Source: an uncultured Planctomycetales bacterium | Lineage (GTDB): Bacteria; Planctomycetota; Phycisphaerae; UBA1845; PWPN01 | Length of the DNA stretch: 64,000 nt | NCBI GenBank assembly: GCA_964548565.1 | Contig: CAZJTF010000001.1 | Span: forward strand, 212 to 64,211 | Direction: 5' to 3' | Shown: one piece after another, positions 1 through 64,000 of the stretch | How the letters are laid out: every line of letters begins with the position of its first letter | Position numbering within the stretch: position 1 is the first letter of the stretch | Notes under the pieces: generated by a model | What the model saw: only the letters and a program-made list of their open reading frames with translations | Told to the model about the DNA's origin: nothing | Database searches by the model: none | Position numbers and translations under genes: made by a program

Positions 1-40
1 GCTCAAGATGTTCAAGAAGCGTCAGCCGGGGCAGGCGTAA
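1..40 (+). CDS. pntA: 3' end of NAD(P) transhydrogenase alpha subunit, partial at window edge
   Basis: The frame ending at 38-40 reads ..LKMFKKRQPGQA*. The LKMF+K tail is the conserved C-terminus of PntA. The TAA stop overlaps the ATG of the next gene (TAATG). Confidence 0.6.
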   Translation, partial: LKMFKKRQPGQA

Positions 41-1425
41 TGGATACCGTCATCTTCATCTGCTACCTGGCGGCCGCCATCTGCTTCATCCTGTCGCTGA
101 TGTGGCTCAGCGCCGTGCCGACCGCGCGGCGCGGCGTGATCGTCGGCATCATCGGCATGCTGCTGGCGGTTGGCGGCACGCTGATCAAGCCGGAAATCAC
201 GGTCGGTGGTTGGGATTCGTACAAGTGGATCGTAGTGGCATTTGTCGTCGGGACGGTGATTGGTATCCCGATGGCGCTCATGCCGATGACCGCTGTGCCG
301 CAGCGAACTGCCCTCTCGCACGCCTTCGGCGCGCTGGCGGCGGCGCTCGTCGGTACCGCCGAGTATTCGCTGCATTATCACCACCTCGACCACTTCACGA
401 TGGGGGCGCTGGCCCTCGAGACGCTGCTCGGGTTCCTGACGTTTACCGCGAGCCTCATGGCATTCGGCAAGCTGCAGGAGATCCTGCCGACGCGCCCCAT
501 CACGTACCCCCGCCAGAACATCGTGAATCTCGGCATCTTCGCGGCCGCGGTGACGATCGGCGTCATCCTGATCGCACGTCCGCACATGGCGTGGCTCTTC
601 CCGATGATGGCGGTGCTCGCGCTCGTGTTCGGCGTTCTGCTGATCATCCCGATCGGCGGCGCGGACATGCCGACGGTGATTTCGCTGCTCAATTCGTATG
701 CCGGCCTGGCCGCGGCGGCCATGGGTTTTGCCCTCGACAACAAGCTGCTGATCGTGGCCGGCTCCCTCGACGGGGCGTCAGGCCTCATCCTGTCGATCAT
801 CATGTGCCGCGCGATGAACCGCTCCTTCACCAACGTGCTCTTCGGCGCGTTCGGGCAGGTGCAGACGTCGTCGGGCGTGGTTGAACAGCGCACGGTGCGC
901 AGCGCGTCCGCCGAGGAGGCCGCGGGCATCCTGGGCGCCGCGAACTCGGTGATGATTATCCCGGGCTACGGCATGGCGGTCGCGCAGGCGCAGCACAGGG
1001 TGCGCGAACTGTTCGAGGCGCTCCGCAAGCGCGGGGTCGAGGTGAAGTTCGCGATTCATCCGGTTGCGGGCCGCATGCCGGGGCACATGAACGTCCTGCT
1101 GGCGGAGGCGGACATTCCGTACGATCGCCTGCTCGAAATGGAAGACGCCAACGCCGAACTGCCCCAGACCGACGTCGCCCTCGTGATCGGTGCGAACGAC
1201 GTGACCAACCCGGCCGCCCGCCACGACAAGGGGAGCCCCATCTACGGGATGCCGATCATCGACACCGACAAGGCCCGCACGGTGATGGTGATCAAGCGCA
1301 GCATGAACCCCGGCTTCGCCGGCGTGGAAAACGAGCTCTACTACCTCGATCGCACGCTGATGCTGTTCGGCGACGCGAAAAGCTTCGTGGGTGAAATCGT
1401 CAAGGAACTGGCGGCGACGAGCTGA
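40..1425 (+). CDS. pntB: NAD(P) transhydrogenase subunit beta
   Basis: 461-aa ORF. The N-terminal half is multi-TM and the C-terminal half is a soluble NADP(H)-binding domain (GYGMAVAQAQH, VIGANDVTNPAA, MNPGFAGVENELYY), as in PntB. Translationally coupled to the pntA end. Confidence 0.9.
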   Translation: MDTVIFICYLAAAICFILSLMWLSAVPTARRGVIVGIIGMLLAVGGTLIKPEITVGGWDSYKWIVVAFVVGTVIGIPMALMPMTAVPQRTALSHAFGALAAALVGTAEYSLHYHHLDHFTMGALALETLLGFLTFTASLMAFGKLQEILPTRPITYPRQNIVNLGIFAAAVTIGVILIARPHMAWLFPMMAVLALVFGVLLIIPIGGADMPTVISLLNSYAGLAAAAMGFALDNKLLIVAGSLDGASGLILSIIMCRAMNRSFTNVLFGAFGQVQTSSGVVEQRTVRSASAEEAAGILGAANSVMIIPGYGMAVAQAQHRVRELFEALRKRGVEVKFAIHPVAGRMPGHMNVLLAEADIPYDRLLEMEDANAELPQTDVALVIGANDVTNPAARHDKGSPIYGMPIIDTDKARTVMVIKRSMNPGFAGVENELYYLDRTLMLFGDAKSFVGEIVKELAATS

Positions 1426-1510
1426 GGGCGTTCCCGCCGGCCCGATCTCATGACGCCTGCGGCCGGGCGGTCGCCGCAACGGCACGACGTCCGTCGCCGG
1501 GAGAGCGCGC

Positions 1511-2407
1511 ATGCTGAAAACACGCGTGGGAGACGAGATTCGGCTCGTGCAGCAACCCGATCATGCCCGGGTGTCCGGTTATCTCGCGGCACACTGGGGC
1601 GGGGCCAACGGGTTCGCGCGGCCCGGGCAGTACCCCGGCGCCGCGGATCCCGATCGCTGGCGGGAGGAGGTCGTGCTCGCGATTGCCGAGCACGACAACG
1701 GGTGGTGGGAGTGGGAGGCGATGCCGGTGCTCGACGAGCGCGACGGCCTGCCGATCGGCCTGGCCGAGGTCGCCCGCGGCTCCCCCGAGGACGGCTTCAG
1801 GCGGTGGCGCCTCGGCGTGCCGCGGCTGGCGGGGCGGCATCCGTACGCCGCACTCCTGGTGAGCCTGCATGCCTACTGGCTGTACGCCTTTGCGTTCGAA
1901 GACCTGGCAAGCGAGGGGAACGATGGCTGGAGGCATCCGCTCTTCGGCGGGCGCGACAACGCGATGAACCTGGTGATCGACCGCGCAGCAACCCGGGCGT
2001 TTCTCGAAGAGCAGCGCCGCACGCGGGCCGAACTGGAAGCGCGGCTCGAAGGGGACCCGATGTTCGCCCCGGCGCTCCAGCACGAGCACCTGATCCCGCA
2101 CGTCCGCCTGCTGCAGCTGCTCGATTCGCTTTCGCTGCTGCTCGCCTTTGATGAGCGCGGAGAACGCATGCTCCTGGATGTTCCGCGCGCGTCATGGCAC
2201 GACCGCGCGACGATGTCGGTGCGCCGGGAGTCCGAGCAGCGCTTCGTCTGCGATCCGTACCCCTTCGATATGCAGCCGCTTGCGGTGCCTATGCCTGCCC
2301 GCGTGATCGCCGCCGAAGCCGGCAGGCCGGTTCCGCGCCCGTCCCTGATGCGCCTGCACGCCGCTCCGCTCCAGACCATCCTGTTTGAACTGGTCGCAGC
2401 CCGCTGA
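1511..2407 (+). CDS. hypothetical protein, possibly DUF3891 family
   Basis: 298-aa ORF with high GC3. IRLVQQPDHARVSGYLAAHWGG and IAEHDNGWWEWE recall DUF3891. The family call is from memory only. Confidence 0.45.
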   Translation: MLKTRVGDEIRLVQQPDHARVSGYLAAHWGGANGFARPGQYPGAADPDRWREEVVLAIAEHDNGWWEWEAMPVLDERDGLPIGLAEVARGSPEDGFRRWRLGVPRLAGRHPYAALLVSLHAYWLYAFAFEDLASEGNDGWRHPLFGGRDNAMNLVIDRAATRAFLEEQRRTRAELEARLEGDPMFAPALQHEHLIPHVRLLQLLDSLSLLLAFDERGERMLLDVPRASWHDRATMSVRRESEQRFVCDPYPFDMQPLAVPMPARVIAAEAGRPVPRPSLMRLHAAPLQTILFELVAAR

Positions 2408-2548
2408 CCTGGCGCCGGAGTGCCGTTCATCGATTTTTTCTATGAGTCCGGCGCAGTGAATCGAATTGTACTCCACCTCCGCTGCTGCCTATCGTCCTGC
2501 AGGTAGTCCCCGCGTGAACGCATGCGGGGGGTTGAAGGAGCTTCCAGC

Positions 2549-2872
2549 ATGCAGGTCAAAGTCGAATCGGATGGGCTGCTGTTTGAGTCGGGCCTTGCCA
2601 ACTACGTCCGCGGCGAACTCCGCGAGCGACTGGGGACGTCCCGTGTCCAGGATGCCGAGGCGACACTGACGGTCCACGAGCGGACGGGGTCCGCGGGGGC
2701 CGTCGAGAAACTCTGCAACCTGGAGCTGAGACTCGGTTCCGAACGCCTGCTCGGTACCTCTTGTGATACGGACCTTCTCGATGCCGTGGACGGCGCACTG
2801 GATGTCGCGCTGGCCCCGCTGCGCCGAAAGGTGTTCCCTGCCGGCGGTGCCGCCATCGGGCGGGCCGTCTGA
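2549..2872 (+). CDS. ribosome hibernation factor-like (HPF/RaiA, S30AE family) small protein
   Basis: ATG at 2549 lies 8 nt after GAAGGAG. MQVKVESDGLLFESGLANYVRGELRERL...TLTVHE...LELRLGSE...DLLDAVDGALDVALAPLRRK follows the beta-alpha-beta-beta-beta-alpha pattern of short HPF/YfiA (MQI.I.G....T.AL..YV..KL..L ... D.Y.AID...DKL..QL.K). Confidence 0.5.
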   Translation: MQVKVESDGLLFESGLANYVRGELRERLGTSRVQDAEATLTVHERTGSAGAVEKLCNLELRLGSERLLGTSCDTDLLDAVDGALDVALAPLRRKVFPAGGAAIGRAV

Positions 2873-3000
2873 CTGGTTGTCACGCCAGCGAGCGCGGGTT
2901 CGCGACGACTTCACCTCTCTCTTTCGAGCTTCAGATGGGGCATCTCCTGCGATAGAATACTCGTACGGGCTCATGCTTTGCAGAACACAGGAGGTGATGG

Positions 3001-6000
3001 ATGCGCCGCAGATCCGTCTCTGCGCTGCTGGTGTGCGCAACTGCTTCAATGGCTGCCCCGGTGCCGGTTTACGCCGCTCCTCGGGACGTCGTGTTCGGGG
3101 AAGCGGTCGTACCGGCCGGCTTGAGCCCGCCCCCTGGGGTGCGTCGCCTGCGCCCGGTTCGCCTGGACCATGCGGCGCTTGCTTCGATGAGGGCCGGTTC
3201 TACCGGGCGACTGCGGCTGTTTGATGACGCGACCGCAGATATTGTCATCGAGCGGACGGAAGCGACACCGGGGGGTGCCCGGATCCTCTACGGACGCGCG
3301 TCCGACGTCCCTCATTCGAGCGTGACGTTGGTCGTCGACGGCTCCATCGTTGCCGGTGCGATTCGCCTTCCAGGACAGGGGCTGTTCGAGATCCGACCGG
3401 CGCCCGGTGGGCTGTTGCTGGTACGCGAGGCGGACGCGGAGCTGCTGACCTGCGGCGGGGGGCCCGGATGGCCCGCGGGTGCGCGACAGGCCCTCAACGA
3501 CGGCACGGCGGCCATGGAGACGGGCGCCGCCGAGGGTCCCGCCCCGGGTCCATTGGCGACCACGCCGCACGGCTACCGGTGCGACGACGGCAGCGTCGTC
3601 GACCTGATGGCGGTCTACACCCAGGCAGCGCTGAACGCGGCCGGCGGTGTCGCGCAGATCAACGCCTTGATCGATCTCGCCATCGCCGACACGAATGCTG
3701 CCTACGTGCGCAGCCAGGTGAACACCAGCATCCGCAAGGTCTACGCCGGCCTCATCAACTACACGGAGACGGGCGTCGGCGACATCGACGGCCCGCGGCT
3801 CTTCACCGAGGGCGACGGCTACCTCGACGACGTGCACCCTCTCCGCAACCAGTACGGTGCGGACTGCGTGAGCCTCTGGGTGCAGAGCCTCGACTCCGGC
3901 GGCATCGGGTATTACCCGCACCCGTCGCTGGAGGGCATCGGGGCGAGCGGTTTCAGCGCCATGCGCCAGGACAGCGCGGCGTACCTCACGCTCGCGCATG
4001 AGATCGGGCACAACTTCTGGTGCGCGCACGACCTCGCCCATGCCGTGAGCGGCACGCCGTTCGCGAGTTACTCGTATGGCTTCCGCGAGCCCGGCGGCGC
4101 GTGGTACACGATCATGGCGTACCAGAACGACCCGCCGAACCCCCCGGGGACGATGATCCCCTATTTCGCCAACCCGAACGTCAACTGGCCCGGCCCGACA
4201 CCGCCGAACCCGGGGCCGACGGGTGTACCCGAAGGCCAGCCGAATCCGTCCGACGTGGCCCGCACCCACAACGAGCTGAAAGGCTACATCGCGAACTTCC
4301 GTGCGACGGCGGTGGCGGGACTGCCGGGCGTGCTGTACGTCCGTGCCACGGCTCCGGCCGGCGGCAACGGACAAAGCTGGGGCACCGCGCTGCGCGATCT
4401 GCAGGACGCGTTGTGCCTGGCGGCCGGATCAAACGGCGCGGTGCAGCAGATCTGGGTGGCGGCCGGAACGTACAGACCCGATCGCGGCGGCGGCGACCGA
4501 CTGGCGAGCTTTCACCTGCAGAGCGGGCTCGCCATCTACGGCGGATTTGCAGGTACGGAGTCCCAGCTCGCGCAGCGCAACATTGCGGCAAACACGACAA
4601 TCCTGAGCGGTGACATCGGCCTGATCGGCACGGTGGGTGACAACACTTATCACGTCGTGACCGGCACCGGCAGGGACGAGACTGCACGTCTCGACGGGTT
4701 CACCATCACCGGCGGCAACGCAGATGGCGGCACCGACGAGCACGATGGCGGCGGCGGCTTGAGCAACTACGACGGCGGCAATCCCATCATCGCCAACTGC
4801 ACCTTCACCTCCAACCACGCGGCCAGGTACGGCGGGGCCGTCCGCAACTACAAGGCGAGCCCCACGTTCGAGCATTGCACGTTCGCCGACAACGTCTCGA
4901 CGGGAACCGTCTGGCCCGAGGGCGGCGGTGCGGTCTACAGCTACGATCAGTGCCATCCGACGTTCACCAGTTGCACGTTCAGCGGCAACTCCGCCAATAT
5001 CGGCGGCGCGGTGGCCAACCTCTTTGACTCCGGCAGTACCGTGACCGGCTGCACGTTCACCGGGAACGCCGCGATTGGCGCGGACGCCAACGGTGCCGCC
5101 TTCTACGCGTACAGCGACAGCACGCCCGTCATCGAGGGCTGCACGTTCACGGAAAACGACGCCGCGCACGGGGGTGGGCTCTACATTGCGTTTAACTGCG
5201 ACGCCGAGGTCACGGCGTGCACATTCACCGGCAACACCGCAACGGCTGACGGCGGTGGGTTATACGCCTACTCCGAAAGCGACGTGGTCGTGACCGGTTG
5301 TACGTTTAGCGCGAACAGTGCGAACACCGGCGCCGGGATGATTGTGCTGTTCAACGCGGCGCCCACCGTGCGGGATTGCACCTTCGATCAGAATACGGGC
5401 AGTGGTGCGAACAACGGCGGGTCCGGGCTTTACTACTACTCAGCGGTGCACGGCACGGTGACGAACAGCGTCTTCAGCTCCAACAGCGGCGGCTTCGGCG
5501 CCGGCATGGGGACCGCCTTTGACTGCGCGCCGCGTCTCGTGAACTGCGTTTTTCGGCAGAATACGGCCACGGGCGGGAACGGCATTGGCGGCGGCTTGTC
5601 GAACTACTCGAACTGCAACGTCGAGCTCGTGAACGTGCTCTTCACCGGGAACACGGCGGCGTTCGGCGGCGCCATTCTCAACCAGTTCACCAGCAACCCC
5701 GTCCTGACGAACTGCACGCTCAGCGGGAACGCGGCCAGCGCCGCCGCCGGCGGAATCTACAGCGACCAGAGCACGCCGGTAATCCGCAACAGCATTCTCT
5801 GGGGCAACAGCGCCTCCGGCGGCACCTCGCAGAGCGCGCAGATCATCGGGTTCAACGGCGCGGGCGTCGCGATCAGCTCCAGCACCGTGCAGGGATGGAA
5901 CGGCTCGTTCGGCGGCGTGAATAACAACGGCTCAAACCCGCTCTTCGTCGACGCGGACGGCGCTGACAACGTGATCGGCACGGCAGACGACAATCCGCGC

Positions 6001-6351
6001 CCGCAGCCCGGCTCTCCCGCCATCAACACCGGCGACAACGCAAGCGTGCCCACGGGCATCGTGAGCGATCTCGACGGCGGACCGCGCATCCTCGAGGGCA
6101 TCGTGGACCGCGGGGCGTACGAGTCTGTGCCCGCGATTCCCGGCGACTTCAACGACGACGGCGACGTGGACCTCGCGGACTTTGCCCAGTTCCAGGCGTG
6201 CGCGACGCGAGCGACGGTCGCCCAACCGAACCCGGCGTGCGCGGACGCGAAGCTGGATGCTGATGCGGACGTCGACATGAGCGACTTCGGACTGTTCCAG
6301 CGGTGCTACACCGGCGAGAACCGTCCGGGTAGCGTGACGTGTGCGGAATAG
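3001..6351 (+). CDS. secreted metzincin (reprolysin/M12B-like) fused to a right-handed beta-helix repeat region and a C-terminal dockerin-like double EF-hand module
   Basis: Signal peptide MRRRSVSALLVCATASMAAPVPVYAAP. Zinc site HEIGHNFWCAHD (HExxHxxxxxHD). About 13 tandem CTF[TS]GN..x..GG[GA][LIV]Y repeats (Pmp/PbH1-like). The tail at 6136..6348 is DFNDDGDVDLADFAQFQAC...C...DADADVDMSDFGLFQRC...C. Confidence 0.8.
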   Translation: MRRRSVSALLVCATASMAAPVPVYAAPRDVVFGEAVVPAGLSPPPGVRRLRPVRLDHAALASMRAGSTGRLRLFDDATADIVIERTEATPGGARILYGRASDVPHSSVTLVVDGSIVAGAIRLPGQGLFEIRPAPGGLLLVREADAELLTCGGGPGWPAGARQALNDGTAAMETGAAEGPAPGPLATTPHGYRCDDGSVVDLMAVYTQAALNAAGGVAQINALIDLAIADTNAAYVRSQVNTSIRKVYAGLINYTETGVGDIDGPRLFTEGDGYLDDVHPLRNQYGADCVSLWVQSLDSGGIGYYPHPSLEGIGASGFSAMRQDSAAYLTLAHEIGHNFWCAHDLAHAVSGTPFASYSYGFREPGGAWYTIMAYQNDPPNPPGTMIPYFANPNVNWPGPTPPNPGPTGVPEGQPNPSDVARTHNELKGYIANFRATAVAGLPGVLYVRATAPAGGNGQSWGTALRDLQDALCLAAGSNGAVQQIWVAAGTYRPDRGGGDRLASFHLQSGLAIYGGFAGTESQLAQRNIAANTTILSGDIGLIGTVGDNTYHVVTGTGRDETARLDGFTITGGNADGGTDEHDGGGGLSNYDGGNPIIANCTFTSNHAARYGGAVRNYKASPTFEHCTFADNVSTGTVWPEGGGAVYSYDQCHPTFTSCTFSGNSANIGGAVANLFDSGSTVTGCTFTGNAAIGADANGAAFYAYSDSTPVIEGCTFTENDAAHGGGLYIAFNCDAEVTACTFTGNTATADGGGLYAYSESDVVVTGCTFSANSANTGAGMIVLFNAAPTVRDCTFDQNTGSGANNGGSGLYYYSAVHGTVTNSVFSSNSGGFGAGMGTAFDCAPRLVNCVFRQNTATGGNGIGGGLSNYSNCNVELVNVLFTGNTAAFGGAILNQFTSNPVLTNCTLSGNAASAAAGGIYSDQSTPVIRNSILWGNSASGGTSQSAQIIGFNGAGVAISSSTVQGWNGSFGGVNNNGSNPLFVDADGADNVIGTADDNPRPQPGSPAINTGDNASVPTGIVSDLDGGPRILEGIVDRGAYESVPAIPGDFNDDGDVDLADFAQFQACATRATVAQPNPACADAKLDADADVDMSDFGLFQRCYTGENRPGSVTCAE

Positions 6352-6378
6352 TCGCGCCGGCAGATCCGCGGAGCATGA

Positions 6379-7695
6379 TCAGGGCGACTCGGTGAACGTC
6401 GTGACTCCTGACCCGCGGACCCGGGTCGCAAGAGCGGCCGCAATCAGGAGAGCCAGCGAGGCCGCCAGCAGACCCGGGCGGTCATCGTGATAGCGGTCCT
6501 TGAGCACGCCGGTGACCCACGGGCCCATGAACCCGTTCACCAGGTTGCCGAAGGAGTTGATCAGCGCCAGGCCGGTCGCCGCGGCCGTGCCCGTCAGAAA
6601 GGCCGGTGGGATCGCCCAGAACGGCCCCAGCGTGGACCAGATCGCGCCGGCCGCCGCGCAGAGCGCGAGCAGCACGAGAATCGGCGAATGAGCGCGTGTG
6701 CAGGCGAGCAGACTCGCGGCGCCCAGCGCTGCGCAGATCGCCACATGCACGCGTCGCTCGCCGGTGCGATCTGAGTGCCGCCCGACGATCACCATCGCGA
6801 CCATCGCGACGAAAAAGGGAATCGCCGACACCAGCCCGACGCTTCGGTTGTCCGTCAGGCCGGTCGCCTGCTTGATGATCGTCGGCAGCCAGAAGTTGAT
6901 CCCCTGGAAGCCGAACATGATGCCGCAGTAGATGAGCGTGAGCAGCCAGACGCGCCCGCTGCCGAAAGCATCACGGATCGCGGAGTGCCGGTGCGCGTGC
7001 CGCTGGGCTTCCTCCGACGCGAGTGCGCCCGTCAACACCGCACGTTCGTCCGCGGAGAGCCACCGCGCGCGGGCAGGGTTATCCGGCAGGAGGGCGAGAA
7101 TCGCGAAGCCGCCGAGCACGCTCGGGATCCCCTCCAGAAGGAAGAGCCACTGCCAGCCATGAAGGGGATGCCCCAGCAGCGGGCGTCCATCGAGGCCGAG
7201 CAGCAGCCCCGCGAGCGGCGCTCCGACGAGCCCGGACATGGCGGTTGCCGTCAGGAACCACGCGACTGCCCGCGCCTGCTCCCGCACGGGGAACCAGTAG
7301 GTCAGGTAGAGCAGGATCCCTGGTGCGAAGCCCGCCTCGGCCGCCCCGAGGAGAAATCGCAGCAGGTAGAAGCTCGGCGCCCCGCGCACGAACATCATTG
7401 CGGACGAAATAATGCCCCATGTGATCATGATCCGCGCCAACCAGATCCGTGGGCCCACGCGCTGCATAATCAGATTGCTGTGGACTTCGAACAGGCAGTA
7501 GCTGACGTAGAAAACGCCCGCGCCGAACCCGTACACCGCCTCGCTGAAACCCAGGTCCGCGTTCATCGTCAGCTTGGCGAATGAGACGTTCACCCGGTCG
7601 AGGTAGTTGAAGATGTAGAGGATGACGATCGGCGGAATCAGCCGCAGCATGACCCGGTTGATGACGTGATCGGCGGCGACGGCGGTTGCGGGCAT
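6379..7695 (-). CDS. MFS transporter, anion:cation symporter (ACS)-like
   Basis: 438 aa with about 12 TM segments. YLDRVNVSFAKL near TM1 is the ACS-family signature (hexuronate/galactonate/tartrate-type permeases). Confidence 0.8.
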   Translation of the reverse strand: MPATAVAADHVINRVMLRLIPPIVILYIFNYLDRVNVSFAKLTMNADLGFSEAVYGFGAGVFYVSYCLFEVHSNLIMQRVGPRIWLARIMITWGIISSAMMFVRGAPSFYLLRFLLGAAEAGFAPGILLYLTYWFPVREQARAVAWFLTATAMSGLVGAPLAGLLLGLDGRPLLGHPLHGWQWLFLLEGIPSVLGGFAILALLPDNPARARWLSADERAVLTGALASEEAQRHAHRHSAIRDAFGSGRVWLLTLIYCGIMFGFQGINFWLPTIIKQATGLTDNRSVGLVSAIPFFVAMVAMVIVGRHSDRTGERRVHVAICAALGAASLLACTRAHSPILVLLALCAAAGAIWSTLGPFWAIPPAFLTGTAAATGLALINSFGNLVNGFMGPWVTGVLKDRYHDDRPGLLAASLALLIAAALATRVRGSGVTTFTESP

Positions 7696-7720
7696 GAGCG
7701 AATCATAACGCGGAGGATGG

Positions 7721-7845
7721 CTGATTGTTGATTTTCAATTGTCGATCGTCGATTTTTGATTCCCTGGCGGGAGTGCTTGCAGACAGGACGAAGCCGTCGG
7801 ACCCGGATCGAGAATCAACAATCGCACATCGTCGATCGAAATGCC
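7721..7845. repeat. intergenic short-period repeat element: AT-richer repeat arms flanking a GC-rich core
   Basis: The left arm carries gattgttgatttt and gtcgatcgtcgattttt. The right arm carries aatcaacaatcg (reverse complement of attgttgatt) and catcgtcgatcgaaat. The arms flank a ~45-nt GC-rich core (ccctggcgggagtgcttgcagacaggacgaagccgtcggacccgg). It fills the dus-MFS gap. Confidence 0.5.
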
Positions 7846-8994
7846 CTACCCCAGCTCCGCGCCGGCGGCGATCAGGTCGCCCGGGCCGGTCTTGCGCAGG
7901 CCCGGCGGCCACTCCCGGGCGGGGTCGTACCACTCCTCCAGCACGCGGCGCCAGTCTCCCGTCGTCTTCGCGCGGATGAAAGCGTTCCGCACGTGGAGGT
8001 AGTGCGGGTGCAGTTCGCTGTACTTGATCCCGAACTTGCGCATCACCTGCCCGGCCTTCGCCTCGCCGTACACCTCGACGGTCCAGGCGAAATGCTGCGC
8101 GATGGTGCGGCCCTGGGCGGCGACGGAAGGAGCGGGAAATTGCGGATTGCGGATTGCGAATTGCGAATTGCACCGTACGACCGGTGGGTCGACCCCGTCG
8201 ACAGGCTGCTCCGGTTCTCCGTTCCGCAATCCGCGATTCGCAATCCGCAATCCCAGTTTCGCCCGGCACTCCTCGAAGATCCACGGGTTGCCGATGCAGC
8301 CCCGGGCCACGGTCACGCCATCTACCCCCGTCTCGTCCATCATGCGGATGCAGTCGTCGGCCGTGAACAGATCGCCGCTGCCCAGAACCGTCCGGTCGCC
8401 GACGTGCCGCTTCACGCGGGCGAGAAACTCCCAGCGGCTCGGGCCCACATACCGCTGCTTCACTGTGCGTCCATGGACCGTGACACCGTTGATGCCGAGT
8501 GCGAACGCGCCGTCCAGGATCTCGAAGAAGTTCCGCTCGCTCTCCGGGCTGTCGTCCATGCCGCGGCGCATCTTCACCGTGACCGGACGGCGCCTGTCGA
8601 CGGCCGCCAGGACATTCCGCACGATCGCGAGCGCCGTCTCCGGATCCGACAGCAGGAACCCGCCTCGGCATCGCCCGAGCACCTTGCGCACCGGGCAGCC
8701 GAAATTGATGTCCACCACGTCGTAGCCGGCGTTCACCAGTGCGTCGGCCGCGAGCGCGAATGTTTCGGGCTCCGCCCCCATGAGCTGTCCGCCCACGGGG
8801 TGATCATCCGGCGCCACCGTCGTGATCGCCCGCTGCTTCCTGCCCTTCTGGATCACGAGCTTATCGAGCACAACTTCGTTCAGCGTGTAGACGGCGCCAT
8901 GCATCCGAGCGACCCGGCGCATGGGCAGGTCGCTGTAGCCGCTGAGGGCGGCCTGCACGATGGGGAAATCGATTTCAAGCGTCCCGATCTTCAC
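7846..8994 (-). CDS. dus: tRNA-dihydrouridine synthase carrying an in-frame ~38-aa insertion
   Basis: FMN TIM-barrel motifs: QAALSGYSDLPMR, VDINFGCPVRKV, VTVKMRRG, VTVHGRT, GSGD, ARGCIGNPWIF. GTG start. The linker to the helical domain is interrupted by GLRIANRGLRNGEPEQPVDGVDPPVVRCNSQFAIRNPQF. Confidence 0.85.
   Translation of the reverse strand: MKIGTLEIDFPIVQAALSGYSDLPMRRVARMHGAVYTLNEVVLDKLVIQKGRKQRAITTVAPDDHPVGGQLMGAEPETFALAADALVNAGYDVVDINFGCPVRKVLGRCRGGFLLSDPETALAIVRNVLAAVDRRRPVTVKMRRGMDDSPESERNFFEILDGAFALGINGVTVHGRTVKQRYVGPSRWEFLARVKRHVGDRTVLGSGDLFTADDCIRMMDETGVDGVTVARGCIGNPWIFEECRAKLGLRIANRGLRNGEPEQPVDGVDPPVVRCNSQFAIRNPQFPAPSVAAQGRTIAQHFAWTVEVYGEAKAGQVMRKFGIKYSELHPHYLHVRNAFIRAKTTGDWRRVLEEWYDPAREWPPGLRKTGPGDLIAAGAELG
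8142..8253. repeat. palindromic heptad-repeat element embedded in frame in dus
   Basis: The left arm at 8142-8171 is GCGGATT GCGGATT GCGAATT GCGAATT GC. The right arm at 8226-8253 is GCAATCC GCGATTC GCAATCC GCAATCC. The arms are about 27/30 complementary and enclose a 54-nt GC-rich loop. Confidence 0.8.
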
Positions 8995-9025
8995 GAACCT
9001 GCGGCATCCTCTTCAAAAGGGGCGG

Positions 9026-9493
9026 CTACTGCAGCGAAATCCGCGTTCCGCGATACGTCCCCAGCGGCCCGGCGTCGCCGTTCGTATCGTTGAACTCGAC
9101 GCAGAACTCGTCGCCGTCCTCCGTGAAGATAAACGTGACGATCGCGCGATAATCCGGGTCCCCGTTCTTGGGCCGCAGCAGCATGCCGAGCCGATTGCCC
9201 TCCAGGCGCGTCGGATCACTCACCAGGTCGCGATCGCCCGAATTGTCGTACGTCACGCCCGTCACGTGGACAAGCTCACCTTCCTGCACGAAGGTAATCG
9301 TGCCACGCAGCAGGAAGATGGAGTCGCCGGCGTAGCGGTACGTGCCCGCGACGTTAATCGAGGCCGAGGGCTGCTCCGCCGGACAGGTTTCCGCGGTGAG
9401 CGGCGCCCCGGTACACGACAGCATCGCCAGCGCCGCCCCCGCGGTGACGCCCACGAGCGCAAAGACCATCCGGTGAACGCGAACAGGTTGCAT
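9026..9493 (-). CDS. hypothetical lipoprotein
   Basis: Signal peptide with lipobox (VTAGAALAMLSC). GGGAGGA lies 6 nt upstream of the ATG. No recognisable domain. Confidence 0.6.
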   Translation of the reverse strand: MQPVRVHRMVFALVGVTAGAALAMLSCTGAPLTAETCPAEQPSASINVAGTYRYAGDSIFLLRGTITFVQEGELVHVTGVTYDNSGDRDLVSDPTRLEGNRLGMLLRPKNGDPDYRAIVTFIFTEDGDEFCVEFNDTNGDAGPLGTYRGTRISLQ

Positions 9494-9660
9494 GAAGGTC
9501 CTCCCGAGGGCCGCAATTCAATGCTGCTTCAGGATAGCGCGGGTCGACGCGATTCCCAGCAGGAGATCGAGGCCCTGCACCAGTGTACCAGCCTCGCACG
9601 GATCAGGTGGGGCCGGCCGCTCGACAACTGCTGCGGTGCACGTCGGCGGGCGCGTGGAGA

Positions 9661-10404
9661 TCAGTCCGGACGCTCGGCGTCAACGGGGGCCGCCGCAGAG
9701 CGGTCTTCCGGCTCGAGTGGCTCCTCTCCGCCCGGCGGGAGATGCGGCAGCGCCTGCGGAGGCACATTGTCGTCCACGCCGGCCTCCTGCATCATGCCCT
9801 TCTGCCGCCGGTGGAAGTAGACGGCCGCGGCGATGAACGCGGAGACGCCGACCAGGAGGATGATGAGGTGGGACGCCGTGCGAACGTCCTCCTGGATGCG
9901 GTCGAGGTTGTGTCCGAAGTACCGCCCCAGGAGCACGAGCGTGGGAACGCTGATGCAGGCCGCGAACCCGTTCACCGCGGCGAAGGTGATAAACCGCACA
10001 CCCAGCACGCCCGCCGCGACAAAGATCATCGGCCGCAACCCCGGCAGGAAGCGCCCGATGAACACGATCTTGATGCCGTGCCGCTGAAACAGCCGCTCGG
10101 CTGCCAGCAGGCGCGGCGCATTGACGAGCCGGCGCACGAACCGGTGTTCCACGATCTGGTGTCCGAATCGCGCACCCATGCTGTACAGGAGAAAATCGCC
10201 GCCAAGCACGCCCGCCATCGCGATGGGGATCATCACGTAGATGCTGGCCAGCCCCCGGTAGCAGAGAAATCCCGCGGTGAGGAGCGGAATGTCTTCCGGC
10301 AACGGGAGGCCCAGACTGCACGCGAGCAGGACCCCCAGAATGACGAGGTATGGCGCGAGCGTCCCGAGCTGGGCCCACTGCTCCAGTGAGGACTCATCGA
10401 ACAT
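9661..10404 (-). CDS. DedA/VTT-domain membrane protein
   Basis: LGLPLPEDIPLLTAGFL, GHQIVEHRF and FQRHGIKIVFIGRFLPGLR are DedA family motifs. The ATG at 10404 was chosen; the ORF extends to a GTG at 10461. Confidence 0.75.
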   Translation of the reverse strand: MFDESSLEQWAQLGTLAPYLVILGVLLACSLGLPLPEDIPLLTAGFLCYRGLASIYVMIPIAMAGVLGGDFLLYSMGARFGHQIVEHRFVRRLVNAPRLLAAERLFQRHGIKIVFIGRFLPGLRPMIFVAAGVLGVRFITFAAVNGFAACISVPTLVLLGRYFGHNLDRIQEDVRTASHLIILLVGVSAFIAAAVYFHRRQKGMMQEAGVDDNVPPQALPHLPPGGEEPLEPEDRSAAAPVDAERPD

Positions 10405-10528
10405 GCCGACCCGTATACCCGCTGCTATAATGCGAGGCAAATCCGGGCTGCGGGCGACCACATCACGCCGCGCGCCCTCCCCTCCCCGCGTGGGACGGGA
10501 TCGCCGTGTATTCTAGAGGCGTGACCAC

Positions 10529-10999
10529 ATGGAGCCGTCCGTGGCGCAGGAAAAATGGTACAAGGGGGGGCTGCGTTTCACCTGTACACAGTGCGGGAAC
10601 TGCTGCACGGGGGCCCCGGGCTACGTCTGGGTGACACGGGAGGAGATCCGGCGGATCGCTGAGTTTCTCGAGCGGGATAACGAGTGGCTTCCGCCGGACG
10701 AGCTGCGGCGCGTCGGCTTCAAGTACTCGCTGACGGAGAAGTCCAACGGCGACTGCGTTTACCTGCAGTCGGTGAATGGCAGGCGGATCTGCAGCATCTA
10801 CCCTGTCCGCCCGCTGCAATGCCGCACCTGGCCTTTCTGGGACGTCAACCTCAAGAATCCGCAGGCGTGGGCGGATGCCGCGGACAACGTTTGCCCCGGC
10901 ATGAACAACGGCAGGCAGCACGACTTCGTGGCCATCGAGCAGGTGCGGCTCCGCAAGAACTGGGACGACGAGTACCACCCGCCGGGCGGAAAAAAGTGA
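10529..10999 (+). CDS. YkgJ/UPF0153-type cysteine-cluster (zinc/iron-chelating) protein
   Basis: FTCTQCGNCCTGAPGYVWVTREEIRRIAEFL plus a distal CVYL..C..Y..RP.QCRTWPFW motif. Confidence 0.75.
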   Translation: MEPSVAQEKWYKGGLRFTCTQCGNCCTGAPGYVWVTREEIRRIAEFLERDNEWLPPDELRRVGFKYSLTEKSNGDCVYLQSVNGRRICSIYPVRPLQCRTWPFWDVNLKNPQAWADAADNVCPGMNNGRQHDFVAIEQVRLRKNWDDEYHPPGGKK

Positions 11000-11487
11000 G
11001 CCCCGGCGCCGGTCCGAACCTTCCCGTGCACGAATTGCGGGCGGCTGCTGCTCGCGCCGACGTTCTCGAGGCCATGCGCGCGTTCTACCAGGAAGCCGAC
11101 GCGGAGATCGCCGCCCGAAGCCCGACCTGCTGGAACCGGGGGCTCTGCTGCAACTTCGGCGGGTACGGGCATCGTCTCTACGTCACCACGCTCGAAGTGG
11201 CGTACTACCTCGGCGCCGGGGATCTCACCCGGGGCGCTGCATCCGCTGCGGGGCCCGCTGAGCTGGGGTCGGACGGATGTCCGGACGCGCGCGGAGGGAT
11301 TTGCCACGCCCGCGGGCGCCGTCCGCTCGGGTGCCGGATTTTTTTCTGCGATCCTGCGGCGCAGTTCTGGCAGGGCCCGATGACTGAGGAGTGGCTCGTC
11401 CGTTTGCGCCGGCTGCATGAGGAGCTGCAGGTTCCTTACTTCTACGCCGACTGGATGCACGTCCTGCGCGAACTGGCGCGGAGCTGA
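10996..11487 (+). CDS. second cysteine-cluster protein, YkgJ-like
   Basis: The GTG at 10996 overlaps the upstream stop (GTGA). Motifs: TCWNRGLCCNFGGYGHRLYVTTLEVAYYL and CHARGRRPLGCRIFFCDP. The longer ORF (from 10684) overlaps the previous gene and is rejected. Confidence 0.6.
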   Translation: MSPGAGPNLPVHELRAAAARADVLEAMRAFYQEADAEIAARSPTCWNRGLCCNFGGYGHRLYVTTLEVAYYLGAGDLTRGAASAAGPAELGSDGCPDARGGICHARGRRPLGCRIFFCDPAAQFWQGPMTEEWLVRLRRLHEELQVPYFYADWMHVLRELARS

Positions 11488-11815
11488 ACCGGTGCGGCAC
11501 TTCCCCGGTGGCGGCCGAGTTGAACAGTCAGAAGAATGTTTTAGTACCTCCAGCACTCCGATGCCTTGACTTTGCCCTGCGCGGGTCATAAGAGTCAAAG
11601 CACACGACGTGCAACCTCACCCGACAACTCATCAGCGTACGACACGGTTTTCGAACAGAACGCAGGCCCCCCGGGCTTACTGAGCACCGGCATGCGGGCA
11701 GCACGGCAGTCGGTTCCGCGCGCGGCGGAGAAACTGCATGTGCAAAAAGTCGATTGCACGCGAGCATTGTCGGACTCAGCTCAATTGTCGCGCGAGGCGC
11801 GTTCGTAAGTACGGG

Positions 11816-13288
11816 ATGATGAAGAGGAGACCAGGTATGAACAGGTTTGTGAGGCTAGTGGCTGGAGCCGGCTTGTGCGTCGGACTCTCGTGGACGACCT
11901 CTCTCGCGCAGAGCAGCGGCGGATCGAGCGGGTCCGCGGGTTCGAGCGGCAGTGGCACCTCCGGCGGGACGTCCGGGAGCAGCATGAACCAGAGCAGCGG
12001 CTCCACCAACCGCAACACAGGATCCGACACGAATCGCACGTGGAGCAGCGGCACCAACCGCGATACGTGGGGCAGCAGCAACAATCGTGACACGTGGGGC
12101 ACCAGCGACAACCGCAACACGTGGAGCAGCGGGCGCGATCGTGACAGCTGGAGCGACAGCGATCGTGGCGGCCAGAACCGTTCCCGCTACGGCTCACAAA
12201 GTGACCGGTACTCCGGCACCCAGAACCGCTACAGCCAGAATCGGTATCTGTCCGACGACCGCGACCGGAACTCGGACCGGTTTGGCTCGTCCGGCACGGC
12301 CGACCGTTCGCGCTATGGTTCCAGTCGCACGGGATGGAACCAGGACGACCGCAGCTCGGATCGCTACGGTGACAGCGGGCGCTACGGATCGAGCCGGTAC
12401 GGCGATACATACCGCGACCGCTACGGCTCCGACCGGTTCAACTCGTCCGACGATCGGTATGGCTCGACGTACGACTCGGATCGCTACGACTCCAACCGCT
12501 ACGGTTCCTCTTGGGATCGGTCGGATCGCAGCGACCGCAATATGAGCGGGCGATACGGCTCGTCCTACGGGAGCGACCGTGGCTACTCCGGGCAGGATCG
12601 CGCCGATCGCTACGGATCGAGCACCAGCGACCAGACGTGGCGCAGCTCCCGGACGGATCAGTACCGCGATCTCGCCCGCGATGGCAGCGATCGTGACAGC
12701 GAATTCTGGCGGTCGGGCGAAGACGATCGCTATCGCGACAGGGATTGGCGTGACCGCTACACGTCGGATTCCGACACGTACCGCTACAGTTCGCGGTACG
12801 GCTCCGATCGTTACTCGGATGATCGCGACATGGATCGCAGCCGCAGTACCTACGGCACGCAGGACCGCTACGGCTCCTCGTATGACCGCGACCGCAACTA
12901 CACCAGACGGTACGACAGCTCGGGCACGGGTTACGGCAGCAACCGGACCGGCACGGGAAGCTCGTACGACAGCAACCGGTACGGATCAGGAAGCTCGTAC
13001 AACACGAATCGGTACGGGTCAGGGAGCGCGTACGACAGCAGCCGCTACGGCTCGGGCAGTTCTTACGATCGCTCGGACCGCTCGACCAGCGGGTACCGCA
13101 CGTACGGTTCAGACAAGCGCGACAGCGACTGGAACCGCAGCTACCGATCCAGCGGCGACAACGATAACGACCGGTACGACAACCGTTCGTATCGCAGCAA
13201 TCGCTCGTGGGATTCAGACGACGACACCGGGTCGACCTGGCGGACCTCGCGTTCGCGTACGACCTGGAGCGATAACGATCAGGACTGA
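11816..13288 (+). CDS. secreted low-complexity S/R/D/Y/G/N-rich protein (DRYGSS / NRYGSGSSYD repeats)
   Basis: Signal peptide MMKRRPGMNRFVRLVAGAGLCVGLSWTTSLAQS. The following ~460 aa consist almost only of S, R, D, Y, G, N, T and W, with dozens of [DN]RYG[SD]S units. Followed by an intrinsic terminator. Confidence 0.65.
   Translation: MMKRRPGMNRFVRLVAGAGLCVGLSWTTSLAQSSGGSSGSAGSSGSGTSGGTSGSSMNQSSGSTNRNTGSDTNRTWSSGTNRDTWGSSNNRDTWGTSDNRNTWSSGRDRDSWSDSDRGGQNRSRYGSQSDRYSGTQNRYSQNRYLSDDRDRNSDRFGSSGTADRSRYGSSRTGWNQDDRSSDRYGDSGRYGSSRYGDTYRDRYGSDRFNSSDDRYGSTYDSDRYDSNRYGSSWDRSDRSDRNMSGRYGSSYGSDRGYSGQDRADRYGSSTSDQTWRSSRTDQYRDLARDGSDRDSEFWRSGEDDRYRDRDWRDRYTSDSDTYRYSSRYGSDRYSDDRDMDRSRSTYGTQDRYGSSYDRDRNYTRRYDSSGTGYGSNRTGTGSSYDSNRYGSGSSYNTNRYGSGSAYDSSRYGSGSSYDRSDRSTSGYRTYGSDKRDSDWNRSYRSSGDNDNDRYDNRSYRSNRSWDSDDDTGSTWRTSRSRTTWSDNDQD
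12959..13072 (+). repeat. 33-nt tandem repeat (about 3.4 copies) encoding SSY[DN]xxRYGSG
   Basis: Copy 1 at 12959-12991 is agctcgtacgacagcaaccggtacggatcagga. Copy 2 at 12992-13024 is agctcgtacaacacgaatcggtacgggtcaggg. Copy 3 at 13025-13057 is agcgcgtacgacagcagccgctacggctcgggc. A partial copy follows. Confidence 0.7.
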
Positions 13289-13301
13289 GTGAGCGGCCAC
13301 C

Positions 13302-13344
13302 GGATCCGCCGCCTGCCGTCTGCGGGCGGCGGATCCTTTCTTTC
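13302..13344 (+). terminator. intrinsic terminator
   Basis: Perfect 12-bp stem ggatccgccgcc / ggcggcggatcc with an 11-nt loop, followed by tttctttc. Confidence 0.7.
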
Positions 13345-13367
13345 ACATCCGCGACAGAGGAGAACCC

Positions 13368-15254
13368 ATGAACAGAGTATCTGTGCTGATTGCGGCTGCG
13401 CTGCTCACCGCCGGAACGGCCCTCGCGGCGGACGTCACCGGCGGAACAGACGCCGGTGGTCAAACGGGTGCGACCACGCAGCCCGCGCGATCCACTTCGG
13501 CGACCCAGCCGTCCGTCTCGCTGGCAACGCCTTCCACGTCCGCGCAGCGTCGGGACCGTGAGGCGGGGGACCTGCTCGCCAAAGCGACCGACATCATCGA
13601 TGCCCGCGTGCGGACGCGCGACGGTCAGGACATCGGAGAAGTCAAGGACCTGGGCCTCGACACAGACAACGGGCGCGTCGCCATCGCCGTGGTGGAGCGG
13701 GAGTCCGCAACTTCCGGACAGAAACTCGTGGCCGTCCCGTGGAGCGCGATTCGTCAGACCGGTGCTGGCGAAAACCTCCATTTTACAGTAGACTTCGACG
13801 CCGCGCGCCTCGCCAGCGCCCCGTCGTTCGACAGCGACAACTGGCCGGACCTGTCGGACCCACGATGGCTGCATTCCGCATACCGCGCATTCAATCAACG
13901 CCCGTACTGGGAGCGGGTTACGGACCGTCGGAGCCGCAGCGAGTGGTCGGAGGAGGATCGGACCGAGCGTCGGATGTGGGAGCCGCAGCGGGATCGGAAT
14001 CCACAGCCCTGGCTGCGCGAGGACCCGCGTTTCGACGAACGCCGGCAGACGTACGGCGATCGTTGGGACGATGAGCGCGACTGGCGGGAGCGCCAGCGGA
14101 GCTATGCCCGGCCGGACGAGTGGCAAAACGAGCGCCCGTGGCGTGACAATCGCGGTTCCCGCATGTGGGATGATGACGACCGCCGTTACGACGACTACCA
14201 GGAGCGTCCGCGCTGGTCCGAGCGCTGGGACGAGGTCCGACCCGGCAGCGGGCCGCAAAACTGGCGCGATCGCGACGACCGGTATGATGACCGCTACGAC
14301 CACCGCGGCGACCGCGAGTGGAGCCGCGAGCCCGGCCGGGACCGTTTCTGGCGCGAAGGCCAGAATCCACGCCGCGACGAGTGGCAGGATCGGGAAGGCC
14401 CGGTTTCGCGTGACCGGTATGGATCCGGCCCCGGCAATCGGATGGAGCGGCAGCGTTCGATCCCCAGTTACAACACGCCGGTGATCCGCAAAGCCAGCGA
14501 TGTCATTGGAATCGAGGTGACGAACCCCACCGGGCGGGACCTCGGCGACATCGAGGACCTGATGATCGAGACGCGTGAAGGGCGGATCGCCTACGCGGTG
14601 CTCTCGTTCGGCGGTTTTCTCGGGATCGGCGACAAGCTGTTCGCGATTCCCTGGCAGGCCTTCCAGTCGCGTGAGGCCGGCGAGTCGTTCGTGCTCAACG
14701 TTCCCAAGGCGCGCCTGGAACGGGCCCCTGGCTTCGACAAGGATAACTGGCCCGACATGGCGAGCGCCGACTGGGGGCGTGACATTTACGAGTACTACGG
14801 CTTCGAGCCGGATCTGGTGATCTACAGCTACACCATTTACGGCGAGCCGATCTCCGCCACGCAGCCGTCGGGCGCTGAGGACTCCGGCGACCGCGCGTAC
14901 CAGCGGCGGTTTGACCCGGCCGCCATCGAGACGCTCAGCGGCGAGATCGGGAGCATCACCCGGGCGGCTCCAACACCCGGGGCCTCCCGCGTCGTCATCC
15001 TGAGCGTCCGGACCGACGACGGCCGCACGCGGACCGTCCATCTCGGGCCCCCTGCGTTCGTGCGGAGCCGCCTGCCCGGCCTCGAGACCGGCAAGCGCGT
15101 GACCGTTCGCGGCTCGCGCGTGACGATCGACGGGCGGGAGGTCGTCATGGCAACCGAAGTGACCGAAGGCTCCCGCACGGTGCAGTTCCGACAGGGCGAT
15201 GGCAGCCCGCTGTGGGGCAGCCAGATGGACCGTGCCGGTCGCGGGCGCGAGTAA
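13368..15254 (+). CDS. secreted protein with two PRC-barrel domains separated by an R/D/E/W-rich low-complexity region
   Basis: Signal peptide MNRVSVLIAAALLTAGTALAA. PRC-barrel 1: IIDARVRTRDGQDIGEVKDLGLDTDNGRVAIAVVE..KLVAVPWSAI. PRC-barrel 2: VIGIEVTNPTGRDLGDIEDLMIETREGRIAYAVLSFGGFLGIGDKLFAIPWQAF. The ~200-aa linker reads DRWDDERDWRERQRSYARPDEWQNERPWRDNRG... Confidence 0.75.
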   Translation: MNRVSVLIAAALLTAGTALAADVTGGTDAGGQTGATTQPARSTSATQPSVSLATPSTSAQRRDREAGDLLAKATDIIDARVRTRDGQDIGEVKDLGLDTDNGRVAIAVVERESATSGQKLVAVPWSAIRQTGAGENLHFTVDFDAARLASAPSFDSDNWPDLSDPRWLHSAYRAFNQRPYWERVTDRRSRSEWSEEDRTERRMWEPQRDRNPQPWLREDPRFDERRQTYGDRWDDERDWRERQRSYARPDEWQNERPWRDNRGSRMWDDDDRRYDDYQERPRWSERWDEVRPGSGPQNWRDRDDRYDDRYDHRGDREWSREPGRDRFWREGQNPRRDEWQDREGPVSRDRYGSGPGNRMERQRSIPSYNTPVIRKASDVIGIEVTNPTGRDLGDIEDLMIETREGRIAYAVLSFGGFLGIGDKLFAIPWQAFQSREAGESFVLNVPKARLERAPGFDKDNWPDMASADWGRDIYEYYGFEPDLVIYSYTIYGEPISATQPSGAEDSGDRAYQRRFDPAAIETLSGEIGSITRAAPTPGASRVVILSVRTDDGRTRTVHLGPPAFVRSRLPGLETGKRVTVRGSRVTIDGREVVMATEVTEGSRTVQFRQGDGSPLWGSQMDRAGRGRE

Positions 15255-15329
15255 CCGGCGGCGTGGAGCGGGCATCTGCAGACAGCGGCCCGGCTCACGC
15301 AAGCTCATGCATACCTGTGATTTACGCGC

Positions 15330-15364
15330 GGGGCGGGCCGTCACCTTGACGGGCCGCCCCTTTG
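15330..15364 (+). terminator. intrinsic terminator (imperfect stem)
   Basis: Stem ggggcgggccgt / acgggccgcccc (one mismatch) followed by tttg, downstream of the PRC-barrel gene stop. Confidence 0.5.
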
Positions 15365-15374
15365 CTCAGATAAT
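15346..15374 (+). promoter_or_regulatory. sigma70-like promoter for rplU
   Basis: TTGACG (15346-15351), a 17-nt spacer, then GATAAT (15369-15374). It lies about 100 nt upstream of the rplU start, and the -35 sits inside the upstream terminator hairpin. Confidence 0.4.
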
Positions 15375-15472
15375 GCTGCGCTCGCATGTGCGGCAACCGG
15401 CCGCATGCGCCGGGTCGCCCCGCGATCCGGGCAAATTTGCAGACAGCGGATCTCCTCGAGGGAGTTTGGAAC

Positions 15473-15787
15473 GTGTACGCGATCTTTGAAGACGGCGGCA
15501 GGCAGTACAAGGTTTCGGCCGGTGACAAGGTCTACGTGGATGTGCGTGACCTGCCGGAGGGCCAGGAAACGATCGAGTTTGACCGCGTTCTCGCCCTGGG
15601 CGAGGGCGAGGCCGCCCGGATCGGGCAGCCGTTCGTGGACGGCGCCCGGGTGGTCGCCAAAGTGGATGGCGAACTGAAAGGCCCGAAGACGACCGGGATC
15701 AAGTATCGCCGCCGCAAACGCTATCGTCGCAAGTTCGGCCATCGCCAGAACCATCTGCAGGTCACGATCAGCGATATCATCGGCTGA
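15473..15787 (+). CDS. rplU: 50S ribosomal protein L21
   Basis: GTG start 8 nt after GGAG. (M)YAIFEDGGRQYKVSAGDKVYVD...GPKTTGIKYRRRKRYRRKFGHRQNHLQVTI matches the canonical L21 MYAI.E.GGKQYKV ... K.+KRK.Y++K.GHRQ. Confidence 0.9.
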   Translation: MYAIFEDGGRQYKVSAGDKVYVDVRDLPEGQETIEFDRVLALGEGEAARIGQPFVDGARVVAKVDGELKGPKTTGIKYRRRKRYRRKFGHRQNHLQVTISDIIG

Positions 15788-15924
15788 GATCCGTCCAGGC
15801 GGTGCCGGCCCCGCCGGCAGCCCGGGCGACCTGTCCATCCTTGACTTGATCTCCCGGCTTCCCGCACACTCTCGGGGACGCCGGGAGTTTTCGTATTCAG
15901 GCCCTGGCTTGCAGGAGGCTTTCC

Positions 15925-18132
15925 ATGACCTTTGGGCTGTCGCAGCGGGACGACGATTTCCTCCGACTCACAATTCTCACCTGTGTGTTCCTGCTCGCTG
16001 CCGGTACCGCCCTTGCCGCCTCCGGCTCCACCGGCCAGGCGGCAGGAGAGGGGCAGGCCACCGGCGCGCTCTCTCCCGAGGATTCCGCCAAGGCGGATCG
16101 CCTGCGCGAGGATCTCCGCCGCATGATTGCCTCCGCCCGCGACCGCGTCTTCCCGGCCCTGATCAACATCAACGTCGTGACGCTCGGCTACTGGGACGGC
16201 AAGGAGCGCAAGGGCCGATCCGTCGGCAGCGGTACTATTATCTCGCCGGAGGGATACGTCCTCACCAACCAGCACGTCACCGACAACGGCAAGAAGTTCA
16301 AGTGCATCCTCTCGGACAAGCAGGAGATCACCGCCGACCTGGTGGGCGAGGATCCGCTGACCGACCTGGCGGTGCTCAAGCTGCATCTGGGCGAGCTGCG
16401 GGACCCCGGCGCGCCCCTGCCCGTCGCCACGTTCGGCCGGTCAGACGATCTCCAGATCGGTGACTACGTGATGGCAATGGGCTCCCCATTCGCGCTGGCA
16501 CGCTCGGTGACGCTCGGCATCGTCTCTAACACCGAGCGCGTGCTGGCAGGCGGTGTCGGCGGCAGCGACGTTGAAGACATGGAGCTCGGCGAGGGCCAGC
16601 GCACCGGCCTCTTTACGCGGTGGATCCAGCATGATGCCCTGATCAATCCCGGCAACAGCGGTGGCCCGCTGGTGAACCTCAAGGGCGAGATCATCGGCAT
16701 CAATGAGCTCGGCGGCTCCGCCACGGGCTTCGCGATTCCGAGCGGACTCGCCCGGACTGTCGCCGAGGCGCTCATCCGGCATGGCGAGGTCCCGCGGAGC
16801 TGGATCGGAGCGAGTTTCCGCTCGATCGAGAAGACCGGCCTCGAAAAGGGTGTCCTCGTCAACTCCATCGTGAAGGGCGGGCCGGCCGAAAAAGCGGGGT
16901 TGCAGGCTGGCGACGTGATCCTCGCCATGAACGGCGAACCGGTGACCGTCCGTTTCGCCGAGGAAATCCCGCCGCTGCTCAAGCGGATCGCGGACCAGCC
17001 GATCGGCTCCGAGCTGCGGATTGCGTACACCCGCGGCGATGCCTCCCGGAATGCGACCATCACGACCGAGAAGCTCAAGAAAGACCGCGGCGACGAGAGT
17101 GCGTTCCGCGGCTGGGGCTTCACCGCGACCGAGATTACCGACAGGATTGCCCTCAACTGGCGCCTGGACAATAAGGAGGGCGCGATGCTCTCGGGTGTCC
17201 GCGACGGCGGCTCCGCCCAGCTGGCCGAACCACCCCTGCAGGCGGGCGACATCATCCGCTCCATTGATCGCCAGCCGATTCGCACGCTCGACGCCCTCGT
17301 CGCGCGCTACGAGAAAATCATGGAGACCAAGCCCCTCCCCGAGTACCTGCTTGTCGAGTTCGACCGCCGGGGCCGCAACCACGTGACGCTGCTCAAGCCC
17401 AAGCCGGACGAGGAGGAGCCGCCGCCGCGCGAGGTCCCCAAGGCGTGGATCGGCATCGCGACGCAGCCGGTGCTCGACAAGCTGGCCACCCGCCTGAAGG
17501 AATCGGGGGCCCGCGGTTTCCGCATCACGCGCGTCTACCCCGGCACAACCGCCGCCGAGAGCGGGCTGCAGGTCGGCGACATCGTGACCGCACTCAACGG
17601 CGAGAAGATCACCCCCCGCGGCATGCAGGACGCCGGCCTGCTCGCGCTCCGCGTGCGCAAGCTGAACATCGGCGACAAGGCGCGGCTCTCCGTCCTCCGC
17701 GGTGGCCAGCGCGAAGAGGTCACCGTCACGCTCGATCGCACCCGGATCACGCAGGAGGAGGCCCGCGTCGAGCGCAACCGCGACTTTGAGCTCACCGTGC
17801 GGGAGGTGACCTTCTTCGATCGCGACGAGAACCGCTGGGGCGACGACATCCAGGGCGTGATCGTGCAGCAGGTCGAGTCGGCCGGCTGGGCGGGGCTCGG
17901 CGGCGTCGAGACCGGCGACCTGATCCAGTGGATCCAGGGACGCGAGATCCGCGACCCCGCCGGCTTCAAGGCGGCCATGCAGGCCGTTTCGCAGGCGCAG
18001 CCCGAGCGCGTGGTCGTTGTCGTGCTCCGCGGCTCCCGCACGCGTTACCTCTATCTCGAGCCAGACTGGAAACCCGCGGCGGACCCGAAGAAAACCACGA
18101 CGACATCGTCGCCGGCAACTACAAAGGAGTGA
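15925..18132 (+). CDS. htrA: HtrA/DegP-family serine protease with four PDZ-like domains
   Basis: Signal/TM segment. Catalytic triad contexts are LTNQHV, TDLAVLKL and NPGNSGGPLVNL. Four G[LV]x.GD[IV]I-type PDZ segments follow: GLQAGDVILAMNG, LQAGDIIRSID, GLQVGDIVTALNG, VETGDLIQWIQG. Confidence 0.85.
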   Translation: MTFGLSQRDDDFLRLTILTCVFLLAAGTALAASGSTGQAAGEGQATGALSPEDSAKADRLREDLRRMIASARDRVFPALININVVTLGYWDGKERKGRSVGSGTIISPEGYVLTNQHVTDNGKKFKCILSDKQEITADLVGEDPLTDLAVLKLHLGELRDPGAPLPVATFGRSDDLQIGDYVMAMGSPFALARSVTLGIVSNTERVLAGGVGGSDVEDMELGEGQRTGLFTRWIQHDALINPGNSGGPLVNLKGEIIGINELGGSATGFAIPSGLARTVAEALIRHGEVPRSWIGASFRSIEKTGLEKGVLVNSIVKGGPAEKAGLQAGDVILAMNGEPVTVRFAEEIPPLLKRIADQPIGSELRIAYTRGDASRNATITTEKLKKDRGDESAFRGWGFTATEITDRIALNWRLDNKEGAMLSGVRDGGSAQLAEPPLQAGDIIRSIDRQPIRTLDALVARYEKIMETKPLPEYLLVEFDRRGRNHVTLLKPKPDEEEPPPREVPKAWIGIATQPVLDKLATRLKESGARGFRITRVYPGTTAAESGLQVGDIVTALNGEKITPRGMQDAGLLALRVRKLNIGDKARLSVLRGGQREEVTVTLDRTRITQEEARVERNRDFELTVREVTFFDRDENRWGDDIQGVIVQQVESAGWAGLGGVETGDLIQWIQGREIRDPAGFKAAMQAVSQAQPERVVVVVLRGSRTRYLYLEPDWKPAADPKKTTTTSSPATTKE

Positions 18133-18134
18133 AC

Positions 18135-19022
18135 ATGAAGCGCGTCCTGTGCATCCTGACGGCCCTTGCGCTGATCGCCAGCCCCGCTGTCGCCGCGGCC
18201 GCAGATCAGCCCGATACCGAGCTCTACGCGAAGTTCGTGGACACCCGCGCGCCGGCGCTCGTCACAATCAAGTGCGTGCTGAAGATGAAGTCGGCCCGCG
18301 GCGAGCAGGAAATGGAGAGCGAGAACACCGGCGTGATGATCGACCCCAGGGGCATCGTGCTCTGCTCGAACACGAAGTTGAGCGGACCGATCGGCACCCT
18401 CCGCCGGCTGGCGGGCTCGAGTGCGAGCGGCATCACGGTCACGCCAACCGACCTGAAAGTGCTGATTGGCGATGCCGTCGACGGCCTCGAGGCCCGCTTT
18501 ATCGCCCGCGACACCGAGCTCGACCTGGCGTGGATCCAGATCAAGGAGCCGGGAGATCGCACGTTTGCTTACGTGGATTTCACCAAGTCCGTGCAGCCGA
18601 AGCCCGGACAGATCGTCTACAGCGTCTTCCGCATGAGCAAGCATTACGACCGCCTGGCCGTGGTATCGCAGCAGCGGATCGGAGCCATCGCCCGCAAGCC
18701 CCGCGATCTCTACATCGGCGAGGACTTCTCCAGCAGCTTCGGCCTGCCGGCGTTCACGGCGGCGGGTGAAGTGGTCGGCGTCGCCGTGCTGCAGGTCCCC
18801 GAAGAGGAGGACGAGTCGAGCGGCCAGCTCGGGATGCTCAGCCGGCTGACGAACACCCACGAGATGAGCGGCGCGCTCCTGCCGGCCGCGGACGTGGTCC
18901 GCGCGACGCAGCGGGCGCGCGAGGCCCCGGAATCGCAGCCGTCCGAGAGCCAGGAGGACGAGAAGAAGCCGACCACCCAAGAGACCAGGAAGGAAAAGGC
19001 TGAGGACAAGGAATCGGAGTGA
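18135..19022 (+). CDS. secreted HtrA-like pseudoprotease (trypsin fold, His and Ser replaced) with an acidic/lysine-rich tail
   Basis: The ATG at 18135 lies 3 nt after the htrA stop, with AAGGAG upstream. Signal peptide MKRVLCILTALALIASPAVAAA. It aligns to htrA as follows: GVMIDPRGIVLCSNTKL vs GTIISPEGYVLTNQHVT (H->T), LDLAWIQI vs TDLAVLKL (D kept), SSFGLPAFTAAGEVVGV vs GNSGGPLVNLKGEIIGI (S->F). Confidence 0.6.
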   Translation: MKRVLCILTALALIASPAVAAAADQPDTELYAKFVDTRAPALVTIKCVLKMKSARGEQEMESENTGVMIDPRGIVLCSNTKLSGPIGTLRRLAGSSASGITVTPTDLKVLIGDAVDGLEARFIARDTELDLAWIQIKEPGDRTFAYVDFTKSVQPKPGQIVYSVFRMSKHYDRLAVVSQQRIGAIARKPRDLYIGEDFSSSFGLPAFTAAGEVVGVAVLQVPEEEDESSGQLGMLSRLTNTHEMSGALLPAADVVRATQRAREAPESQPSESQEDEKKPTTQETRKEKAEDKESE

Positions 19023-19026
19023 GCGC

Positions 19027-19515
19027 GTGGCCCGGGCTCGCAAGGCGCGACTGACGCATCTCGATGACCGCGGGACTGCCCGCATGGTTGATGTCGGAGG
19101 CAAGTCCCCGACGCGCAGAGAGGCAGTCGCCACCGCCCGCGTCTCGGTCGGGCCAGAGGTGATGCGCCTGCTGCAGGACCGCTCACTGCCGAAGGGCGAC
19201 GCGCTGGCGGTCGCGCGGATCGCCGGCATCACCGGGGCGAAGCAGACGTCCTCGCTCATCCCGCTCTGTCATCCGCTGCCGATCGAGTCCATCGATGTGG
19301 ATGTGCGGCTCGAGCCCCCCGGCGACGTGCTTATCACCGCCACCGTGCGGATCACCGGGCGTACCGGCGTGGAAATGGAAGCACTCACCGCGGTGTCCAC
19401 GGCCGCGCTGGCCGTCTACGATATGTGCAAGTCGGTCACCAAGGATATCGTGATCGGGCCGATCCGTCTCGAGAGCAAGACCGGCGGCAAATCGGGAGCG
19501 TACCGCCGCAAATAG
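19027..19515 (+). CDS. moaC: cyclic pyranopterin monophosphate synthase MoaC
   Basis: LTHLDDRGTARMVDVGGK, KGDALAVARIAGITGAKQTSSLIPLCHPLPI and GVEMEALTAVSTAALAVYDMCK are canonical MoaC motifs. Confidence 0.9.
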   Translation: MARARKARLTHLDDRGTARMVDVGGKSPTRREAVATARVSVGPEVMRLLQDRSLPKGDALAVARIAGITGAKQTSSLIPLCHPLPIESIDVDVRLEPPGDVLITATVRITGRTGVEMEALTAVSTAALAVYDMCKSVTKDIVIGPIRLESKTGGKSGAYRRK

Positions 19516-19562
19516 CGGCGGATACGGTGACTCGTAGTGGCGGCCCGTCGACCGGGGATGAC

Positions 19563-19922
19563 ATGCCGGAAATCTTTCCTGACGCCGATCTGACGACGCA
19601 GCAGTGTCAGCCCGTCAGTCTCGACCTCGACCTGCCCGGCCAGCACCTCCGCATCACCTGGGCGGACGGTGCTGACAGCGCACTGCCGCTCCCGTACCTG
19701 CGAAGGAACTGCCCCTGCGCGACCTGCCGCACCGAGCGGGAGAAGCAGACGACGACGCTGCTGCCCATTCTGTCGGCCGGACAGGCGAAGGCAACCGGCG
19801 CCGCCACGGGCGGCCACCTCGTCGGCAACTACGCGATTCAGATCGACTGGGCAGACGGCCACGCGACCGGCATTTACGACTTCCGGCTCCTTCGCACCAT
19901 GCACCAGCTGCTTCAGAAGTAA
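19563..19922 (+). CDS. DUF971 (gamma-butyrobetaine hydroxylase N-terminal-like) protein
   Basis: L.ITWADG....LP..YLRRNCPCATC and GNYAIQIDWADGHATGIYDFRLLR fit the DUF971 pattern. Confidence 0.65.
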   Translation: MPEIFPDADLTTQQCQPVSLDLDLPGQHLRITWADGADSALPLPYLRRNCPCATCRTEREKQTTTLLPILSAGQAKATGAATGGHLVGNYAIQIDWADGHATGIYDFRLLRTMHQLLQK

Positions 19923-19964
19923 AAAACACCTTCTGCGGCGACTCGTGCCGCCACCGGTCGTCAC

Positions 19965-20459
19965 CTACAGCTCGATCTTGCGGTTTTCGCCCGGTTCGTA
20001 GCGCTCCCCCGTCAGCGCCGCCTTCACGAAGCCCACCAGGTGCACCATCTTGCTCGACGGCGCGTCCCAGTACTCCGCGCGGTCCACTTCCACGCAGATG
20101 AGGCCAAGATTCGGATCGTCCAGACCCAGCGGGAACCACGCCTCGTACGCCGGGTGCCACAATTCGCGCACCTTTGCGGGCTCGGTCACTACGCTCGCCC
20201 GCCCGGAGATGGACACGTAGCGCTGATTGTCCGGATCCGCGTAGCTGAGGTTCACGCGTTGCTGTTCGCGAACCTCGTCGACCTTCATCGAGTCGAGCGC
20301 GGTGAAGAACCAGAGCTGGCCGTCGAATTCCGTCCGCTGCGTCGCCATCGGGCGACCCCGCAGCGACCCATCCGGCATGACCGTGATCATCATCGCCACG
20401 CGGATGTCCTTGATCAGTTCCGCGAGCCTCTGCACGTTCTCGGCATAATCCTGCAGCAT
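19965..20459 (-). CDS. pyridoxamine 5'-phosphate oxidase-family protein (general stress protein 26-like)
   Basis: Starts at MLQDYAENVQRLAELIKDIRVAMMITVMPDGSLRGRPM..DGQLWFFT......RVNLSYADP...YVSISGRA. The upstream part of the ORF is arginine-rich non-coding read-through. Confidence 0.7.
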   Translation of the reverse strand: MLQDYAENVQRLAELIKDIRVAMMITVMPDGSLRGRPMATQRTEFDGQLWFFTALDSMKVDEVREQQRVNLSYADPDNQRYVSISGRASVVTEPAKVRELWHPAYEAWFPLGLDDPNLGLICVEVDRAEYWDAPSSKMVHLVGFVKAALTGERYEPGENRKIEL

Positions 20460-20588
20460 GTCCGGGCCTCCGTTGTTCCTGGTTGCAGATGCAACCTGCC
20501 GGATTGTTGCCCCGCCGCCGCAGCATCGCCAGTCTCCAGCGCGGTGAAGATCTTTCATGTATGGCGGCTGTGCCGTAGAATCCACCGC

Positions 20589-20990
20589 ATGGCGGCCACG
20601 ACGCACTGGTGGACGGCGCTGACGGCGATTTGCCCGCATTGCGGAGCCGAGGGCAACCACCGCTACCTCTTGAGTCTCGGGAATGTGTTCAGGGCAACGG
20701 GGAACGTGCTGCTCTTCGTGATCGGGCTTCCTGTCTCGTTTCTGCTCGAAGACGGAACGCCCTTGCTCTCCATGCCGATCGCATTGCGGCGCCGGTGCTC
20801 ATCCTGCCGGATGTTGTTCCATACCGACCCTGAAGTCCTCGAGCGCCCGCCAATCCGACCCGTGTGCCGGAGCTGCAACTACGACCTGCGAGGAAACACG
20901 TCAGGCGTGTGCCCGGAGTGCGGCTGGAAACTCAGCGAAGAAGTGCAGGAGAGCGTCGCAGGGGCCGGAGCCGCGAGAACAACCGACTGA
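20589..20990 (+). CDS. hypothetical membrane-associated double zinc-ribbon protein
   Basis: Cysteine pairs CPHCG...CSSC and CRSCNYDLRGNTSGVCPECG, with one hydrophobic segment between them. The rest of the 316-aa ORF is antisense to the previous gene. Confidence 0.45.
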   Translation: MAATTHWWTALTAICPHCGAEGNHRYLLSLGNVFRATGNVLLFVIGLPVSFLLEDGTPLLSMPIALRRRCSSCRMLFHTDPEVLERPPIRPVCRSCNYDLRGNTSGVCPECGWKLSEEVQESVAGAGAARTTD

Positions 20991-21004
20991 ACGAGCGTGC
21001 CGAG

Positions 21005-22093
21005 TCACGACGGCCGTCCTGACGCCTCGATCGGCCAGACGTCGACCACACGCCCGTTCTCGTGGACGTGCATCTCCCGGTACAGGTTGCAGGTGGTGCA
21101 CGCGTGGCTGGGGATCAGCTCGATTAACTCTCCGGTCCGCCAGTCCGGAGCGCTGCGGATCACGCAGTGCTCCTCGGACTTGAACGCGGGAATCTGCGCG
21201 CTCGCACAGTCCTTCACCTGCGGCACGCCGAACTCGCTGGCCATGCCCTTGAGCCCGACATCCGCCACCGCGACGCCCGGTTTCGGCCGGCTGATCACGC
21301 GCGCTGCCACCGTGAGGGCCTGTTCGAACTCCGGCCGCAGTTGCCGATAGGTCCAGTCCATCGTCGGGTAGGTGCCGGCCTGGATCTCGTCGATCCCCTC
21401 GATCATGCTCGTGATGTCGTAGGTCGAGGTGGAGCCGCCGCTGATCACGCCGACGGGGATGCCCGCACCCTCGATCATTCGCCGCGTCCGGACGGCCGGC
21501 GCAAACGCATCCAGCACCTTCTGCCGGCGCTCCGCCCCATCGGCGACGCTCACCAGGTGCCCCTCGTAGGCCTGCAGTCCGTCGAATCTCACGCCCGCCA
21601 GCCCGGCGAGTTGTCGCGCGAGTGCCAGCACTGCGTCACCGGGCGGGAGACCGCAGCGACCCATGCCGATATCCACCTCGATGAGCAGCCCGACGGTGAC
21701 GCCCGCCCGCGCCGCCGCCGCCGAAATCGGCTCGGCCTGGGCAAGGTCGTCGATGGCCACCGTCATGCGTGTTTTCGCCGCCAGCGCCACCAGACGCTCA
21801 ATTTTGCGTTCGCCGACCACCTGGTTGGCGATCAGAATATCCTGCACACCGGCCGCCGCGAGCGCCTCCGCCTCGCTCACCTTCGCGCACGTCATGCCCA
21901 CGGCGTTGCCGGCCGCGAGCTGCATCCGGGCGATGTGTGTGCACTTGTTGTTCTTGAAATGCGGCCGAAGCTTCACCCGCCGTCCGTCGAAGGTCTTTGC
22001 CATGCGGTCGATGTTGCGCTGCAGGGCCGCACGGTCGACGAGGAGGACGGGCGTATCGAGATCCTGGATGGGGGCGCCGATGGGAAAGGCCAT
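21005..22093 (-). CDS. DSD1-family PLP enzyme (D-serine dehydratase / D-threonine aldolase-like, alanine racemase N-terminal fold)
   Basis: DTPVLLVDRAALQRNIDRMA...VKLRPHFKNNKCTHIA...GMTCAKVSEAE, with a C-terminal ...IPSHACTTCNL. Confidence 0.7.
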   Translation of the reverse strand: MAFPIGAPIQDLDTPVLLVDRAALQRNIDRMAKTFDGRRVKLRPHFKNNKCTHIARMQLAAGNAVGMTCAKVSEAEALAAAGVQDILIANQVVGERKIERLVALAAKTRMTVAIDDLAQAEPISAAAARAGVTVGLLIEVDIGMGRCGLPPGDAVLALARQLAGLAGVRFDGLQAYEGHLVSVADGAERRQKVLDAFAPAVRTRRMIEGAGIPVGVISGGSTSTYDITSMIEGIDEIQAGTYPTMDWTYRQLRPEFEQALTVAARVISRPKPGVAVADVGLKGMASEFGVPQVKDCASAQIPAFKSEEHCVIRSAPDWRTGELIELIPSHACTTCNLYREMHVHENGRVVDVWPIEASGRPS

Positions 22094-22103
22094 TCCGCTG
22101 CTC

Positions 22104-23585
22104 TCACTCCGGCCACGGCGACTTCTGCGTTGCGAGCGAGTACAGAATCGCCTTGCTGGCCGTGTATTCGTGGACCGTCTCGTCGAAGCCGAGCTCGGCG
22201 CCGACACCGCTCAGTTTGTACCCGAAAACCGGCACGTTCGCCCGCAGGTAACCGCCGCCGTTGATCGCGATCCGCCCGGCGCGGAGCCGGCGCGCGACGC
22301 GGCGCGCCCGCCCGCCGTCCCCCGTCCACACGTTCGCCATCAAACCGAACGCGCAGTCGTTGGCGATCCGCACCGCCTCCTCCTCATCGCGGAACGTCAT
22401 CACCGAGAGAACCGGCCCGAAGACTTCTTCGCGGGCAATCGTCATTGTGGGTGTCACGCGGTCGAAGATCGTCGGGCGGTAGTAGCAGCCCCGCGCCAGC
22501 GCGCCGCCGGGACGTTCCCCGCCGATCACCATGGCCGCACCCTCGCCACGGGCCTTGTCGACGTAGCGCTCGATGGTCTGCAGGTGCACCGGCGTGGCGA
22601 TGCACCCGAGATGGTTCGTCTCGTCGAGCGGGTCGCCCTGGCGCAGGCCTTTGGCCTTCGCGACAAGCCGTTCCAGTAATTCCTCGTGCTGGGTTTCGTG
22701 CACCAGCAGGCGCGAACCGGCGACGCACACCTGCCCGAGGTTGAAGAAGATCCCGGTGAGCGCTCCGTTTACCGCATGCTCGATCGGTGCGTCAGGGAAC
22801 ACGATGCTCGGACTCTTGCCGCCGAGTTCGAGCATCACGCCCTTCATGCCGATCTTGGCCGCGTCCATGATGTGCCGCGCCGTTTCGAGCCGCCCGGTGA
22901 AGCTGATCTTGTCCACGCCCGGGTGCTCGACCAGCGCCTTGCCCGCGGTAGCGCCGAGTCCGTTGATGACGTTGAGTACGCCCGGCGGCAGGCCGATCTC
23001 GTCGGCGATCTCGCCCAGCATCAGCGACGAGAGCGGAGCGAGCTCCGACGGTTTGAACACGACGCAGTTCCCGCACGCCAGGGCCGGCGCGAGCTTGATG
23101 GCGGCGTTCGTCAGCGGGAAGTTCCACGGTGCAATCGATGCAATCACGCCGAGCGGCTCGCGGATCTGCAGCGTCACGTTGTCCGGCAGCGCGCCGAAGC
23201 ACCTGCCGGAGATCTTGTCCGCCAGCCCCGCGTAACTCTCGAACAGGTCGGCCGCGCAGGGAACGTCGAAGCCCCGCGTGTCGCGGATCGGCTTGCCGAT
23301 GTTGAGCGTGTCCGTCTGCGCGAACTCTTCGAGTCGGAGCCGGATCGCCTCGGCCAGGCGGTACAGGTATCGCCCGCGCTCGAGCGCATCCATCCGCGGC
23401 CAGGGACCCTCGTCGAAAGCCCGACGCGCCGCGCCCACCGCCGCCTGCACGTCCGCTGCGCCGGCGAGCGCGACCTCTGCGAGCTTCTCACCGGTTGCCG
23501 GATTGTGCACCGGCAGCATCCCCCCATCGGCGGCCGGCGTCCACCGCCCGTCGATATACATCCGCGTCGGCCAGTTGAGTTTCAT
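22104..23585 (-). CDS. NAD(P)-dependent aldehyde dehydrogenase
   Basis: MYIDGRW, PWNFPL, VMLELGGKSP and NLGQVCVAGSR (catalytic Cys context). The ATG overlaps the upstream stop (ATGA). Confidence 0.85.
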   Translation of the reverse strand: MKLNWPTRMYIDGRWTPAADGGMLPVHNPATGEKLAEVALAGAADVQAAVGAARRAFDEGPWPRMDALERGRYLYRLAEAIRLRLEEFAQTDTLNIGKPIRDTRGFDVPCAADLFESYAGLADKISGRCFGALPDNVTLQIREPLGVIASIAPWNFPLTNAAIKLAPALACGNCVVFKPSELAPLSSLMLGEIADEIGLPPGVLNVINGLGATAGKALVEHPGVDKISFTGRLETARHIMDAAKIGMKGVMLELGGKSPSIVFPDAPIEHAVNGALTGIFFNLGQVCVAGSRLLVHETQHEELLERLVAKAKGLRQGDPLDETNHLGCIATPVHLQTIERYVDKARGEGAAMVIGGERPGGALARGCYYRPTIFDRVTPTMTIAREEVFGPVLSVMTFRDEEEAVRIANDCAFGLMANVWTGDGGRARRVARRLRAGRIAINGGGYLRANVPVFGYKLSGVGAELGFDETVHEYTASKAILYSLATQKSPWPE

Positions 23586-24691
23586 GCGCGCGGCTCCCAG
23601 ATCGGCACCATGGCGTTCCGCAGGTCGTGGATGAATTCGCGGACGTCGGCCGGCGTCGTGTCCCACGAGCACATGAGCCGTGCGCCGCCGCATCCGATGA
23701 ACGAGTAGAAATGCCAGCCCTGCTCGTGCATGCTCTCGCACACCGCGGGGGGCAGTTCGACGAAGACCGAATTCGCCTGGCGCGGAAAGAGGATCCGCAC
23801 GTTCGGCACCAGGCGAAGCTCCTTCTCCAGGAGTTCCGCGCACCGGTTGGCCTGCTCCGCGTAGCGGATGTACGCACCGCTCTGGAGCATCGCCGGCCAT
23901 GGCGCCGCGAGAAACCGCATCTTGCTGGCGAGCTGTCCTGCCTGCTTGCAGCGGTAGTCGAACTCCTGCGCCATCTCGCGGTCGAAGAACACGACCGCCT
24001 CGCCGACCGCCATGCCGTTCTTCGTACCGCCCAGGCAGAGGACGTCCACCCCCGCCTTCCAGGTGACCTCCGCCGGGCCGACGCCGAGCGATGCCAGCGC
24101 ATACGGCAGCCGTGCGCCGTCCATGTGCACGCGGAGCCCCAGCCGGCGCGCCAGGTCGCCGAGCGCCTTCAATTCATCCACGGTATAGACGGTGCCGAGT
24201 TCCGTGGCCTGGGTGACGCTCAGCGCGTGCGGCTTGGGATAATGGATGTCCGACCGTCGCTTGACCGTGTGCTCGATGGCGCCGAGGTCCATCTTGCCGT
24301 CAGCCCCGCCGACGAGCAGCACCTTGCTTCCGTTCGAAAAGAATTCCGGCGCCCCACACTCGTCCGTCTCGATGTGCGACGTCTCCTGGCAGATCACGCT
24401 GTGATATGGCTGGCAGAGCGTCGAGATGACGAGCGAGTTTGCCGCCGTTCCGTTGAAGACGAAGAAAACGTCGCACTCCGTGCCGAGAAACTCCCGGATG
24501 GCATCACAGGCTTTTCGCGTCCAATCGTCGTCCCCGTAGGAGGGCGCGTGCCCCACGTTGGCGGCCGCCATCGCCTCCCACGCCTCCGGGCAGATTCCGG
24601 CGTAATTGTCACTGGCAAACTGGCGACGTTCGGGTCCGCCCTTACGGCGCGGCCGGGCCAGTGGCTCGTCCTCCGCTTTCCTGGAACGCAT
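23582..24691 (-). CDS. ltaE: low-specificity L-threonine aldolase (beta-eliminating lyase fold)
   Basis: FASDNYAGICPEAWEAM....YGDD, VFFVFNGTAANSL, DGARL and LCLGGTKNG (PLP lysine context). Confidence 0.7.
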   Translation of the reverse strand: MRSRKAEDEPLARPRRKGGPERRQFASDNYAGICPEAWEAMAAANVGHAPSYGDDDWTRKACDAIREFLGTECDVFFVFNGTAANSLVISTLCQPYHSVICQETSHIETDECGAPEFFSNGSKVLLVGGADGKMDLGAIEHTVKRRSDIHYPKPHALSVTQATELGTVYTVDELKALGDLARRLGLRVHMDGARLPYALASLGVGPAEVTWKAGVDVLCLGGTKNGMAVGEAVVFFDREMAQEFDYRCKQAGQLASKMRFLAAPWPAMLQSGAYIRYAEQANRCAELLEKELRLVPNVRILFPRQANSVFVELPPAVCESMHEQGWHFYSFIGCGGARLMCSWDTTPADVREFIHDLRNAMVPIWEPRA

Positions 24692-24790
24692 CGAGTGCTC
24701 TCCTCAAACTCCCGCGGCCTGTATGCGCACTCTATTGGCCCGAACCGCCGCAGGCAAGGTATTATGGGCCCCGCACGCTGAGGCGCATGA

Positions 24791-25978
24791 ATGGAGCGAT
24801 TCGCTATACAAGCCGAAATCTGGCCCGGGGATGGCCAGCGAATGGAGGGGCACCTCGTCATCGAGGGCGGCAGGATCTCCGCCGTGGAGCCCGGCCCCTA
24901 CCACGGCTCCCTGCCCGTGACCCGCCTCGACGAGATGTCCGTTTCGCCCGGAATGATCGACTTGATGGTGTTGGGAGGCTTCAACCGGAGCATCCTGCGC
25001 GACGATCCGCTGGATATCGCGCGGGCCTGCGTGCGGCTCGGCGTCACCGGCTGCCAGTTCTGCATCGCCTCGCTGCCCATTGAATCCATGCACCGCGTGG
25101 CCGACAACGTGCGCGCGGCGATGGGCGCCGACGACCCCCTAGCGGCCCGTGTGCTCGGCCTGTACCTCGAAGGACCCTTCCAGCAACCGGATCTCACCGG
25201 CGCCAGCATGCGGCAGTTCGCGCTCGATCCCACAGAGGAGACAGTGCGCTCGCTGCTGGACGCCTGCGGACCCGCCGTCACCATGGTCAACGTCGCCCCC
25301 GGCCTGCCGGGTGATGCCCGGGCCGTCCGGCTGGTTCGTGCCGCCGGCAAGGTCGTCTCGATGGCGCACTCCAACGCGCCGGCCGAACGCGTCCTCGCGT
25401 GCATCGACGCCGGGGCCACGGTGCTCGGCCACGCCTGGGACAACAACTCGGGCCTGCTCGGCGACACCAATGTCCAGCAGCCGACGCTTGAGCACGTGGC
25501 GCTGACCGATGAGCGCGTGCGTTTCCTGCACCTCATCTGCGATGGCGCGCATGTGCATCCGATCCTGATCCGCATGATGCTGCGTTGCCGTGGCTTCGAG
25601 TCGCTGTGCCTCGTGACGGACGCAGTCATTCGTGCCGGCTGCCCGGACGGTCCCTACGTCAACGACGACGGGCGCACGTTTGTGAAGCGCGGCGGCGTCG
25701 GACGCACCGACCGGGGAACGCTCTGCGGCAGCGCGCTGCTCCTGCCGGACCACTTCCGGAACCTGGTGAAGTTCACCGCCCTCCCGCCGGAGCAGGCTGT
25801 TCGTGCGGTGACGTTCAATCCCGCGGCATCCCTGGGGCTCGATGGTACGCTGGGCCTGCTCGCGCCCGGGCGTACGGCCGACGTGGTGGCATGGGATCGG
25901 GGCCTGCGCGTGCGGCGCGTGTGGAAAGCGGGGCGCGAGCTTCCTGACGTCAGCGACTATGCGGAGGTAATCCTGTGA
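24791..25978 (+). CDS. N-acetylglucosamine-6-phosphate deacetylase-like amidohydrolase
   Basis: PGMIDLMVLGGF (no HxH, as in E. coli NagA), YLEGPF, VVSMAHSNA, ICDGAHVHP, CLVTDAV and GTLCGSALL. Confidence 0.6.
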   Translation: MERFAIQAEIWPGDGQRMEGHLVIEGGRISAVEPGPYHGSLPVTRLDEMSVSPGMIDLMVLGGFNRSILRDDPLDIARACVRLGVTGCQFCIASLPIESMHRVADNVRAAMGADDPLAARVLGLYLEGPFQQPDLTGASMRQFALDPTEETVRSLLDACGPAVTMVNVAPGLPGDARAVRLVRAAGKVVSMAHSNAPAERVLACIDAGATVLGHAWDNNSGLLGDTNVQQPTLEHVALTDERVRFLHLICDGAHVHPILIRMMLRCRGFESLCLVTDAVIRAGCPDGPYVNDDGRTFVKRGGVGRTDRGTLCGSALLLPDHFRNLVKFTALPPEQAVRAVTFNPAASLGLDGTLGLLAPGRTADVVAWDRGLRVRRVWKAGRELPDVSDYAEVIL

Positions 25979-26784
25979 GTGCATCCGAGCGTTTTGGCCT
26001 CAGCGGGCGCGTTGCTCTCGTGACGGGCGGCAGCCGCGGCATCGGTCGCGGAATCGCCATCGGCCTGGCCGAGCACGGCGCCGACGTGGCGATCGTTTAC
26101 CGGTCGGCGGCCGCGGAGGCGAAAACCGCCGCCGAGGCAATCCGCGCGGTGGGCCGGCGCTGCTGGATGTACCAGCAGGATCTGGCGGATCTCGAGGCGC
26201 TGCCCGCGCTCGCCGACCGTGCGTGGAAGGACTGCGGCCGCATCGACATCCTCGTCAACAATGCAGGGATGGCATACCTCGAGCACTACGACGAGGTTAC
26301 CCCCGAGCACTGGCGGCGCGTCCTCGCGGTCAACCTCGACGCGGTGTTCTTCCTGACGCAGCACATCGCGCGTCGCATGGTGACGGAGCGGGTAAAGGGC
26401 CGGATCATCAACCTCTCGAGCAAAAACGGTTTTGTCGCCGAGGCCGGCCTCGCCCACTACAACGCCTCGAAAGGCGCGCTCGAGCTGCTGACGCAGTCGC
26501 TGGCGATCGAACTCGGCCGGTACGGCATCACGGTCAACACCATCGCGCCGGGGGTCATCGAGACGGAGATTGCTGGCGAGTTCCACCTCGATCCCGAGTT
26601 CTTCCCCTATTACAGGGAGCACATCCCGCTCGAGCACCGCTTCGGCAATGTAGAAGACTGCGTCGGCGCCGCCGTCTTCCTCGCATCGCGCGCCGGCGCG
26701 TACATGACCGGCCAGCACCTCATCATCGACGGCGGCGTACTCTGCGAGCAGGTCCCGCGGTTGCAGTTCATGCCCCATACATGA
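25975..26784 (+). CDS. SDR-family oxidoreductase
   Basis: VALVTGGSRGIGRGIA, NNAG and YNASKGAL. The GTG overlaps the upstream stop. Confidence 0.85.
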   Translation: MSASERFGLSGRVALVTGGSRGIGRGIAIGLAEHGADVAIVYRSAAAEAKTAAEAIRAVGRRCWMYQQDLADLEALPALADRAWKDCGRIDILVNNAGMAYLEHYDEVTPEHWRRVLAVNLDAVFFLTQHIARRMVTERVKGRIINLSSKNGFVAEAGLAHYNASKGALELLTQSLAIELGRYGITVNTIAPGVIETEIAGEFHLDPEFFPYYREHIPLEHRFGNVEDCVGAAVFLASRAGAYMTGQHLIIDGGVLCEQVPRLQFMPHT

Positions 26785-26817
26785 TCGGCGGTGTGGCCTC
26801 CAGGCGTATCGTGGTGA

Positions 26818-26913
26818 ATCATCCGCCATCTTATTGGCGTTGCATTGCTCGTGCACGGACTGACAAAGGAAACGGAGGTCGCATCGGCCGACATCGAACG
26901 TGCGATTCACGTT
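26818..26913 (+). pseudogene. 5'-truncated remnant of a Gp49/HigB-like RelE-superfamily toxin
   Basis: After an in-frame TGA at 26815 the frame reads IIRHLIGVALLVHGLTKETEVASADIERAIHV. This is the ..(I/V)VLLHGF.KKTQKTP..EIE.A C-terminal signature of Gp49-like toxins. It has no start codon and no stop of its own. Confidence 0.5.
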
Positions 26914-27250
26914 ATGGACCCGAAAAAGCACCGCTACGAGGAAGTGACCGGCCCGGAATCGATCCGCTGACGCTGTCGCGATCCTCGAGAAGCGCGATCG
27001 GCGCGATCCGAAAAGCGGCGGTTGTTCGCCGGGGCGCGGCTGTGCGGCGACATTGCCCAGATGATCTATGAGGCCCGCACGGCTGCGGGGCTGACACAGG
27101 GCAACTCGCGCGACTTGTCGGCACCAGGCAGTCAGCGATTTCGCGCCTTGAAGACGCTGATTACGAGGGCTACTCCCTCGCTACGATCCAGCGGATCGCC
27201 AGGTCGCTGAGGTTTCGCGTGAAGATTGCCCTCGTGCCCGACAGCGGCCA
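26914..27250 (+). pseudogene. XRE-family HTH antitoxin (HigA-like) with an internal stop and a frameshift
   Basis: MDPKKHRYEEVTGPESIR*(TGA 26968)...IAQMIYEARTAAGLTQ continues in the -1 frame as QLARLVGTRQSAISRLEDADYEGYSLATIQRIARSLRFRVKIALVP. The frameshift is near 27090. Confidence 0.55.
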
Positions 27251-27381
27251 GGATGCCGCTTGGCCGCCTCATCGGACAGCCCACCCGCCCGGGGTGAGTT
27301 CCCTTGGACTCTTGAGGGCAACCCCTCTCGCCGGATACAATCAGGCCAGCGGATCTCCCTTCGTCCTCCGGAGCAGGCACC

Positions 27382-27867
27382 ATGCCCGACTGGCAGGAAA
27401 ATGACGACACCCCCGAATCCGAATGGTCGGAATGGCGCGGCCTTGCATCCGGTGCGGTCTGGGGCCTTGCCGCGGCAATCGTGATCGCGTGGCTCTCGTG
27501 TTCCCTCGCCTCGTACGCCCCGCACATGATCCTCAACTTCTGGCTCAGGATGGCTTTCGGGTTTCTCTGCGCGGCGCTGCTGTTCAGCGTTGTGCATTGG
27601 GCGGCGGGCATGGCGGGGCCGGCCTGCACCGCGATTGTGGTCGTGCTCACGCTGGCCGTCCTGCTCTCACACAGTGTCATCTTCGCACTGGAAGGGGTGA
27701 CCACGCGCAGCGGTGTGGTGAGCGGCTGGGAGTGGCTGCGCCCGGAGGCGCTCGCGATCGTGAACATCTCGTCCGCGATCGGCATCGTTTTCGCAGTTCT
27801 GCTCTACCGCGAGGGTGGATCAATCGCTTCCAACATCGTCGACGTGCTGTCCGCCCGAATCCGATGA
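27382..27867 (+). CDS. hypothetical membrane protein (about 4 TM)
   Basis: 161-aa ORF with four hydrophobic segments. No recognisable family. Confidence 0.5.
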   Translation: MPDWQENDDTPESEWSEWRGLASGAVWGLAAAIVIAWLSCSLASYAPHMILNFWLRMAFGFLCAALLFSVVHWAAGMAGPACTAIVVVLTLAVLLSHSVIFALEGVTTRSGVVSGWEWLRPEALAIVNISSAIGIVFAVLLYREGGSIASNIVDVLSARIR

Positions 27868-27917
27868 GGCCCTCACGCCGCGACCGGGGCGCCGGGAGTC
27901 CACTATAATGAGCGGCA

Positions 27918-29480
27918 ATGACCGACCAGACGCCGCACCATGAGCTGCCGCCGGAGGAGCCTGCAGCTCAGCCGCGCATGCCGTCCACCGCCGGGGAAGA
28001 AGCGCCCGCCGAGCGCGCTGGCCCCAGCGTGACCCCCGACGTCTCGATCGACCGGGCGGCCGCCCCTGTCGATGCCTCCCCTGAAAACGAGACGGCAAAG
28101 GGCCGCGACTGGACCATCCAGGACCTCTTCAACAAGATCGCCCACCTGCCCAAGTCGCCCGGCGTGTACCTCTTCAAGGACGCCAGGGGCACGGTGCTCT
28201 ACGTCGGCAAGGCCAAGGATCTCCGCAGCCGCGTCAGCAGCTATTTTCAGAATTCTGCCGATCTCATGCACACCCGGGGCCCCGAAATCGCCCGGATGGC
28301 CGGCATGGTGCGCGACCTCGAGTTCCTCGACTGCGAAACCGAAGTCGATGCGATGCTGCAGGAAGCGCGGCTCATCAAGGATATCCAGCCGCCGTACAAC
28401 GAACGCCTCCGCGACGACAAGACTTTCCCCTACCTGGAGATCACCACCTCGGACGATTTTCCCGGCGTGTACGTTACCCGCAAGCCGCGCCTCAAGGGCA
28501 GCAAGCTGTATGGCCCCTTCACCAGTGCTGCCGGCCTGCGCGACGCCGTCAACGCCATGCAGAAGGTCTTCAAGTTCCGCACGTGCGAGTTGGAGATCCG
28601 CGCCGACGACGAGCGCCGCCGGCATTTTCGCCCCTGCCTGCTGCACGCGATCAATCAGTGCACGGCTCCCTGCGGCGACCTGATCTCGCCCGAGGCTTAT
28701 GCCAGCGACATCGAGCGTCTTCGCAAGTTCCTTGCCAGCAAGCGGAGCGTCGTACTTCGCGCGCTCACGAAGGAGATGGAAACCCATGCGGCCGAGCGGC
28801 GCTACGAGGAGGCCGCCCGCCTGCGCGACCAGATCAAGGCCCTGCAGGCGCTGAGCCTCTCGGGCGATGTCGATGAGGACGTGCAGCCGGAAGTCTTCTA
28901 CATCGATCCGAAGGAGGGTCTTTCGAAACTCGGCGAAATCCTCGATCTCGGCGGCGTCCCGCGCACGATAGAGGGCATCGACATTGCCAACCTGCACGGC
29001 GGCGAGTCGGTGGGTTCGCTCGTGTGCTTCATCGACGGACGTCCGTTCAAGAACGGTTACAAGCGCTTCCGCATCAAGACGGTCGAGGGCATCGACGATT
29101 ACGCAATGATCCGCGAGGTCGTGCTGCGGCGCTACCGCTACGCCGCCGAGGGCGAGGAACTCTACCCCGACGTGATCCTCATCGACGGCGGCCTCGGTCA
29201 GCTCCACGCAGCCGAGTCGGCGTTCGCCGATATGGACGTCCGCCCGCCAATGGTGATTTCACTCGCCAAGCGGGAAGAGGAGATCTACCTCCAGGCCCGC
29301 AGTCGCCCGATCCGCCTGGCCCGCAACAACCCCGCTTTGCGCCTGCTGCAGCAGGTCCGCGATGAGGCCCACCGCTTCGCTCAGCACTACCACCACATCC
29401 TGCGTCGGAAGCGCACGTTCGACGACGATGTCGCCGCCGGTCGTCGCCCCCCGCGCTCCCGCCGTCGCCGCGGAGACTGA
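27918..29480 (+). CDS. uvrC: excinuclease ABC subunit C lacking the C-terminal (HhH)2 domain
   Basis: GIY-YIG domain (PGVYLFKDARGTVLYVGKAKDLRSRVSSYF), UVR motif (YEEAARLRDQIKAL) and endonuclease domain (IEGIDIANLHG..., ILIDGGLGQL, VRDEAHRFA). It ends about 25 aa after RDEAHRFA. Confidence 0.85.
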   Translation: MTDQTPHHELPPEEPAAQPRMPSTAGEEAPAERAGPSVTPDVSIDRAAAPVDASPENETAKGRDWTIQDLFNKIAHLPKSPGVYLFKDARGTVLYVGKAKDLRSRVSSYFQNSADLMHTRGPEIARMAGMVRDLEFLDCETEVDAMLQEARLIKDIQPPYNERLRDDKTFPYLEITTSDDFPGVYVTRKPRLKGSKLYGPFTSAAGLRDAVNAMQKVFKFRTCELEIRADDERRRHFRPCLLHAINQCTAPCGDLISPEAYASDIERLRKFLASKRSVVLRALTKEMETHAAERRYEEAARLRDQIKALQALSLSGDVDEDVQPEVFYIDPKEGLSKLGEILDLGGVPRTIEGIDIANLHGGESVGSLVCFIDGRPFKNGYKRFRIKTVEGIDDYAMIREVVLRRYRYAAEGEELYPDVILIDGGLGQLHAAESAFADMDVRPPMVISLAKREEEIYLQARSRPIRLARNNPALRLLQQVRDEAHRFAQHYHHILRRKRTFDDDVAAGRRPPRSRRRRGD

Positions 29481-29548
29481 CCCTCCGGCCGGCAATCTTG
29501 TGGATTCTTCCGGAGGGGCTAAACTGTACGGATACCTGGAGGCACGGC

Positions 29549-30505
29549 ATGCCAGAACTGACCGAGGGCCCGTTCCGCGAGCCGGAAGTCGCACCACCCC
29601 ATGATGCCGGTGTAACCGCCACGGCCGGGAGCCCTTCGCCCCCACGCGCGCCGGGAATGGGCTTTCTCGCTCTGGCCGGCACTTTTCTGTGGCCGGGACT
29701 TGGGCACGCGCTCGTCGGCCGCCTTCGGCGCGGAATCTTCTGGTTCCTGGTTACGGGTCTTGTGAATCTCGCGGTGCTTGCGCTCCTGCTGCGACCGCGG
29801 ATGATACTCCTGGCGATGGCGCTTCCCGTCTGCGTCATTCTCGTGCTCTGGGTGTATGCGGACGCATTCGTCGCCGGGCGACGCGCACGCCCGCGCTGGG
29901 GTGGCGCCGCCGGCCGCTTCCTTTTTGGGGGAGGACTGATTGTCCTGGGCATCCTTCTCAGTCCGACAACCGAGCTGGCTCTCTGGTTTCGCGACAGGTA
30001 CGCCGAGAGTTTCGCAATTCAATCGCGGTCCATGGCCCCGGCCCTCGAGCCCGGAGACAAAGTACTTGTGTGCAAGGGAGTGCCGATCCGCCGGTGGGAT
30101 ATGGTCGTCTTTCGACACCCCGAGTACGAAGGGGGTCTCCCAATCGTCTTCCGCGTCGCGGGTCTGCCCGGAGAAACGATCGAGATTCACGACGACTCGC
30201 TCCTCGTGAATGGGCAGCCCACCGTCACGCCTGAGGGCGTCGGCCCGTACCGCTCGATTCCACAGCAGGGACACTGGGACGTCTCCCGTCGCGGGCAGCC
30301 CTGCAACGGTTGCGCCGGAAACCCGATTACTCTCCGCAATTCGGAGTACTTCGTTCTGGGAGACGCCTCCGGCATTGCCCGCGACGCGCGACTCTGGGAA
30401 ATCCCTGCCGGCGACCACCAACCGGGGGCTTTGCCGTCCGAGGCGATTGTCGGACGCGTCGCCGCCATTTACTGGCCGCCCAGCCGCTGGCGGGACCTGC
30501 CATAG
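29549..30505 (+). CDS. lepB: signal peptidase I
   Basis: ATG at 29549 lies 7 nt after GGAGG. TM segments, then the S26 boxes QSRSMAPALEPGDKVLV, FRVAGLPGE and YFVLGDASGIARDAR. Confidence 0.8.
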   Translation: MPELTEGPFREPEVAPPHDAGVTATAGSPSPPRAPGMGFLALAGTFLWPGLGHALVGRLRRGIFWFLVTGLVNLAVLALLLRPRMILLAMALPVCVILVLWVYADAFVAGRRARPRWGGAAGRFLFGGGLIVLGILLSPTTELALWFRDRYAESFAIQSRSMAPALEPGDKVLVCKGVPIRRWDMVVFRHPEYEGGLPIVFRVAGLPGETIEIHDDSLLVNGQPTVTPEGVGPYRSIPQQGHWDVSRRGQPCNGCAGNPITLRNSEYFVLGDASGIARDARLWEIPAGDHQPGALPSEAIVGRVAAIYWPPSRWRDLP

Positions 30506-30752
30506 GGAGATCCGCTGTTCAGCTTCGGCAGGGCGGCGGACCTCGTCGCAATGACGGGTGATCTTGCTTCCCTCCCAATTCCCCCAGCTTGCCACCACAA
30601 ATAAGGCTGGCGATCGGATCCAGCTGCCCGTGCAGTCCTTATCGGCCGGTCAGAAGTCCAGCGCTCCGACAAGAACCGGCTGCCGGAGCACGGATTTGTC
30701 TTGACATGACCTGTGTGTGTGTCAATAACAGAACAGAGGGAGAGACAAGCCA

Positions 30753-31709
30753 ATGAAGAAGCTCATTGCGGCGGTTGTCGCCATTTCCATCGCCTGCTGC
30801 ACGGGCATTTCCTGCAGTCCCGGTGCCCTGAATCTGCACGACTGGCAACGAGATCTGCTGTTCAGCGGCGGTGCGCTCGCGGCGGCACTCCTGGCCGACC
30901 AGGCTCAGCACAACGCAGATAACACCACGGACGGTGACGGCGCGGAGCAGGAGATCCCCACCATAGAGGGTCCCCAGGGCCCGCCAGGGCCGGAGGGGCC
31001 ACAGGGTCCACAAGGCCCGCAGGGAGACACCGGCGCGACAGGTGCGACCGGGGCCGCGGGGGCAACCGGCGCCACCGGTGAGACTGGTCCTCAGGGACCG
31101 GCAGGCCCGGCCGGCCCCCAGTATTTCGACCTGTTCATTGACGACTTCTTCGCGGCCGAAGGCAACGGGATGGTTCCGCTGCCCATCGATATTCCCGGCA
31201 CGACAGGCTTTGTCGAGATCGCCGAACCCGCACTGGGCCAGCCGGACATCACCTCCGGCGAGGCCCGCGTGCTGGCGTTCCGGTTCTCCGTTCCGCAGAG
31301 CTATACGACCGGCAACCCCGTGACGATGCGGCTGTCGCTCTACCGCAGCGGTGCCGCGCCGGCGGGCTGCTTCAGCTTCCGGCTGGACGCGCGTCGCCTC
31401 CGCGCCGGCTCGGACATCGAGGTGTACGGCGAACCGCGGTGGGTACTGTCGACACTCGACCCGGCGGCGATCAGCGGCACCGGCCACGTGTTCTGGCTGA
31501 TCGATCTGCCAGTCAACTCGGCCGACGGGCTGAACTTCCCGAACGATTTGGTCGCCGGTCAGATGCTGGCATTCGAACTGGGCTCCGATCTGAACGACAA
31601 CGGAGTGTATACGCTCCTGAGCGTTGAAATCTTCGAGTCGGGAACGCCCGCGCCCACGAGCGGAGGCACGATTTCGAGCAACCCGCCGACGTGCGGCGGC
31701 CCCGCGTAA
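30753..31709 (+). CDS. collagen-like triple-helix-repeat lipoprotein
   Basis: Lipoprotein-type signal [16 protein letters not shown]. 17 uninterrupted G-X-Y triplets, then a ~195-aa non-repetitive C-terminal domain. Confidence 0.75.
30969..31121 (+). repeat. G-X-Y collagen-like repeat tract (17 triplets)
   Basis: [51 protein letters not shown]. Confidence 0.85.
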
Positions 31710-31789
31710 TTTCGGCCCGGGGGAGAGAAACCGGGCGCAACCCCAGCCCGGCCAGACTCCGGGCTGGTCACATAGAGGGAGTACGAACC

Positions 31790-32635
31790 GTGAGACGCGC
31801 CTCTGCCATTCACCAACTGGTTTGTGCGTTCGGCGCCGTCTGCGTCATGTCCTCGGGCCCCGCCATGGCGACCCTCATCGGGGTGGACTGGGACGACGGC
31901 CAGCTCTACCAGGTCTCCACTGTCGACGGATCGATGACCAGCCTGGGGAATCTCGGCATCCCCGCCATGTCCGACCTGACCATGGCCCCCGACGGCACGG
32001 TCTACGGCCTCACCTGCACGACCATCAACGCCGCCGCCGGCCTGTACCGGATTGATCTCGCGACAGCGCAGGCGACGCGCCTCTTCGACATCGACTCCTT
32101 CCTCTATGAAGGCGGTCTCGCGGTCGATACCGGCGGCACGTTTGCGTACGGCTCCAACTTCGGCAAGGTTTCGCAGGCCTCCCTGTTCCGGATCGATCTC
32201 GGGACGGGTGTCACGCAGGCCATGCCGCCCCTGACCGGCTCGCACGACATCAATGGGCTCGTCGTCCGCAGCGACGGGATGTTGATCGCTCTCGACCGCG
32301 TGCAGTCGGGGCTCATTCTCATTGACCCGGCCACCAGCACCTGGTCGATGCTCGCGCCGATCGCCGATCCGGACGGCCTGGGCTCCGTCGGTGCCGTGAC
32401 GATCAAGGACGGCGTGGGCTATGCCGTGACGGCCGCTCTTGGCGCTCCCGTTCCCGGCTCGAGCAAACTGTACAGCTTCGACCCGTTCACCGGGGGGGCG
32501 GCCATGGTCGGAGCGCTGTCCCCCGCGTTTGACGCCGGCGCTGCTGGAATCGGCGGACTGGTCGTCCCCGAACCCGCCACCGCGATCTTCCTCGTCGGCA
32601 GCCTGCTCCTCCTCGCGCACCGGCGACGTCGCTGA
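31790..32635 (+). CDS. PEP-CTERM-anchored secreted protein (repetitive LY.ID / beta-propeller-like body)
   Basis: GTG at 31790 after GAGGGAG. Signal peptide. C-terminus VVPEPATAIFLVGSLLLLAHRRRR (32561..32632) has the PEP motif, a TM segment and an Arg cluster. Confidence 0.75.
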   Translation: MRRASAIHQLVCAFGAVCVMSSGPAMATLIGVDWDDGQLYQVSTVDGSMTSLGNLGIPAMSDLTMAPDGTVYGLTCTTINAAAGLYRIDLATAQATRLFDIDSFLYEGGLAVDTGGTFAYGSNFGKVSQASLFRIDLGTGVTQAMPPLTGSHDINGLVVRSDGMLIALDRVQSGLILIDPATSTWSMLAPIADPDGLGSVGAVTIKDGVGYAVTAALGAPVPGSSKLYSFDPFTGGAAMVGALSPAFDAGAAGIGGLVVPEPATAIFLVGSLLLLAHRRRR

Positions 32636-32698
32636 TCACGCGCGGAATCGCCTCGGATCGTGCGCGCGGACCGCCCCCTGTGGCGAATCGTTGCGTGA

Positions 32699-33451
32699 TC
32701 AACCTTGGCCGGAAACGGTCTTGATCAGTGAAACGAGTGCCCGCAGCAGCAGACTCACAATCAGCAGGAACAGCAGCACCGCCACGCTGAACGTGATCAG
32801 CGGCCATGCCGTGCCGAACGGCCCCGTGCCCGTCTGCATGATCCGCCCGAGCAGGTACATCAGCACGCCGGAAATGAAGATCGCCCCGAGCGAGCCCCGC
32901 ACGTTTCCGGTCAGCGGCGCCATCCGCACCGTCAGGCAGATCGCCAGGTACAGAAACAGGAGTTGCTGCCAGTCTCCGAGGTCCTGCGCGCGGACCACGA
33001 TCACCAGGTTCTCGACGAGCGTCACACTCGCGCGAAGCAGGTCGAAGAAGTGAGGGATCGTGGTCGGCAGGGCGACCTGCTGAAGCGTACTTTTCTCCAT
33101 CCCCGCCAGCACTGACTCGCCGAAGTAACGGGCCGACCAGTAGATCGCTGCCGCGCATCCGATCATCGGCAGTAGCGCGATCAGAATCGTCCCGACCAGC
33201 GGAACCTTCGGCTTCTCCTCCGTACCGGTCTGCGGCTCACCGGAGTCGTCGTCCTTGATGAGCGCCGTGTTGTTTACCGTGCCGCCGGTGATGAGCACGC
33301 CGAGCATGTACCCGATCTGCGCGACTAGCGTCCCCGGCAAGAGGATGGAGTTCACGACCTTGGGCTGGATGAGCGAACTCCACAGCTGGTGGACGCCCAT
33401 CGCGGCGAAAACGATCACGAGCAGCCAGAATGTCATGGCCGCGTATTCCAT
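32699..33451 (-). CDS. hypothetical polytopic membrane protein
   Basis: 250 aa with about 6 TM segments and an acidic loop (DDDSGEPQTGTEEKPK). No family recognised. Confidence 0.55.
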   Translation of the reverse strand: MEYAAMTFWLLVIVFAAMGVHQLWSSLIQPKVVNSILLPGTLVAQIGYMLGVLITGGTVNNTALIKDDDSGEPQTGTEEKPKVPLVGTILIALLPMIGCAAAIYWSARYFGESVLAGMEKSTLQQVALPTTIPHFFDLLRASVTLVENLVIVVRAQDLGDWQQLLFLYLAICLTVRMAPLTGNVRGSLGAIFISGVLMYLLGRIMQTGTGPFGTAWPLITFSVAVLLFLLIVSLLLRALVSLIKTVSGQG

Positions 33452-33644
33452 GCGAGTCCTCTCCTTGTTTTCTCAATCGTTATCGGCCGCTCGCGGGTCC
33501 TCGTGTGAGCGGAACTGGGATTGGCGCAAGCTCAAGGTGGCGCGATACTTGTGGCATGTGCCCGGTCGCCCGGGGCAGCCCGAACGCAAGCGGGAGCCGA
33601 TGTCGCGGCTCCCGCTCACAAGACCACGGCTGAGACCAATTCGG

Positions 33645-34469
33645 TCAGAGAAGTCCCTTGAGGTAATCGAGGCTGCTGGCCGCCTGATCGATCGTGCCGC
33701 ACTCAACGCTCAGGCAGATCGGGCGTTCCACCTTGCGGACCAGGCGGATGACTTCTTTCCAGTCAATCACACCATCCCCGCACGCGCAGCCTACCGGTGT
33801 GCCGGTCACCTTGCCGCGCTCGGCGTCGCTCTGCTGGACGGTGATGTCCTTGGCATGCACGTGCACCAGGTGGTTGCCGACGTCCGCCAGCCACTTGTAT
33901 GGATCCTGCCCGGCCAGGTACGCGTTGCCGGTGTCGAAATTGATCCCCATCGCCGGCGATTTCACCAGGTTGAAGATGCGCTCCATGCCCGCCGGCGTCC
34001 TGGTGTACTGCTGGTGCTGTTCGAGGCCGATCTTGATCCCGCGGTGCTCGGCCACGCGCGTGACTTTCGTCAGCGTGTACTTCATCAGCACGTGGTCGGT
34101 TTCCACGTCGGTGAACTCGGCCTTGGGGCCCTCGTCCGTATTGACGACGGGCGTTCCCAGTTCGGCCGCGTAGCGGATCGCCGACGTCAGGTAGAGGACG
34201 CTCACGTCCGGGCGGCCCAGCGGGCAGTGTGCACTGATCCCCGAGCACTGCACGCCGTGCTTGCGGCACAGATCGCGCACGTCCATCGGGTCGTCAAACA
34301 TCGACTGCGTATGGAAATACTGCGCTTCGCTCATCAGCTCGCGGCCCCAGTGGACCATCGGCTCGATGAACTTGTAGCCCATCTTCGCCGCCTTCTCGAC
34401 GCCGACGGAAAACGGCAGATCGTGGTGGCGCACGAACTCCATGTTGATGCCGATCTGGATCTCGCCCAT
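33645..34469 (-). CDS. sugar phosphate isomerase/epimerase (xylose isomerase-like TIM barrel)
   Basis: ATG at 34469 after GAGGAGG. IGINMEF....GYKFIEP, HAKD and the overall pattern fit the AP endonuclease 2/xylose isomerase-like fold. Confidence 0.7.
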   Translation of the reverse strand: MGEIQIGINMEFVRHHDLPFSVGVEKAAKMGYKFIEPMVHWGRELMSEAQYFHTQSMFDDPMDVRDLCRKHGVQCSGISAHCPLGRPDVSVLYLTSAIRYAAELGTPVVNTDEGPKAEFTDVETDHVLMKYTLTKVTRVAEHRGIKIGLEQHQQYTRTPAGMERIFNLVKSPAMGINFDTGNAYLAGQDPYKWLADVGNHLVHVHAKDITVQQSDAERGKVTGTPVGCACGDGVIDWKEVIRLVRKVERPICLSVECGTIDQAASSLDYLKGLL

Positions 34470-34665
34470 TGCTGACCTCCTCTGCTGCCCGGCCATGGCA
34501 CAGCGGCGGAAGGCCGGGGCTGCCGCCGGGATGATGTGTCCGTGCGCCGCATCGTAGAATCCGCCCGCCCGACGTGCAATCCACCCTGCTTGCAGCCAGC
34601 GCGAATGCGATTATGCTCGATTCGCCACCGTAAGGCTAAAAACACGTCCAGCAGGGGGTGTTCAG

Positions 34666-36873
34666 GTGCAGGCGACAAGCCAGACCCACGCAGAGAGGCG
34701 ATTCCGCATCGGGGCGGTCGCGCCGGGAGGGGCGCTCGCCCTCTGTCTTCTCGTTCTCCCGGCGCCGTCTGCCTTTGCGGCCGACACGGGCGCCGCCGCC
34801 GTATTCCGCGCGGGCGCCGCAGCCATCGACATCACGCCGCGGGAACTTCCCGTCCGCGTGTCCGGCAGCTTTCTCGAACACTCGACCAGCCAGGTCAAAG
34901 ACCGCCTCCACGCCCGGTGCCTGGTGCTCGATGACGGGCGGGAGCGCGTGGCCATCGCGACTGTCGACAACTGCGTCATTCCGCAGGATGTCTTCGACGC
35001 CGCCAAGAAGCTTGCGCACGAAGTTACCGGCATCCCGACAGACCGCATGCTGATGTCGGCCACGCACACCCACTCCGGCCCGGCACTGGACCCGCTGCTC
35101 GGTTCCGACGGCAACCCGCAGTATCGCCAGTGGCTTCCCGGTCGCATCGCGGAATCCGTGCAGGGCGCGTTACGGAACCTGGCCCCCGCGCGGATCGGCT
35201 GGGGCGTTGTCTCCGTCCCTGAGCTCACGCATTGCCGCCAGTGGATTCGCCGCCCGGACCGCATCGACCTCGATCCCTTCGGACGTCAAACGGTGCGGTC
35301 GATGATGCACCCCGGCTACCAGAATCCCGATTACCTCGGCCCCGCCGGCCCCGTGGATCCCGAGCTCTCGCTCGTCGCGGTGCAGTCGCGCGGGGGCAGG
35401 CCCATCGCCGTGCTCGCGAACTACTCCATGCATTACGTCGGCGCGGAGCCGCTGTCCGCGGACTACTTCGGCGCCTTCGGCGACAAGTTTGCCGCCCAGA
35501 TCGGCATCGATCACACCGACCCGCCCTTCGTTGGGATGATGTCAAACGGCACCAGCGGCGACCTGCACTGGATGGACTACAACCGTCCGAAACCGGCCCA
35601 GGCGCCGACGCACCTGCAATATGCCGAACTCATCGCGAAGCATGCGGTCAGGGCTTACTCGGACATCAGGTACAGCGATCACGTGCCCCTCGCGATGCGA
35701 GAAACCGTGCTGGCCCTTGAAAACCGCCCGATCAGCGACGCCGATTTGGATGCCGCGCGCCGGCTCTTCGAAACCTTCAAGGAGCGCCAGCCGAAAACGT
35801 TGCCCGAAGTCTACGCCCTCGAGCAGCTGCGGATGAGCGAACGCCCCTCCCGGCATGAGCTGAAGCTGCAGGCGCTCCAGATCGGTGACCTCGGCATCGC
35901 GGCCATCCCCTGTGAAGTGTTCGGCATCACCGGGCTGCAGATCAAGGCGCTCAGCCCGCTCACGCCGACCTTCACGATCGAGCTCGCCAACGGCTACCAC
36001 GGTTACATTCCGCCGCCGGCGCAGCATCCGCTCGGCGGCTACACCACGTGGCGGGCTCGTTCTGCCTGCCTGGAAGTTGATGCAGCCCCGAAAATCACCC
36101 GGGCGATCGTGAAGTTGCTCGAGGAGGTCTCCGGCCGGCCCCGTCGCACGCTCACGGATAACGATTACGGGATGACGCGGTACGCGGAGACGGTGCTGGC
36201 GTCGAAGCCCACTGCGTACTGGCGTCTGAACGATTTTGAGGGTCCGACTGCGTCCGATGCGAGCGGCAACAACGTCGCCGCCACCTTCGAGCCGGGCGTT
36301 GTCTTCTATCTCGAGGGACCGAAGGGCGAAAGAGATGATACCAGGCGCCCGAATCGTGCCCCGCACTTCGCCGGCGGGCGTCTCGTTGCCGATATTCCGG
36401 GCCTGGGCGACGCCTACACGGTTGAACTGTGGTTCAGCAACTTCCTGCCGACGGACGCACGCGCCGTGACAGGTTACCTGCTGGCGCGCGGAGCCATCGG
36501 CGATGACGGACGGGCGGATCAGCTCGCCATTGCCGGCAAGGGCTCCGCCGAGGGCCGACTGATCTTCTGCCGGGGCGCCTCGACGGAAAACTGCATGGAG
36601 GGGCGGACTCCGATCGCAACGAAGAAGTGGCAGCGCGTGACGCTGGTGCGCGACGGGCCGCGGCTGACCGTCTATCTCGATGGCGAGCCGCAGGCAGAGA
36701 TCTCCGGCCAGGTCGGTGACCCGGCGTCCGGCGGACAGCGGCTGTTCATCGGCGGACGCGGTGACGGCACCGCGAGGTTCGAAGGCCGGATCGACGAGGT
36801 GGCGGTCTACACCCGCGCCCTCACGCCGCAGGAACTCACCCGGCACCTCCAAGCCGCCCCGAAGATCGATTAA
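34666..36873 (+). CDS. neutral/alkaline ceramidase N-terminal-like hydrolase fused to a LamG (Laminin_G_3) domain
   Basis: Signal peptide. GAAAIDITP...LHARCLVLDDG..VAIATVD......SATHTHSGP is the ceramidase-like signature. The C-terminal YWRLNDFEG...YTVELWF...WQRVTLVRDG.RLTVYLDG...FEGRIDEVAVYTRALT is LamG. Confidence 0.65.
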   Translation: MQATSQTHAERRFRIGAVAPGGALALCLLVLPAPSAFAADTGAAAVFRAGAAAIDITPRELPVRVSGSFLEHSTSQVKDRLHARCLVLDDGRERVAIATVDNCVIPQDVFDAAKKLAHEVTGIPTDRMLMSATHTHSGPALDPLLGSDGNPQYRQWLPGRIAESVQGALRNLAPARIGWGVVSVPELTHCRQWIRRPDRIDLDPFGRQTVRSMMHPGYQNPDYLGPAGPVDPELSLVAVQSRGGRPIAVLANYSMHYVGAEPLSADYFGAFGDKFAAQIGIDHTDPPFVGMMSNGTSGDLHWMDYNRPKPAQAPTHLQYAELIAKHAVRAYSDIRYSDHVPLAMRETVLALENRPISDADLDAARRLFETFKERQPKTLPEVYALEQLRMSERPSRHELKLQALQIGDLGIAAIPCEVFGITGLQIKALSPLTPTFTIELANGYHGYIPPPAQHPLGGYTTWRARSACLEVDAAPKITRAIVKLLEEVSGRPRRTLTDNDYGMTRYAETVLASKPTAYWRLNDFEGPTASDASGNNVAATFEPGVVFYLEGPKGERDDTRRPNRAPHFAGGRLVADIPGLGDAYTVELWFSNFLPTDARAVTGYLLARGAIGDDGRADQLAIAGKGSAEGRLIFCRGASTENCMEGRTPIATKKWQRVTLVRDGPRLTVYLDGEPQAEISGQVGDPASGGQRLFIGGRGDGTARFEGRIDEVAVYTRALTPQELTRHLQAAPKID

Positions 36874-36945
36874 CCGGCCGCGCACGCGGCCTGGGCCATT
36901 CGGATGACTCGCCCGCCGGGCGCGGGCACTCTCAGGAGAAGCAAC

Positions 36946-38244
36946 ATGTCCAACGGCATCTCGCGTCGCACGTTCATGCAGTCCACCCTGGCGACCGGCG
37001 CGGCGCTGGCCGCCCTGCGCCCCGGCCTGGCCGCGCTCGGCGCCAACGACCGCATCCGCATCGGCATCATCGGAACCGGCGGACGGGGCAACGCCCACAT
37101 GGCGGACCTCCAGGCGCGCAAGGACGTCGAGATCGTCGCGATCTGCGACGTGGACGACGCCCAGCTCGACCGTGGGTCGAAGAGCGCCGCCGAACTCGGC
37201 AGCCGCCCCCAGCGGTTCAAGGACTTCCGCCGCCTGATCGACATCAAGGACACCGACGCCGTCTTCATCACCGCGTGTTGCCACTGGCACGCCATCCCGG
37301 CGATCGCCGCCATGCGGGCTGGCAAAGACATCTACCTTGAGAAACCCGCCGGCCACACCATTCACGAGTGCCGCGTGATCGCGGACGTGGCGAAGGAAAC
37401 CGGCCGCATCGTCCAGATTGGCACCCAGCACCGCTCGTGCCCGCACTGGACGCACGCCGTCGAGCGCATCAAGGCCGGCGAACTCGGCCAGGTGACGGCC
37501 GCCCACGTCTGGAACGCCTGGAGCCTCAAGGAAATGGGCGGCGGCCTCGGCAATCCGCCGGACAGTGATCCGCCCGCGGGCGTCGATTACGACATGTGGC
37601 TCGGCCCGGCGCCGAAACGCCGCTTCAACCCGGCGCGCTTCCACTTCGGATTCTACTTCTTCCAGGATTATTCCAGCGGTATGACCGTGGCGTGGGGCGT
37701 GCATCTCTTCGACGTGGTGATGTGGGCCCTGGGCTACACGGTGAAGTCAGCCGCGGCGACCGGCGGCATCTACGTCCTCAAGGACGCCCGCGACACGCCC
37801 GACACGCTGCAGGCAGTGTTCGACTGCGGCGACTTTGTCATGGATTACACGCTCAGCCAGACGAACGGCTGGCGCCAGTTCGGCGACATGGACCATGGGA
37901 TCACGTTCGTCGGCACGAAGGGCGCGCTCGAGATCAACCGCCGCGGCTACCAGGTCTACCACGAGCCCGACCGCGGCACGCGCAAGCCGTACCACACCGA
38001 GCCGGTGCAGGGCAACGACACCGTCCACCACCACGCGAACTTCTTCGACTGCATGCGCTCCCGCAAGCCCACCCACGCCGACGCCGAGGCCGGCTATGTC
38101 GGCGCCGTCCCGGGCTACCTCGCGCTCATCTCCTGGCGCGTCGGACGCATGGTCCACTGGGACACGAAAACCGGCACAATCCTGAATGACCCCGAGGCTG
38201 CCCGTCTCCTCACCAAGGAGTACCGCGCGCCCTGGAGTCTGTAA
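36946..38244 (+). CDS. Gfo/Idh/MocA-family oxidoreductase with a twin-arginine signal
   Basis: MSNGISRRTFMQSTLATGAALAAL (TAT signal), the Rossmann motif IRIGIIGTGGRG, and EKP. Confidence 0.8.
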   Translation: MSNGISRRTFMQSTLATGAALAALRPGLAALGANDRIRIGIIGTGGRGNAHMADLQARKDVEIVAICDVDDAQLDRGSKSAAELGSRPQRFKDFRRLIDIKDTDAVFITACCHWHAIPAIAAMRAGKDIYLEKPAGHTIHECRVIADVAKETGRIVQIGTQHRSCPHWTHAVERIKAGELGQVTAAHVWNAWSLKEMGGGLGNPPDSDPPAGVDYDMWLGPAPKRRFNPARFHFGFYFFQDYSSGMTVAWGVHLFDVVMWALGYTVKSAAATGGIYVLKDARDTPDTLQAVFDCGDFVMDYTLSQTNGWRQFGDMDHGITFVGTKGALEINRRGYQVYHEPDRGTRKPYHTEPVQGNDTVHHHANFFDCMRSRKPTHADAEAGYVGAVPGYLALISWRVGRMVHWDTKTGTILNDPEAARLLTKEYRAPWSL

Positions 38245-38305
38245 CAATCGACATCCGATCTGGCTCGCGTCTGCCTCCTTGCCGCCGTGGCTGGAGGAGG
38301 CGAAG

Positions 38306-41212
38306 ATGATCCGCGACATGACGTCTTCCAGGATCAACCCCGTCGAGAAAGGTGCAGGTCTCATGTTCGGAGCCTCTCTTGTTGTCCTGTCCAGCGTGAC
38401 CGCCATGGCCCAGATGACTCCCGTCCAGCTGCGGTGCGAGTACCTCGTGAACCCACTTGGTCTTGACGTGCGCCAGCCCCGTCTGAGCTGGGTTCTGCAG
38501 GCGTCCGGGCGTGCGCAGGTCCAGACTGCCTACCGGATCCTCGTGGCCGACAGTCGCGACGCACTCGCGAAGGACGACGGTAACCTGTGGGACAGCGGTA
38601 AGGTCGACTCCGACGAGACCATCCACATCGCGTATGACGGCAAACCGCTCACGTCAGGCCAGACCGTCTTCTGGAAGACCCGCGTCTGGGATAAAGCCGG
38701 CGCCGAATCCCCGTGGAGCGAGCCCGCCTCCTGGCAGATGGGCCTGCTCGAGCCGGATGACTGGACGGCGAAGTGGATCGGCAAGTCCGACACGCCGCCG
38801 AACGGCCCGCTGCCCTCGCTGCCGCCCGCGATGCTCCGCAAGGACTTCAACGTCGCGAAGCCAGTGGCCCGGGCGACCGCGTTCGTGACTGCGCTCGGTC
38901 TCTACGAACTCCGTCTCAATGGTCAGAAGGTCGGCCAGGCGCTCCTCACGCCCGAGTGGACGGACTACGCCACCCGCGTGCAGGTCCAGGCGTACGACGT
39001 CACCCCGATGCTCAAGGAGGGTGATAACGCCGTGGGCGCGCTCCTCGCCGACGGCTGGTACGCCGGGCGCATCGGGATCTCCGTCATCCTCGGCGCCGGC
39101 GGCCAGGTACGCGGCTTCTACGGACGCTGGCCGCACCTCCGCATGCAGATGCAGATCGAGTACGCCGACGGCAGCCGCGAAACGGTGATCACCGACGAGA
39201 GCTGGCAGTCAACGACAGACGGACCAATCCGTAAAGCGTGCATTCTCGACGGCGAAGTCTACGACGCGCAAAAGGAGCAGCCAGGTTGGGACGGGCCAGG
39301 CTTCAAGGCCGAGGGGTGGAAGTCCGCGCACATCGAGCCGTCATTCCCGGTCAAGCTCGTCGCGCAGCGGCACGACCCCATCCGCGTCACGCAGGAGCTC
39401 AAGGCCGTCGCCGTCACGGAGCCCGCGAAAGGCATCTACGTCTTCGATTTCGGCCAGAACATCGCCGGCGCCTGCCGACTGAAGATCCAGGGCAAGGCCG
39501 GACTGAAGGTCCGCCTGCGTCACGCCGAAGTGCTGCAACCCGACGGCAACATTTACCGCGACAACCTGCGGATTCACGGCGAGCTCGGCGCGCGCCAGGA
39601 GGACGAATACACCTGCCGCGGCGAGGCCGAGGAAACGTGGGTACCGCGTTTCACCTACCACGGCTTCCGCTACGTCGAGGTCGCCGGCCTGCCGGCGAAG
39701 CCCGCTCCCGAGTTGCTCACCGGGCTGGCCTTCCACTCGGCCCCGCCGATGACCAGCGGCTTCGAGTCTTCGAGCGCGCTGCTGAACAAGCTGATGCTCA
39801 ACACCGTCTGGACGCTCCGCGACAACCTGCACAGCATCCCGACCGACTGCCCGCAGCGAGACGAGCGCATGGGCTGGACGGGCGACATTCTCGCCTTCGG
39901 TCAGACCGCCTGCTTCCAGATGGACATGGCCGCGTTCCTCGCCAAGTGGCTGCAGGATCTGCGCGACGACCAGGCCAGGGACGGGCGTTTTCCTGACTTC
40001 GCCCCGCACCCCTTCGACCCGGACAAGCGTTTCAGCGGCGTACCCGCCTGGGGCGATGCCGGCGTGTTCGTGCCCTGGTACCTGTGGGTCAGCTACGGCG
40101 ACAAGCGTGTCCTCGACGAGCACTACGACGCCGCCCGGCGCTGGGTCGACTGGATCCACTCGAACAACCCCGACCTCCTCTGGAAGAACAACCGCAACAA
40201 CGATTACGGCGACTGGCTCAACGGCGACACGCTCAAGCTCACCGGCTTCGGCTTCCCGGAGGGCAAGGCCCAGATGTCACCGGAGGTGGTGGGGACGGCC
40301 TTCTTCCGGCAGTCCGCGCTGCTCGTCTCGAAGATGGCCGGCATCCTCGGCCGGACGGAGGACGCCGCCCGGTACGGCAAGCTCGCCGCCGACATCAAGT
40401 CCGCGTTCAACCGGGCGTACGTGAAGGAAGACGGCACGATCGAAAACCTCGATCCGCCCAAGGACCCGAACCAGAAGCCGGTCCTCCACGGCAACACGCA
40501 GTCCGACTACGCGCTGGCGCTCGATCTCGACCTGCTGCCGCCGGAGAAACGCCCGCTGGCCGCCAACCTGATGGTCAAGGCGATCGAGAACTACAAGTGG
40601 CACATCTCGACGGGCTTCCACACGACGGTCCGCCTCATGAAGGAGCTCACAAAAGCCGGGCGCAACGACGTGGCCTATCGCCTGATCAACAACCGCACGA
40701 TCCCCTCGTGGGGCTATGAGATCGACCACGGCGCGACCACCATCTGGGAACGCTGGGACGGCTGGGTGGAGGGCCGCGGATTCCAGGACCCCGGCATGAA
40801 CTCGTTCAACCACTATGCGATCGGCGCGGTGGCCGAGTGGATGCTCCGGGTGATCATCGGCATCAATCCTGACGAGGACAGCCCCGCGTACAAGCGCTTC
40901 ACGCTCCGCCCGATGCCGGGGGGAGGCCTGACGTGGGCCAGGGGGCATTACGACTCGATCCGCGGCCGGATCGCCTGTGACTGGCGTATGGAGGGCGACA
41001 CGCTGCACGTCGTCGTCACGATTCCGCCGAACACCAGTGCCACAGTCTGCATCCCCGCTCGCGACCGTACCGCCGTCCAGGAAATCCCCCAGGCCGGCAC
41101 GCAGAGCATGCAGGGCGTCACCTTCAAGGGTATGCAGGACGGCGCCGCCGCCTTCGAAGTCGGCTCTGGCACGTACCACTTCACCTCCGCCGGCTACAAG
41201 ATCCCCGGCTGA
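38306..41212 (+). CDS. alpha-L-rhamnosidase (glycoside hydrolase family 78)
   Basis: ATG at 38306 after GGAGGAGG. LRCEYLVNPLGLDVRQPRLSWVL, QTAYRILVA, LWDSGKV, FWKTRVWD, WSEP..W.MGLL and CPQRDERMGWTGD are GH78 hallmarks. Confidence 0.85.
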   Translation: MIRDMTSSRINPVEKGAGLMFGASLVVLSSVTAMAQMTPVQLRCEYLVNPLGLDVRQPRLSWVLQASGRAQVQTAYRILVADSRDALAKDDGNLWDSGKVDSDETIHIAYDGKPLTSGQTVFWKTRVWDKAGAESPWSEPASWQMGLLEPDDWTAKWIGKSDTPPNGPLPSLPPAMLRKDFNVAKPVARATAFVTALGLYELRLNGQKVGQALLTPEWTDYATRVQVQAYDVTPMLKEGDNAVGALLADGWYAGRIGISVILGAGGQVRGFYGRWPHLRMQMQIEYADGSRETVITDESWQSTTDGPIRKACILDGEVYDAQKEQPGWDGPGFKAEGWKSAHIEPSFPVKLVAQRHDPIRVTQELKAVAVTEPAKGIYVFDFGQNIAGACRLKIQGKAGLKVRLRHAEVLQPDGNIYRDNLRIHGELGARQEDEYTCRGEAEETWVPRFTYHGFRYVEVAGLPAKPAPELLTGLAFHSAPPMTSGFESSSALLNKLMLNTVWTLRDNLHSIPTDCPQRDERMGWTGDILAFGQTACFQMDMAAFLAKWLQDLRDDQARDGRFPDFAPHPFDPDKRFSGVPAWGDAGVFVPWYLWVSYGDKRVLDEHYDAARRWVDWIHSNNPDLLWKNNRNNDYGDWLNGDTLKLTGFGFPEGKAQMSPEVVGTAFFRQSALLVSKMAGILGRTEDAARYGKLAADIKSAFNRAYVKEDGTIENLDPPKDPNQKPVLHGNTQSDYALALDLDLLPPEKRPLAANLMVKAIENYKWHISTGFHTTVRLMKELTKAGRNDVAYRLINNRTIPSWGYEIDHGATTIWERWDGWVEGRGFQDPGMNSFNHYAIGAVAEWMLRVIIGINPDEDSPAYKRFTLRPMPGGGLTWARGHYDSIRGRIACDWRMEGDTLHVVVTIPPNTSATVCIPARDRTAVQEIPQAGTQSMQGVTFKGMQDGAAAFEVGSGTYHFTSAGYKIPG

Positions 41213-41223
41213 CACTGATGTGG

Positions 41224-41244
41224 GAAGTGCGAAGTGAGAAGTGC
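41224..41244. repeat. three tandem heptads GAAGTGC GAAGTGA GAAGTGC
   Basis: Read directly from the sequence, immediately upstream of a GC-rich hairpin. Confidence 0.6.
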
Positions 41245-41257
41245 CCCCGTTCCAGTA

Positions 41258-41281
41258 GCGTCCGCCCCCCATGGCGGACGC
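41258..41281 (+). terminator. GC-rich hairpin downstream of the GH78 gene (no clear T-tract)
   Basis: Perfect 9-bp stem gcgtccgcc / ggcggacgc with a 6-nt loop. Confidence 0.3.
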
Positions 41282-41473
41282 AAAGGTCCGGAGGTGTCAT
41301 CCCGTCTGCGCGGCCGAAGTCACAAGCAGAAGGCCGGGGACAACCGCCCAGGGTGCCGCCAGTGCCCTCAGCGACGGTCAGCCAGCCGCTGCGGTGCGAA
41401 TTTCGCGCCGCCTCACGTATTTCCGGACCAGTATCAGGCACCTGCACCACCACCTGGCCTGATCCCTCTCATA

Positions 41474-41503
41474 TTGAGGCGGCTCCGCAAGGTGCGCTAT
41501 AAT
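41474..41503 (+). promoter_or_regulatory. sigma70-like promoter of vapBC
   Basis: TTGAGG (41474-41479), an 18-nt spacer, then consensus TATAAT (41498-41503), 28 nt upstream of the antitoxin ATG. Confidence 0.5.
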
Positions 41504-41530
41504 GAGGCAGGTTCGTCGGTGGAGTACGTC

Positions 41531-41752
41531 ATGAGCCACGTGGAAGCCGTCTTTCGAGGTGGTGTGTTTGAACCGCTCACTCCGGTCGATCTTCGCGAGA
41601 ACCAGCGGGTTTGCCTCAGTTTTGAACAGGCTTCTGCCCAGGATCCACAGCGCTGGCTTGATCAGGTGAGAAGGCTCCATGCCGCTTTAGCCAGGCGACC
41701 CCGGCCCTTCCCCGACAGCACCCCTGATATCGCAGCAGATCGCCAGCGATGA
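41531..41752 (+). CDS. DUF104/AF2212-like antitoxin
   Basis: MSHVEAVFRGGVFEPLTPVDLRENQRVCLSF is the typical DUF104 N-terminus. The stop overlaps the PIN gene start (ATGA). Confidence 0.7.
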   Translation: MSHVEAVFRGGVFEPLTPVDLRENQRVCLSFEQASAQDPQRWLDQVRRLHAALARRPRPFPDSTPDIAADRQR

Positions 41753-42183
41753 GTGACCTTGTGATCGACAGCAGCGTCGTTGCCAAATGGATTCTGCCCG
41801 AGTCTGACTCCGAGCAGGCACAGCGAATTCTTGCCGAGTCAGCCAAGGCCGCTGACCGCCTGGTCGTGCTTGACCTTGCCTTTTCCGAAGTAGTCAACGT
41901 GATATGGAAACGGTATCGGCAGCAGCTGATCACTGAGGACGAAACCCGCGCACTGCTTGAGGCCCTCGAAAGCTGCCCGTTACAGGTGGAGTCCGCTCGT
42001 CCATTGCTCGCGCCGGCGCTCGCGATTGCAGTCAAATATGACCGCGCAATTTATGATGCGCTGTTTGTCGCACTCGCGCAGAAGCTGCAGGCCGTCGGCA
42101 TCACGGCCGACGAACCGCTGTTCAACACGATCCACGGCGACTTCCCCACCATCGTCCTCCTGCGAAACTGGCGTTCACAATAG
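41749..42183 (+). CDS. vapC: PIN-domain type II toxin VapC
   Basis: LVIDSSVVAKW (first acidic residue), LDLAFSEVVNV and AIYDALFVALA. Confidence 0.8.
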   Translation: MSDLVIDSSVVAKWILPESDSEQAQRILAESAKAADRLVVLDLAFSEVVNVIWKRYRQQLITEDETRALLEALESCPLQVESARPLLAPALAIAVKYDRAIYDALFVALAQKLQAVGITADEPLFNTIHGDFPTIVLLRNWRSQ

Positions 42184-42203
42184 GACTTCGGTGTCGAAGG
42201 CGG

Positions 42204-44222
42204 TCAATTGTTCACCCGCTCCGGCTTCGCCGTCTGCCCTTCCATCGTGACAGGAAGACGGAAAACATCCCCGGCTTTGTTACAGAAGTACAGGCGCGAG
42301 TCGGAGGGCTTTCGCCCGTGGCCGTCCGCCCAGAAGCCGTAGAAATCCGGGTGCGCGTTCACCGGACGCCGAACGTACGTGTGGTTGTACTCGCTGGCCG
42401 ACGTCATCTGCCGCGCCAGCTTCCAGCTCTTGCCGTGGTCGGTACTCTCCCACATGGCGATCTCGCCGCCGGGGTTGTACGCCTGCGGGCCCTGCTGCGT
42501 CGGCCCGATGATCCGCCAGCGGTCCGCTTCGATGTAAAGCGACCCGGTGTCGTAGTTGTTGTCGGAGATGATGTCGCCGCCGTTCAACTCCCAGCTCCGG
42601 CCGTTCCAATAGGCGGTCGTCCACGTCCGCGGCATGTTTTTGGGCCCGGATTCGTAGCCCTTGCTCGTCGTGTAGAGGACGACTGGGCGCCCCTCGGCGT
42701 CGCTGGCGAGATCCTGGATGTAGACGAGCAGCCCCTTGCTCTCGTACTCCTGCACGAGGGCGGGATTGACGATGTCGGTGAGCGGAATGTTCAGCGATTC
42801 ACCGCCGGCCGTCCTCCACGTCGCCCCGAAATCGTCCGATTCCATGTAGTACAGATTGGTCCGCCAGTTCAGGCCCTTGCCTTTGGGGTGGTACATGAAA
42901 CTCGTGCCGACGCGTCCGCGCCCGAGCGGACGGCTCACCTGATAATGCCCCTGGGCGATGGAGGAGAGCAGCCGGCGCTCGCTCCACTTCACGCCGTCCT
43001 CGCTCGTCATCATGCAGATGGTGCGCCCGGGGTTGTAGTACGTGTGCATCAGCAGGAAGCCGTGCCCGGAGAGATACCACGGCTGCGGGTACGAGTAGTT
43101 GCCCGTCCACACGAGTTCGAACGCGTCCACCGAGTACGGCTTCGTGCTCCGCGAGATGTACGACGGACGCGACCGCCCGTGGCTGCTCGAGAAGATCCAG
43201 ATCGTCCCCGCGTCATCGACGTTGATCACCGGGTTGTCGTGCGCGTCGTCGGTCTTCTTGTCGAGCAGGATCGTGGGGCGGGGCACCATGCCGGTCGCGT
43301 GGTCGTAGTACGACACCATGTGGATCAGGCGCGTGCTGTCTTCGGGCAGGCTCCCGCCGTACGTGAAGAACGTCTTGTTCACTTTGGGGACATACCACGC
43401 GTACGGCGTGTGATTGGCCGGGTAGGTGCCCATCCCGCCGCTGTATTTATATACGTACTCGTCGCCCGAGGGCTGATTCATGTACCAGATCCCGCGGTAG
43501 CCGGTGTCCCTGCGGTTGATCAGCACCTGCGGCGGGGCGGGCGTGAAACGCGTCGCGATCGGCGCTCCCGCCGGCTCGGCTTTCCAGGTCGTGCCCGAAC
43601 GTCCGCTCGCCGCCCAGTGTGCCACCAGCTTCTCGGAAGAGGCATCCCCCTTGCCGGCCGCCACGGCCGCGATTTCCTGGTCGCTGAGCACGCGCCTCCA
43701 GATGCGAACATCGTCGATGCTCCCGTGCAGCGGCCGTTCGCTCTCGTTGAGCGCGCCGATGAACAGCGTCTTCCCGAGGCCGTGCATCCGGCCGGGCGCC
43801 GGCGTCGATTTCGCCAGCTTCCCGTCCACGTACACGCGGATGGCCTCGCCGTCGTAGGTCCCCGCGTAGTGCACCCACTTGCCGGCGGTCGGCGCCGGTG
43901 CGACGGCGTACAGGTAATCGTTCGGTTTGTTGCGAATCAGCATCCGCACGTTGTCGCTGTACAGGTACAGCGTGAAACCGCTGTTCGCCTCTCCCGTGTT
44001 GAGGAGCACCTGCGATCCGGTGACATCCGCGAGCCGCACCCGTGCCGCAACCGTGATCGCCCTGGCGTCCAGCGCCGGCAGCGGGGCCGAGAAGCCCGTC
44101 TTGCCGTCCAGCGCGACGCCCTCGTTGCCGGCGGCGTGCAGTGCGGCCGCCGGGCAGAGCGCCGCCAGCAGAATTGCGGTTGAATGCAGGAGCGAGGTCA
44201 GGTGCGTGCGTCTGTTCGTCAT
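42204..44222 (-). CDS. secreted LamG + BNR_4-family protein
   Basis: Signal peptide. The LamG part has WVHYAGTYDGEAIRVYVDGKL and HGSIDDVRIWRRVLS. The next ~450 aa (YRGIWYMNQPSGDEYVYKYSGGMGTYPANHTPYAWYVPKVNKTFFTYGG...YYDHATGMVPRPTILL...DAHDNPVI) resemble the BNR_4 family. Confidence 0.7.
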   Translation of the reverse strand: MTNRRTHLTSLLHSTAILLAALCPAAALHAAGNEGVALDGKTGFSAPLPALDARAITVAARVRLADVTGSQVLLNTGEANSGFTLYLYSDNVRMLIRNKPNDYLYAVAPAPTAGKWVHYAGTYDGEAIRVYVDGKLAKSTPAPGRMHGLGKTLFIGALNESERPLHGSIDDVRIWRRVLSDQEIAAVAAGKGDASSEKLVAHWAASGRSGTTWKAEPAGAPIATRFTPAPPQVLINRRDTGYRGIWYMNQPSGDEYVYKYSGGMGTYPANHTPYAWYVPKVNKTFFTYGGSLPEDSTRLIHMVSYYDHATGMVPRPTILLDKKTDDAHDNPVINVDDAGTIWIFSSSHGRSRPSYISRSTKPYSVDAFELVWTGNYSYPQPWYLSGHGFLLMHTYYNPGRTICMMTSEDGVKWSERRLLSSIAQGHYQVSRPLGRGRVGTSFMYHPKGKGLNWRTNLYYMESDDFGATWRTAGGESLNIPLTDIVNPALVQEYESKGLLVYIQDLASDAEGRPVVLYTTSKGYESGPKNMPRTWTTAYWNGRSWELNGGDIISDNNYDTGSLYIEADRWRIIGPTQQGPQAYNPGGEIAMWESTDHGKSWKLARQMTSASEYNHTYVRRPVNAHPDFYGFWADGHGRKPSDSRLYFCNKAGDVFRLPVTMEGQTAKPERVNN

Positions 44223-44394
44223 CAGTGCTTCCTTTCGCGCGAGGAGTGGATCCGCAGTATCACCTCTGGCGCAGGACGTGGCAACTCTGGGATGTCGATG
44301 GACCGCCGCCCAGGACCCGCGCGCCGCGCCGGGCCGGGGCCTTCAGTGGCGGAAGAGCGGCGGGGTGCCAGCGCCCCCTCCCGCGATAACGCCG

Positions 44395-47300
44395 TTACGG
44401 CACGCACGTCGGAGCAGCCGAGTGCCGCCACGGGACGGCTGGTCCGCTGACGCACCGCACGAACTGCTCGAAATCCGCCGCGCCGATGATGTGGTCGCCG
44501 TCCCGGTCAAAACAGAGGCAGGCCGGGTCCGCGCCCGCCGCCCAGCCGCCCGGTCCGGTGATGCAGGCTTGAAATGCGCCGAAATCCGAATGATCCACAT
44601 CGAGATCGCCGTCCGCGTCCGCAAAGGGGAAGGCGCATGCCGGCCGGCACGGCTCGTCGGGCTGCTGGATCGGGCGCAGGAAATCCCCCCGCCCGAGCGC
44701 GCGATCCACGATACGGATCTCGTCGATCATGCCATAGAACCCGCGGTCCGCCATACCTCCGCCGCGTCGGTTCCCGATGATCAGGGGAGCCGGGCCGGCA
44801 GGCGCGAGTGAAACGCCCGTGACGTGCCCCTCGAGCTGCCCGTCAAGGTACCAGCGCAACTCGCCGCCCTGCGCGACGAGCGCGAAGTGGTGCCACGTCC
44901 CGGCGGTGACCGGCGTCTGCCCAGGCTCGACGTGGTCCGCCTCGTCATCCCCCCGCCAGAAGACCGACAGCACGTTCCCGCCCGCCCCCGCGTGCAGTCC
45001 GATGGCCAGGCGCGACTCGGTATCGAGCGATGATCGCTTCTGCGTCACCAGCCTGCGTCCGACGGACATGGGCGCGGTGATCGGAGATGTGTCGAACGTG
45101 TTGAAGAAGCCTTCGAATGTGAGCGTCTCCTGCAGCGAGCCGGCGTTGCTCGGCAGGTGCGTGTCAATGGCCGCGCTCAGGTTGCCCGGCAGCAGCATGG
45201 CGAATTGCCCGGCGCTCGTTGCCGGAGCATCTCCAACGCCCGGCTGCCCATAGGCGACGTACGTCAGTGGTGAGCCCGCGCCTGCCGTTCCGTCGGCGCC
45301 GTGAATGTTCTCGATCGCCCCGCACAGTCCGCTGTCAACGAGCCCGTGGCTGACCGCCGCCCCTGGCTCGGCCTCGAACCCCGAGCACCACAGGACGCCC
45401 GTTCCGGCCGCTCCGCATGCCGCGTCGCACGACCCGCCGTCCAGCAGGAACTCCGCCGGCGCCCGCACCTGGTCTGAGATCCGCACCTCGTCGAGCAGTC
45501 CGTAGAACCCGCGGTCCTCGACGCCCGACAGACGGTTGTTCGCGAGGCTCACCGGGCCGGAGCCCGCCGCCACGAGCGTCGACGCCGGCACCTGCCCCTG
45601 GAGGTTGCCGTCGAGGTACCACGTGATCGCGGCTCCGTCGTACACGAGCGCGAAGTGGTACCATCGATCCGCCAGGACCGGCGTCGTTCCCAGCTCGAGA
45701 TGGTTCGTTCCGCTGGTGTCGTACCAGAACACCGACAGCAGGTTCGCCGGGCCGCCGCCGCCTGCGATCGGTGCATTGCGATCGGTGACCGCCGCGTATG
45801 TGTTCCCCACGCGGATCTCGTCGATCTCGCCCTTGTTGCTGTTGAGCCCCATGACGAGCCGAATGTGCGAAATCGTGGCCGTGCTCGACGTCTGGTTGCT
45901 CAACATCCACGTCGCGGGCTCCGTGACGGGCACCGCGGCTCCGGCCGGGTAGAAGTTCATGAAGAACTCGTCCGCCGAGGATGCGTGTGCGACGATTTTG
46001 CCGATCACCAGGTAGGTCGTGCCCGCTGTCACCGTCCCCGCGACGTTTGTGGACGCGTTGAGGAAGAACTGGTCCGGCGTGGTGGAGCCTCCGCTCGTCA
46101 TGCCGAACCGCGCGACCTGCGTGCTCGTGCCCGGCGTGAAACTGATCTCGAGGTTCTCCGCGCTGTTCGCGGACGTCGACGTTTTGCGCAGCAGCCCGCT
46201 GACATACAGGACCCCGCCCTCCTGCGCCAGGTTGATGCTGCGGCTCAGGGCTCGCACCGCTTCCACCGTCCCCGACGCGCCGGCGTTCACGCCGCTCAGG
46301 CGCGAACCCACGGACGGAAACAGCGGCGTCGTAAGGCTGACGGAATCATTGGTCAGGATGGCAAAATCCGCATCGGCGTCATCCCAAGCCCCTCCCCAGC
46401 CGATCCCGCCCGCCTGCTGGTGGAGAGTCGTGCCACTGTATTGGAACCCCTCGTAGTCAAAGAGGCCGTCGGTCCCGGGCGCGGATCCGCCGTGCAGCCC
46501 GATCGCCAGGCGCGACTCGCCATCGCCGTCACTGCGTTTCTGCGTCACCAGGCGGCGCCCGACATACGTCGGCGACGTGATCACCGCGCTCTCTTGCGTG
46601 CGGAAGAACCCCTCGAACGTCAGTGTGTTCTGCAGGTTGCCCGCGTTGCTCGCCAGGGCCGTGTTGATCCCGACGCTGCGATCGTTCGGGAGTGCAATAG
46701 CGAAGGCGCCGGCGTCGCCCGTCGGTGCCGTGCCGGTCGCCGGCTGCCCGTACGCGGCGTACGTCAGCGGCACCGTCCCCGCCGGGGTGCCGCTCGCCCC
46801 CGCGGCGTTGCGCACGATCGAAACCGGCTGCCCGTTCGTGACCGGACCGATCGCGAGCGTTTCAAACGGCGAGCGCCACAGCGGCGGCGCGGAGTTCGAC
46901 ACCTCGCCGAAGTCCGTGACGCGCTCCGGGCGCGCCGAATCGCCTGCCATCGTCCAGGGGAGCCGCCACACGTTCGCCCCGGAGCGGTCGCAGAAGTACA
47001 GCCGCGAATCCGTCTTCATCAGGGCGTTGCCGTCCGCCCAGAACGCGTAAAACGGGTCGCGGGCGTGCCGCGGACGACGGACGTACGAGTGGTTGTACAC
47101 GCTGCCCGTCGTCACGTCGCGCACCTTCGTCCACGTCGCCCCGAGGTCCTGGCTGATCCACACCCCGACCTCGCCGCCGGTGCCGTACACCTGCGGGCCG
47201 TTCTCCGTCGGACCGATGATGCGGAGCGTCTCGCCCTCGAGATAGAGGTTCCCCACGTCATAATTGTGGTCCGACACGGTGACCACGCTGTGGACCCACT

Positions 47301-48360
47301 CAGCGCCCGACCACCGCGCCAGCCGCCAGGTGCGGGGGTCGCCTGCGGGGCCGGCGGCGTAGTTCTTCGACGTGATGTACAGGATGTACGGTTTACCTTG
47401 CGCGTCGAGCTGGGTGTCGTTGATGTAGCACAGCATGCCCTGCGCCTCGTAGTTCACCACGAGGGCCGGGTTGCTGACCTGGCTGAGCGGCAGCGTCAGG
47501 GGCGTGCCGTTCACCGTTGTCCACGTCTGACCCCTATTCACTGTCTGCATGTAGTACAGATTCGTCCGCCGGTCGACATTGCCGCCGGGGTGGTAGTTGA
47601 ACGCCGTCCCGATCCTGCCATCGCGCTCCATTGAGGTCTGGTAATGGCCGCCAAATCCGACCATCTTCGAATGCGGCGTCCAGTTCACGCCGTCGGCGCT
47701 GGTGGCCCAGTACAACTCGCGTCCGGCCGTGTACTTCGTGAACATGTGCAGGAAAAGCGGCGGGTTCACACCGTCGTCGAGATACCACGGCTGCGGGTAC
47801 GTCCGCTCGTCGGTCACCTGGTGCTCGAACGCCTCAGTCGAGTACGGCTGTGTGCTCCGGTAAATAAACCCCGGCCGCGCCGTGCCGCGCCCGCTGATGA
47901 AGACCCACAGGTAACCGTCTCGGTCAATCAGCAGCGAGCCATTGTCGTGCGGATCGTTAATGCCCACCTTATGGTAGACTACAGTGGGGCGGGGGACGGT
48001 GCACGTCGCGTGGTCATACCACGACGCCAGGATGAGCAGGTCGCCCGTGGCAGCGTCCACGCCGCCGTAGACGAAGAACGTCTTGTCGACGGCCGGCGCG
48101 TAAATGGCGATCGGGACGTGATTGGCGGTGTACGTGCCCAGCCCGCCCGAATACTTCGGGCCCCATTCATTGTCCTGGCCGATCGTGAACCAGATGCCGC
48201 GGTAGCCGTCGAGTTTGGTGTTCGGCTCGACCGCCGCCGTGGCTGTCGCGAGCGTCGCGAGTACCGTCGCGACGATTGCAGCCTTTCCCGACACGGATCG
48301 CGACCACCATCCCGATACGCTCGTGCGGACTGCCTCCGCTGCACCCTGTTGCCCACACAT
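44395..48360 (-). CDS. 1321-aa secreted BNR_4 + two LamG domains (the first split by a nested module) + dockerin-like tail
   Basis: The N-terminal YRGIWFTIGQDNEWGPKYSGGLGTYTANHVPIAIYAPAVDKTFFVYGG is paralogous to 42204..44222. LamG motifs: WYHFALVYDGAAITWYLDGNL, FYGLLDEVRISD, WHHFALVAQGGELRWYLDGQL, FYGMIDEIRIVD. The nested module is at 45781..46470. The tail at 44398..44637 is FADADGDLDVDHSDFGAFQAC...CLCFDRDGDHIIGAADFEQFVRC...C. Confidence 0.75.
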   Translation of the reverse strand: MCGQQGAAEAVRTSVSGWWSRSVSGKAAIVATVLATLATATAAVEPNTKLDGYRGIWFTIGQDNEWGPKYSGGLGTYTANHVPIAIYAPAVDKTFFVYGGVDAATGDLLILASWYDHATCTVPRPTVVYHKVGINDPHDNGSLLIDRDGYLWVFISGRGTARPGFIYRSTQPYSTEAFEHQVTDERTYPQPWYLDDGVNPPLFLHMFTKYTAGRELYWATSADGVNWTPHSKMVGFGGHYQTSMERDGRIGTAFNYHPGGNVDRRTNLYYMQTVNRGQTWTTVNGTPLTLPLSQVSNPALVVNYEAQGMLCYINDTQLDAQGKPYILYITSKNYAAGPAGDPRTWRLARWSGAEWVHSVVTVSDHNYDVGNLYLEGETLRIIGPTENGPQVYGTGGEVGVWISQDLGATWTKVRDVTTGSVYNHSYVRRPRHARDPFYAFWADGNALMKTDSRLYFCDRSGANVWRLPWTMAGDSARPERVTDFGEVSNSAPPLWRSPFETLAIGPVTNGQPVSIVRNAAGASGTPAGTVPLTYAAYGQPATGTAPTGDAGAFAIALPNDRSVGINTALASNAGNLQNTLTFEGFFRTQESAVITSPTYVGRRLVTQKRSDGDGESRLAIGLHGGSAPGTDGLFDYEGFQYSGTTLHQQAGGIGWGGAWDDADADFAILTNDSVSLTTPLFPSVGSRLSGVNAGASGTVEAVRALSRSINLAQEGGVLYVSGLLRKTSTSANSAENLEISFTPGTSTQVARFGMTSGGSTTPDQFFLNASTNVAGTVTAGTTYLVIGKIVAHASSADEFFMNFYPAGAAVPVTEPATWMLSNQTSSTATISHIRLVMGLNSNKGEIDEIRVGNTYAAVTDRNAPIAGGGGPANLLSVFWYDTSGTNHLELGTTPVLADRWYHFALVYDGAAITWYLDGNLQGQVPASTLVAAGSGPVSLANNRLSGVEDRGFYGLLDEVRISDQVRAPAEFLLDGGSCDAACGAAGTGVLWCSGFEAEPGAAVSHGLVDSGLCGAIENIHGADGTAGAGSPLTYVAYGQPGVGDAPATSAGQFAMLLPGNLSAAIDTHLPSNAGSLQETLTFEGFFNTFDTSPITAPMSVGRRLVTQKRSSLDTESRLAIGLHAGAGGNVLSVFWRGDDEADHVEPGQTPVTAGTWHHFALVAQGGELRWYLDGQLEGHVTGVSLAPAGPAPLIIGNRRGGGMADRGFYGMIDEIRIVDRALGRGDFLRPIQQPDEPCRPACAFPFADADGDLDVDHSDFGAFQACITGPGGWAAGADPACLCFDRDGDHIIGAADFEQFVRCVSGPAVPWRHSAAPTCVP

Positions 48361-48476
48361 GATGAGACAATCCTCCTGGCGCGGGACAGGCCGCGCTGCA
48401 CTTCTCCACAGGAGAGGACTTCACTGTTGTCCCGGCCGGAATCCTGCAACCGCGCGGCTCCGCCCGGTCCCCGCGA

Positions 48477-49307
48477 TCATCTCGTATCCCGGCGGCGCAT
48501 GCCGAGCAGGCCCGCCACGCCGAGCAGCGCCAGCGTCGCCGGCTCCGGGACGGCCACCGACGCCCAGTCGCTGCCGATCCGGATCTCGTCGATCTCGGCG
48601 TACGAATTGCTTGCCCCCACGTTCACGCGCAGCTGGGTCAGCACATCGCTGCGCGCACCACTGGTGGTCAGGCTCCAGGCAGCCGGTTCCGAGGCGGGCA
48701 CCGTATCGTTCGGGCCGTACACCTTCAGGAACAGCTGGTCCGATCCGGCCGCGGAGGAGACGAGCTTCGCGACCAGGAAGTATACGGTGTCCGCGCCGAT
48801 CGGCGCCGCGCCGTTGTTGGTATCCACCGCGTTGAGGCCAACGTAGAACACGTCGGCGGCGCTCACGCCGAAGCGAAAGCCGATTGTGCCGCCGGTGGTC
48901 CGGAACTGGAACTGCACGTCCGAGCCGGCCGTCGCGGCGCCGTCCGCCCCCCGGCGAACCAGGGTGCTGGCGTACAGGACGCCGTCCTCGGCCAGGCTGA
49001 CATTCTGGGCCAGATTTCGGACCGCCGCCCGGTCCACCGTGGCGCCGTCGCTCGGCGGGATGCGGATCAGCCGCGAGCCGACGGGCGCAAACGGGAACGC
49101 AGCCGAATCGAGGCTGACCCCGTCGTTGGTCAGCCGCGGATCACCCGTCGTGTTCACCCACGGGCCGCCCCAGCCGATCCCGCCGTTCTGGTCCGCGATG
49201 GCCGTGCCCGTGTAGTCGAACCCGTCGTAATCCAGCAGGGCGGCTTGCGCCGCTCCCGCGGCCGCAAGGCACAACACCCCGCACACAAGAGTGCACGTCA
49301 TTTTCAT
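48477..49307 (-). CDS. PEP-CTERM protein consisting of one free copy of the GIGWGG module
   Basis: ATG at 49307 after GGAGAAG. Signal peptide. LLDYDGFDYTGTAIADQNGGIGWGGPW ... YAEIDEIRIGSDWASV. The tail VAVPEPATLALLGVAGLLGMRRRDTR is at 48480..48557. Confidence 0.75.
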   Translation of the reverse strand: MKMTCTLVCGVLCLAAAGAAQAALLDYDGFDYTGTAIADQNGGIGWGGPWVNTTGDPRLTNDGVSLDSAAFPFAPVGSRLIRIPPSDGATVDRAAVRNLAQNVSLAEDGVLYASTLVRRGADGAATAGSDVQFQFRTTGGTIGFRFGVSAADVFYVGLNAVDTNNGAAPIGADTVYFLVAKLVSSAAGSDQLFLKVYGPNDTVPASEPAAWSLTTSGARSDVLTQLRVNVGASNSYAEIDEIRIGSDWASVAVPEPATLALLGVAGLLGMRRRDTR

Positions 49308-49417
49308 AGCTTCTCCTTCCGCTCCGAAAAGCACTCAGCCGATCTCGTTGCGTCAATTGCTCCGAAAAGGCGTCCCGCCGTCTCCGGACCTCACGTCCTC
49401 CCCGTGACTGCTCCACC

Positions 49418-52048
49418 TCACTGCGGGCAGCCTGGAGTCGCCGTCCACACGATGCCGGGCCCGGTCGCGCACAGTTTGAACGCGCCAAAATCGGCCACGT
49501 CGACATCCTCGTCGCCATCCCGGTCAAAACACTTGCATTCGTTCGGAATGGCCGGCGTCTCCGAGAAACACCGCTGGAACGCCCCGAAGTCGTCCATGTC
49601 GACGTCGTCGTCATTGTCGTCATCCGCGAACGGCACATTGCACCACATGCCCAGGCACGGGTCGAAGCCGACTCCCGCCGTCATGAACTCCGTCGGGGCG
49701 ATCACGTGGTCGCTGATCACGATCTTGTCGAGCAGGCCGTAGAACCCGCGCGTACCGTTGCCGGCCGTCCGATCGTTGCCGATCGCGATGGGCGCGCTGC
49801 CCGGCCCTATCAGGTTCGGCGCCAGCACCTCGCCTTCCAGTGTCCCGTTCAGGTAAAAGCGGATGTCCGTTCCGTCGTACACCATCGCGAAGTGGTACCA
49901 CGTGTTCGGCTGCACCGCCGTCGTGCCGCGGACGACGGTCAGCGTCGACGTATCCGCCTCCGCCCAGACGATCGCCAGCACGTTATTCGTCGGCACGGCC
50001 TCCGTGTTGCCGGTCAGCCCGATCGCCAGCCGCGATTGCCCTTCGGAAGCCGACCGCATCATGCTCACGAGGCGGTCGCCGATGGGCGCGGTGCTGTCAA
50101 CTACGGTCGAGGAGTGATTGAAATAACCCTGGACGGTCAGTGCGTTCGCCAGGTTCCCCGCGTTGCTTGGCAACGTTGTGTTGATCGCCGTGTTCTGCAG
50201 GTCGGGCATGGAAACCGCGAAACTCTGGGCGAGTGCGCCGGGATCGATCAGCGCCGGGATCGCCGGAATCCCCGTCTGGCCGTACTGCACGTACAGGCTG
50301 GCCACGACGCCGGCCGGCGTGCCGTCCGGCGGCCCCGCGGAGTTGTCGATGCAGCCCGGCGTCTCCGCCGGCTGGCCTGACGTGACTGCCTGCCCGTCGT
50401 TCGTCTCGAATCGCGACCGCCAGAGCAGGCCTGCTCCGGGCGCGCCGCCCTTGACCGCGAGTTCATCGACCGTCAGGGCACGATCCCACAGGCGGATTTC
50501 GTCCATCACCCCGTAGAAGCCGCGGTCGTTGGTCGCACCGCTGGTCCGGTTGTTGCCGATCCCGATCTTGGCCGTCCCGGGCGTCACGATGCCCGGAGTG
50601 TTCGCCGTGCCTTCAAGCGCACCGTTCAGGTACCACGTCAGCGTCGTTCCGTCATGGATGGCGGCAAAGTGGTACCAGGTGTTCGCCGCAAGCGGTGTGC
50701 TGCCGACTTCCAGGTGATTGACGAGCGTCGGGTCGACGGCCGGCGGCACCGGCGGAATCGACTCCACCCAGAACGTCGAGAGGACGTTGCGAAGCTCGCC
50801 CGGGTCGCCGCGCGGTGCGTTGGGGTCCGTCACCGCCGCGTACGTCGACCCGATGCGGATCTCGTCGATGTCGGCCTTGTTATTGTTCGCTCCAACGATC
50901 AGGCGGAGGTGAGAAATCACCGAGTTGCTCGCCGTCTGATTCGTCAGCATCCACGTCTCCGGCTCCGTGACCGGCACCGGGTCGCCTGACGCATAGAAGT
51001 TCATGAAAAACTCATCGTTCGTGGAGGTATGTGCGACGATCTTGCCGACGACCAGGTATGTCGTACCAGCGGTAACGGTCCCCCCGATGTTCGTCGACGC
51101 ATTCAGGAAAAACGCATCCGGCACCGTGGCGCTTCCGCTGGTGATGCCGAACCGCGCGACCAGCGTCGTGTTTCCCGGCGTGAAGGCGATCTCCAGGTTC
51201 TCCGCGCTGTTCGCCGAGGTCGAACCCTTGCGCAGGAGTCCGCTCACGTACAGCACCTTGCCCTCCTCCGACAGGTTCAGCGGAATGCTGAGCGGACGTA
51301 CCCCTTCAATGGTGCCCGTCGCGCCGGCATTCGGGCCGCTCAGGCGCGAGCCCACCGACGTGAACAGAGGCGAGGTCAGGCTCACCGAGTCGTTGCTGAG
51401 GAATGCAAAGTCGCCGTCTGCGTCGTCCCACGCGCCGCCCCAGCCGATCCCGCCTGACTGCCCGTGAATTGCGGTACCGGTGTAGTCGAACCCCTCGTAG
51501 TCAAACAGCCCCTCCACGACACCCACTCGCACCGCCTGCAGACCCACCGCCAGACGCGATTGGCCGTCATCCGCGGACCGCTTCTGGCTGACCAGACGCT
51601 GCCCCACGAACGTGCCGCCTACCGGGGTCGCTGTCGGCACGTAGAAGTAGCCTTCAAACGTGAGCGCGCTGGCCAGGTTGCCGGCGTCGCTCCGCAAGTT
51701 GCTGTTGATCCCGGTGCGCCGATCGTCGGGGGAGGAGATCCCGAAGGATCCCGCGGCATTGCCCGGATCGATCAGGCCGGGAATGCCCGGCAACGCCACC
51801 CCATACTGCACGTACACCAGCGGTGCGAGGCTCGCGATGCTGCCGGTCGCCTGCCCCTCGGGCCCGACCAGGTTTTCCACCGGCCCTGCGACCTGCTCGT
51901 GCGTGACGGCCACACCATTCTCCGTCTCGAAAGGCGAGCACCAGACCGGCTCTGCCTGCAGAACGCCGGCCGGCACCAGGATTGCCACGGCAATCGCGCC
52001 CGCGGCCAGCGTGGTGCCAAGAATCTGCGCAACACGGGTTGACGTCAT
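49418..52048 (-). CDS. 876-aa secreted double-LamG protein (the first LamG split by the nested GIGWGG module) + dockerin-like tail
   Basis: AGGAGG lies 6 nt upstream of the ATG. Signal peptide. WYHFAAIHDGTTLTWYLNGAL, FYGVMDEIRLWD, WYHFAMVYDGTDIRFYLNGTL and FYGLLDKIVISD. The nested module is at 50825..51517. The tail at 49421..49645 is FADDDNDDDVDMDDFGAFQRC...CKCFDRDGDEDVDVADFGAFKLC...C. Confidence 0.75.
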   Translation of the reverse strand: MTSTRVAQILGTTLAAGAIAVAILVPAGVLQAEPVWCSPFETENGVAVTHEQVAGPVENLVGPEGQATGSIASLAPLVYVQYGVALPGIPGLIDPGNAAGSFGISSPDDRRTGINSNLRSDAGNLASALTFEGYFYVPTATPVGGTFVGQRLVSQKRSADDGQSRLAVGLQAVRVGVVEGLFDYEGFDYTGTAIHGQSGGIGWGGAWDDADGDFAFLSNDSVSLTSPLFTSVGSRLSGPNAGATGTIEGVRPLSIPLNLSEEGKVLYVSGLLRKGSTSANSAENLEIAFTPGNTTLVARFGITSGSATVPDAFFLNASTNIGGTVTAGTTYLVVGKIVAHTSTNDEFFMNFYASGDPVPVTEPETWMLTNQTASNSVISHLRLIVGANNNKADIDEIRIGSTYAAVTDPNAPRGDPGELRNVLSTFWVESIPPVPPAVDPTLVNHLEVGSTPLAANTWYHFAAIHDGTTLTWYLNGALEGTANTPGIVTPGTAKIGIGNNRTSGATNDRGFYGVMDEIRLWDRALTVDELAVKGGAPGAGLLWRSRFETNDGQAVTSGQPAETPGCIDNSAGPPDGTPAGVVASLYVQYGQTGIPAIPALIDPGALAQSFAVSMPDLQNTAINTTLPSNAGNLANALTVQGYFNHSSTVVDSTAPIGDRLVSMMRSASEGQSRLAIGLTGNTEAVPTNNVLAIVWAEADTSTLTVVRGTTAVQPNTWYHFAMVYDGTDIRFYLNGTLEGEVLAPNLIGPGSAPIAIGNDRTAGNGTRGFYGLLDKIVISDHVIAPTEFMTAGVGFDPCLGMWCNVPFADDDNDDDVDMDDFGAFQRCFSETPAIPNECKCFDRDGDEDVDVADFGAFKLCATGPGIVWTATPGCPQ

Positions 52049-52165
52049 GGCAGCCTCCTTCCGTTTCGGGCGGGTTTGCCCTTCCCCCGCTCTCCATCGG
52101 GCGGCCTGATGGAATGCCGCTCTCCGCGATTCGAAGCTTCTACATCTCAGCCCACGCCGGTCCGA

Positions 52166-53029
52166 CTACGGGATCCGGTCGAGAACCTTGTAATACGCAG
52201 CCTGCTCCTCGGGCTTGGGTGCAACCGAGGTGATGGGTCGCAGTGCCTTCAGCAGATCCGGCCGCGCCCATCGCACCGACCCGTCTCCGAACAGCCGCAT
52301 GTAGCCTTTCCCCTGGTGCGGTGCGGAAACGTAGCCGACATCAATGCCTCCGCCCTTGAACTGGTCCACTCCCGTGAAGTCGGAGTAGATGACTTTCTGG
52401 GCGAGGCTCGTCGTGATCAGTCTTGCGGGGTTTGCGTTGAGCATCGTCTCGGTGTAGCGCCCCAGCCGCCAGTAGGTGATGACGCCGGCCGGCATCGGGT
52501 CGGTCCGGGCGCCCGCGCCGATCTGTGCATTGGCGGCCATGACCTCGATGAGGCGCGCGGGATACGAGCAGCGGAGCTGCACCTTCGGGTTCAGGGCCTC
52601 CCACTCGCTCTCCCAGTACCACTTGTTGTCGGGGCCGTTGAATGCGAGGCTCGCGCTGTGCGAGGCATGCTGGCCGGGGCAGTAGAAAGCCCGCGGGTCC
52701 TTGATGTACTTGCGGTTGGCCAGTTTCCCCAGGTTGATCGTCCCGACCGCCGGGCTCCGCATGTAGTAGGTCGTGAATGAGCTCGCCGTTCGGTACAGCG
52801 GCGGCAGGTTTTCGCGCGAATCGTTGGCGTAGGCAAGGATCGCCAGGCTGAGCTGGTGCAGGTTGCTGCTGCATTGGGAGCGCTTGGCTGACTCCCGTGC
52901 CGATTTCAGGCTCGGAATCAGGATGGCGACCAGCAGGGCGATGATCGCGACAACCACCAGCACTTCAATGAGCGTGAATGCCCGAACTTGTCGGCTCGGT
53001 CGTGAACCCTGCAACGTCGGCATGGGCAT
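52166..53029 (-). CDS. DUF1559 / HX9DG-type prepilin-like protein (type II secretion/type IV pilus pseudopilin-like)
   Basis: ATG at 53029 after GGAGG. The prepilin leader and methylation site are [36 protein letters not shown]. The C-terminus is [17 protein letters not shown] (an H-x(9-10)-DG motif). Confidence 0.8.
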
Positions 53030-53278
53030 GAGGCTGCCTCCGACAACGAGATAACAACGCCGCCTGAAAAGACTTGCATGGCCGGACCTGCCGCGGCCGA
53101 TCTGACATTCCTGCGCCCCGGGCCGGATCGATATGAACCGGATCCGACACGGGGACAGACCGTCGGCAGTCCACCTGTTCCCCTGCAGCTTATGCTTTGC
53201 CGCCCAGCCATTCAAGACAGAAATCGGTGGTAACCGGTAACTCCGATCCGCGGGCGTTTTGATGTTGGGCGTCAGAGC

Positions 53279-53309
53279 AAAACGCACCGCACCTTTTTTG
53301 ATGTGGTGC
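53279..53309 (-). terminator. possible intrinsic terminator between the two cassettes
   Basis: The minus strand reads gcaccac-atcaaaaaag-gtgcggtgc-gtttt (7/9-bp stem with one bulge, followed by a T-tract), about 75-100 nt downstream of the stop at 53381. Confidence 0.3.
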
Positions 53310-53380
53310 TCGTCCACCTGGCCCAACGGCACGGCTGCGACAAGGGGTAACCGCACCGGATCGGTCTGCCCGGTCCGAAA

Positions 53381-56300
53381 TCAATTGAGGCAGTTGGTAT
53401 CGATGTCCCGGTTCGCCCCTGAGAGGCAGTCGAGCAGCATCTCCACGTCCGCCTGGTCGACGAGGGGGTCGAGGTTGAAATTCACCGGCTCACAGCCGGG
53501 CAGCACCTCGATGTTCCCGTTCGGCGTCAGGCAGATCTGGACATATCCGAAGTCCGTCTGGTCCACATCGCCATCCTTGTCGACGTCCGTCGGAATCGCA
53601 AACGCCGAGCGGCTGGCCAGCGCGTAAACGTTGCCGTCGAATGCCGTCAGGTACATCACGTTGCCGATGATGCACGGTGCCGAGAGCAGGGGGGTTCCGA
53701 ACCGCATCGACCAGACTTCGGCTCCTGTATCGAGGTTGAGGGCGTACAATCGCCCGTCGCCGCAGGGCACGTAAGCGATGCGATCCGCGATCGTGGGGCT
53801 TCCGGCCAGCGCCGCGAACGTGTTGTTGTACGGCGCCATCTTCAGGGCCGACGTCGCGAGCTGCTTTTCCCAGATCTGCGCGCCCGTATCGAGCCGGAAG
53901 CCGCGAATGTACCCCGTGCCGCCCGCGACCACAATGCCGTTCGCCACCGCCGGGGTCGACGCGGAACGCCCGCCACCCAGTGGGCGCGTCCACCTTGAGG
54001 AGCCGTTAGCCAGCACAGCGCAGTGCAGCGTGCCGCTGTAGTCGGTGAAGAGCACGTCATTGCCGACAATCACCGGGCTGCCGTGCAGCCCCTGGACCGA
54101 GTACTGCCAGATCGTCGCCCCCGTCGCAGCGTTTACTGCCCGCACGTTGTTGGCCCAGTTGGCCGGCACCACCACGATGTTGCCCGTCCCCGACGGGCAG
54201 GCGTTTGAACTGATCCAGTCCGCCCCGTAACTCTGTGGCCAGTTCTTCGAGCCGGTGGCGGGGTTGAACGAGGCGAAATACGCGTACGTTCCCGCGAACA
54301 GCGCGCCGTTGAGCAGAAGCGGCCCGCTGTACTGGAACCGCTGGTACGGCGACCCCAGCTCAGAACTCCAGATCGGCGCGCCCGTCGTCCGGTTCAGCGC
54401 GTGCACGACGCCGCCGTGCGAGCAGGCGTACACGCGATCCTGGTCCAGCGTCACGCTGTGCGAGACTGCCGCCGGCGTGGGCGTGAACCACACGCGGGAC
54501 CCATCCTCCGCCTTGAGCGCGAGCACGCCGTTCTTCTCGAGGTCCCCGCGATCCTTCACGCCGACATAGACCGTCTTATCCTTCACGACGGGGGAGCCGA
54601 AATCGATCGTCCCTTCCGTATCGGCCGCCCAGACCGGCCCCAGGGGAGGCTCCAGTGCACCTGCGGCCACCCCGCCCCGCGCCGGCCCGCCGCCGAACTG
54701 CGTCCACTCGCCGTCTGGAGCCGTCCGCGGCTTCCGCAGCCCGAGCACGGTGAACGTCGTCTGCGCGGTGGATGTTTCGCCGCGGTCATTCGTCGCCGTC
54801 ACGTGCAGATCATATGCACCGCGCGGAATCTGCGCCGCCGGCAGCATCGTCCGCCAACTCCACTGCCCCTGCCGCGTGAGCGAGCCCTCCGCGACCACTT
54901 CGCCGGAATGCTCGACGCGATAACCCACCGACTCCACGTCCGCCGACGTTTCGTACGCGTTAACGATCACCAGCACGTCGTCATTCGGCACGAGCACGGA
55001 GTTCGACGGCGTCACGATCTGCAGCTGCTTGCCGTCGGCGATCCATCGCATCCGGCTCGTCGACCGGTCCGTCGTGACGCTGATCACCTTGAACCCGGCC
55101 GGCGAGCAGTCGATCCCACCGAAGAGGAAGGTCGCGGTGTTGTAGGACGTCATGCTGCCGACAGACACCGTGTGCTGCGAGTGCCAGTGGCCGCTGAACA
55201 CCGCTTCCGCTGACCACGACTGGAATTGCGTGTGCTCTTCCTGAGACGGCGAGTAGTGCTGGAAGATGAACAGCCGCTTGCTGCCGCGAAGAAGCTGCAG
55301 ATCCTTGGCGACCCACGCCTGCTGCTGCGTCGTCTTCTGGATCGCGTTCAGGATCAGGAAGTGGCAGTCCGCGTAGTCGAACGAGTAGTAGTCGGGCCCC
55401 AGGTACTTGCGGTAATTCGAGGCGCCGCCGCTGTTCGCGTCGTGGTTGCCGAACACGCTGAATACAGGCACCGCCGAGCTGTTCACGCCCGCCACGTACC
55501 CGTCGAAGTGCGACAGGTTGCTGCCCGAGTCCGCCAGATCTCCCGTGGCCAGGATGAATTTCGGCGGGCTCTTCAATGCCGCCACCTCGCCCAGGGCCGA
55601 CGTGAGAAGCGCGGTCGTCCCGTTCCCGCCGATGTGAATGTCGGAGATCTGCGCGAAGTCGAACGGTCGCGACTCCTCGGCCGACGCCAGTGCGAAGCTG
55701 AAATCCGCCGGCGCCGAGCTTCCGCTGATTCGCTTGTACCACGTGTTTGTCTTTGCGTACCCGCTCGGAAGCGAGATGTAGATCAGCCGGGCGTCTCCTG
55801 CCGCGTTGGGCAGCGTGTACGTGCCGTCGCCCGCCGTCACCGCGAGGTCTATCGTGTCCGACACACCTACGCCGGCGATGCCCGCCTCACCCTCGTCTTT
55901 CACGCCGTCGCCGTCAGCATCATTGAACACGGTGCCGGTGATCGGTCCGCTCCACCCGCCTCCCCGGTAGATCACGATCGGCGGAACCGTCCCCGCCTTC
56001 ACGTCTTCGGCATACTTGAGCATGTTGCGCATCAGTCGCGGGGCCTGCAGCTTCGCCTGGGTGTTGCCGATGTTCCGCGCCTTGTCCGGCGCCAGTGACA
56101 GGAACAGCGCCCGCCCGGTCCCCCAGCCTGCCTCGACGATGCTGGCCAGCGACACATCCGTGGCGCCGTCGCCCGCGAGCACGCCCACCTGCTCGAACGT
56201 GACGATGCTCTCCCAGGATGTCGACCACGTGGCGCTCCCCGTGTATCGCCACCCCTGGAGATTCGAATCAGAGATGACGTTCGGCGTGCTGAACAGCTGG

Positions 56301-56791
56301 TGCCCGGTCTGCACGCGATAGACCAGGTCGAAATCCGGGTCCCCGCGGACCACGCGCGCCGGCAACGGGACCCAGCTCTCCTGCGCGACGGTCTGGTCAG
56401 CCTGCGTCAGCATGATGACCGTCCCGCCGTTGTTCACGAACTGGTTGAGCGTCGTCGCGGCGCTCGCCAGGGCCGATTTAATCGTGCTTTGCTGCGTGCA
56501 GAAGCTGCCGACGATAAACGTGTCGAAACCGGCGAGATTGATCGCCTGACCGCTCTGCACCTGGGCAGTCTTGTCGGTATAGCTCTGCCCGATGTCCGTG
56601 AGCAGCTGGCCGAGCCCCTTCGTGTTCGAGAACTGGTCCTGGTAGTCCAGAATCGCCACGGTAACCGCCCCGCGCGCCGACAGGGACACCGCCAGCGCGA
56701 CCAGGATCGCGAGTGCGCCCGCGCTTCTCCCTGCCCGCCCTGGTCCCGCTGTGTTGACCTGCTCCGCGGAACGAACGACCGATCCCGACAT
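53381..56791 (-). CDS. 1136-aa secreted multidomain protein: GATase1/ThuA-like + SdrD-B-like + metallophosphoesterase + Ig-like + PQQ-type beta-propeller + dockerin-like tail
   Basis: Start at MSGSVV (56791). Signal-like segment ALAILVALAVSLSARG. GTVFNDADGDGVKDEGEAGIAGVGV is the SdrD-B-type motif. The calcineurin-like phosphoesterase motifs are ISDIHIG, ATGDLADSG, VFGNHD and FSGHWH. Repeated V(Y/F)xGxxxGx(L/V)xA beta-propeller blades (BamB/PQQ-like). The tail at 53384..53602 is DVDKDGDVDQTDFGYVQIC...C..C. Confidence 0.7.
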   Translation of the reverse strand: MSGSVVRSAEQVNTAGPGRAGRSAGALAILVALAVSLSARGAVTVAILDYQDQFSNTKGLGQLLTDIGQSYTDKTAQVQSGQAINLAGFDTFIVGSFCTQQSTIKSALASAATTLNQFVNNGGTVIMLTQADQTVAQESWVPLPARVVRGDPDFDLVYRVQTGHQLFSTPNVISDSNLQGWRYTGSATWSTSWESIVTFEQVGVLAGDGATDVSLASIVEAGWGTGRALFLSLAPDKARNIGNTQAKLQAPRLMRNMLKYAEDVKAGTVPPIVIYRGGGWSGPITGTVFNDADGDGVKDEGEAGIAGVGVSDTIDLAVTAGDGTYTLPNAAGDARLIYISLPSGYAKTNTWYKRISGSSAPADFSFALASAEESRPFDFAQISDIHIGGNGTTALLTSALGEVAALKSPPKFILATGDLADSGSNLSHFDGYVAGVNSSAVPVFSVFGNHDANSGGASNYRKYLGPDYYSFDYADCHFLILNAIQKTTQQQAWVAKDLQLLRGSKRLFIFQHYSPSQEEHTQFQSWSAEAVFSGHWHSQHTVSVGSMTSYNTATFLFGGIDCSPAGFKVISVTTDRSTSRMRWIADGKQLQIVTPSNSVLVPNDDVLVIVNAYETSADVESVGYRVEHSGEVVAEGSLTRQGQWSWRTMLPAAQIPRGAYDLHVTATNDRGETSTAQTTFTVLGLRKPRTAPDGEWTQFGGGPARGGVAAGALEPPLGPVWAADTEGTIDFGSPVVKDKTVYVGVKDRGDLEKNGVLALKAEDGSRVWFTPTPAAVSHSVTLDQDRVYACSHGGVVHALNRTTGAPIWSSELGSPYQRFQYSGPLLLNGALFAGTYAYFASFNPATGSKNWPQSYGADWISSNACPSGTGNIVVVPANWANNVRAVNAATGATIWQYSVQGLHGSPVIVGNDVLFTDYSGTLHCAVLANGSSRWTRPLGGGRSASTPAVANGIVVAGGTGYIRGFRLDTGAQIWEKQLATSALKMAPYNNTFAALAGSPTIADRIAYVPCGDGRLYALNLDTGAEVWSMRFGTPLLSAPCIIGNVMYLTAFDGNVYALASRSAFAIPTDVDKDGDVDQTDFGYVQICLTPNGNIEVLPGCEPVNFNLDPLVDQADVEMLLDCLSGANRDIDTNCLN

Positions 56792-56940
56792 AGGACAGCT
56801 CGACAAATAAGGGCGCTGCCGGGTCAGACAGAAACTTTCCAGCCGACCCGGCAGCGCCGGCCCTGAAAACTGTCTACCGGGAAGCGGGCTGCTCTCCCCA
56901 TCGCCCGCTCCCCCGGTAGAAGCGTGACTCCGCCTGCCCC

Positions 56941-58515
56941 TCAGCGCGACAGGCTGCGGCGACGCCTCGCCGCGACGATCCCGCAGGCGGCCATCATCAT
57001 CAGGCACAGCCCGGGTTCCGGAATCTCGACGACCAGCGGCGTGCCCGGAATCCCGCCGTACCACGTGTAGTAAGCGCCATTGTCGGCGCCGCCGTTGCCC
57101 CAGCTCGCCAGCCCGACGCTGCCCGCCAGGATCGGGTCGTTCAGGTCGGTGATGACCGGGTAGTTGATCGGCAGGCCCCCGACGGGGGTCACCTGCACGA
57201 ACAGCTGGTTTCCGATGGCCTTGACGCTCAGGTCGAACGGAACTTCCGTCCCCGCCCCGCCCGAATCATCCATGAACACGAACAGAGGATTCGACTGGTT
57301 GTCGCGGAACAGCTCGGACCAGACGCCGTCCTTGAACTTCTGCACCGACAGCCCCTGCGGCGCCCGCTCCCACATGTTCGTCGCCGTGATCGTCTGCCGG
57401 GCGAAGTTGACCCGGTAGAATGCGCTGTCGTTCTCCTGCACGCGCACGAGCACACCCACCCCGTCGTCGTCCAGGTTGGCGACCCGCACCTTCATTTCGT
57501 AGTTCGACATCGCGCTGCTGCCGGGCTCGTTGACAACGACGGCGGGGCTGATGAAGTCCACGTTCGGCGTGGCCTGCGTCGCCCATTCGTAACCGTTGCT
57601 GTCCTCACCGATCCGGCCCTTCGGGAACTGCAGGCGGAAATTGCCCAGGTCGTCTCCCTGGCCGCCCGTGTTGCCGGCGGAATTCCGCATCGTCACCGCG
57701 CGCCAGCTCACCGGCGACGTGAACGATTCCGAAAACAGCGTGTTCGCGTTGTTCGCGTCGGTGACCGTGACCTGGCTGGCCTCGACACCCCAGAGCGCCC
57801 GGAGAGCCGAGGGCGAATTGGCGGTGCCGCCATTGCGCTCATACCAGGAGTGAACGCCGATCTTGCCGGCCTTCAGGTCGGCATCCGTGCCGCTGTGGAT
57901 CAGCGTGTTGTCCACGTAGACCGACCAGGCCGTCCCATTCACCTCGACTTTGACGTTCATGGGGAAGTAATTTGCCGCGTCATTGTCGGTGATCTTCGGC
58001 ACGAACGTTGTGCTGGGGGCGGCGATCTGCGTGATGGCGTTGTTGACCACCTTCTGGACCGACACGCCCCTGCCGAAACCGAGGTTGCTGCTCTGGTTGC
58101 GCAGCCCCACGCGGAAGTAGTTCCCCGTGTCCTGCCAGCCGAACACGACCCCGAATCCGTCGTCGTCGTTCGTCGTCAGGGTCGTCGTGAAGTTGTACGC
58201 GTCCGGGGTCGTGAAATTGTCGTTGATCATGATGTACGGGGTGTACCGGCCGTCCGTCGAGGAGGTGCTGTCACCCCACCGTCCGCCGCCCGATTCCTGC
58301 AGCGCGCCGGTCCGCAGGTGGATGCCCCAGTTCGGCTTCTCAACCGTCGCCGGCGCCAGGGTCGGCGACTGGTTGGGGTTGGTCGGGTTCGGATCGACCC
58401 ATCCGTTGTAGCTGTTGATAAAGGGGTCGCTGATCAGCGGGTCCCCCGGGGCGCCGAGCGCCGGCAGCGCCGCCGCCGCGAGCGACAACAAGGCAAGAAT
58501 TCGCACGATCGTCAT
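56941..58515 (-). CDS. 524-aa PEP-CTERM protein built from two DDDG-motif beta-sandwich modules
   Basis: AGGAGGG lies 7 nt upstream of the ATG. Signal peptide MTIVRILALLSLAAAALPALGAP. NDDDGFGVVFGWQDTGNYFRVGL and LDDDGVGVLVRVQENDSAFYRVNF. The tail VEIPEPGLCLMMMAACGIVAARRRRSLSR is at 56944..57030. Confidence 0.75.
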   Translation of the reverse strand: MTIVRILALLSLAAAALPALGAPGDPLISDPFINSYNGWVDPNPTNPNQSPTLAPATVEKPNWGIHLRTGALQESGGGRWGDSTSSTDGRYTPYIMINDNFTTPDAYNFTTTLTTNDDDGFGVVFGWQDTGNYFRVGLRNQSSNLGFGRGVSVQKVVNNAITQIAAPSTTFVPKITDNDAANYFPMNVKVEVNGTAWSVYVDNTLIHSGTDADLKAGKIGVHSWYERNGGTANSPSALRALWGVEASQVTVTDANNANTLFSESFTSPVSWRAVTMRNSAGNTGGQGDDLGNFRLQFPKGRIGEDSNGYEWATQATPNVDFISPAVVVNEPGSSAMSNYEMKVRVANLDDDGVGVLVRVQENDSAFYRVNFARQTITATNMWERAPQGLSVQKFKDGVWSELFRDNQSNPLFVFMDDSGGAGTEVPFDLSVKAIGNQLFVQVTPVGGLPINYPVITDLNDPILAGSVGLASWGNGGADNGAYYTWYGGIPGTPLVVEIPEPGLCLMMMAACGIVAARRRRSLSR

Positions 58516-58566
58516 CTTCTGCCCTCCTGAGGCTGCTGCCTCGGTTGAATGTCGAACACCTCCAGC

Positions 58567-61500
58567 CTACTCATTGGCACAGTTCGCGTCCAGAGGCATA
58601 TCGCCTGAATAGCATGCCTGAAAGATCGCAAAGTCATCCATATCGACGTCCGTGTCGCCGTCGCTGTCCGCCCGGTTGCACCGTACGTCCGGGTTGGTCC
58701 GCGGAATGGTGGGCCCGCTCGCGCAGGTCTTCCAGAGAATAAAGTCGAGATCGTTCACCCGGTTGTCGTCGTTCAGATCCGGGATGGGCCGTCCGGCAAC
58801 ACCGACGACACGCACATTGTCGAAAACGCCGGCCGTATCGATGTACTTCGTCCAGTCGAAGCCGATCCCCAGGTAGTTGTTGATCTCGTCGACGCGGCCG
58901 TCGGCGTCTCCCATCCCCCACACTGTCGCGCCGATCTTGCCCTGCAGCAGGGGGTTCGACGGATCGGAGAACGACCACATGTACTGTGTGACGCCGTCCG
59001 CCGTCGCGTTCGGCCCGCCGTAATCGCACTCGGAGTCGCTGTCCAGACAGAGCTCGGTCACCTTGATGTTGAAGTCAGCCCCGGTGGCCTGCAGTTCCAG
59101 GCGCCATCTCTGCCCCGGGCGATACACGAAGCCGGCGTTGTAAAACATCTCCTGGTAGGTGCCCGCCAGCCGCTTCTGGACCGACACGCCCTGCGGCGGG
59201 CCGCCGTTCGCGTTGTTCGCCTGGCTCATGAACATCAGGCGGTAAAAGTTCTCCTCGTTCTGGTAGCGGAACAGCACGCCGATCCCGTCGTTGTCCAGCG
59301 CCTGTATGTCCACCGTGTACGTGTAGTCGATCCAGTGGCTCTCGCCGGCCACCGCCCGCGGACCGTCGAAATTGGTCGTGCCCCGCGTGTTGTTGCCCTC
59401 TTCCAGGAAGGCTGTCCCGACAATGTAGCGGTTGTCGCGCGCGCCCAGCGCCTTCAGATCCTCGCGGATGCCGATCCCCGAGGTCTTCGCTCCCGTCCAT
59501 GCCTGGCTGTACGACGCCGACTCGCCCAGTACCGAGTCCACATCGGACATCGTCTCCTGCGTGGCATCCACCCAGCCTTTCGGATCGGGCGCACCCATCC
59601 CGTCGGTGAACACAGGCTGGCTCTGGCCCGCCAGCGTCAGCTTGATCTCGCGGAACTCGTTGACGTTGTTGCCCCAGGTGTGCAGGCCCACCGTGCCGCG
59701 CGTGAGCGGCGCGGGATCCACCACCGTCGCCTGGTAATAGTTGTCCTGTTCGTATCCGGTATCGAGCGTGTCGATCTGGATCCGGAACGTCCCGCCGGTG
59801 CAGATCACCCGCGCCCGCCAGATCTTGAACCCCTCCTCGATACCTCCGCCCGCCGCCCAGCCGGCCGAGTTGTACTTGAAGCCCGCCAGCGGCGTGCTAT
59901 CGTTGTCCCCGGGCGCGGTCGAATCGATATCGCTGAACAGCTCCGAGTACACGCCGTTCACGACCCGCTGAACGCTGATGCCCGACGGCGGCGCGCCCGT
60001 GCTGACCTGCGCCTCGTCCTGGAACGTCAACCGGTAGAAGTTCTTCTCGTCCTGGAACCGGAACAAGAGACCGATGCCGTCGTCATCGTGCGCCTCGATC
60101 ACGGCCTCGTATGTGTAGTCCGTCCAGTTGGTCGCCCCCGGATCCATGCGGACCAGCCGCGGCCCCTGGAACTCCCGCCGCTGACCCGTACCGTCCGCCA
60201 TGTTGGCATTGCTCGACATCTCCAGGGCGGAGTTCTGGAATTTGCGGATCCAGCTTCCGGTCAGGCTGGTTCGGATGGGCACGCCCCGCGCGATGTTCGT
60301 TGCGACTCCGCCCACGACCTTCTGGGCCGAGGCGCCCTGGGCAAAGCCGTAGCTCCCGGTCGCCTCGTTTCGGAAGCCGACCCGGAAGTAGTTGTTGTCA
60401 TCCACGTGCCCGAATACGAGCCCCAGCCCGTCATTGTCGTAACTTCGCAGGCGGGCACGGAGCGTGTAGTCCGCCCCGGCGTTGAACCCGTCCTTCACGA
60501 GCACGTACGGAACGTACTTCCCGTCACCATTCGTGCCGCCGTCGAGCGAGCCGCCGTTCCTCTGGCGACCGTCCGTGGGATCGAGAAGGTTTGCCGTCGA
60601 CAGCAGGCGGATGCCCCATGCGGCGGGCCGCCCCGCGATCTGCGGAACCGCCGGGTCGTACGTGCTTCGCCAGTTGTTGTAACCCTTCGGCAACACGTCC
60701 CCGACCAGCGTGATCGGCGTCGCGTCCGTGGTCACAATGAACGGCGTGCTGACCCCCCCGTAGCTGTAGAAGAACGTCGCGTCATTACCCCACGCGTGCA
60801 GTCCGGCCGTGCCGGCGGGCACCGGGTCGCTGGCGTCCACGATGTCCGGATACGTGATGGTCTGAGGTGACGGGCCGGCCGGATCGTTCACAACCGTCAG
60901 TTGGATTGTCGCCGTCCCGCCGCTGCCCGTGATCCGCGCCCGCACATCGAACGGGATGTTTGAGGCGTACGTGAACAGCGGGCTACCCTGGTTGTCCCGG
61001 AAGATTTCGCTCCAGACACCGTTGCGGCACTTCTGGACCGAGACGCCCTGGGGGGCCCGCTCCCACGCGTTGGTCGCGGTAATCGCCTGACGGACAAACG
61101 TGATCCGGTAGAAGTTCGTATCATCCTGCGCCCGGAGTAACACGCCCATGCCGTCGTCGTCCGTGGCCAGCAACCGGACCTTCGCTTCGTAATCGGCCCA
61201 GGCAGAACTGCCGGCCGCGTCGTACGCGACAGCAATGCCCATGAAGTCCACGTTGGGGGCGTTGTTGGTGGCCCACGTAAAGTAATTGCTGTCGTCCGTG
61301 TAGGCGCCCCGGTGGAAATCCCACCGCAGGTCCCCCAGGCTTCCCAACTCGGTCACCGCCGCGCCCATCGCGTTGGTCGTGAGCATCCGCCGCCATTTGC
61401 CTGCGATGATCGCCGGAAGCTCCCACGTCTCCTGCAGCAGGGTCGCCCCGGCGCCGTCCTCCACAGTTAAGTACTCGCACTCCGTCCCCGAAATGGGGCT

Positions 61501-61833
61501 TCCACCGCGCTGAGCCCAGGACATCACGCCCACCGACCCCGCATGCAGATCCGGATCCGTTCCCGACAGCGTGGCGCTGCCGTTCACGGTAATGGTGAAC
61601 GTCTGCCCCACGACCCGCACCTCCACGTCGAAGGGCGTCCCGTCGATCGGGGGCGAAAAGTCGTGCGGAACAGACCACGCCGGCAGCGCCGCGTGCGTCA
61701 TGGCGTTCTGCCACGGGGCCCGGTTGAAATCGTCCTCGAAGAGCAGGCTCTGCCCGGCCGTGGTCGAGACCACCCCCAACAGCAGCGCGCAGAACAACCC
61801 TTTCCCCATGAAGGCTCCGTGCCGTTGTGACAT
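58567..61833 (-). CDS. 1088-aa secreted protein with four or more DDDG-motif beta-sandwich modules + dockerin-like tail
   Basis: ATG at 61833 lies 7 nt after AGGAG. Signal peptide. Motif copies: TDDDGMGVLLRAQDDTNFYRITF, YDNDGLGLVFGHVDDNNYFRVGF, HDDDGIGLLFRFQDEKNFYRLTF, LDNDGIGVLFRYQNEENFYRLMF. The tail at 58570..58785 is DLNDDNRVNDLDFILWKTC...C..DSDGDTDVDMDDFAIFQAC...C. Confidence 0.75.
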   Translation of the reverse strand: MSQRHGAFMGKGLFCALLLGVVSTTAGQSLLFEDDFNRAPWQNAMTHAALPAWSVPHDFSPPIDGTPFDVEVRVVGQTFTITVNGSATLSGTDPDLHAGSVGVMSWAQRGGSPISGTECEYLTVEDGAGATLLQETWELPAIIAGKWRRMLTTNAMGAAVTELGSLGDLRWDFHRGAYTDDSNYFTWATNNAPNVDFMGIAVAYDAAGSSAWADYEAKVRLLATDDDGMGVLLRAQDDTNFYRITFVRQAITATNAWERAPQGVSVQKCRNGVWSEIFRDNQGSPLFTYASNIPFDVRARITGSGGTATIQLTVVNDPAGPSPQTITYPDIVDASDPVPAGTAGLHAWGNDATFFYSYGGVSTPFIVTTDATPITLVGDVLPKGYNNWRSTYDPAVPQIAGRPAAWGIRLLSTANLLDPTDGRQRNGGSLDGGTNGDGKYVPYVLVKDGFNAGADYTLRARLRSYDNDGLGLVFGHVDDNNYFRVGFRNEATGSYGFAQGASAQKVVGGVATNIARGVPIRTSLTGSWIRKFQNSALEMSSNANMADGTGQRREFQGPRLVRMDPGATNWTDYTYEAVIEAHDDDGIGLLFRFQDEKNFYRLTFQDEAQVSTGAPPSGISVQRVVNGVYSELFSDIDSTAPGDNDSTPLAGFKYNSAGWAAGGGIEEGFKIWRARVICTGGTFRIQIDTLDTGYEQDNYYQATVVDPAPLTRGTVGLHTWGNNVNEFREIKLTLAGQSQPVFTDGMGAPDPKGWVDATQETMSDVDSVLGESASYSQAWTGAKTSGIGIREDLKALGARDNRYIVGTAFLEEGNNTRGTTNFDGPRAVAGESHWIDYTYTVDIQALDNDGIGVLFRYQNEENFYRLMFMSQANNANGGPPQGVSVQKRLAGTYQEMFYNAGFVYRPGQRWRLELQATGADFNIKVTELCLDSDSECDYGGPNATADGVTQYMWSFSDPSNPLLQGKIGATVWGMGDADGRVDEINNYLGIGFDWTKYIDTAGVFDNVRVVGVAGRPIPDLNDDNRVNDLDFILWKTCASGPTIPRTNPDVRCNRADSDGDTDVDMDDFAIFQACYSGDMPLDANCANE

Positions 61834-61901
61834 GTTGAGCTCCTCTACCCTGACGTCAGACCACAATTCTCAACCGGCGTCTGAAAACGTCCCCGCTGGT
61901 C

Positions 61902-62795
61902 CTATCGCTTGATGTACTCCTGCGGGACGTGGCTGACCGACATGTCGCTCCGGTCCAGCGTCCTGTATGTGTTCTCGCGGGTGATCCAGCCGGCGTGCAT
62001 GTCGGCAAACAGCATGTTCCAGCCCTTCGGCCCGTGGTTGTCCAGCGGGCTGTCCGGCCAGTTGTTGATGTCGGCGGTCCCGAGGATCTCCGGATCGTCT
62101 CCGTCCAGCACCAGGATGACGTACGCGGCCCTCTTCTGAACGATCCGGGGCCGCTTCAGCGAATCGGGGAAGCCGTTGTTGTCCGTGTCCACGTCGCCCC
62201 GCCCGGTGTACAGCGCGTACGGAAGCCGTGGATTCTGCGTCTCGGCCGATCCCGGTCCGGCATAGTCGTACTTCTGGAATCCGTTCCAGAACTCGTAACT
62301 GTGGCCGTAGTGGCCGTCCGCGCCGCCGTGGTCCCGGCTGTCGGCGTTGTTGTTCAGGTCGGCCGCCTTCATGAGCCGGTTGTTCGTCCCCGGGCAGATC
62401 AGGAGGCCCCAGTCCCGGATGTACCGCCGGCTCGGTGAGCCCTTCGATGCGCCCGGGTTCCCTCCGCCGCCCGGGCGTGGAATGCTCTTCATATCCAGCG
62501 CGAGCGCCACGACCGAGTCCCCGCCGATCGTGTCCTTTCCCCAGCGCCAGGTGGTGAAGTCGAACGGGTGGTTGTACATGAAGTAGTCCTGGTTGTGGTC
62601 CTCCGAATAGAGCGTCATGGCCTGGCCCATGCCGCGGAGGTTGGCCTGGCATCCCACGCGGTAGGCCTGCTCCCGCGCCTGGCGCAGGGATGGCAGCAGG
62701 ATCGAAACAAGCAATGCGATGATGGCCACGACAACGAGGACTTCAATCAGGGTGAACCCTGACGTTGACCGGCGTCCGACGTCGGCTCTTCTCAT
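61902..62795 (-). CDS. DUF1559-type prepilin-like protein (variant C-terminal motif)
   Basis: [40 protein letters not shown]. The C-terminus is [17 protein letters not shown], with the DG of the HX9DG motif replaced by AD. Confidence 0.8.
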
Positions 62796-63246
62796 GGGCA
62801 GCCCCTTTCATCAGTTGCGCACAGAACGGATGCGCAGAAAAGGCCTTCCACTGCCTCACCAGATGCACGATGATGGCAGAGCCTCAAGCTGAACTGTCGC
62901 GGCGCCCAGCCCGCGGCACAGGCGGCACTGCCGAGTTGATAAACCCAGCGTACGCCGGGGCCGGGGCCGGATCAAGCAAAAAATGGATGAGCGGGAGGTA
63001 AGATTTGCATTGTTATCGGTCTCTCAGCCGGGCAGTGCTCCCGGCGTCGTCTCCCGGTCGGAGGCATCGTCAGCCGGGTGGGCCAGCGACCACAGCTCTT
63101 TTCAGCCATAGGGGATGGTCGGGTTCGTGTGGGGCGTCGGACGATGAGTTGGCCGGCCGCGCTCCCGGCTTCACCTCGTAAGAACACTCGACCCCGAAAG
63201 ATTTTTTTCGACATCCCGTAATTTACACCACACGCTTCCAATTCTG

Positions 63247-63255
63247 TGCTATATT
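63247..63255 (+). promoter_or_regulatory. possible extended -10 promoter element
   Basis: TGcTATATT lies 50 nt upstream of the ATG at 63305, in an AT-richer 509-nt divergent intergenic region. Confidence 0.3.
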
Positions 63256-63304
63256 CCATGCGTCACCGCTCACGGATGAGCACAGGGGTTCACGGAGTCG
63301 AACC

Positions 63305-64000
63305 ATGAACGGGGTCCTGGCTCGGGCCTGGCGTTTCCAGGCTGTCGTTGTCGCTGTCAACATTCTGGGGATCATCTGGATCCATCACGACCTGACGCGG
63401 GGAAGTGGTCCGCGTCTGCGCGTGCTGTCGGCACTCCCGGCCCATGATGCGTACGGGGCGGACCGCCTCACGCTCATTTTTGACGATGCACTCCCCCTCG
63501 GCGGCGAGCCGGGTCGTGGCCTCGAGCAGCCACCATTCGTCCTCGAGCCCGCGGTGGCCGGACAGTGGTTCTGGCCCGTCGCCGACCGCCTTGAATACCG
63601 TCTCCGCGAGCCGCTTCCGCCGGGCCGCCGATTCAAACTCGTACCTTCGCCTGATCTCGAACGTCTGACCGGCCGCACCCTGGTCGGACCCCGCGAGTTC
63701 AAATTCGAAACCCGCCCGCTCCGTCTGGAATCGTGCGTTCCCACCGGTCCCGATCGCACGCACGTCAGCCTTGAGCTGCGGTTCAACCAGCCGGTCAATC
63801 CCGGCGCGCTCCTCCGCTATGTGCGCCTCCAGGACGTCGCCGCGCGGTCGCTCGAGCCGCGATGCCTGACGCAGAAGCCATCCGAGACGATCACCCTCCG
63901 CGTTCCCCGCGGCATGGGCGACTCTATCGGTGTCTTCGTGGGAAGAGGCCTCACCGGCAGCGGCGGCGAACTTCCACTCGGCGTCGACGCGCAGCACCAG
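63305..64000 (+). CDS. N-terminal 232 codons of a membrane-anchored extracellular protein, continuing past the window end
   Basis: Hand translation from the ATG at 63305 is open to the last base. It has an N-terminal TM segment (AWRFQAVVVAVNILGIIWI) and high GC3. It is not in the ORF track because it has no stop inside the window. The listed minus-strand ORF 63290..63997 is its exact codon-for-codon antisense. Confidence 0.55.
   Translation, partial: MNGVLARAWRFQAVVVAVNILGIIWIHHDLTRGSGPRLRVLSALPAHDAYGADRLTLIFDDALPLGGEPGRGLEQPPFVLEPAVAGQWFWPVADRLEYRLREPLPPGRRFKLVPSPDLERLTGRTLVGPREFKFETRPLRLESCVPTGPDRTHVSLELRFNQPVNPGALLRYVRLQDVAARSLEPRCLTQKPSETITLRVPRGMGDSIGVFVGRGLTGSGGELPLGVDAQHQ

Follow-up and report, generated by a model that had tools for sequence, protein, structure and literature searches.

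Five secreted proteins encoded in the window, the 64,000-nucleotide stretch of DNA analyzed here, end in the same module of about 73-84 aa, and this module represents a subfamily of the dockerin fold from Planctomycetota, mainly Phycisphaerae. The module closes exactly five ORFs (P1 to P5), and the translations checked at their coordinates confirmed the initial annotation of a single shared C-terminal module. The proteins had also been called giant, but with sizes of 876-1321 aa they are large rather than giant.

P1: 3001..6351, forward strand, 1116 aa (translation); signal peptide, reprolysin-like M12 metallopeptidase, right-handed beta-helix, choice-of-anchor Q domain, module.
P1 module: 6130..6348, forward strand; four-cysteine type, Cys codons at 6199, 6238, 6304 and 6340; loop 1 at aa 1049-1060, loop 2 at aa 1084-1095.
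P2: 44395..48360, reverse strand, 1321 aa; BNR_4 sialidase-like/rhamnosidase-like domain, shared "DY(D/E)GFDYTG" domain, two Laminin_G_3 domains, module.
P2 module: 44398..44649, reverse strand; seven-cysteine "CxCFDRD" subtype, N-terminal Cys present.
P3: 49418..52048, reverse strand, 876 aa; shared "DYEGFDYTG" domain, two Laminin_G_3 domains, module.
P3 module: 49421..49657, reverse strand; seven-cysteine "CxCFDRD" subtype.
P4: 53381..56791, reverse strand, about 1136 aa; signal peptide, SdrD_B/MetallophosN, calcineurin-like phosphoesterase, PQQ_2 beta-propeller, module.
P4 module: 53384..53608, reverse strand; four-cysteine type, atypical second loop NFNLDPLVDQAD.
P5: 58567..61866, reverse strand, 1088-1099 aa, likely ATG at 61833; repeated TSP_C/DUF1080-like concanavalin-type domains, then module.
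P5 module: 58570..58794, reverse strand; four-cysteine type, its first loop DLNDDNRVNDLD the most classical.

Pfam matches in P1 were to Reprolysin_5/4 and Beta_helix, and NCBIfam placed choice_anch_Q at aa 1000-1042, directly before the module. The listed ORF of P4 reaches 57064 and overlaps the upstream gene; its plausible start is at the MSGSVV... signal peptide. An HMM of the five tails, run against 836 six-frame segments of the window, gave exactly five matches, all at the extreme end of an ORF. When each tail was omitted in turn, the HMM recovered it with E-values of 1.6e-18, 3.3e-16, 4.5e-15, 1.8e-11 and 2e-12, and the next-best unrelated segment had an E-value of at least 0.3.

The module is an internal duplication of D-x-D/N-x-D-G-D-V-D-x-x-D-F-x-x-F-Q-x-C-x-S/T-G-P-x(6-9)-C. 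The motif after each loop, first given as F-x-x-C, had to be corrected to the helix motif D-F-x-x-F-Q-x-C. Likewise, the second loop of P4, described as degenerate, is indeed atypical, yet it retains N1, N3, D5, D9 and D12. Four cysteines are invariant in all five tails and in 57 relatives, the totals being seven each in P2 and P3 and four each in P1, P4 and P5. Among 566 unique copies the loop positions were 76-99% acidic or Asn (N-inclusive 91-99%), with Asp at position 12 of both loops in 98-99% of the members. Across relatives the cysteine patterns were CCCC (309), CC-- (64) and ---- (13). The first and second cysteines co-occurred with an odds ratio of 874 (p 1e-21) and the third and fourth with one of 78 (p 4e-51), values that ignore relatedness and come from a sample gathered with an HMM of four-cysteine sequences. 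This paired gain and loss implies two intra-repeat disulfides, each probably joining the cysteine at the helix end to the second cysteine of the same repeat. In the P2/P3 subtype, where the N-terminal Cys tracks the Cys of the CxC (odds ratio 18.7, relatedness ignored), a third disulfide probably clasps the N-terminus to the CxC between the repeats.

The resemblance to dockerins proved to be homology going beyond a motif, as indicated by profile alignments over both repeats, the predicted fold and the Asp at loop position 12, which is a dockerin signature. Searched against solved structures, the five-tail profile found dockerins first (CelS dockerin, 1.3e-5). A 64-member profile gave 29 PDB matches at E<=0.01, and its alignments covering both repeats were to dockerins only (8x39 double dockerin, 1.1e-7; CelS, 1.9e-5). 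Pfam Dockerin_1 matched 27 of 57 relatives at E<=0.01; its gathering score was passed by P5 (23.9 bits, cutoff 22.9), while the other four tails stayed under it, two of them with no match to this model. The AF2 models of the P1 tail (pLDDT 97.5, pTM 0.84) and the P3 tail (pLDDT 91.4, pTM 0.80) were compared by Foldseek. The best 20 matches of the P1 tail were all dockerins, e.g. 2y3n_B (TM 0.77, rmsd 1.7 Å, probability 1.00), and dockerins were also the best matches of the P3 tail; the small size of the domain kept every E-value above 0.05. A calmodulin-type EF-hand fold was rejected, since the predicted fold matches dockerins instead and EF-hand proteins align at rmsd >10 Å.

Like type I/II dockerins (PF00404 Dockerin_1; CelS 1DAQ/2MTE, 2VN5/2VN6, 2Y3N), the module is a duplicated 12-residue Ca2+ loop plus helix of similar size, with Asp at loop position 12 and a three-helix fold (predicted for the module), usually C-terminal on secreted enzymes and also found in tandem, as in "double dockerins". 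In contrast to them, it has four conserved cysteines, apparently two intra-repeat staples, an extra loop of about 8 residues (S/T-G-P...C) after each helix, and a very acidic D-x-D-x-D-G-D-V-D loop in place of D-x-N-x-D-G-x-V-N; one tail in five exceeds the Pfam cutoff, and no cohesin was found nearby. Alignments with solved dockerins bore out that the cysteine pattern is foreign to the clostridial ones. Unlike clostridial and ruminococcal cellulosomes, the host is a Gram-negative-type planctomycete and the passengers are peptidases, lectins and phosphoesterases. An intramolecular clasp is described for the R. flavefaciens ScaA dockerin (PMC3821032), which on that description is likewise stabilized by an extra intramolecular contact; in the module, however, the stabilization would be covalent, through disulfides within each repeat or, in the P2/P3 subtype, between N-terminus and CxC.

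The initial annotation had guessed that a model of the module might already exist in NCBIfam, but the five tails gave no NCBIfam matches at E<=10. Judged by profile comparison, the nearest entry is NF041540, "GC-type dockerin domain-anchored protein", a sister type: it matched 2 of 45 relatives weakly, and hhalign of the module family against "GC-type dockerin"-like tails gave a probability of 95.4% (E 1.7e-8). Both the GC-type tails and the "...WGPC" tails of Planctomycetota resemble the module in being C-terminal, dockerin-like double repeats bracketed by cysteines and carried by the same passenger families; on P1 homologues they follow the same GAYE-ending beta-helix/choice-of-anchor Q region. 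They differ in that a single Cys precedes loop 1 and another stands at the very C-terminus, a placement that suggests an end-to-end clasp, and in lacking the inserted loops with the C1-C2 and C3-C4 pairs. The tails of P1 homologues vary among CCCC, CC--, GC-type, WGPC-type, IPTL-like and T9SS. The module is an abundant variant of the dockerin-type module that lacks a family model.

At E<=1e-10 the family comprises 7,013 clusters (50% identity), from Planctomycetota/Phycisphaerae MAGs with dozens of matches per genome; at least 50 module ORFs were counted in the sampled loci of one MAG, a number that overlapping loci may slightly inflate. The passengers are very diverse, including peptidase, phosphoesterase, glycosidase-like and lectin domains. 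Strict C-terminal placement holds for the large majority: a stop codon lies within 5 aa of the module in 118 of 128 complete copies (about 92%) from 80 genomic loci, and single-copy representatives have it C-terminally in 67 of 68 cases. It does not hold for tandem and some internal copies; among the 145 top-scoring representatives in which a module could be detected, 77 have two or more copies, tandem or internal.

Other genes of the same locus carry a different tail or none:

48477..49334, reverse strand: PEP-CTERM protein (Pfam 23.4 bits, cutoff 20.7; TIGR02595 23.6, cutoff 16).
56941..58515, reverse strand: PEP-CTERM-type protein, tail IPEPGLCLMMMAACGIVAARRRR, with IPEPG, a hydrophobic stretch and RRRR recognized by eye.
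31691..32635, forward strand: third PEP-CTERM protein (TIGR02595 17.3, cutoff 16), with a DUF4394/DUF6923 passenger.
42204..44222, reverse strand: untagged paralogue with Laminin_G_3 and BNR_4, ending without any tail.

The three PEP-CTERM tails reported earlier are thus present, two above model cutoffs and that of 56941..58515, which gave merely a partial NF038129 match, by eye. Two of the proteins are shorter, domain-sharing paralogues of the tagged ones: the passenger of 48477..49334 shares 44% identity with a domain inside P3 (and also inside P2; E 2e-40), and that of 56941..58515 shares 41% identity with the N-terminal portion of P5 (E 4e-70). The untagged 42204..44222 matches the BNR_4 portion of P2 at 48% identity (E 3e-132). 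Tandem paralogues with the module or PEP-CTERM at the same junction were found in three other loci (L014, at 70% identity, L054 and L059); these tandem paralogues of other genomes differ just in the tail. The two are alternative tags, as proposed, and the tail exchange gives good comparative support to a tag rather than a catalytic part and supports a role in docking or anchoring. On paralogous passengers PEP-CTERM (TIGR02595, PF07589), which is processed by exosortase, takes the C-terminal place of the module, within the same loci and the same genomes. It is, however, a short motif with a transmembrane helix and a basic cluster, in contrast to a folded, soluble, helical, predicted Ca2+-binding domain.

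The tail is with reasonable probability a Ca2+-dependent, disulfide-stabilized docking tag for a receptor on the surface or a scaffold. Each half-module would hold Ca2+ in a 12-residue EF-hand-type loop with Asp at 1, 3, 5, 9 and 12, followed by the exiting helix (D-F-x-x-F-Q-x-C) and a short S/T-G-P loop that the second Cys would close. Appended without catalytic function to export-competent passengers (peptidase, phosphoesterase, glycosidase-like, lectin), the module would attach them non-covalently to the receptor, for which a cohesin-like module encoded at another place is the most plausible candidate. Such a docking route would run parallel to the covalent or membrane route of the PEP-CTERM proteins. 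Neither a cohesin nor another candidate receptor was detected in about 40 window ORFs scanned, and the same negative result came from nine relatives with several modules, from the PEP-CTERM neighbours of genes with the module and from two annotated contexts.

The failure to find a cohesin would also fit a sorting or secretion signal, possibly removed or covalently processed, that is read by a dedicated, cohesin-free planctomycetal machinery for export or attachment, like T9SS or PEP-CTERM/exosortase. Near-strict C-terminal placement with 1-3 residues after the last Cys, dozens of clients per genome on unrelated passengers, the position directly after the choice-of-anchor Q domain, direct exchange with PEP-CTERM in tandem paralogues and with IPTL-like or T9SS tails in more distant homologues, and the name "dockerin domain-anchored" of the sister type all agree with it. 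We nevertheless consider it unlikely, as multiple copies, carried by 77 of 145 representatives, are usual for modules that bind but would be strange for a terminal signal, the tail has the fold and sequence of a module known to bind proteins, and no candidate machinery is linked to the module in the window; we infer docking rather than sorting.

Less probable still is a Ca2+- and disulfide-stabilized cap lacking a specific protein partner, which would bind a Ca2+-rich or anionic envelope or exopolysaccharide, or self-associate, and so retain proteins non-specifically in a matrix. The extreme acidity with two Ca2+ loops, the lectin, LamG, TSP3 and CAZyme passengers, the association with polysaccharide-degrading loci, the absence of cohesins from the contexts searched and the co-occurrence with PEP-CTERM proteins, which PMC1569441 links to exopolysaccharide-producing organisms, are consistent with such a cap. 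However, the helix faces are conserved (F-x-x-F-Q), and distinct subtypes, four-cysteine and CxC in one genome and GC and WGPC in relatives, look like classes with specificity for different protein partners, in the way of type I/II dockerins. That the likeness is merely compositional, a chance resemblance of acidic, low-complexity regions to each other and to EF-hands, the tails being Asp-rich, with several weak matches to EF-hand, TSP_3 and FG-GAP models, has a negligible probability and was rejected in view of leave-one-out E-values of 2e-11 to 2e-18 against a background above 0.3, invariant spacing and four invariant Cys, 7,013 representative clusters at E<=1e-10 and a very confident AF2 fold.

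A docking tag is in line with the "planctosome" proposed for Phycisphaerae, with cohesin and dockerin modules on M12B peptidases (Andrei et al. 2019, ISME J, PMC6461901), and with a scaffoldin of two cohesins that is reported for Limihaloglobus sulfuriphilus, a member of the same class (PMC11557425). Both reports rest on Pfam cohesin/dockerin matches and do not describe a subtype stapled by cysteines, and no cohesin or LTD-cohesin anchor was found among the window ORFs scanned. What they share with the present case is dockerin-bearing, non-cellulolytic enzymes that include M12B reprolysin-like peptidases, and P1 has exactly such an architecture. Most likely, the module serves as an interchangeable "address tag" by which the cell keeps enzymes and lectins on its surface.

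Five large proteins of the window, designated P1 to P5, were found from the ORF list and translation to end in one Cys-bracketed module, as related tails of about 73-84 aa:

3001..6351, + strand: P1
44395..48360, - strand: P2
49418..52048, - strand: P3
53381..56791, - strand: P4
58567..61866, - strand: P5

The window has a G+C content of about 66%, and the mechanically called P4 ORF (53381-57064, -) reaches some 270 nt further upstream, where it overlaps the end of a PEP-CTERM gene (56941-58515, -). This extension reads as an Arg/Gly-rich translation of non-coding DNA, and the true start is probably that of the signal peptide MSGSVV... at 56791. The N-termini of all five proteins, judged by eye from the translations, are basic and then hydrophobic, as in signal peptides. 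The initial annotation had called the proteins giant, which overstates their size (876-1321 aa), but its claim that they share a C-terminal module was borne out. A MAFFT alignment of the five tails contained 13 invariant columns, four of them Cys, and an HMM built from the tails matched exactly P1-P5 among 836 six-frame segments of the window, each time at the end of the ORF. Since that test is circular, leave-one-out profiles were run; the omitted tail was regained at E values of 1.6e-18, 3.3e-16, 4.5e-15, 1.8e-11 and 2e-12, and the best unrelated window segment was never better than 0.3. A chance likeness of the tails due to composition was refuted and retains practically no probability.

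The anatomy of the module was analyzed in 566 unique copies pooled from the window, 265 database proteins and 80 genomic loci, and proved to be a clean internal duplication. The consensus of repeat 1 is D10-x-D/N12-x-D14-G-D16-V17-D18-x-x-D21-F-x-x-F-Q-x-C28-x-S/T-G31-P...C41, and that of repeat 2 is D45-x-D47-x-D49-G-D51-V52-D53-x-x-D56-F-x-x-F-Q-R-C63-x-S-G66...P-x-D-P-x-C75, with 1-3 residues between C75 and the stop codon. Each half is thus made up of a 12-residue EF-hand-type loop, an exiting helix and a Cys-closed loop. Conservation in repeat 1 was 99% for D10, 96% for D/N12, 97% for D14, 89% for V17, 92% for D18 and 99% for D21; the values in repeat 2 were 79% (D45), 91% (D/N47), 97% (D49), 83% (V52), 93% (D53) and 98% (D56). 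Loop position 12 was Asp in 98-99% of the 566 copies and Glu in about 0%. Asp at this position is the habit of dockerins, whereas calmodulin-type EF-hands have Glu there. The conserved loop ligands suggest that folding and function of the module may depend on Ca2+.

The four conserved Cys (C1-C4) were all present in 309 of the 431 copies that cover the first three Cys columns (pattern CCCC), while 64 copies had the first two (CC--) and 13 had none (----). C1 co-occurred with C2 at an odds ratio of 874 and C3 with C4 at 78, in statistics that ignore shared ancestry, and from this pairing we infer two putative intra-repeat disulfides, C1-C2 and C3-C4. The tails of P2 and P3 (44398-44649 and 49421-49657) have seven Cys in total in the arrangement C...C-x-x-P-F-A-D ... 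C-x-C-F-D-R-D, that is, the repeats are separated by a C-x-C-F-D-R-D motif and a further Cys stands some three residues ahead of the P-F-A-D start, so that two tail subtypes, this one and the 4-Cys type, occur in one locus. Across all family members, the N-terminal Cys and the CxC Cys tend to be found together (odds ratio 18.7), which suggests a third disulfide in this subtype, possibly clasping the N-terminus.

The loops had been described initially as dockerin-like, and this was confirmed by several lines of comparison. Two tandem 12-residue EF-hand-like loops, with acidic residues or Asn at positions 1, 3, 5 and 9, a hydrophobic one at 8 and Asp at 12, each followed by a helix, define a dockerin; the loops were found in the 566 copies, and DSSP placed a helix after each loop in AlphaFold2 models of the P3 and P1 tails. 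Comparison with Pfam Dockerin_1 (PF00404, gathering threshold 22.9 bits) gave a mixed picture: P5 scored above the cutoff (23.9 bits), whereas P1 (19.4) and P4 (17.3) fell below it and P2 and P3 had no match, giving only weak Pfam EF-hand matches in their tails. Dockerin_1 was found at E<=0.01 in 27 of 57 module relatives, the best at 1.1e-7. When the five-tail profile was compared with the PDB, solved dockerins ranked first (CelS, 1.3e-5). A 64-member profile gave 29 matches at E<=0.01, headed by the double dockerin 8x39 (1.1e-7); alignments across both repeats were obtained to dockerins only, the best matches (1.1e-7 to 1e-3) covering profile positions 3-58, while EF-hand proteins gave partial matches or higher E values. 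The AlphaFold2 models (P3 tail, pLDDT 91.4, pTM 0.80; P1 tail, pLDDT 97.5, pTM 0.84) showed a compact three-helix fold in the dockerin arrangement. The best 20 Foldseek matches of the P1 tail in the PDB were all dockerins (2y3n_B: TM 0.77 (TMt), rmsd 1.7 Å, probability 1.00), and the P3 tail agreed. The Foldseek E values (>=0.07) do not reach significance, which was to be expected of a helical domain of 70 residues. Since sequence profiles, loop chemistry and predicted fold all agree, the module is very probably a dockerin-fold homologue.

Three other identities were rejected. A canonical calmodulin-like EF-hand pair (PF13499) does not fit the Asp at position 12 in place of Glu or the lack of a helix before loop 1; Pfam EF-hand scores were below cutoff, and EF-hand structures aligned to the tails by Foldseek at rmsd >10 Å. 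The P-E-P motif, transmembrane stretch and basic cluster of PEP-CTERM (TIGR02595 / PF07589) are absent from the five tails. The T9SS C-terminal sorting domain (PF18962) or another beta-sandwich C-terminal domain was discarded as well, since the module is helical and has no Pfam match to it; PF18962 was seen only on distant homologues of P1.

It had also been proposed that the module might already be covered by an NCBIfam dockerin variant, which was not the case: the five tails had no NCBIfam match at E<=10, and there was no dedicated model for 45 relatives. NF041540, the 'GC-type dockerin domain-anchored protein', matched 2 of the 45 weakly (E>=0.008), and identity with it was rejected, as the five tails were unmatched and the Cys positions differ. 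GC-type-like tails, which occur on homologues of P1, with one Cys ahead of loop 1 and Gly-Cys at the terminus, are nevertheless homologous to the window type at the profile level (hhalign 95.4%, E 1.7e-8), and the window type differs from them by an insertion of about eight residues after helix 1 that bears the Cys pair. Among the homologues of P1 (3001-6351), P0338, P0344, P0348, P0351 and P0359 end in ...NAWFNGC and P0350, P0353, P0331 and P0342 in ...WGPCP, both with a Cys before loop 1 and another at the extreme end. The former are probably the NCBIfam GC-type dockerin and the latter a WGPC type, and the placement of the Cys suggests possible end-to-end disulfide clasps. Given the relation between the window type and the GC-type, Cys-bracketed dockerin-like anchors are a broader theme of the Planctomycetota, of which the window type is a distinct branch without an existing model.

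A cohesin/dockerin 'planctosome' with M12B reprolysin-like peptidases has been proposed in Phycisphaerae (Andrei et al. 2019, PMC6461901), and P1 has exactly this proposed peptidase architecture. A 2024 survey recorded a two-cohesin scaffoldin in the phycisphaeral Limihaloglobus sulfuriphilus (PMC11557425). A small protein with a PEP-CTERM tail and a Lamin-tail domain (LTD), which the planctosome model proposes as the anchor, was observed about 5 kb from a module-bearing gene in another locus (L062:13605-14351). Our literature search found nothing on a disulfide-containing bacterial dockerin in Planctomycetota or on a 'GC-type dockerin', and no published account of the Cys pattern of the module.

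When 1.84 billion representative proteins were searched with the profile, 17,930 clusters passed E<=1e-3 and 7,013 passed the stricter E<=1e-10. Named matches were from Planctomycetes, Planctomycetota or Phycisphaerae MAGs, and one was already annotated as 'dockerin type I domain-containing protein'. Scanning GTDB species genomes for the motif yielded 188 confirmed sites, from which 80 loci in 22 assemblies were kept; they were found with a 13-sequence sub-alignment and are therefore biased to the 'DFGxFQRCY' type. These assemblies were labelled Planctomycetota, Planctomycetales or Phycisphaerae, except for one labelled Lentisphaerae. In a single MAG the sampled loci alone contributed at least 50 ORFs with the module, although overlap between some loci may have raised this count slightly. 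As in the window, two to six module genes lay within ±8 kb in 29 of the 80 loci. The passengers are very diverse (metzincin with beta-helix, LamG, BNR_4, phosphoesterase with beta-propeller, TSP3, legume lectin, DUF642, FG-GAP, Ig and cadherin), and the gene neighbourhoods are rich in carbohydrate-active enzymes.

The strictly C-terminal position claimed at first was upheld in part. In the 80 loci a stop codon followed within 5 aa in 118 of 128 complete modules, and among the top-scoring representatives the module was C-terminal in 67 of 68 single-copy proteins; however, 77 proteins of that set carried two or more copies, tandem or internal. Six very long proteins (P0124, P0137, P0142, P0145, P0190, P0231) have 5-14 or more weak (12-20 bit) copies of a related double-loop unit along the chain, which may be another repeat architecture, dockerin/TSP3-like, and not a terminal tag. 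On a long-read metagenome contig (L083:6250-10354) the module is called as an ORF of its own, of 117 aa, lying 20 nt downstream of a beta-helix gene of 1243 aa. A frameshift artefact is the probable cause, and many short 'stand-alone' database matches may be such fragments or contig-end truncations.

Domain sharing between tagged proteins and PEP-CTERM or tail-less ones was seen in the window itself. The three PEP-CTERM tails reported there do exist (31691..32635, 48477..49334 and 56941..58515). The PEP-CTERM protein at 48477..49334 shares 44% identity (E 2e-40) with an internal domain of P3, and that at 56941..58515 shares 41% (E 4e-70) with the N-terminal part of P5; a tail-less protein (42204..44222) matches the BNR_4 part of P2 with 48% identity. 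The pattern was sharper in loci from other Planctomycetota MAGs. Adjacent genes in L014 (7293-9059) are 70% identical over 223 aa up to the junction and then continue into the module in one and PEP-CTERM in the other, and the same tandem arrangement was found in L054 (2145-11276) and L059 (21-2131) at 47-51% identity. BLAST found no homologues of the three window PEP-CTERM proteins in the 80 loci. In P1 the module directly follows an NCBIfam 'choice-of-anchor Q' domain. Of 107 homologues of P1, 43 end in the module (4-Cys and 2-Cys forms) and another 10 have it a few residues from the end, while others carry '...NAWFNGC' or '...WGPCP' dockerin-like tails, an IPTL-like transmembrane signal or a T9SS domain. 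The C-terminal slot is thus modular, and the module is one of its alternative occupants. The tail-swapped paralogues point to a choice between a docked and an anchored state, in agreement with the sorting or docking tag proposed in the initial annotation, the overall reading of which was essentially correct.

The following genes lie near the tagged genes or elsewhere in the window:

30753-31709, + strand: collagen-triple-helix-repeat protein with a lipoprotein-like N-terminus
31691-32635, + strand: DUF4394/DUF6923 PEP-CTERM protein, overlapping the collagen-repeat gene by 19 nt
33645..34496: xylose-isomerase-like TIM barrel
34666..36873: ceramidase-N/LamG protein
36904..38244: TAT-signal GFO/IDH/MocA glycoside 3-dehydrogenase-like gene
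38186..41212: GH78 alpha-L-rhamnosidase
52166-53356, - strand: prepilin-type N-methylation/DUF1559 (pseudopilin-like) gene
61902-62795, - strand: prepilin-type N-methylation/DUF1559 (pseudopilin-like) gene

The four genes from 33645 to 41212, together with BNR_4 proteins, belong to what is likely a rhamnose-polysaccharide utilisation set (33645-44222) adjoining the tagged genes. The two pseudopilin-like genes lie amid co-oriented tagged genes. A strict regular expression for the prepilin motif, not validated on the DUF1559 genes of the window, matched in 1 of 80 other loci and gave no evidence of enrichment, so this adjacency was treated as probably coincidental. No Pfam family was found for the ORFs 11738-13288 (+), 9026-9493 (-), 32699-33451 (-) and 63290-63997 (-). 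The first two have signal-peptide-like N-termini, and of these the 516-aa one has a low-complexity C-terminal region rich in R, S, D and N; the third is membrane-protein-like and adjoins a PEP-CTERM gene.

For the function of the module we propose that the proteins would be exported by Sec, after which the tail would fold in an oxidising compartment, bind two Ca2+ ions and be locked by two (or three) disulfides. The tail would then dock its passenger non-covalently to a receptor on the surface or on a scaffold, most plausibly a cohesin-like module encoded elsewhere, and the PEP-CTERM paralogues would take the exosortase route instead. We regard this chain as a whole as reasonably probable. A cohesin was not found in the roughly 40 ORFs of the 64-kb window, including two unannotated secreted ORFs, or in multi-module relatives, PEP-CTERM neighbours and two annotated contigs, and PDB sequence searches with 9026..9493 and 11738..13288 gave no match. 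Nor was an exosortase or other candidate partner found in the window ORFs or the neighbours examined; these cover a small fraction of any genome, so the negative result is to be read as absence of evidence. This result, the terminal position of the module and its swapping with bona fide sorting signals would also be explained by a sorting signal that acts independently of cohesin; such a signal is unlikely, and the tandem and internal copies weaken the case for it. That the module is a partner-less cap binding Ca2+ or matrix is less likely still.

Docking to a cohesin-like receptor remains our preferred account, and the module itself is a very abundant variant of the dockerin type rather than a new kind of system. 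Its interest lies in the disulfide stapling, the lack of a model and the tail-swapped paralogues. About half of its members escape Pfam Dockerin_1 and none is covered by an NCBIfam model. A disulfide-stabilised dockerin would be of practical interest for designer scaffolds working under oxidising conditions, and the tandem paralogues with swapped tails amount to a natural experiment on the exchange of C-terminal address tags. It is conceivable, if quite unlikely, that the module and its GC- and WGPC-type sisters serve as the recognition element for a surface-display pathway that is specific to Planctomycetota, needs no cohesin and is functionally parallel to PEP-CTERM/exosortase. If so, the paralogue pairs would be deliberately encoded, one PEP-CTERM-anchored and one dockerin-tailed, and either one passenger would exist in two display states or the pair would assemble, with the PEP-CTERM-anchored copy being the receptor or recruiting it. 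Planctomycetota secrete large surface proteins in great numbers, and little is understood of how the unusual planctomycetal envelope retains them. The module marks a very large set of clients, which form thousands of clusters at 50% identity and number dozens per genome, and a dedicated profile would improve their annotation, define a 'docked' secretome distinct from the PEP-CTERM secretome and provide a handle on the receptor.

Follow-up and report, generated by a model that had tools for sequence, protein, structure and literature searches.

The question raised by this locus is how two adjacent genes whose products share a module, but carry it in different orders and end in different tails, are related to each other. 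The genes, here called A and B, lie in a 64,000-nucleotide stretch of DNA from an uncultured Planctomycetales bacterium (the window). A preliminary description of the stretch viewed A as a close paralogue of part of the giant protein B, with two modules exchanged in order, and proposed a duplication followed by a tail swap. Here we report that the front part of B corresponds to a circularly permuted A with a breakpoint inside a module. In our judgement it is probable that A and B are an ancient paralogous pair of lectin-like proteins that arose by duplication, the front part of B being a permuted A in which a split module is reassembled.

Genes A and B are encoded on the same strand and are separated by a spacer of 51 bp (Table 1). 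The open reading frame of gene B opens further upstream, at TTG 61866; its start is most likely the ATG at 61833, which is preceded by a GGAG-type ribosome-binding site. We found 66 homologues of gene A, typically encoding 510-530 amino acids, while the B protein has one identical counterpart (P0067) and full-length orthologues at 38-51% identity (P0068-P0076). When the B-family alignment was used as a search profile, no further B-type proteins came up.

Table 1. Features of genes A and B and of their flanking genes (window positions; aa, residues of the respective protein)
Feature	Residues	Positions	Strand	Description and basis
Gene A		56941..58515	minus	524 aa, two modules, PEP-CTERM tail; ORF and ribosome-binding site
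A module 1	aa 25-257	57745..58443	minus	uninterrupted; N-part aa 25-160, C-part aa 161-257
A module 2	aa 258-497	57025..57744	minus	mapping of modules
A PEP-CTERM-type tail		56944..57024	minus	PEPGLCLMMMAACGIVAARRRRSLSR; P-E-P motif, hydrophobic span and Arg cluster read from the sequence
Gene B (the giant)		58567..61833	minus	1088 aa, secreted multi-module protein, dockerin tail; ORF and ribosome-binding site
B predicted signal peptide	aa 1-27	61753..61833	minus	MSQRHGAFMGKGLFCALLLGVVSTTAG, putatively cleaved before Q; reading of the sequence; pLDDT <50
B conserved N-terminal segment	aa 28-56	61666..61752	minus	leftover of the first strand of A module 1, LLFEDDFNRAPW, and the breakpoint strand in a second copy
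B piece C1	aa 57-128	61450..61665	minus	C-terminal third of the split module, homologous to A aa ~161-257; BLASTP, piece mapping
B module M1	aa 129-368	60730..61449	minus	complete; counterpart of A module 2 (ATNAWERAP type)
B piece N1	aa 369-520	60274..60729	minus	YFRVG type; N-terminal two-thirds of the split module, homologue of A aa 27-165
B module M3	aa 521-735	59629..60273	minus	complete; own clade in module tree, aligns with other modules
B module M4	aa 736-1005	58819..59628	minus	complete; module tree and alignment; best TSP_C stretch 845-886 (TTG-start numbering)
B dockerin-like tail	aa 1006-1088	58570..58818	minus	two Ca-binding F-hand segments and four Cys
Pilin-like gene		61902..62795	minus	upstream of B; prepilin-type N-terminal methylation domain, TIGR02532 27.2 bits vs cut-off 16.3
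Phosphoesterase gene		53381..56791	minus	downstream gene; MetallophosN/Metallophos, PQQ-type beta-propeller and dockerin-like tail; Pfam

All six D-[DN]-D-G signatures claimed for the two proteins are present, four in B (61161, 60438, 60087, and 59295) and two in A (58167 and 57471), and the form D[DN]DGxG[VL][VLI] has these six copies and no others in the six frames of the 64-kb window; compared with the longer signature pattern given in the preliminary description, the second A copy is one residue longer. The modules measure ~215-270 aa, more than the ~190 aa first estimated. The count of four modules in B requires a qualification, since three are complete but the fourth is split, with its N-part, which bears the YFRVG signature, at aa 369-520 and its C-part at aa 57-128.

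A and part of B are paralogous. BLASTP aligned A158-496 with B42-367 at 41% identity (E=3e-70) and, in a second match, A27-165 with B376-515 at 34% identity (E=1e-19); M1 of B and module 2 of A are 43% identical (E=1e-58). Both peptide pairs quoted in the preliminary description occur verbatim in A and B, the first being 66.7% identical over 75 aa and 71% identical in DNA, and the second 55.8% identical over 43 aa, and the alignment extends far past the DDDG motif. The proteins are thus true paralogues, but hardly close ones: their overall identity is only 37-41%, A and B each have their own orthologues in other genomes (38-56% identity), and, in the module phylogeny that had been suggested as a check, the B-type copies of the shared module branch outside the whole A-family clade, all of which indicates that the duplication is old. 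The idea that a recent local duplication, gene conversion, or an assembly artefact explains the A-B similarity draws on the close adjacency of the genes on one strand and is extremely improbable, as even the best stretch reaches just 71% identity in DNA, each gene has separate orthologues, the B-A-phosphoesterase order recurs in another locus (L004) at 51-62% identity, the B architecture is present in at least six independent assemblies, and both the module tree and the synteny contradict it.

The order of the shared parts was resolved by aligning A27-496 with a doubled B sequence. A single local alignment of 522 columns at 37% identity was obtained, which runs from B376 through the wrap to B367 and scores 782, compared with 614 in the native order and 46±7 for shuffled controls, a difference that places the similarity well beyond the motif; the pairwise HSPs of A vs B agree with a circular permutation. 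In A, the N-part of module 1 is followed by its C-part and by module 2, whereas B begins with the C-part of module 1 (C1), followed by the module 2 counterpart (M1), the N-part of module 1 (N1), M3, M4, and the dockerin. At the level of aligned sequence, mature A in its entirety reappears in the first ~490 residues of mature B, circularly permuted in the gene itself. Because the breakpoint falls inside module 1 of A, and the alignment is continuous across the junction, this arrangement differs from the swap of two whole modules that had been described.

A shuffling of whole modules, in which recombination among repeated modules reversed two intact A modules in B, would account for the reverse order of the signature-bearing halves, and module number does vary among the multi-module relatives, which have up to 15 matched stretches per protein. 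We nevertheless find this very improbable, since the YFRVG-type unit of B lacks its C-terminal third, the missing third stands at the N-terminus of B, colinear with A161-257 and onward into module 2, and the alignment to the doubled sequence is unbroken. The circular permutation is moreover a stable property of the family. The order C1-M1-N1-M3-M4 is common to all B-type proteins (P0068-P0076, loci L006-L008) and is kept in ~10 protein clusters, all from Planctomycetota, while the order N1-C1-M2 is common to all A-type proteins and to Pirellulales proteins of ~1200 aa. Among the B orthologues, C1 (44-60% identity) and N1 (38-50%) are conserved as strongly as the complete modules.

As judged from the sequences, the permuted arrangement most likely arose via permutation by duplication, which the textbook model describes as the doubling of a gene and its subsequent trimming (PMC3320104). 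In such a route, tandem A-type genes would first fuse; the core of the N-part of the first copy would then be deleted, with the signal peptide and the first strand retained; and finally the C-part and module 2 of the second copy would be lost. In protein P0077, two A-type units are fused in tandem through a PEP-CTERM and signal-peptide-like linker, and this fused A-A protein, together with the conserved permuted order, fits the proposed route. P0077 is the sole candidate for a tandem fusion and comes from a short metagenomic contig, where a sequencing or frame error is possible. Two pairs of A-type paralogues (P0010 with P0051, and P0030 with P0055) have their members on equally long contigs, and B stands beside A in the window and in loci L004 and L006. 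Within its conserved N-terminal segment, B also carries the first strand of A as a redundant copy. In this segment F36 is invariant in 45/45 aligned sequences of the A and B families, W41 is invariant or nearly so, and ten positions do not vary among B-family members; the segment was modelled with pLDDT <50 and was left unplaced by AF2.

Fission and fusion is a recognised alternative path to circular permutation (PMC3320104), by which module 1 would have been split into two genes that then fused to module 2 in the new order, without a tandem intermediate. We give it little credence here: no stand-alone half-module genes were found among the homologues, tandem or fused A-type genes do exist (P0077, P0010/P0051, and P0030/P0055), and the redundant end segments in B are those expected of duplication then trimming. 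Permutation by duplication, as proposed for B, is known from the saposin/swaposin pair and from DNA methyltransferases, and within the ConA-like fold superfamily it is likewise a circular permutation that distinguishes ConA from favin and other legume lectins. ConA is permuted post-translationally, whereas B is permuted in the gene itself, and, unlike in ConA and the legume lectins, the permuted unit of B spans two domains, one of them discontinuous with the other inserted. In contrast to the classic permutants, the N-terminal trimming of B would be an internal deletion that spared the signal peptide and the first strand. The A/B pair thus offers a clean example from nature of a circular permutation at the gene level across two domains, with both connectivities kept side by side in one locus and each conserved in its own orthologue group; as both connectivities and a candidate duplicated intermediate (P0077) are available, the permutation-by-duplication route is directly testable. 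By itself, the permutation reveals neither a new mechanism nor a function.

The modules of A and B are relatives of the thrombospondin C-terminal domain, which has the ConA fold, in line with the concanavalin/LamG-like beta-sandwich first suggested for them. B passes Pfam TSP_C (PF05735) with 39.6 bits against a gathering threshold of 25.6 (E=6e-10); A alone scores 15.4 bits, below the threshold, but has modules homologous to the B modules. The AF2 model consists of beta-strands throughout, in accord with a two-sheet jelly-roll sandwich, and its top Foldseek matches in the PDB are the C-terminal domains of COMP, TSP-1, and TSP-2 (3fby, 2rhp, 1yo8, and 1ux6; probability 1.00, E 4e-7 to 5e-6). 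A PDB sequence search with a single module gave chance nanobody and antibody matches only. The module does not fall into any well-characterised family whose known role is an unrelated one. At E<=0.001, the family itself numbers ~1,300 proteins in a set of 1.84 billion cluster representatives.

D-[DN]-D-G is invariant in all modules, and in a profile of the five complete modules the block DDDG...FY...GVSVQK aligns with DDDYAG...FY...GLSVKV of thrombospondin-1, a weak match (E=0.35). In thrombospondins the DDD motif coordinates calcium (PMC6526912), and by analogy the A/B modules may bind calcium as well. With the L-type-lectin-like domain of thrombospondin and COMP (PF05735; 1ux6, 1yo8, and 3fby) the modules have in common the beta-sandwich fold class and, by the weak profile match, the block DDD(x)xG...FY...G(L/V)SV(K/Q), whereas A and B are bacterial, carry tandem copies, one of them split and permuted, and share only ~11-15% identity with thrombospondins. 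In thrombospondins proper, EGF-like domains and calcium-binding type-3 repeats stand before the lectin domain (the "signature domain"). Since the Pfam scan detected neither EGF-like domains nor TSP type-3 repeats in A or B, these proteins are not thrombospondins, and the shared part is the lectin-like domain only.

Sandwiches of the ConA fold also occur in enzymes, and the modules could be a glycoside hydrolase or lyase instead of binding modules. Further down the Foldseek list are GH131, a GH43-associated sandwich, and the alginate lyase PA1167 (PL7), and the locus holds glycan-degrading enzymes. A catalytic role is nonetheless rather improbable, because the best Pfam and structural matches are non-catalytic TSP_C domains, the invariant residues are the DxDG site, Gly/Trp/Tyr, and SVQ, with no acid pair of the GH16/GH131 type, and 5-6 tandem copies per locus are typical of binding repeats. 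We infer that A and B bind glycan or another surface polymer, either in the envelope or outside the cell; no ligand was found in the window.

Whether the split module of B functions as one domain was approached by structure prediction with AF2. The whole-sequence alignments A5 and A6 were used as input, and their A-family rows spanned only C1-M1, so that the topology of A was not imported into the model of B. Two MAFFT alignments deepened with A-family fragments were discarded: in A3 the whole A family landed on N1, and in A4 the DDDG core of module 2 was misaligned onto N1. The model of B1-525 reached a pTM of 0.82, with pLDDT of 81-98 for C1, a mean of ~84 for N1, and ~95 for M1. N1 contributes 10 strands and C1 5, compared with 10 in the N-part and ~6-7 in the C-part of the complete M1. 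Deletion of N1 lowered the mean pLDDT of C1 from 92 to 80, a drop of moderate size, and abolished strand 100-105, while M1 stayed at 95; the confinement of this confidence loss to C1 points to reassembly of C1 with N1. C1 and N1 most likely pack into one sandwich with the module 2 counterpart inserted between them; pTM, pLDDT, strand counts, and the one deletion control lend indirect support to this reassembly of the split module. If the pieces do reassemble, B would keep the two-domain binding unit of A with an altered chain connectivity. Legume-lectin Foldseek matches of 350-400 columns, considered as evidence that C1 and N1 form one domain, had an rmsd of 15-17 A and were uninterpretable.

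The competing view is one of domain atrophy, according to which C1 and N1 are independent, non-reassembling remnants and B works with its three complete modules. Functional partial domains are documented (PMC4432964), and C1 holds a pLDDT of ~80 without N1. We regard atrophy as unlikely, given that both pieces are conserved like full modules across orthologues at 38-51% identity, their strands add up to exactly one module's set, a pTM as high as 0.82 implies that the pieces keep a fixed position relative to each other, and deletion of N1 lowers the confidence in C1 specifically.

The tails of A and B differ, as the proposed tail swap would have it, but the change was larger than a swap, as B also gains two modules, and P0030 of the A family has a dockerin and a PEP-CTERM together. 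The A tail scores 13.5 bits against TIGR02595, below the cut-off of 16; several A orthologues are annotated as PF07589/PEP-CTERM, and A has, like PEP-CTERM/exosortase proteins (TIGR02595 and PF07589), a signal peptide and a terminal P-E-P, hydrophobic span, and Arg cluster. A would accordingly be a candidate for routing via PEP-CTERM/exosortase sorting. The isolated B tail passes Pfam Dockerin_1 (PF00404) with 24.2 bits against a gathering threshold of 22.9 and scores 18.5 in the full-length scan, and its top PDB sequence matches are type I dockerins (E 0.035-0.17). This dockerin-like tail would hold B in place. Related tails occur on two neighbouring secreted proteins, which is what one would expect of components that share a docking scaffold such as the hypothetical planctomycete "planctosome", a non-cellulosomal cohesin-dockerin complex (PMC6461901). 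The tails differ from type I dockerins in having four invariant cysteines. Among the ~35 window ORFs scanned, neither an exosortase nor a cohesin was detected.

Secreted glycan-processing genes surround the A-B locus, and its immediate neighbours recur with it. Orthologues of the pilin-like gene (46-69% identity) are located directly upstream of B-type genes in 5/5 other genomes examined; a phosphoesterase orthologue (62% identity) follows the B-A pair in L004, and phosphoesterase genes are often found 3' of B-type genes or fused to them. A and B thus appear to form a conserved cassette together with the pilin-like and metallophosphoesterase genes. An association of pilin and ConA-like module is known from PilC of Streptococcus sanguinis, a modular type IV pilin with a lectin module (7oa7/7oa8) that was among the Foldseek matches, whereas here the pilin-like and lectin-module proteins are encoded by separate genes and their physical association is speculative.

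A more far-reaching and doubtful extension is that the pilin-like protein, permuted B, PEP-CTERM protein A, and the dockerin-tailed metallophosphoesterase-propeller constitute an undescribed planctomycete surface apparatus in which the lectin modules capture polymer. Calcium-dependent lectin modules would be mounted on a type IV pilin-like fibre or a dockerin-binding scaffold and would supply the attached phosphoesterase with captured polymer, phosphorylated or glycosylated, and the permutation would let an A-type binding unit enter a longer docked chain. Literature searches on Planctomycetes with dockerin and PEP-CTERM, or on PF05735 with bacteria, found nothing, and no title retrieved for DUF1559 and for thrombospondin-Planctomycetes points to the A/B family. 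The surface biology of polymer capture in Planctomycetota is poorly understood, and A and B define a small bacterial family of thrombospondin-C-like modules with a putative calcium site, tied in this phylum to pilin-like and phosphoesterase genes. The phosphoesterase gene downstream of A probably starts near 56791, not at 57064.

Gene A, which encodes a two-module PEP-CTERM protein, and gene B, which encodes a dockerin-tailed giant, are listed with their neighbors in the table. The B reading frame opens upstream at TTG 61866, and a GGAG-type site precedes its ATG. Third-position GC is ~0.86 in both genes, a value typical of the real genes in this window (66% GC), and plus-strand ORFs overlapping them were rejected as artefacts common at high GC. 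A scan of all six frames of the window located the signature D[DN]DGxG[VL][VLI] six times, four times in B and twice in A, and nowhere else. Both peptide pairs quoted in the preliminary description were located verbatim (A/B identity 66.7% for the 75-aa pair and 55.8% for the 43-aa pair), and the best A/B stretch has 71% DNA identity. The likeness extends beyond the motif to two BLAST segments, A158-496 versus B42-367 (41% identity, E=3e-70) and A27-165 versus B376-515 (34% identity, E=1e-19), and the proposed paralogy of A with part of B holds.

Features of the A/B locus and of other genes in the window
Feature	Position	Strand	Note
Collagen triple-helix-repeat protein	30753..31709	plus	
DUF4394/DUF6923 protein	31691..32635	plus	
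Unrelated PEP-CTERM protein	48477..49334	minus	285 aa; TIGR02595 23.6 bits vs cut-off 16
LamG protein	49418..52048	minus	876 aa
Dockerin-like tail, LamG protein	49421..49651	minus	tail alignment
Phosphoesterase/PQQ gene, longest ORF	53381..57064	minus	124-nt overlap with gene A 3' end
Dockerin-like tail, phosphoesterase/PQQ	53384..53617	minus	tail alignment
Gene A	56941..58515	minus	ORF, 524 aa
Gene B	58567 to ATG at 61833	minus	ORF, 1088 aa
Dockerin-like tail, B	58570..58806	minus	tail alignment
B aa 28-56	61666..61752	minus	conserved segment
Pilin-like gene	61902..62795	minus	prepilin-type methylation domain

The two BLAST segments jointly span the entire mature A with their order swapped, and they join at A residue ~160, within its first module. 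In the standard test for circular permutation, A was aligned to B28-520 written twice, giving a single continuous local alignment of A27-496 that runs from B376 through the wrap to B367 (37% identity, 522 columns) and scores 782, versus 614 with B in its native order and 46+-7 after shuffling. The relation between A and B is a circular permutation with its break inside a module. The permuted order noted earlier therefore stands, and the exchange of whole modules does not, since the permutation cuts through a module. With N1 and C1 denoting the N-terminal two-thirds and the C-terminal third of module 1, the order in A is signal peptide, N1, C1, M2, PEP-CTERM; in B a short conserved segment follows the signal peptide, and then come C1, M1 (M2-type), N1, M3, M4, and the dockerin. 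The 'YFRVG' copy in B (aa 369-520) is the N-terminal two-thirds of a module only, and its missing third is the 72 residues opening mature B (aa 57-128). Across the five complete modules of the window (~215-270 aa each), 16 columns are invariant, among them D-x-D-G-x-G, Q, R, G-x-S-V-Q, and W. Circular permutation is a familiar phenomenon, also within the ConA-like fold, and the A/B pair is a variant of it in an uncharacterised family.

The fate of the split module in B was approached by AlphaFold2 modeling of B1-525, for which the A-family alignment rows span C1-M1 only, so that the A topology was not imported. In the resulting model (pTM 0.82, mean pLDDT 85), C1 (aa 61-130) comes out as five strands (pLDDT 81-98), M1 has a pLDDT of ~95, and N1 (aa 371-520) has ten strands at a mean of ~84; values below 50 are confined to aa 1-56, a short loop at 430-435, and the construct's last residues 519-525. 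M1 has ten strands ahead of the equivalent breakpoint and about six to seven beyond it, thus N1 and C1 together make roughly one module. In a deletion control lacking N1 (B1-368), the mean pLDDT of C1 dropped from 92 to 80, its strand 100-105 was lost, and strand 116-126 became shorter, with M1 unchanged (94.9 vs 94.6). These models indirectly support a reassembly of C1 and N1 in B.

Database searches yielded 66 relatives of A, mostly of 510-530 aa and with the N1-C1-M2 order kept; those with a taxonomic name belong to Phycisphaerae and Pirellulales (e.g., Aeoliella and Lacipirellula). For B only ~10 relatives were found at the 90% clustering level, profile search included, and B-type proteins also occur in three species representatives of the genome collection, all Planctomycetota. 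The order C1-M1-N1-M3-M4 is found in every B relative; it recurs in assemblies that are independent of one another, which rules out an artefact of assembly. Some of these relatives have a dockerin at the end, and some carry a calcineurin-like phosphoesterase fusion. In B orthologues, conservation of C1 (44-60% identity) and of N1 (38-50%) is on a par with that of the complete modules, and the two pieces are therefore not decaying remnants. The neighbour-joining tree of modules resolves into four clades (module-1 type, M3, M4, and M2-type), and the M1 copies of the B family fall outside the entire A-family M2 clade; the A/B split is therefore old, and calling the two proteins close paralogues was an overstatement. 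Relatives from Verrucomicrobiota have four modules without the split, as in the ~1100-1300-aa proteins of MAGs L009-L016, and the module family has a sparse presence in Rhodothermales, Cyanobacteria, Chloroflexota, and a few archaeal MAGs.

Permutation by duplication, in which tandem duplication and fusion are followed by trimming (PMC3320104), fits the A/B observations. The A-type paralogue pairs P0010/P0051 and P0030/P0055 each lie on equal-sized contigs, which suggests tandem genes, and an A-type gene adjoins B in the window and at loci L004 and L006. Outside the window, a single ORF on a 6681-bp metagenomic contig (P0077, 1167 aa) holds two complete A-type units in tandem, joined by a linker in which the first unit's PEP-CTERM seems to be followed by the second unit's signal peptide. 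The second unit ends with a dockerin plus PEP-CTERM. This protein is either a candidate for the duplicated intermediate or the product of a frame or assembly error. B keeps redundant junction material, namely A's first strand motif L-x-F-x-D-x-F...W at its N-terminus, where F36 is kept in 45/45 aligned sequences of the two families and W41 in all or nearly all of them. The breakpoint strand is perhaps doubled in B (B42-53 and B508-519), with weak similarity. The alternative route by fission and fusion has no support; stand-alone half-modules were not seen among the homologues. The N-terminal segment of B (aa 28-56) has ten B-family-invariant residues (D34, F36, R38, W41, N43, A44, T46, L50, P51, and W53) and, despite this conservation, pLDDT <50 in both AlphaFold2 constructs; it may dock on M3 or M4, which are absent from the constructs, or serve another role.

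The Pfam TSP_C domain (thrombospondin C-terminal region) passed its gathering score on B (39.6 vs 25.6 bits), and the best Foldseek matches of the model in PDB were the C-terminal domains of COMP, thrombospondin-1, and thrombospondin-2 (E 4e-7 to 5e-6), followed at lower ranks by ConA-like sandwiches (legume lectins, galectin, pentraxin, GH131, and a GH43 accessory domain). Both results bear out the concanavalin/LamG-like fold class suggested before. The top match of the five-module window profile among PDB sequences, thrombospondin-1, is weak (E=0.35) and pairs DDDGiGvlfrvQ..fyR...GvSVQk with DDDYAGFVFGYQ..FYV...GLSVKV; the thrombospondin DDD motif is calcium-coordinating (PMC6526912). Unlike true thrombospondins, with which they have only the domain superfamily in common, A and B lack EGF and type-3 repeats in a Pfam scan. 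The module family is small: a search of 1.84 billion representative proteins gave 1292 matches at E<=0.001, of which 103 reach E<=1e-30. Some members are giants in which the module profile matches up to 15 stretches, as in P0091 (3465 aa).

The C-terminus of A consists of P-E-P, a hydrophobic span, and RRRR; its PEP-CTERM HMM score is just under the cut-off, and its orthologues are annotated as PEP-CTERM. The B tail scanned alone passes the Dockerin_1 threshold, and its top PDB sequence matches are dockerins. Similar tails are found in the LamG protein and the phosphoesterase/propeller protein; the three align with 15 invariant columns, four Cys among them, and only that of B passes the Pfam dockerin threshold. 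Cysteines are atypical of clostridial dockerins. In P0030, an A-type protein of 619 aa from outside the window, a dockerin sits after module 2 and ahead of the PEP-CTERM tail; the tails are thus modules that can be combined, not mutually exclusive alternatives. The tails of A and B do differ, as described earlier, and the simple tail swap does not hold, as B also has two further modules and P0030 carries both tail types. Neither exosortase nor cohesin was found within the 64-kb window; given the clear PEP-CTERM of the unrelated 285-aa protein, an exosortase is probably encoded elsewhere in the genome. For freshwater planctomycetes in the family Nemodlikiaceae, a hypothetical non-cellulosomal cohesin-dockerin complex has been put forward under the name 'planctosome' (PMC6461901).

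Orthologues of the pilin-like gene lie directly upstream of the B-type gene in 5/5 other genomes examined, and the downstream genes are variable, often phosphoesterases. A Metallophos-PQQ protein is encoded downstream in the window and, at 62% identity, in L004; L003/L007 have a second B-type gene there that carries a Metallophos fusion, and L005 has choice_anch_I and 5'-nucleotidase-C genes. The recurrent fusion or adjacency of B-type and phosphoesterase-type genes hints at a functional tie of the lectin-like modules to phosphoester cleavage. Phosphoesterase-type fusions or followers of B-type proteins (Metallophos, 5_nucleotid_C, choice_anch_I) were recorded for P0072, P0074, and P0076, and at L003 10766..14749 and L005 4438..8114. 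The phosphoesterase/PQQ ORF of the window has a signal-peptide-like segment from ~aa 92, and alignment with the L004 counterpart begins only at residue ~96, so that its true start is probably near 56791.

Most likely, A and B would act at the cell envelope as secreted proteins whose binding depends on calcium. They would present one common two-domain binding unit, with its connectivity permuted and two further modules added in B; A would be routed by PEP-CTERM sorting, and B would dock via its tail beside the neighboring dockerin-tailed enzymes. The putative ligand is a glycan or a phosphorylated polymer, the latter being considered because of the phosphoesterase link.

The surrounding 30 kb encode a GH78 rhamnosidase, two LamG+BNR_4 proteins, a ceramidase-like LamG protein, and another PEP-CTERM protein. 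The LamG protein with the dockerin-like tail at its end shows an apparent internal duplication, both halves starting with FET(E/N).G.AVT...YVQYG and containing a Laminin_G_3 domain. The collagen triple-helix-repeat gene is followed by the DUF4394/DUF6923 gene, an unusual pair.
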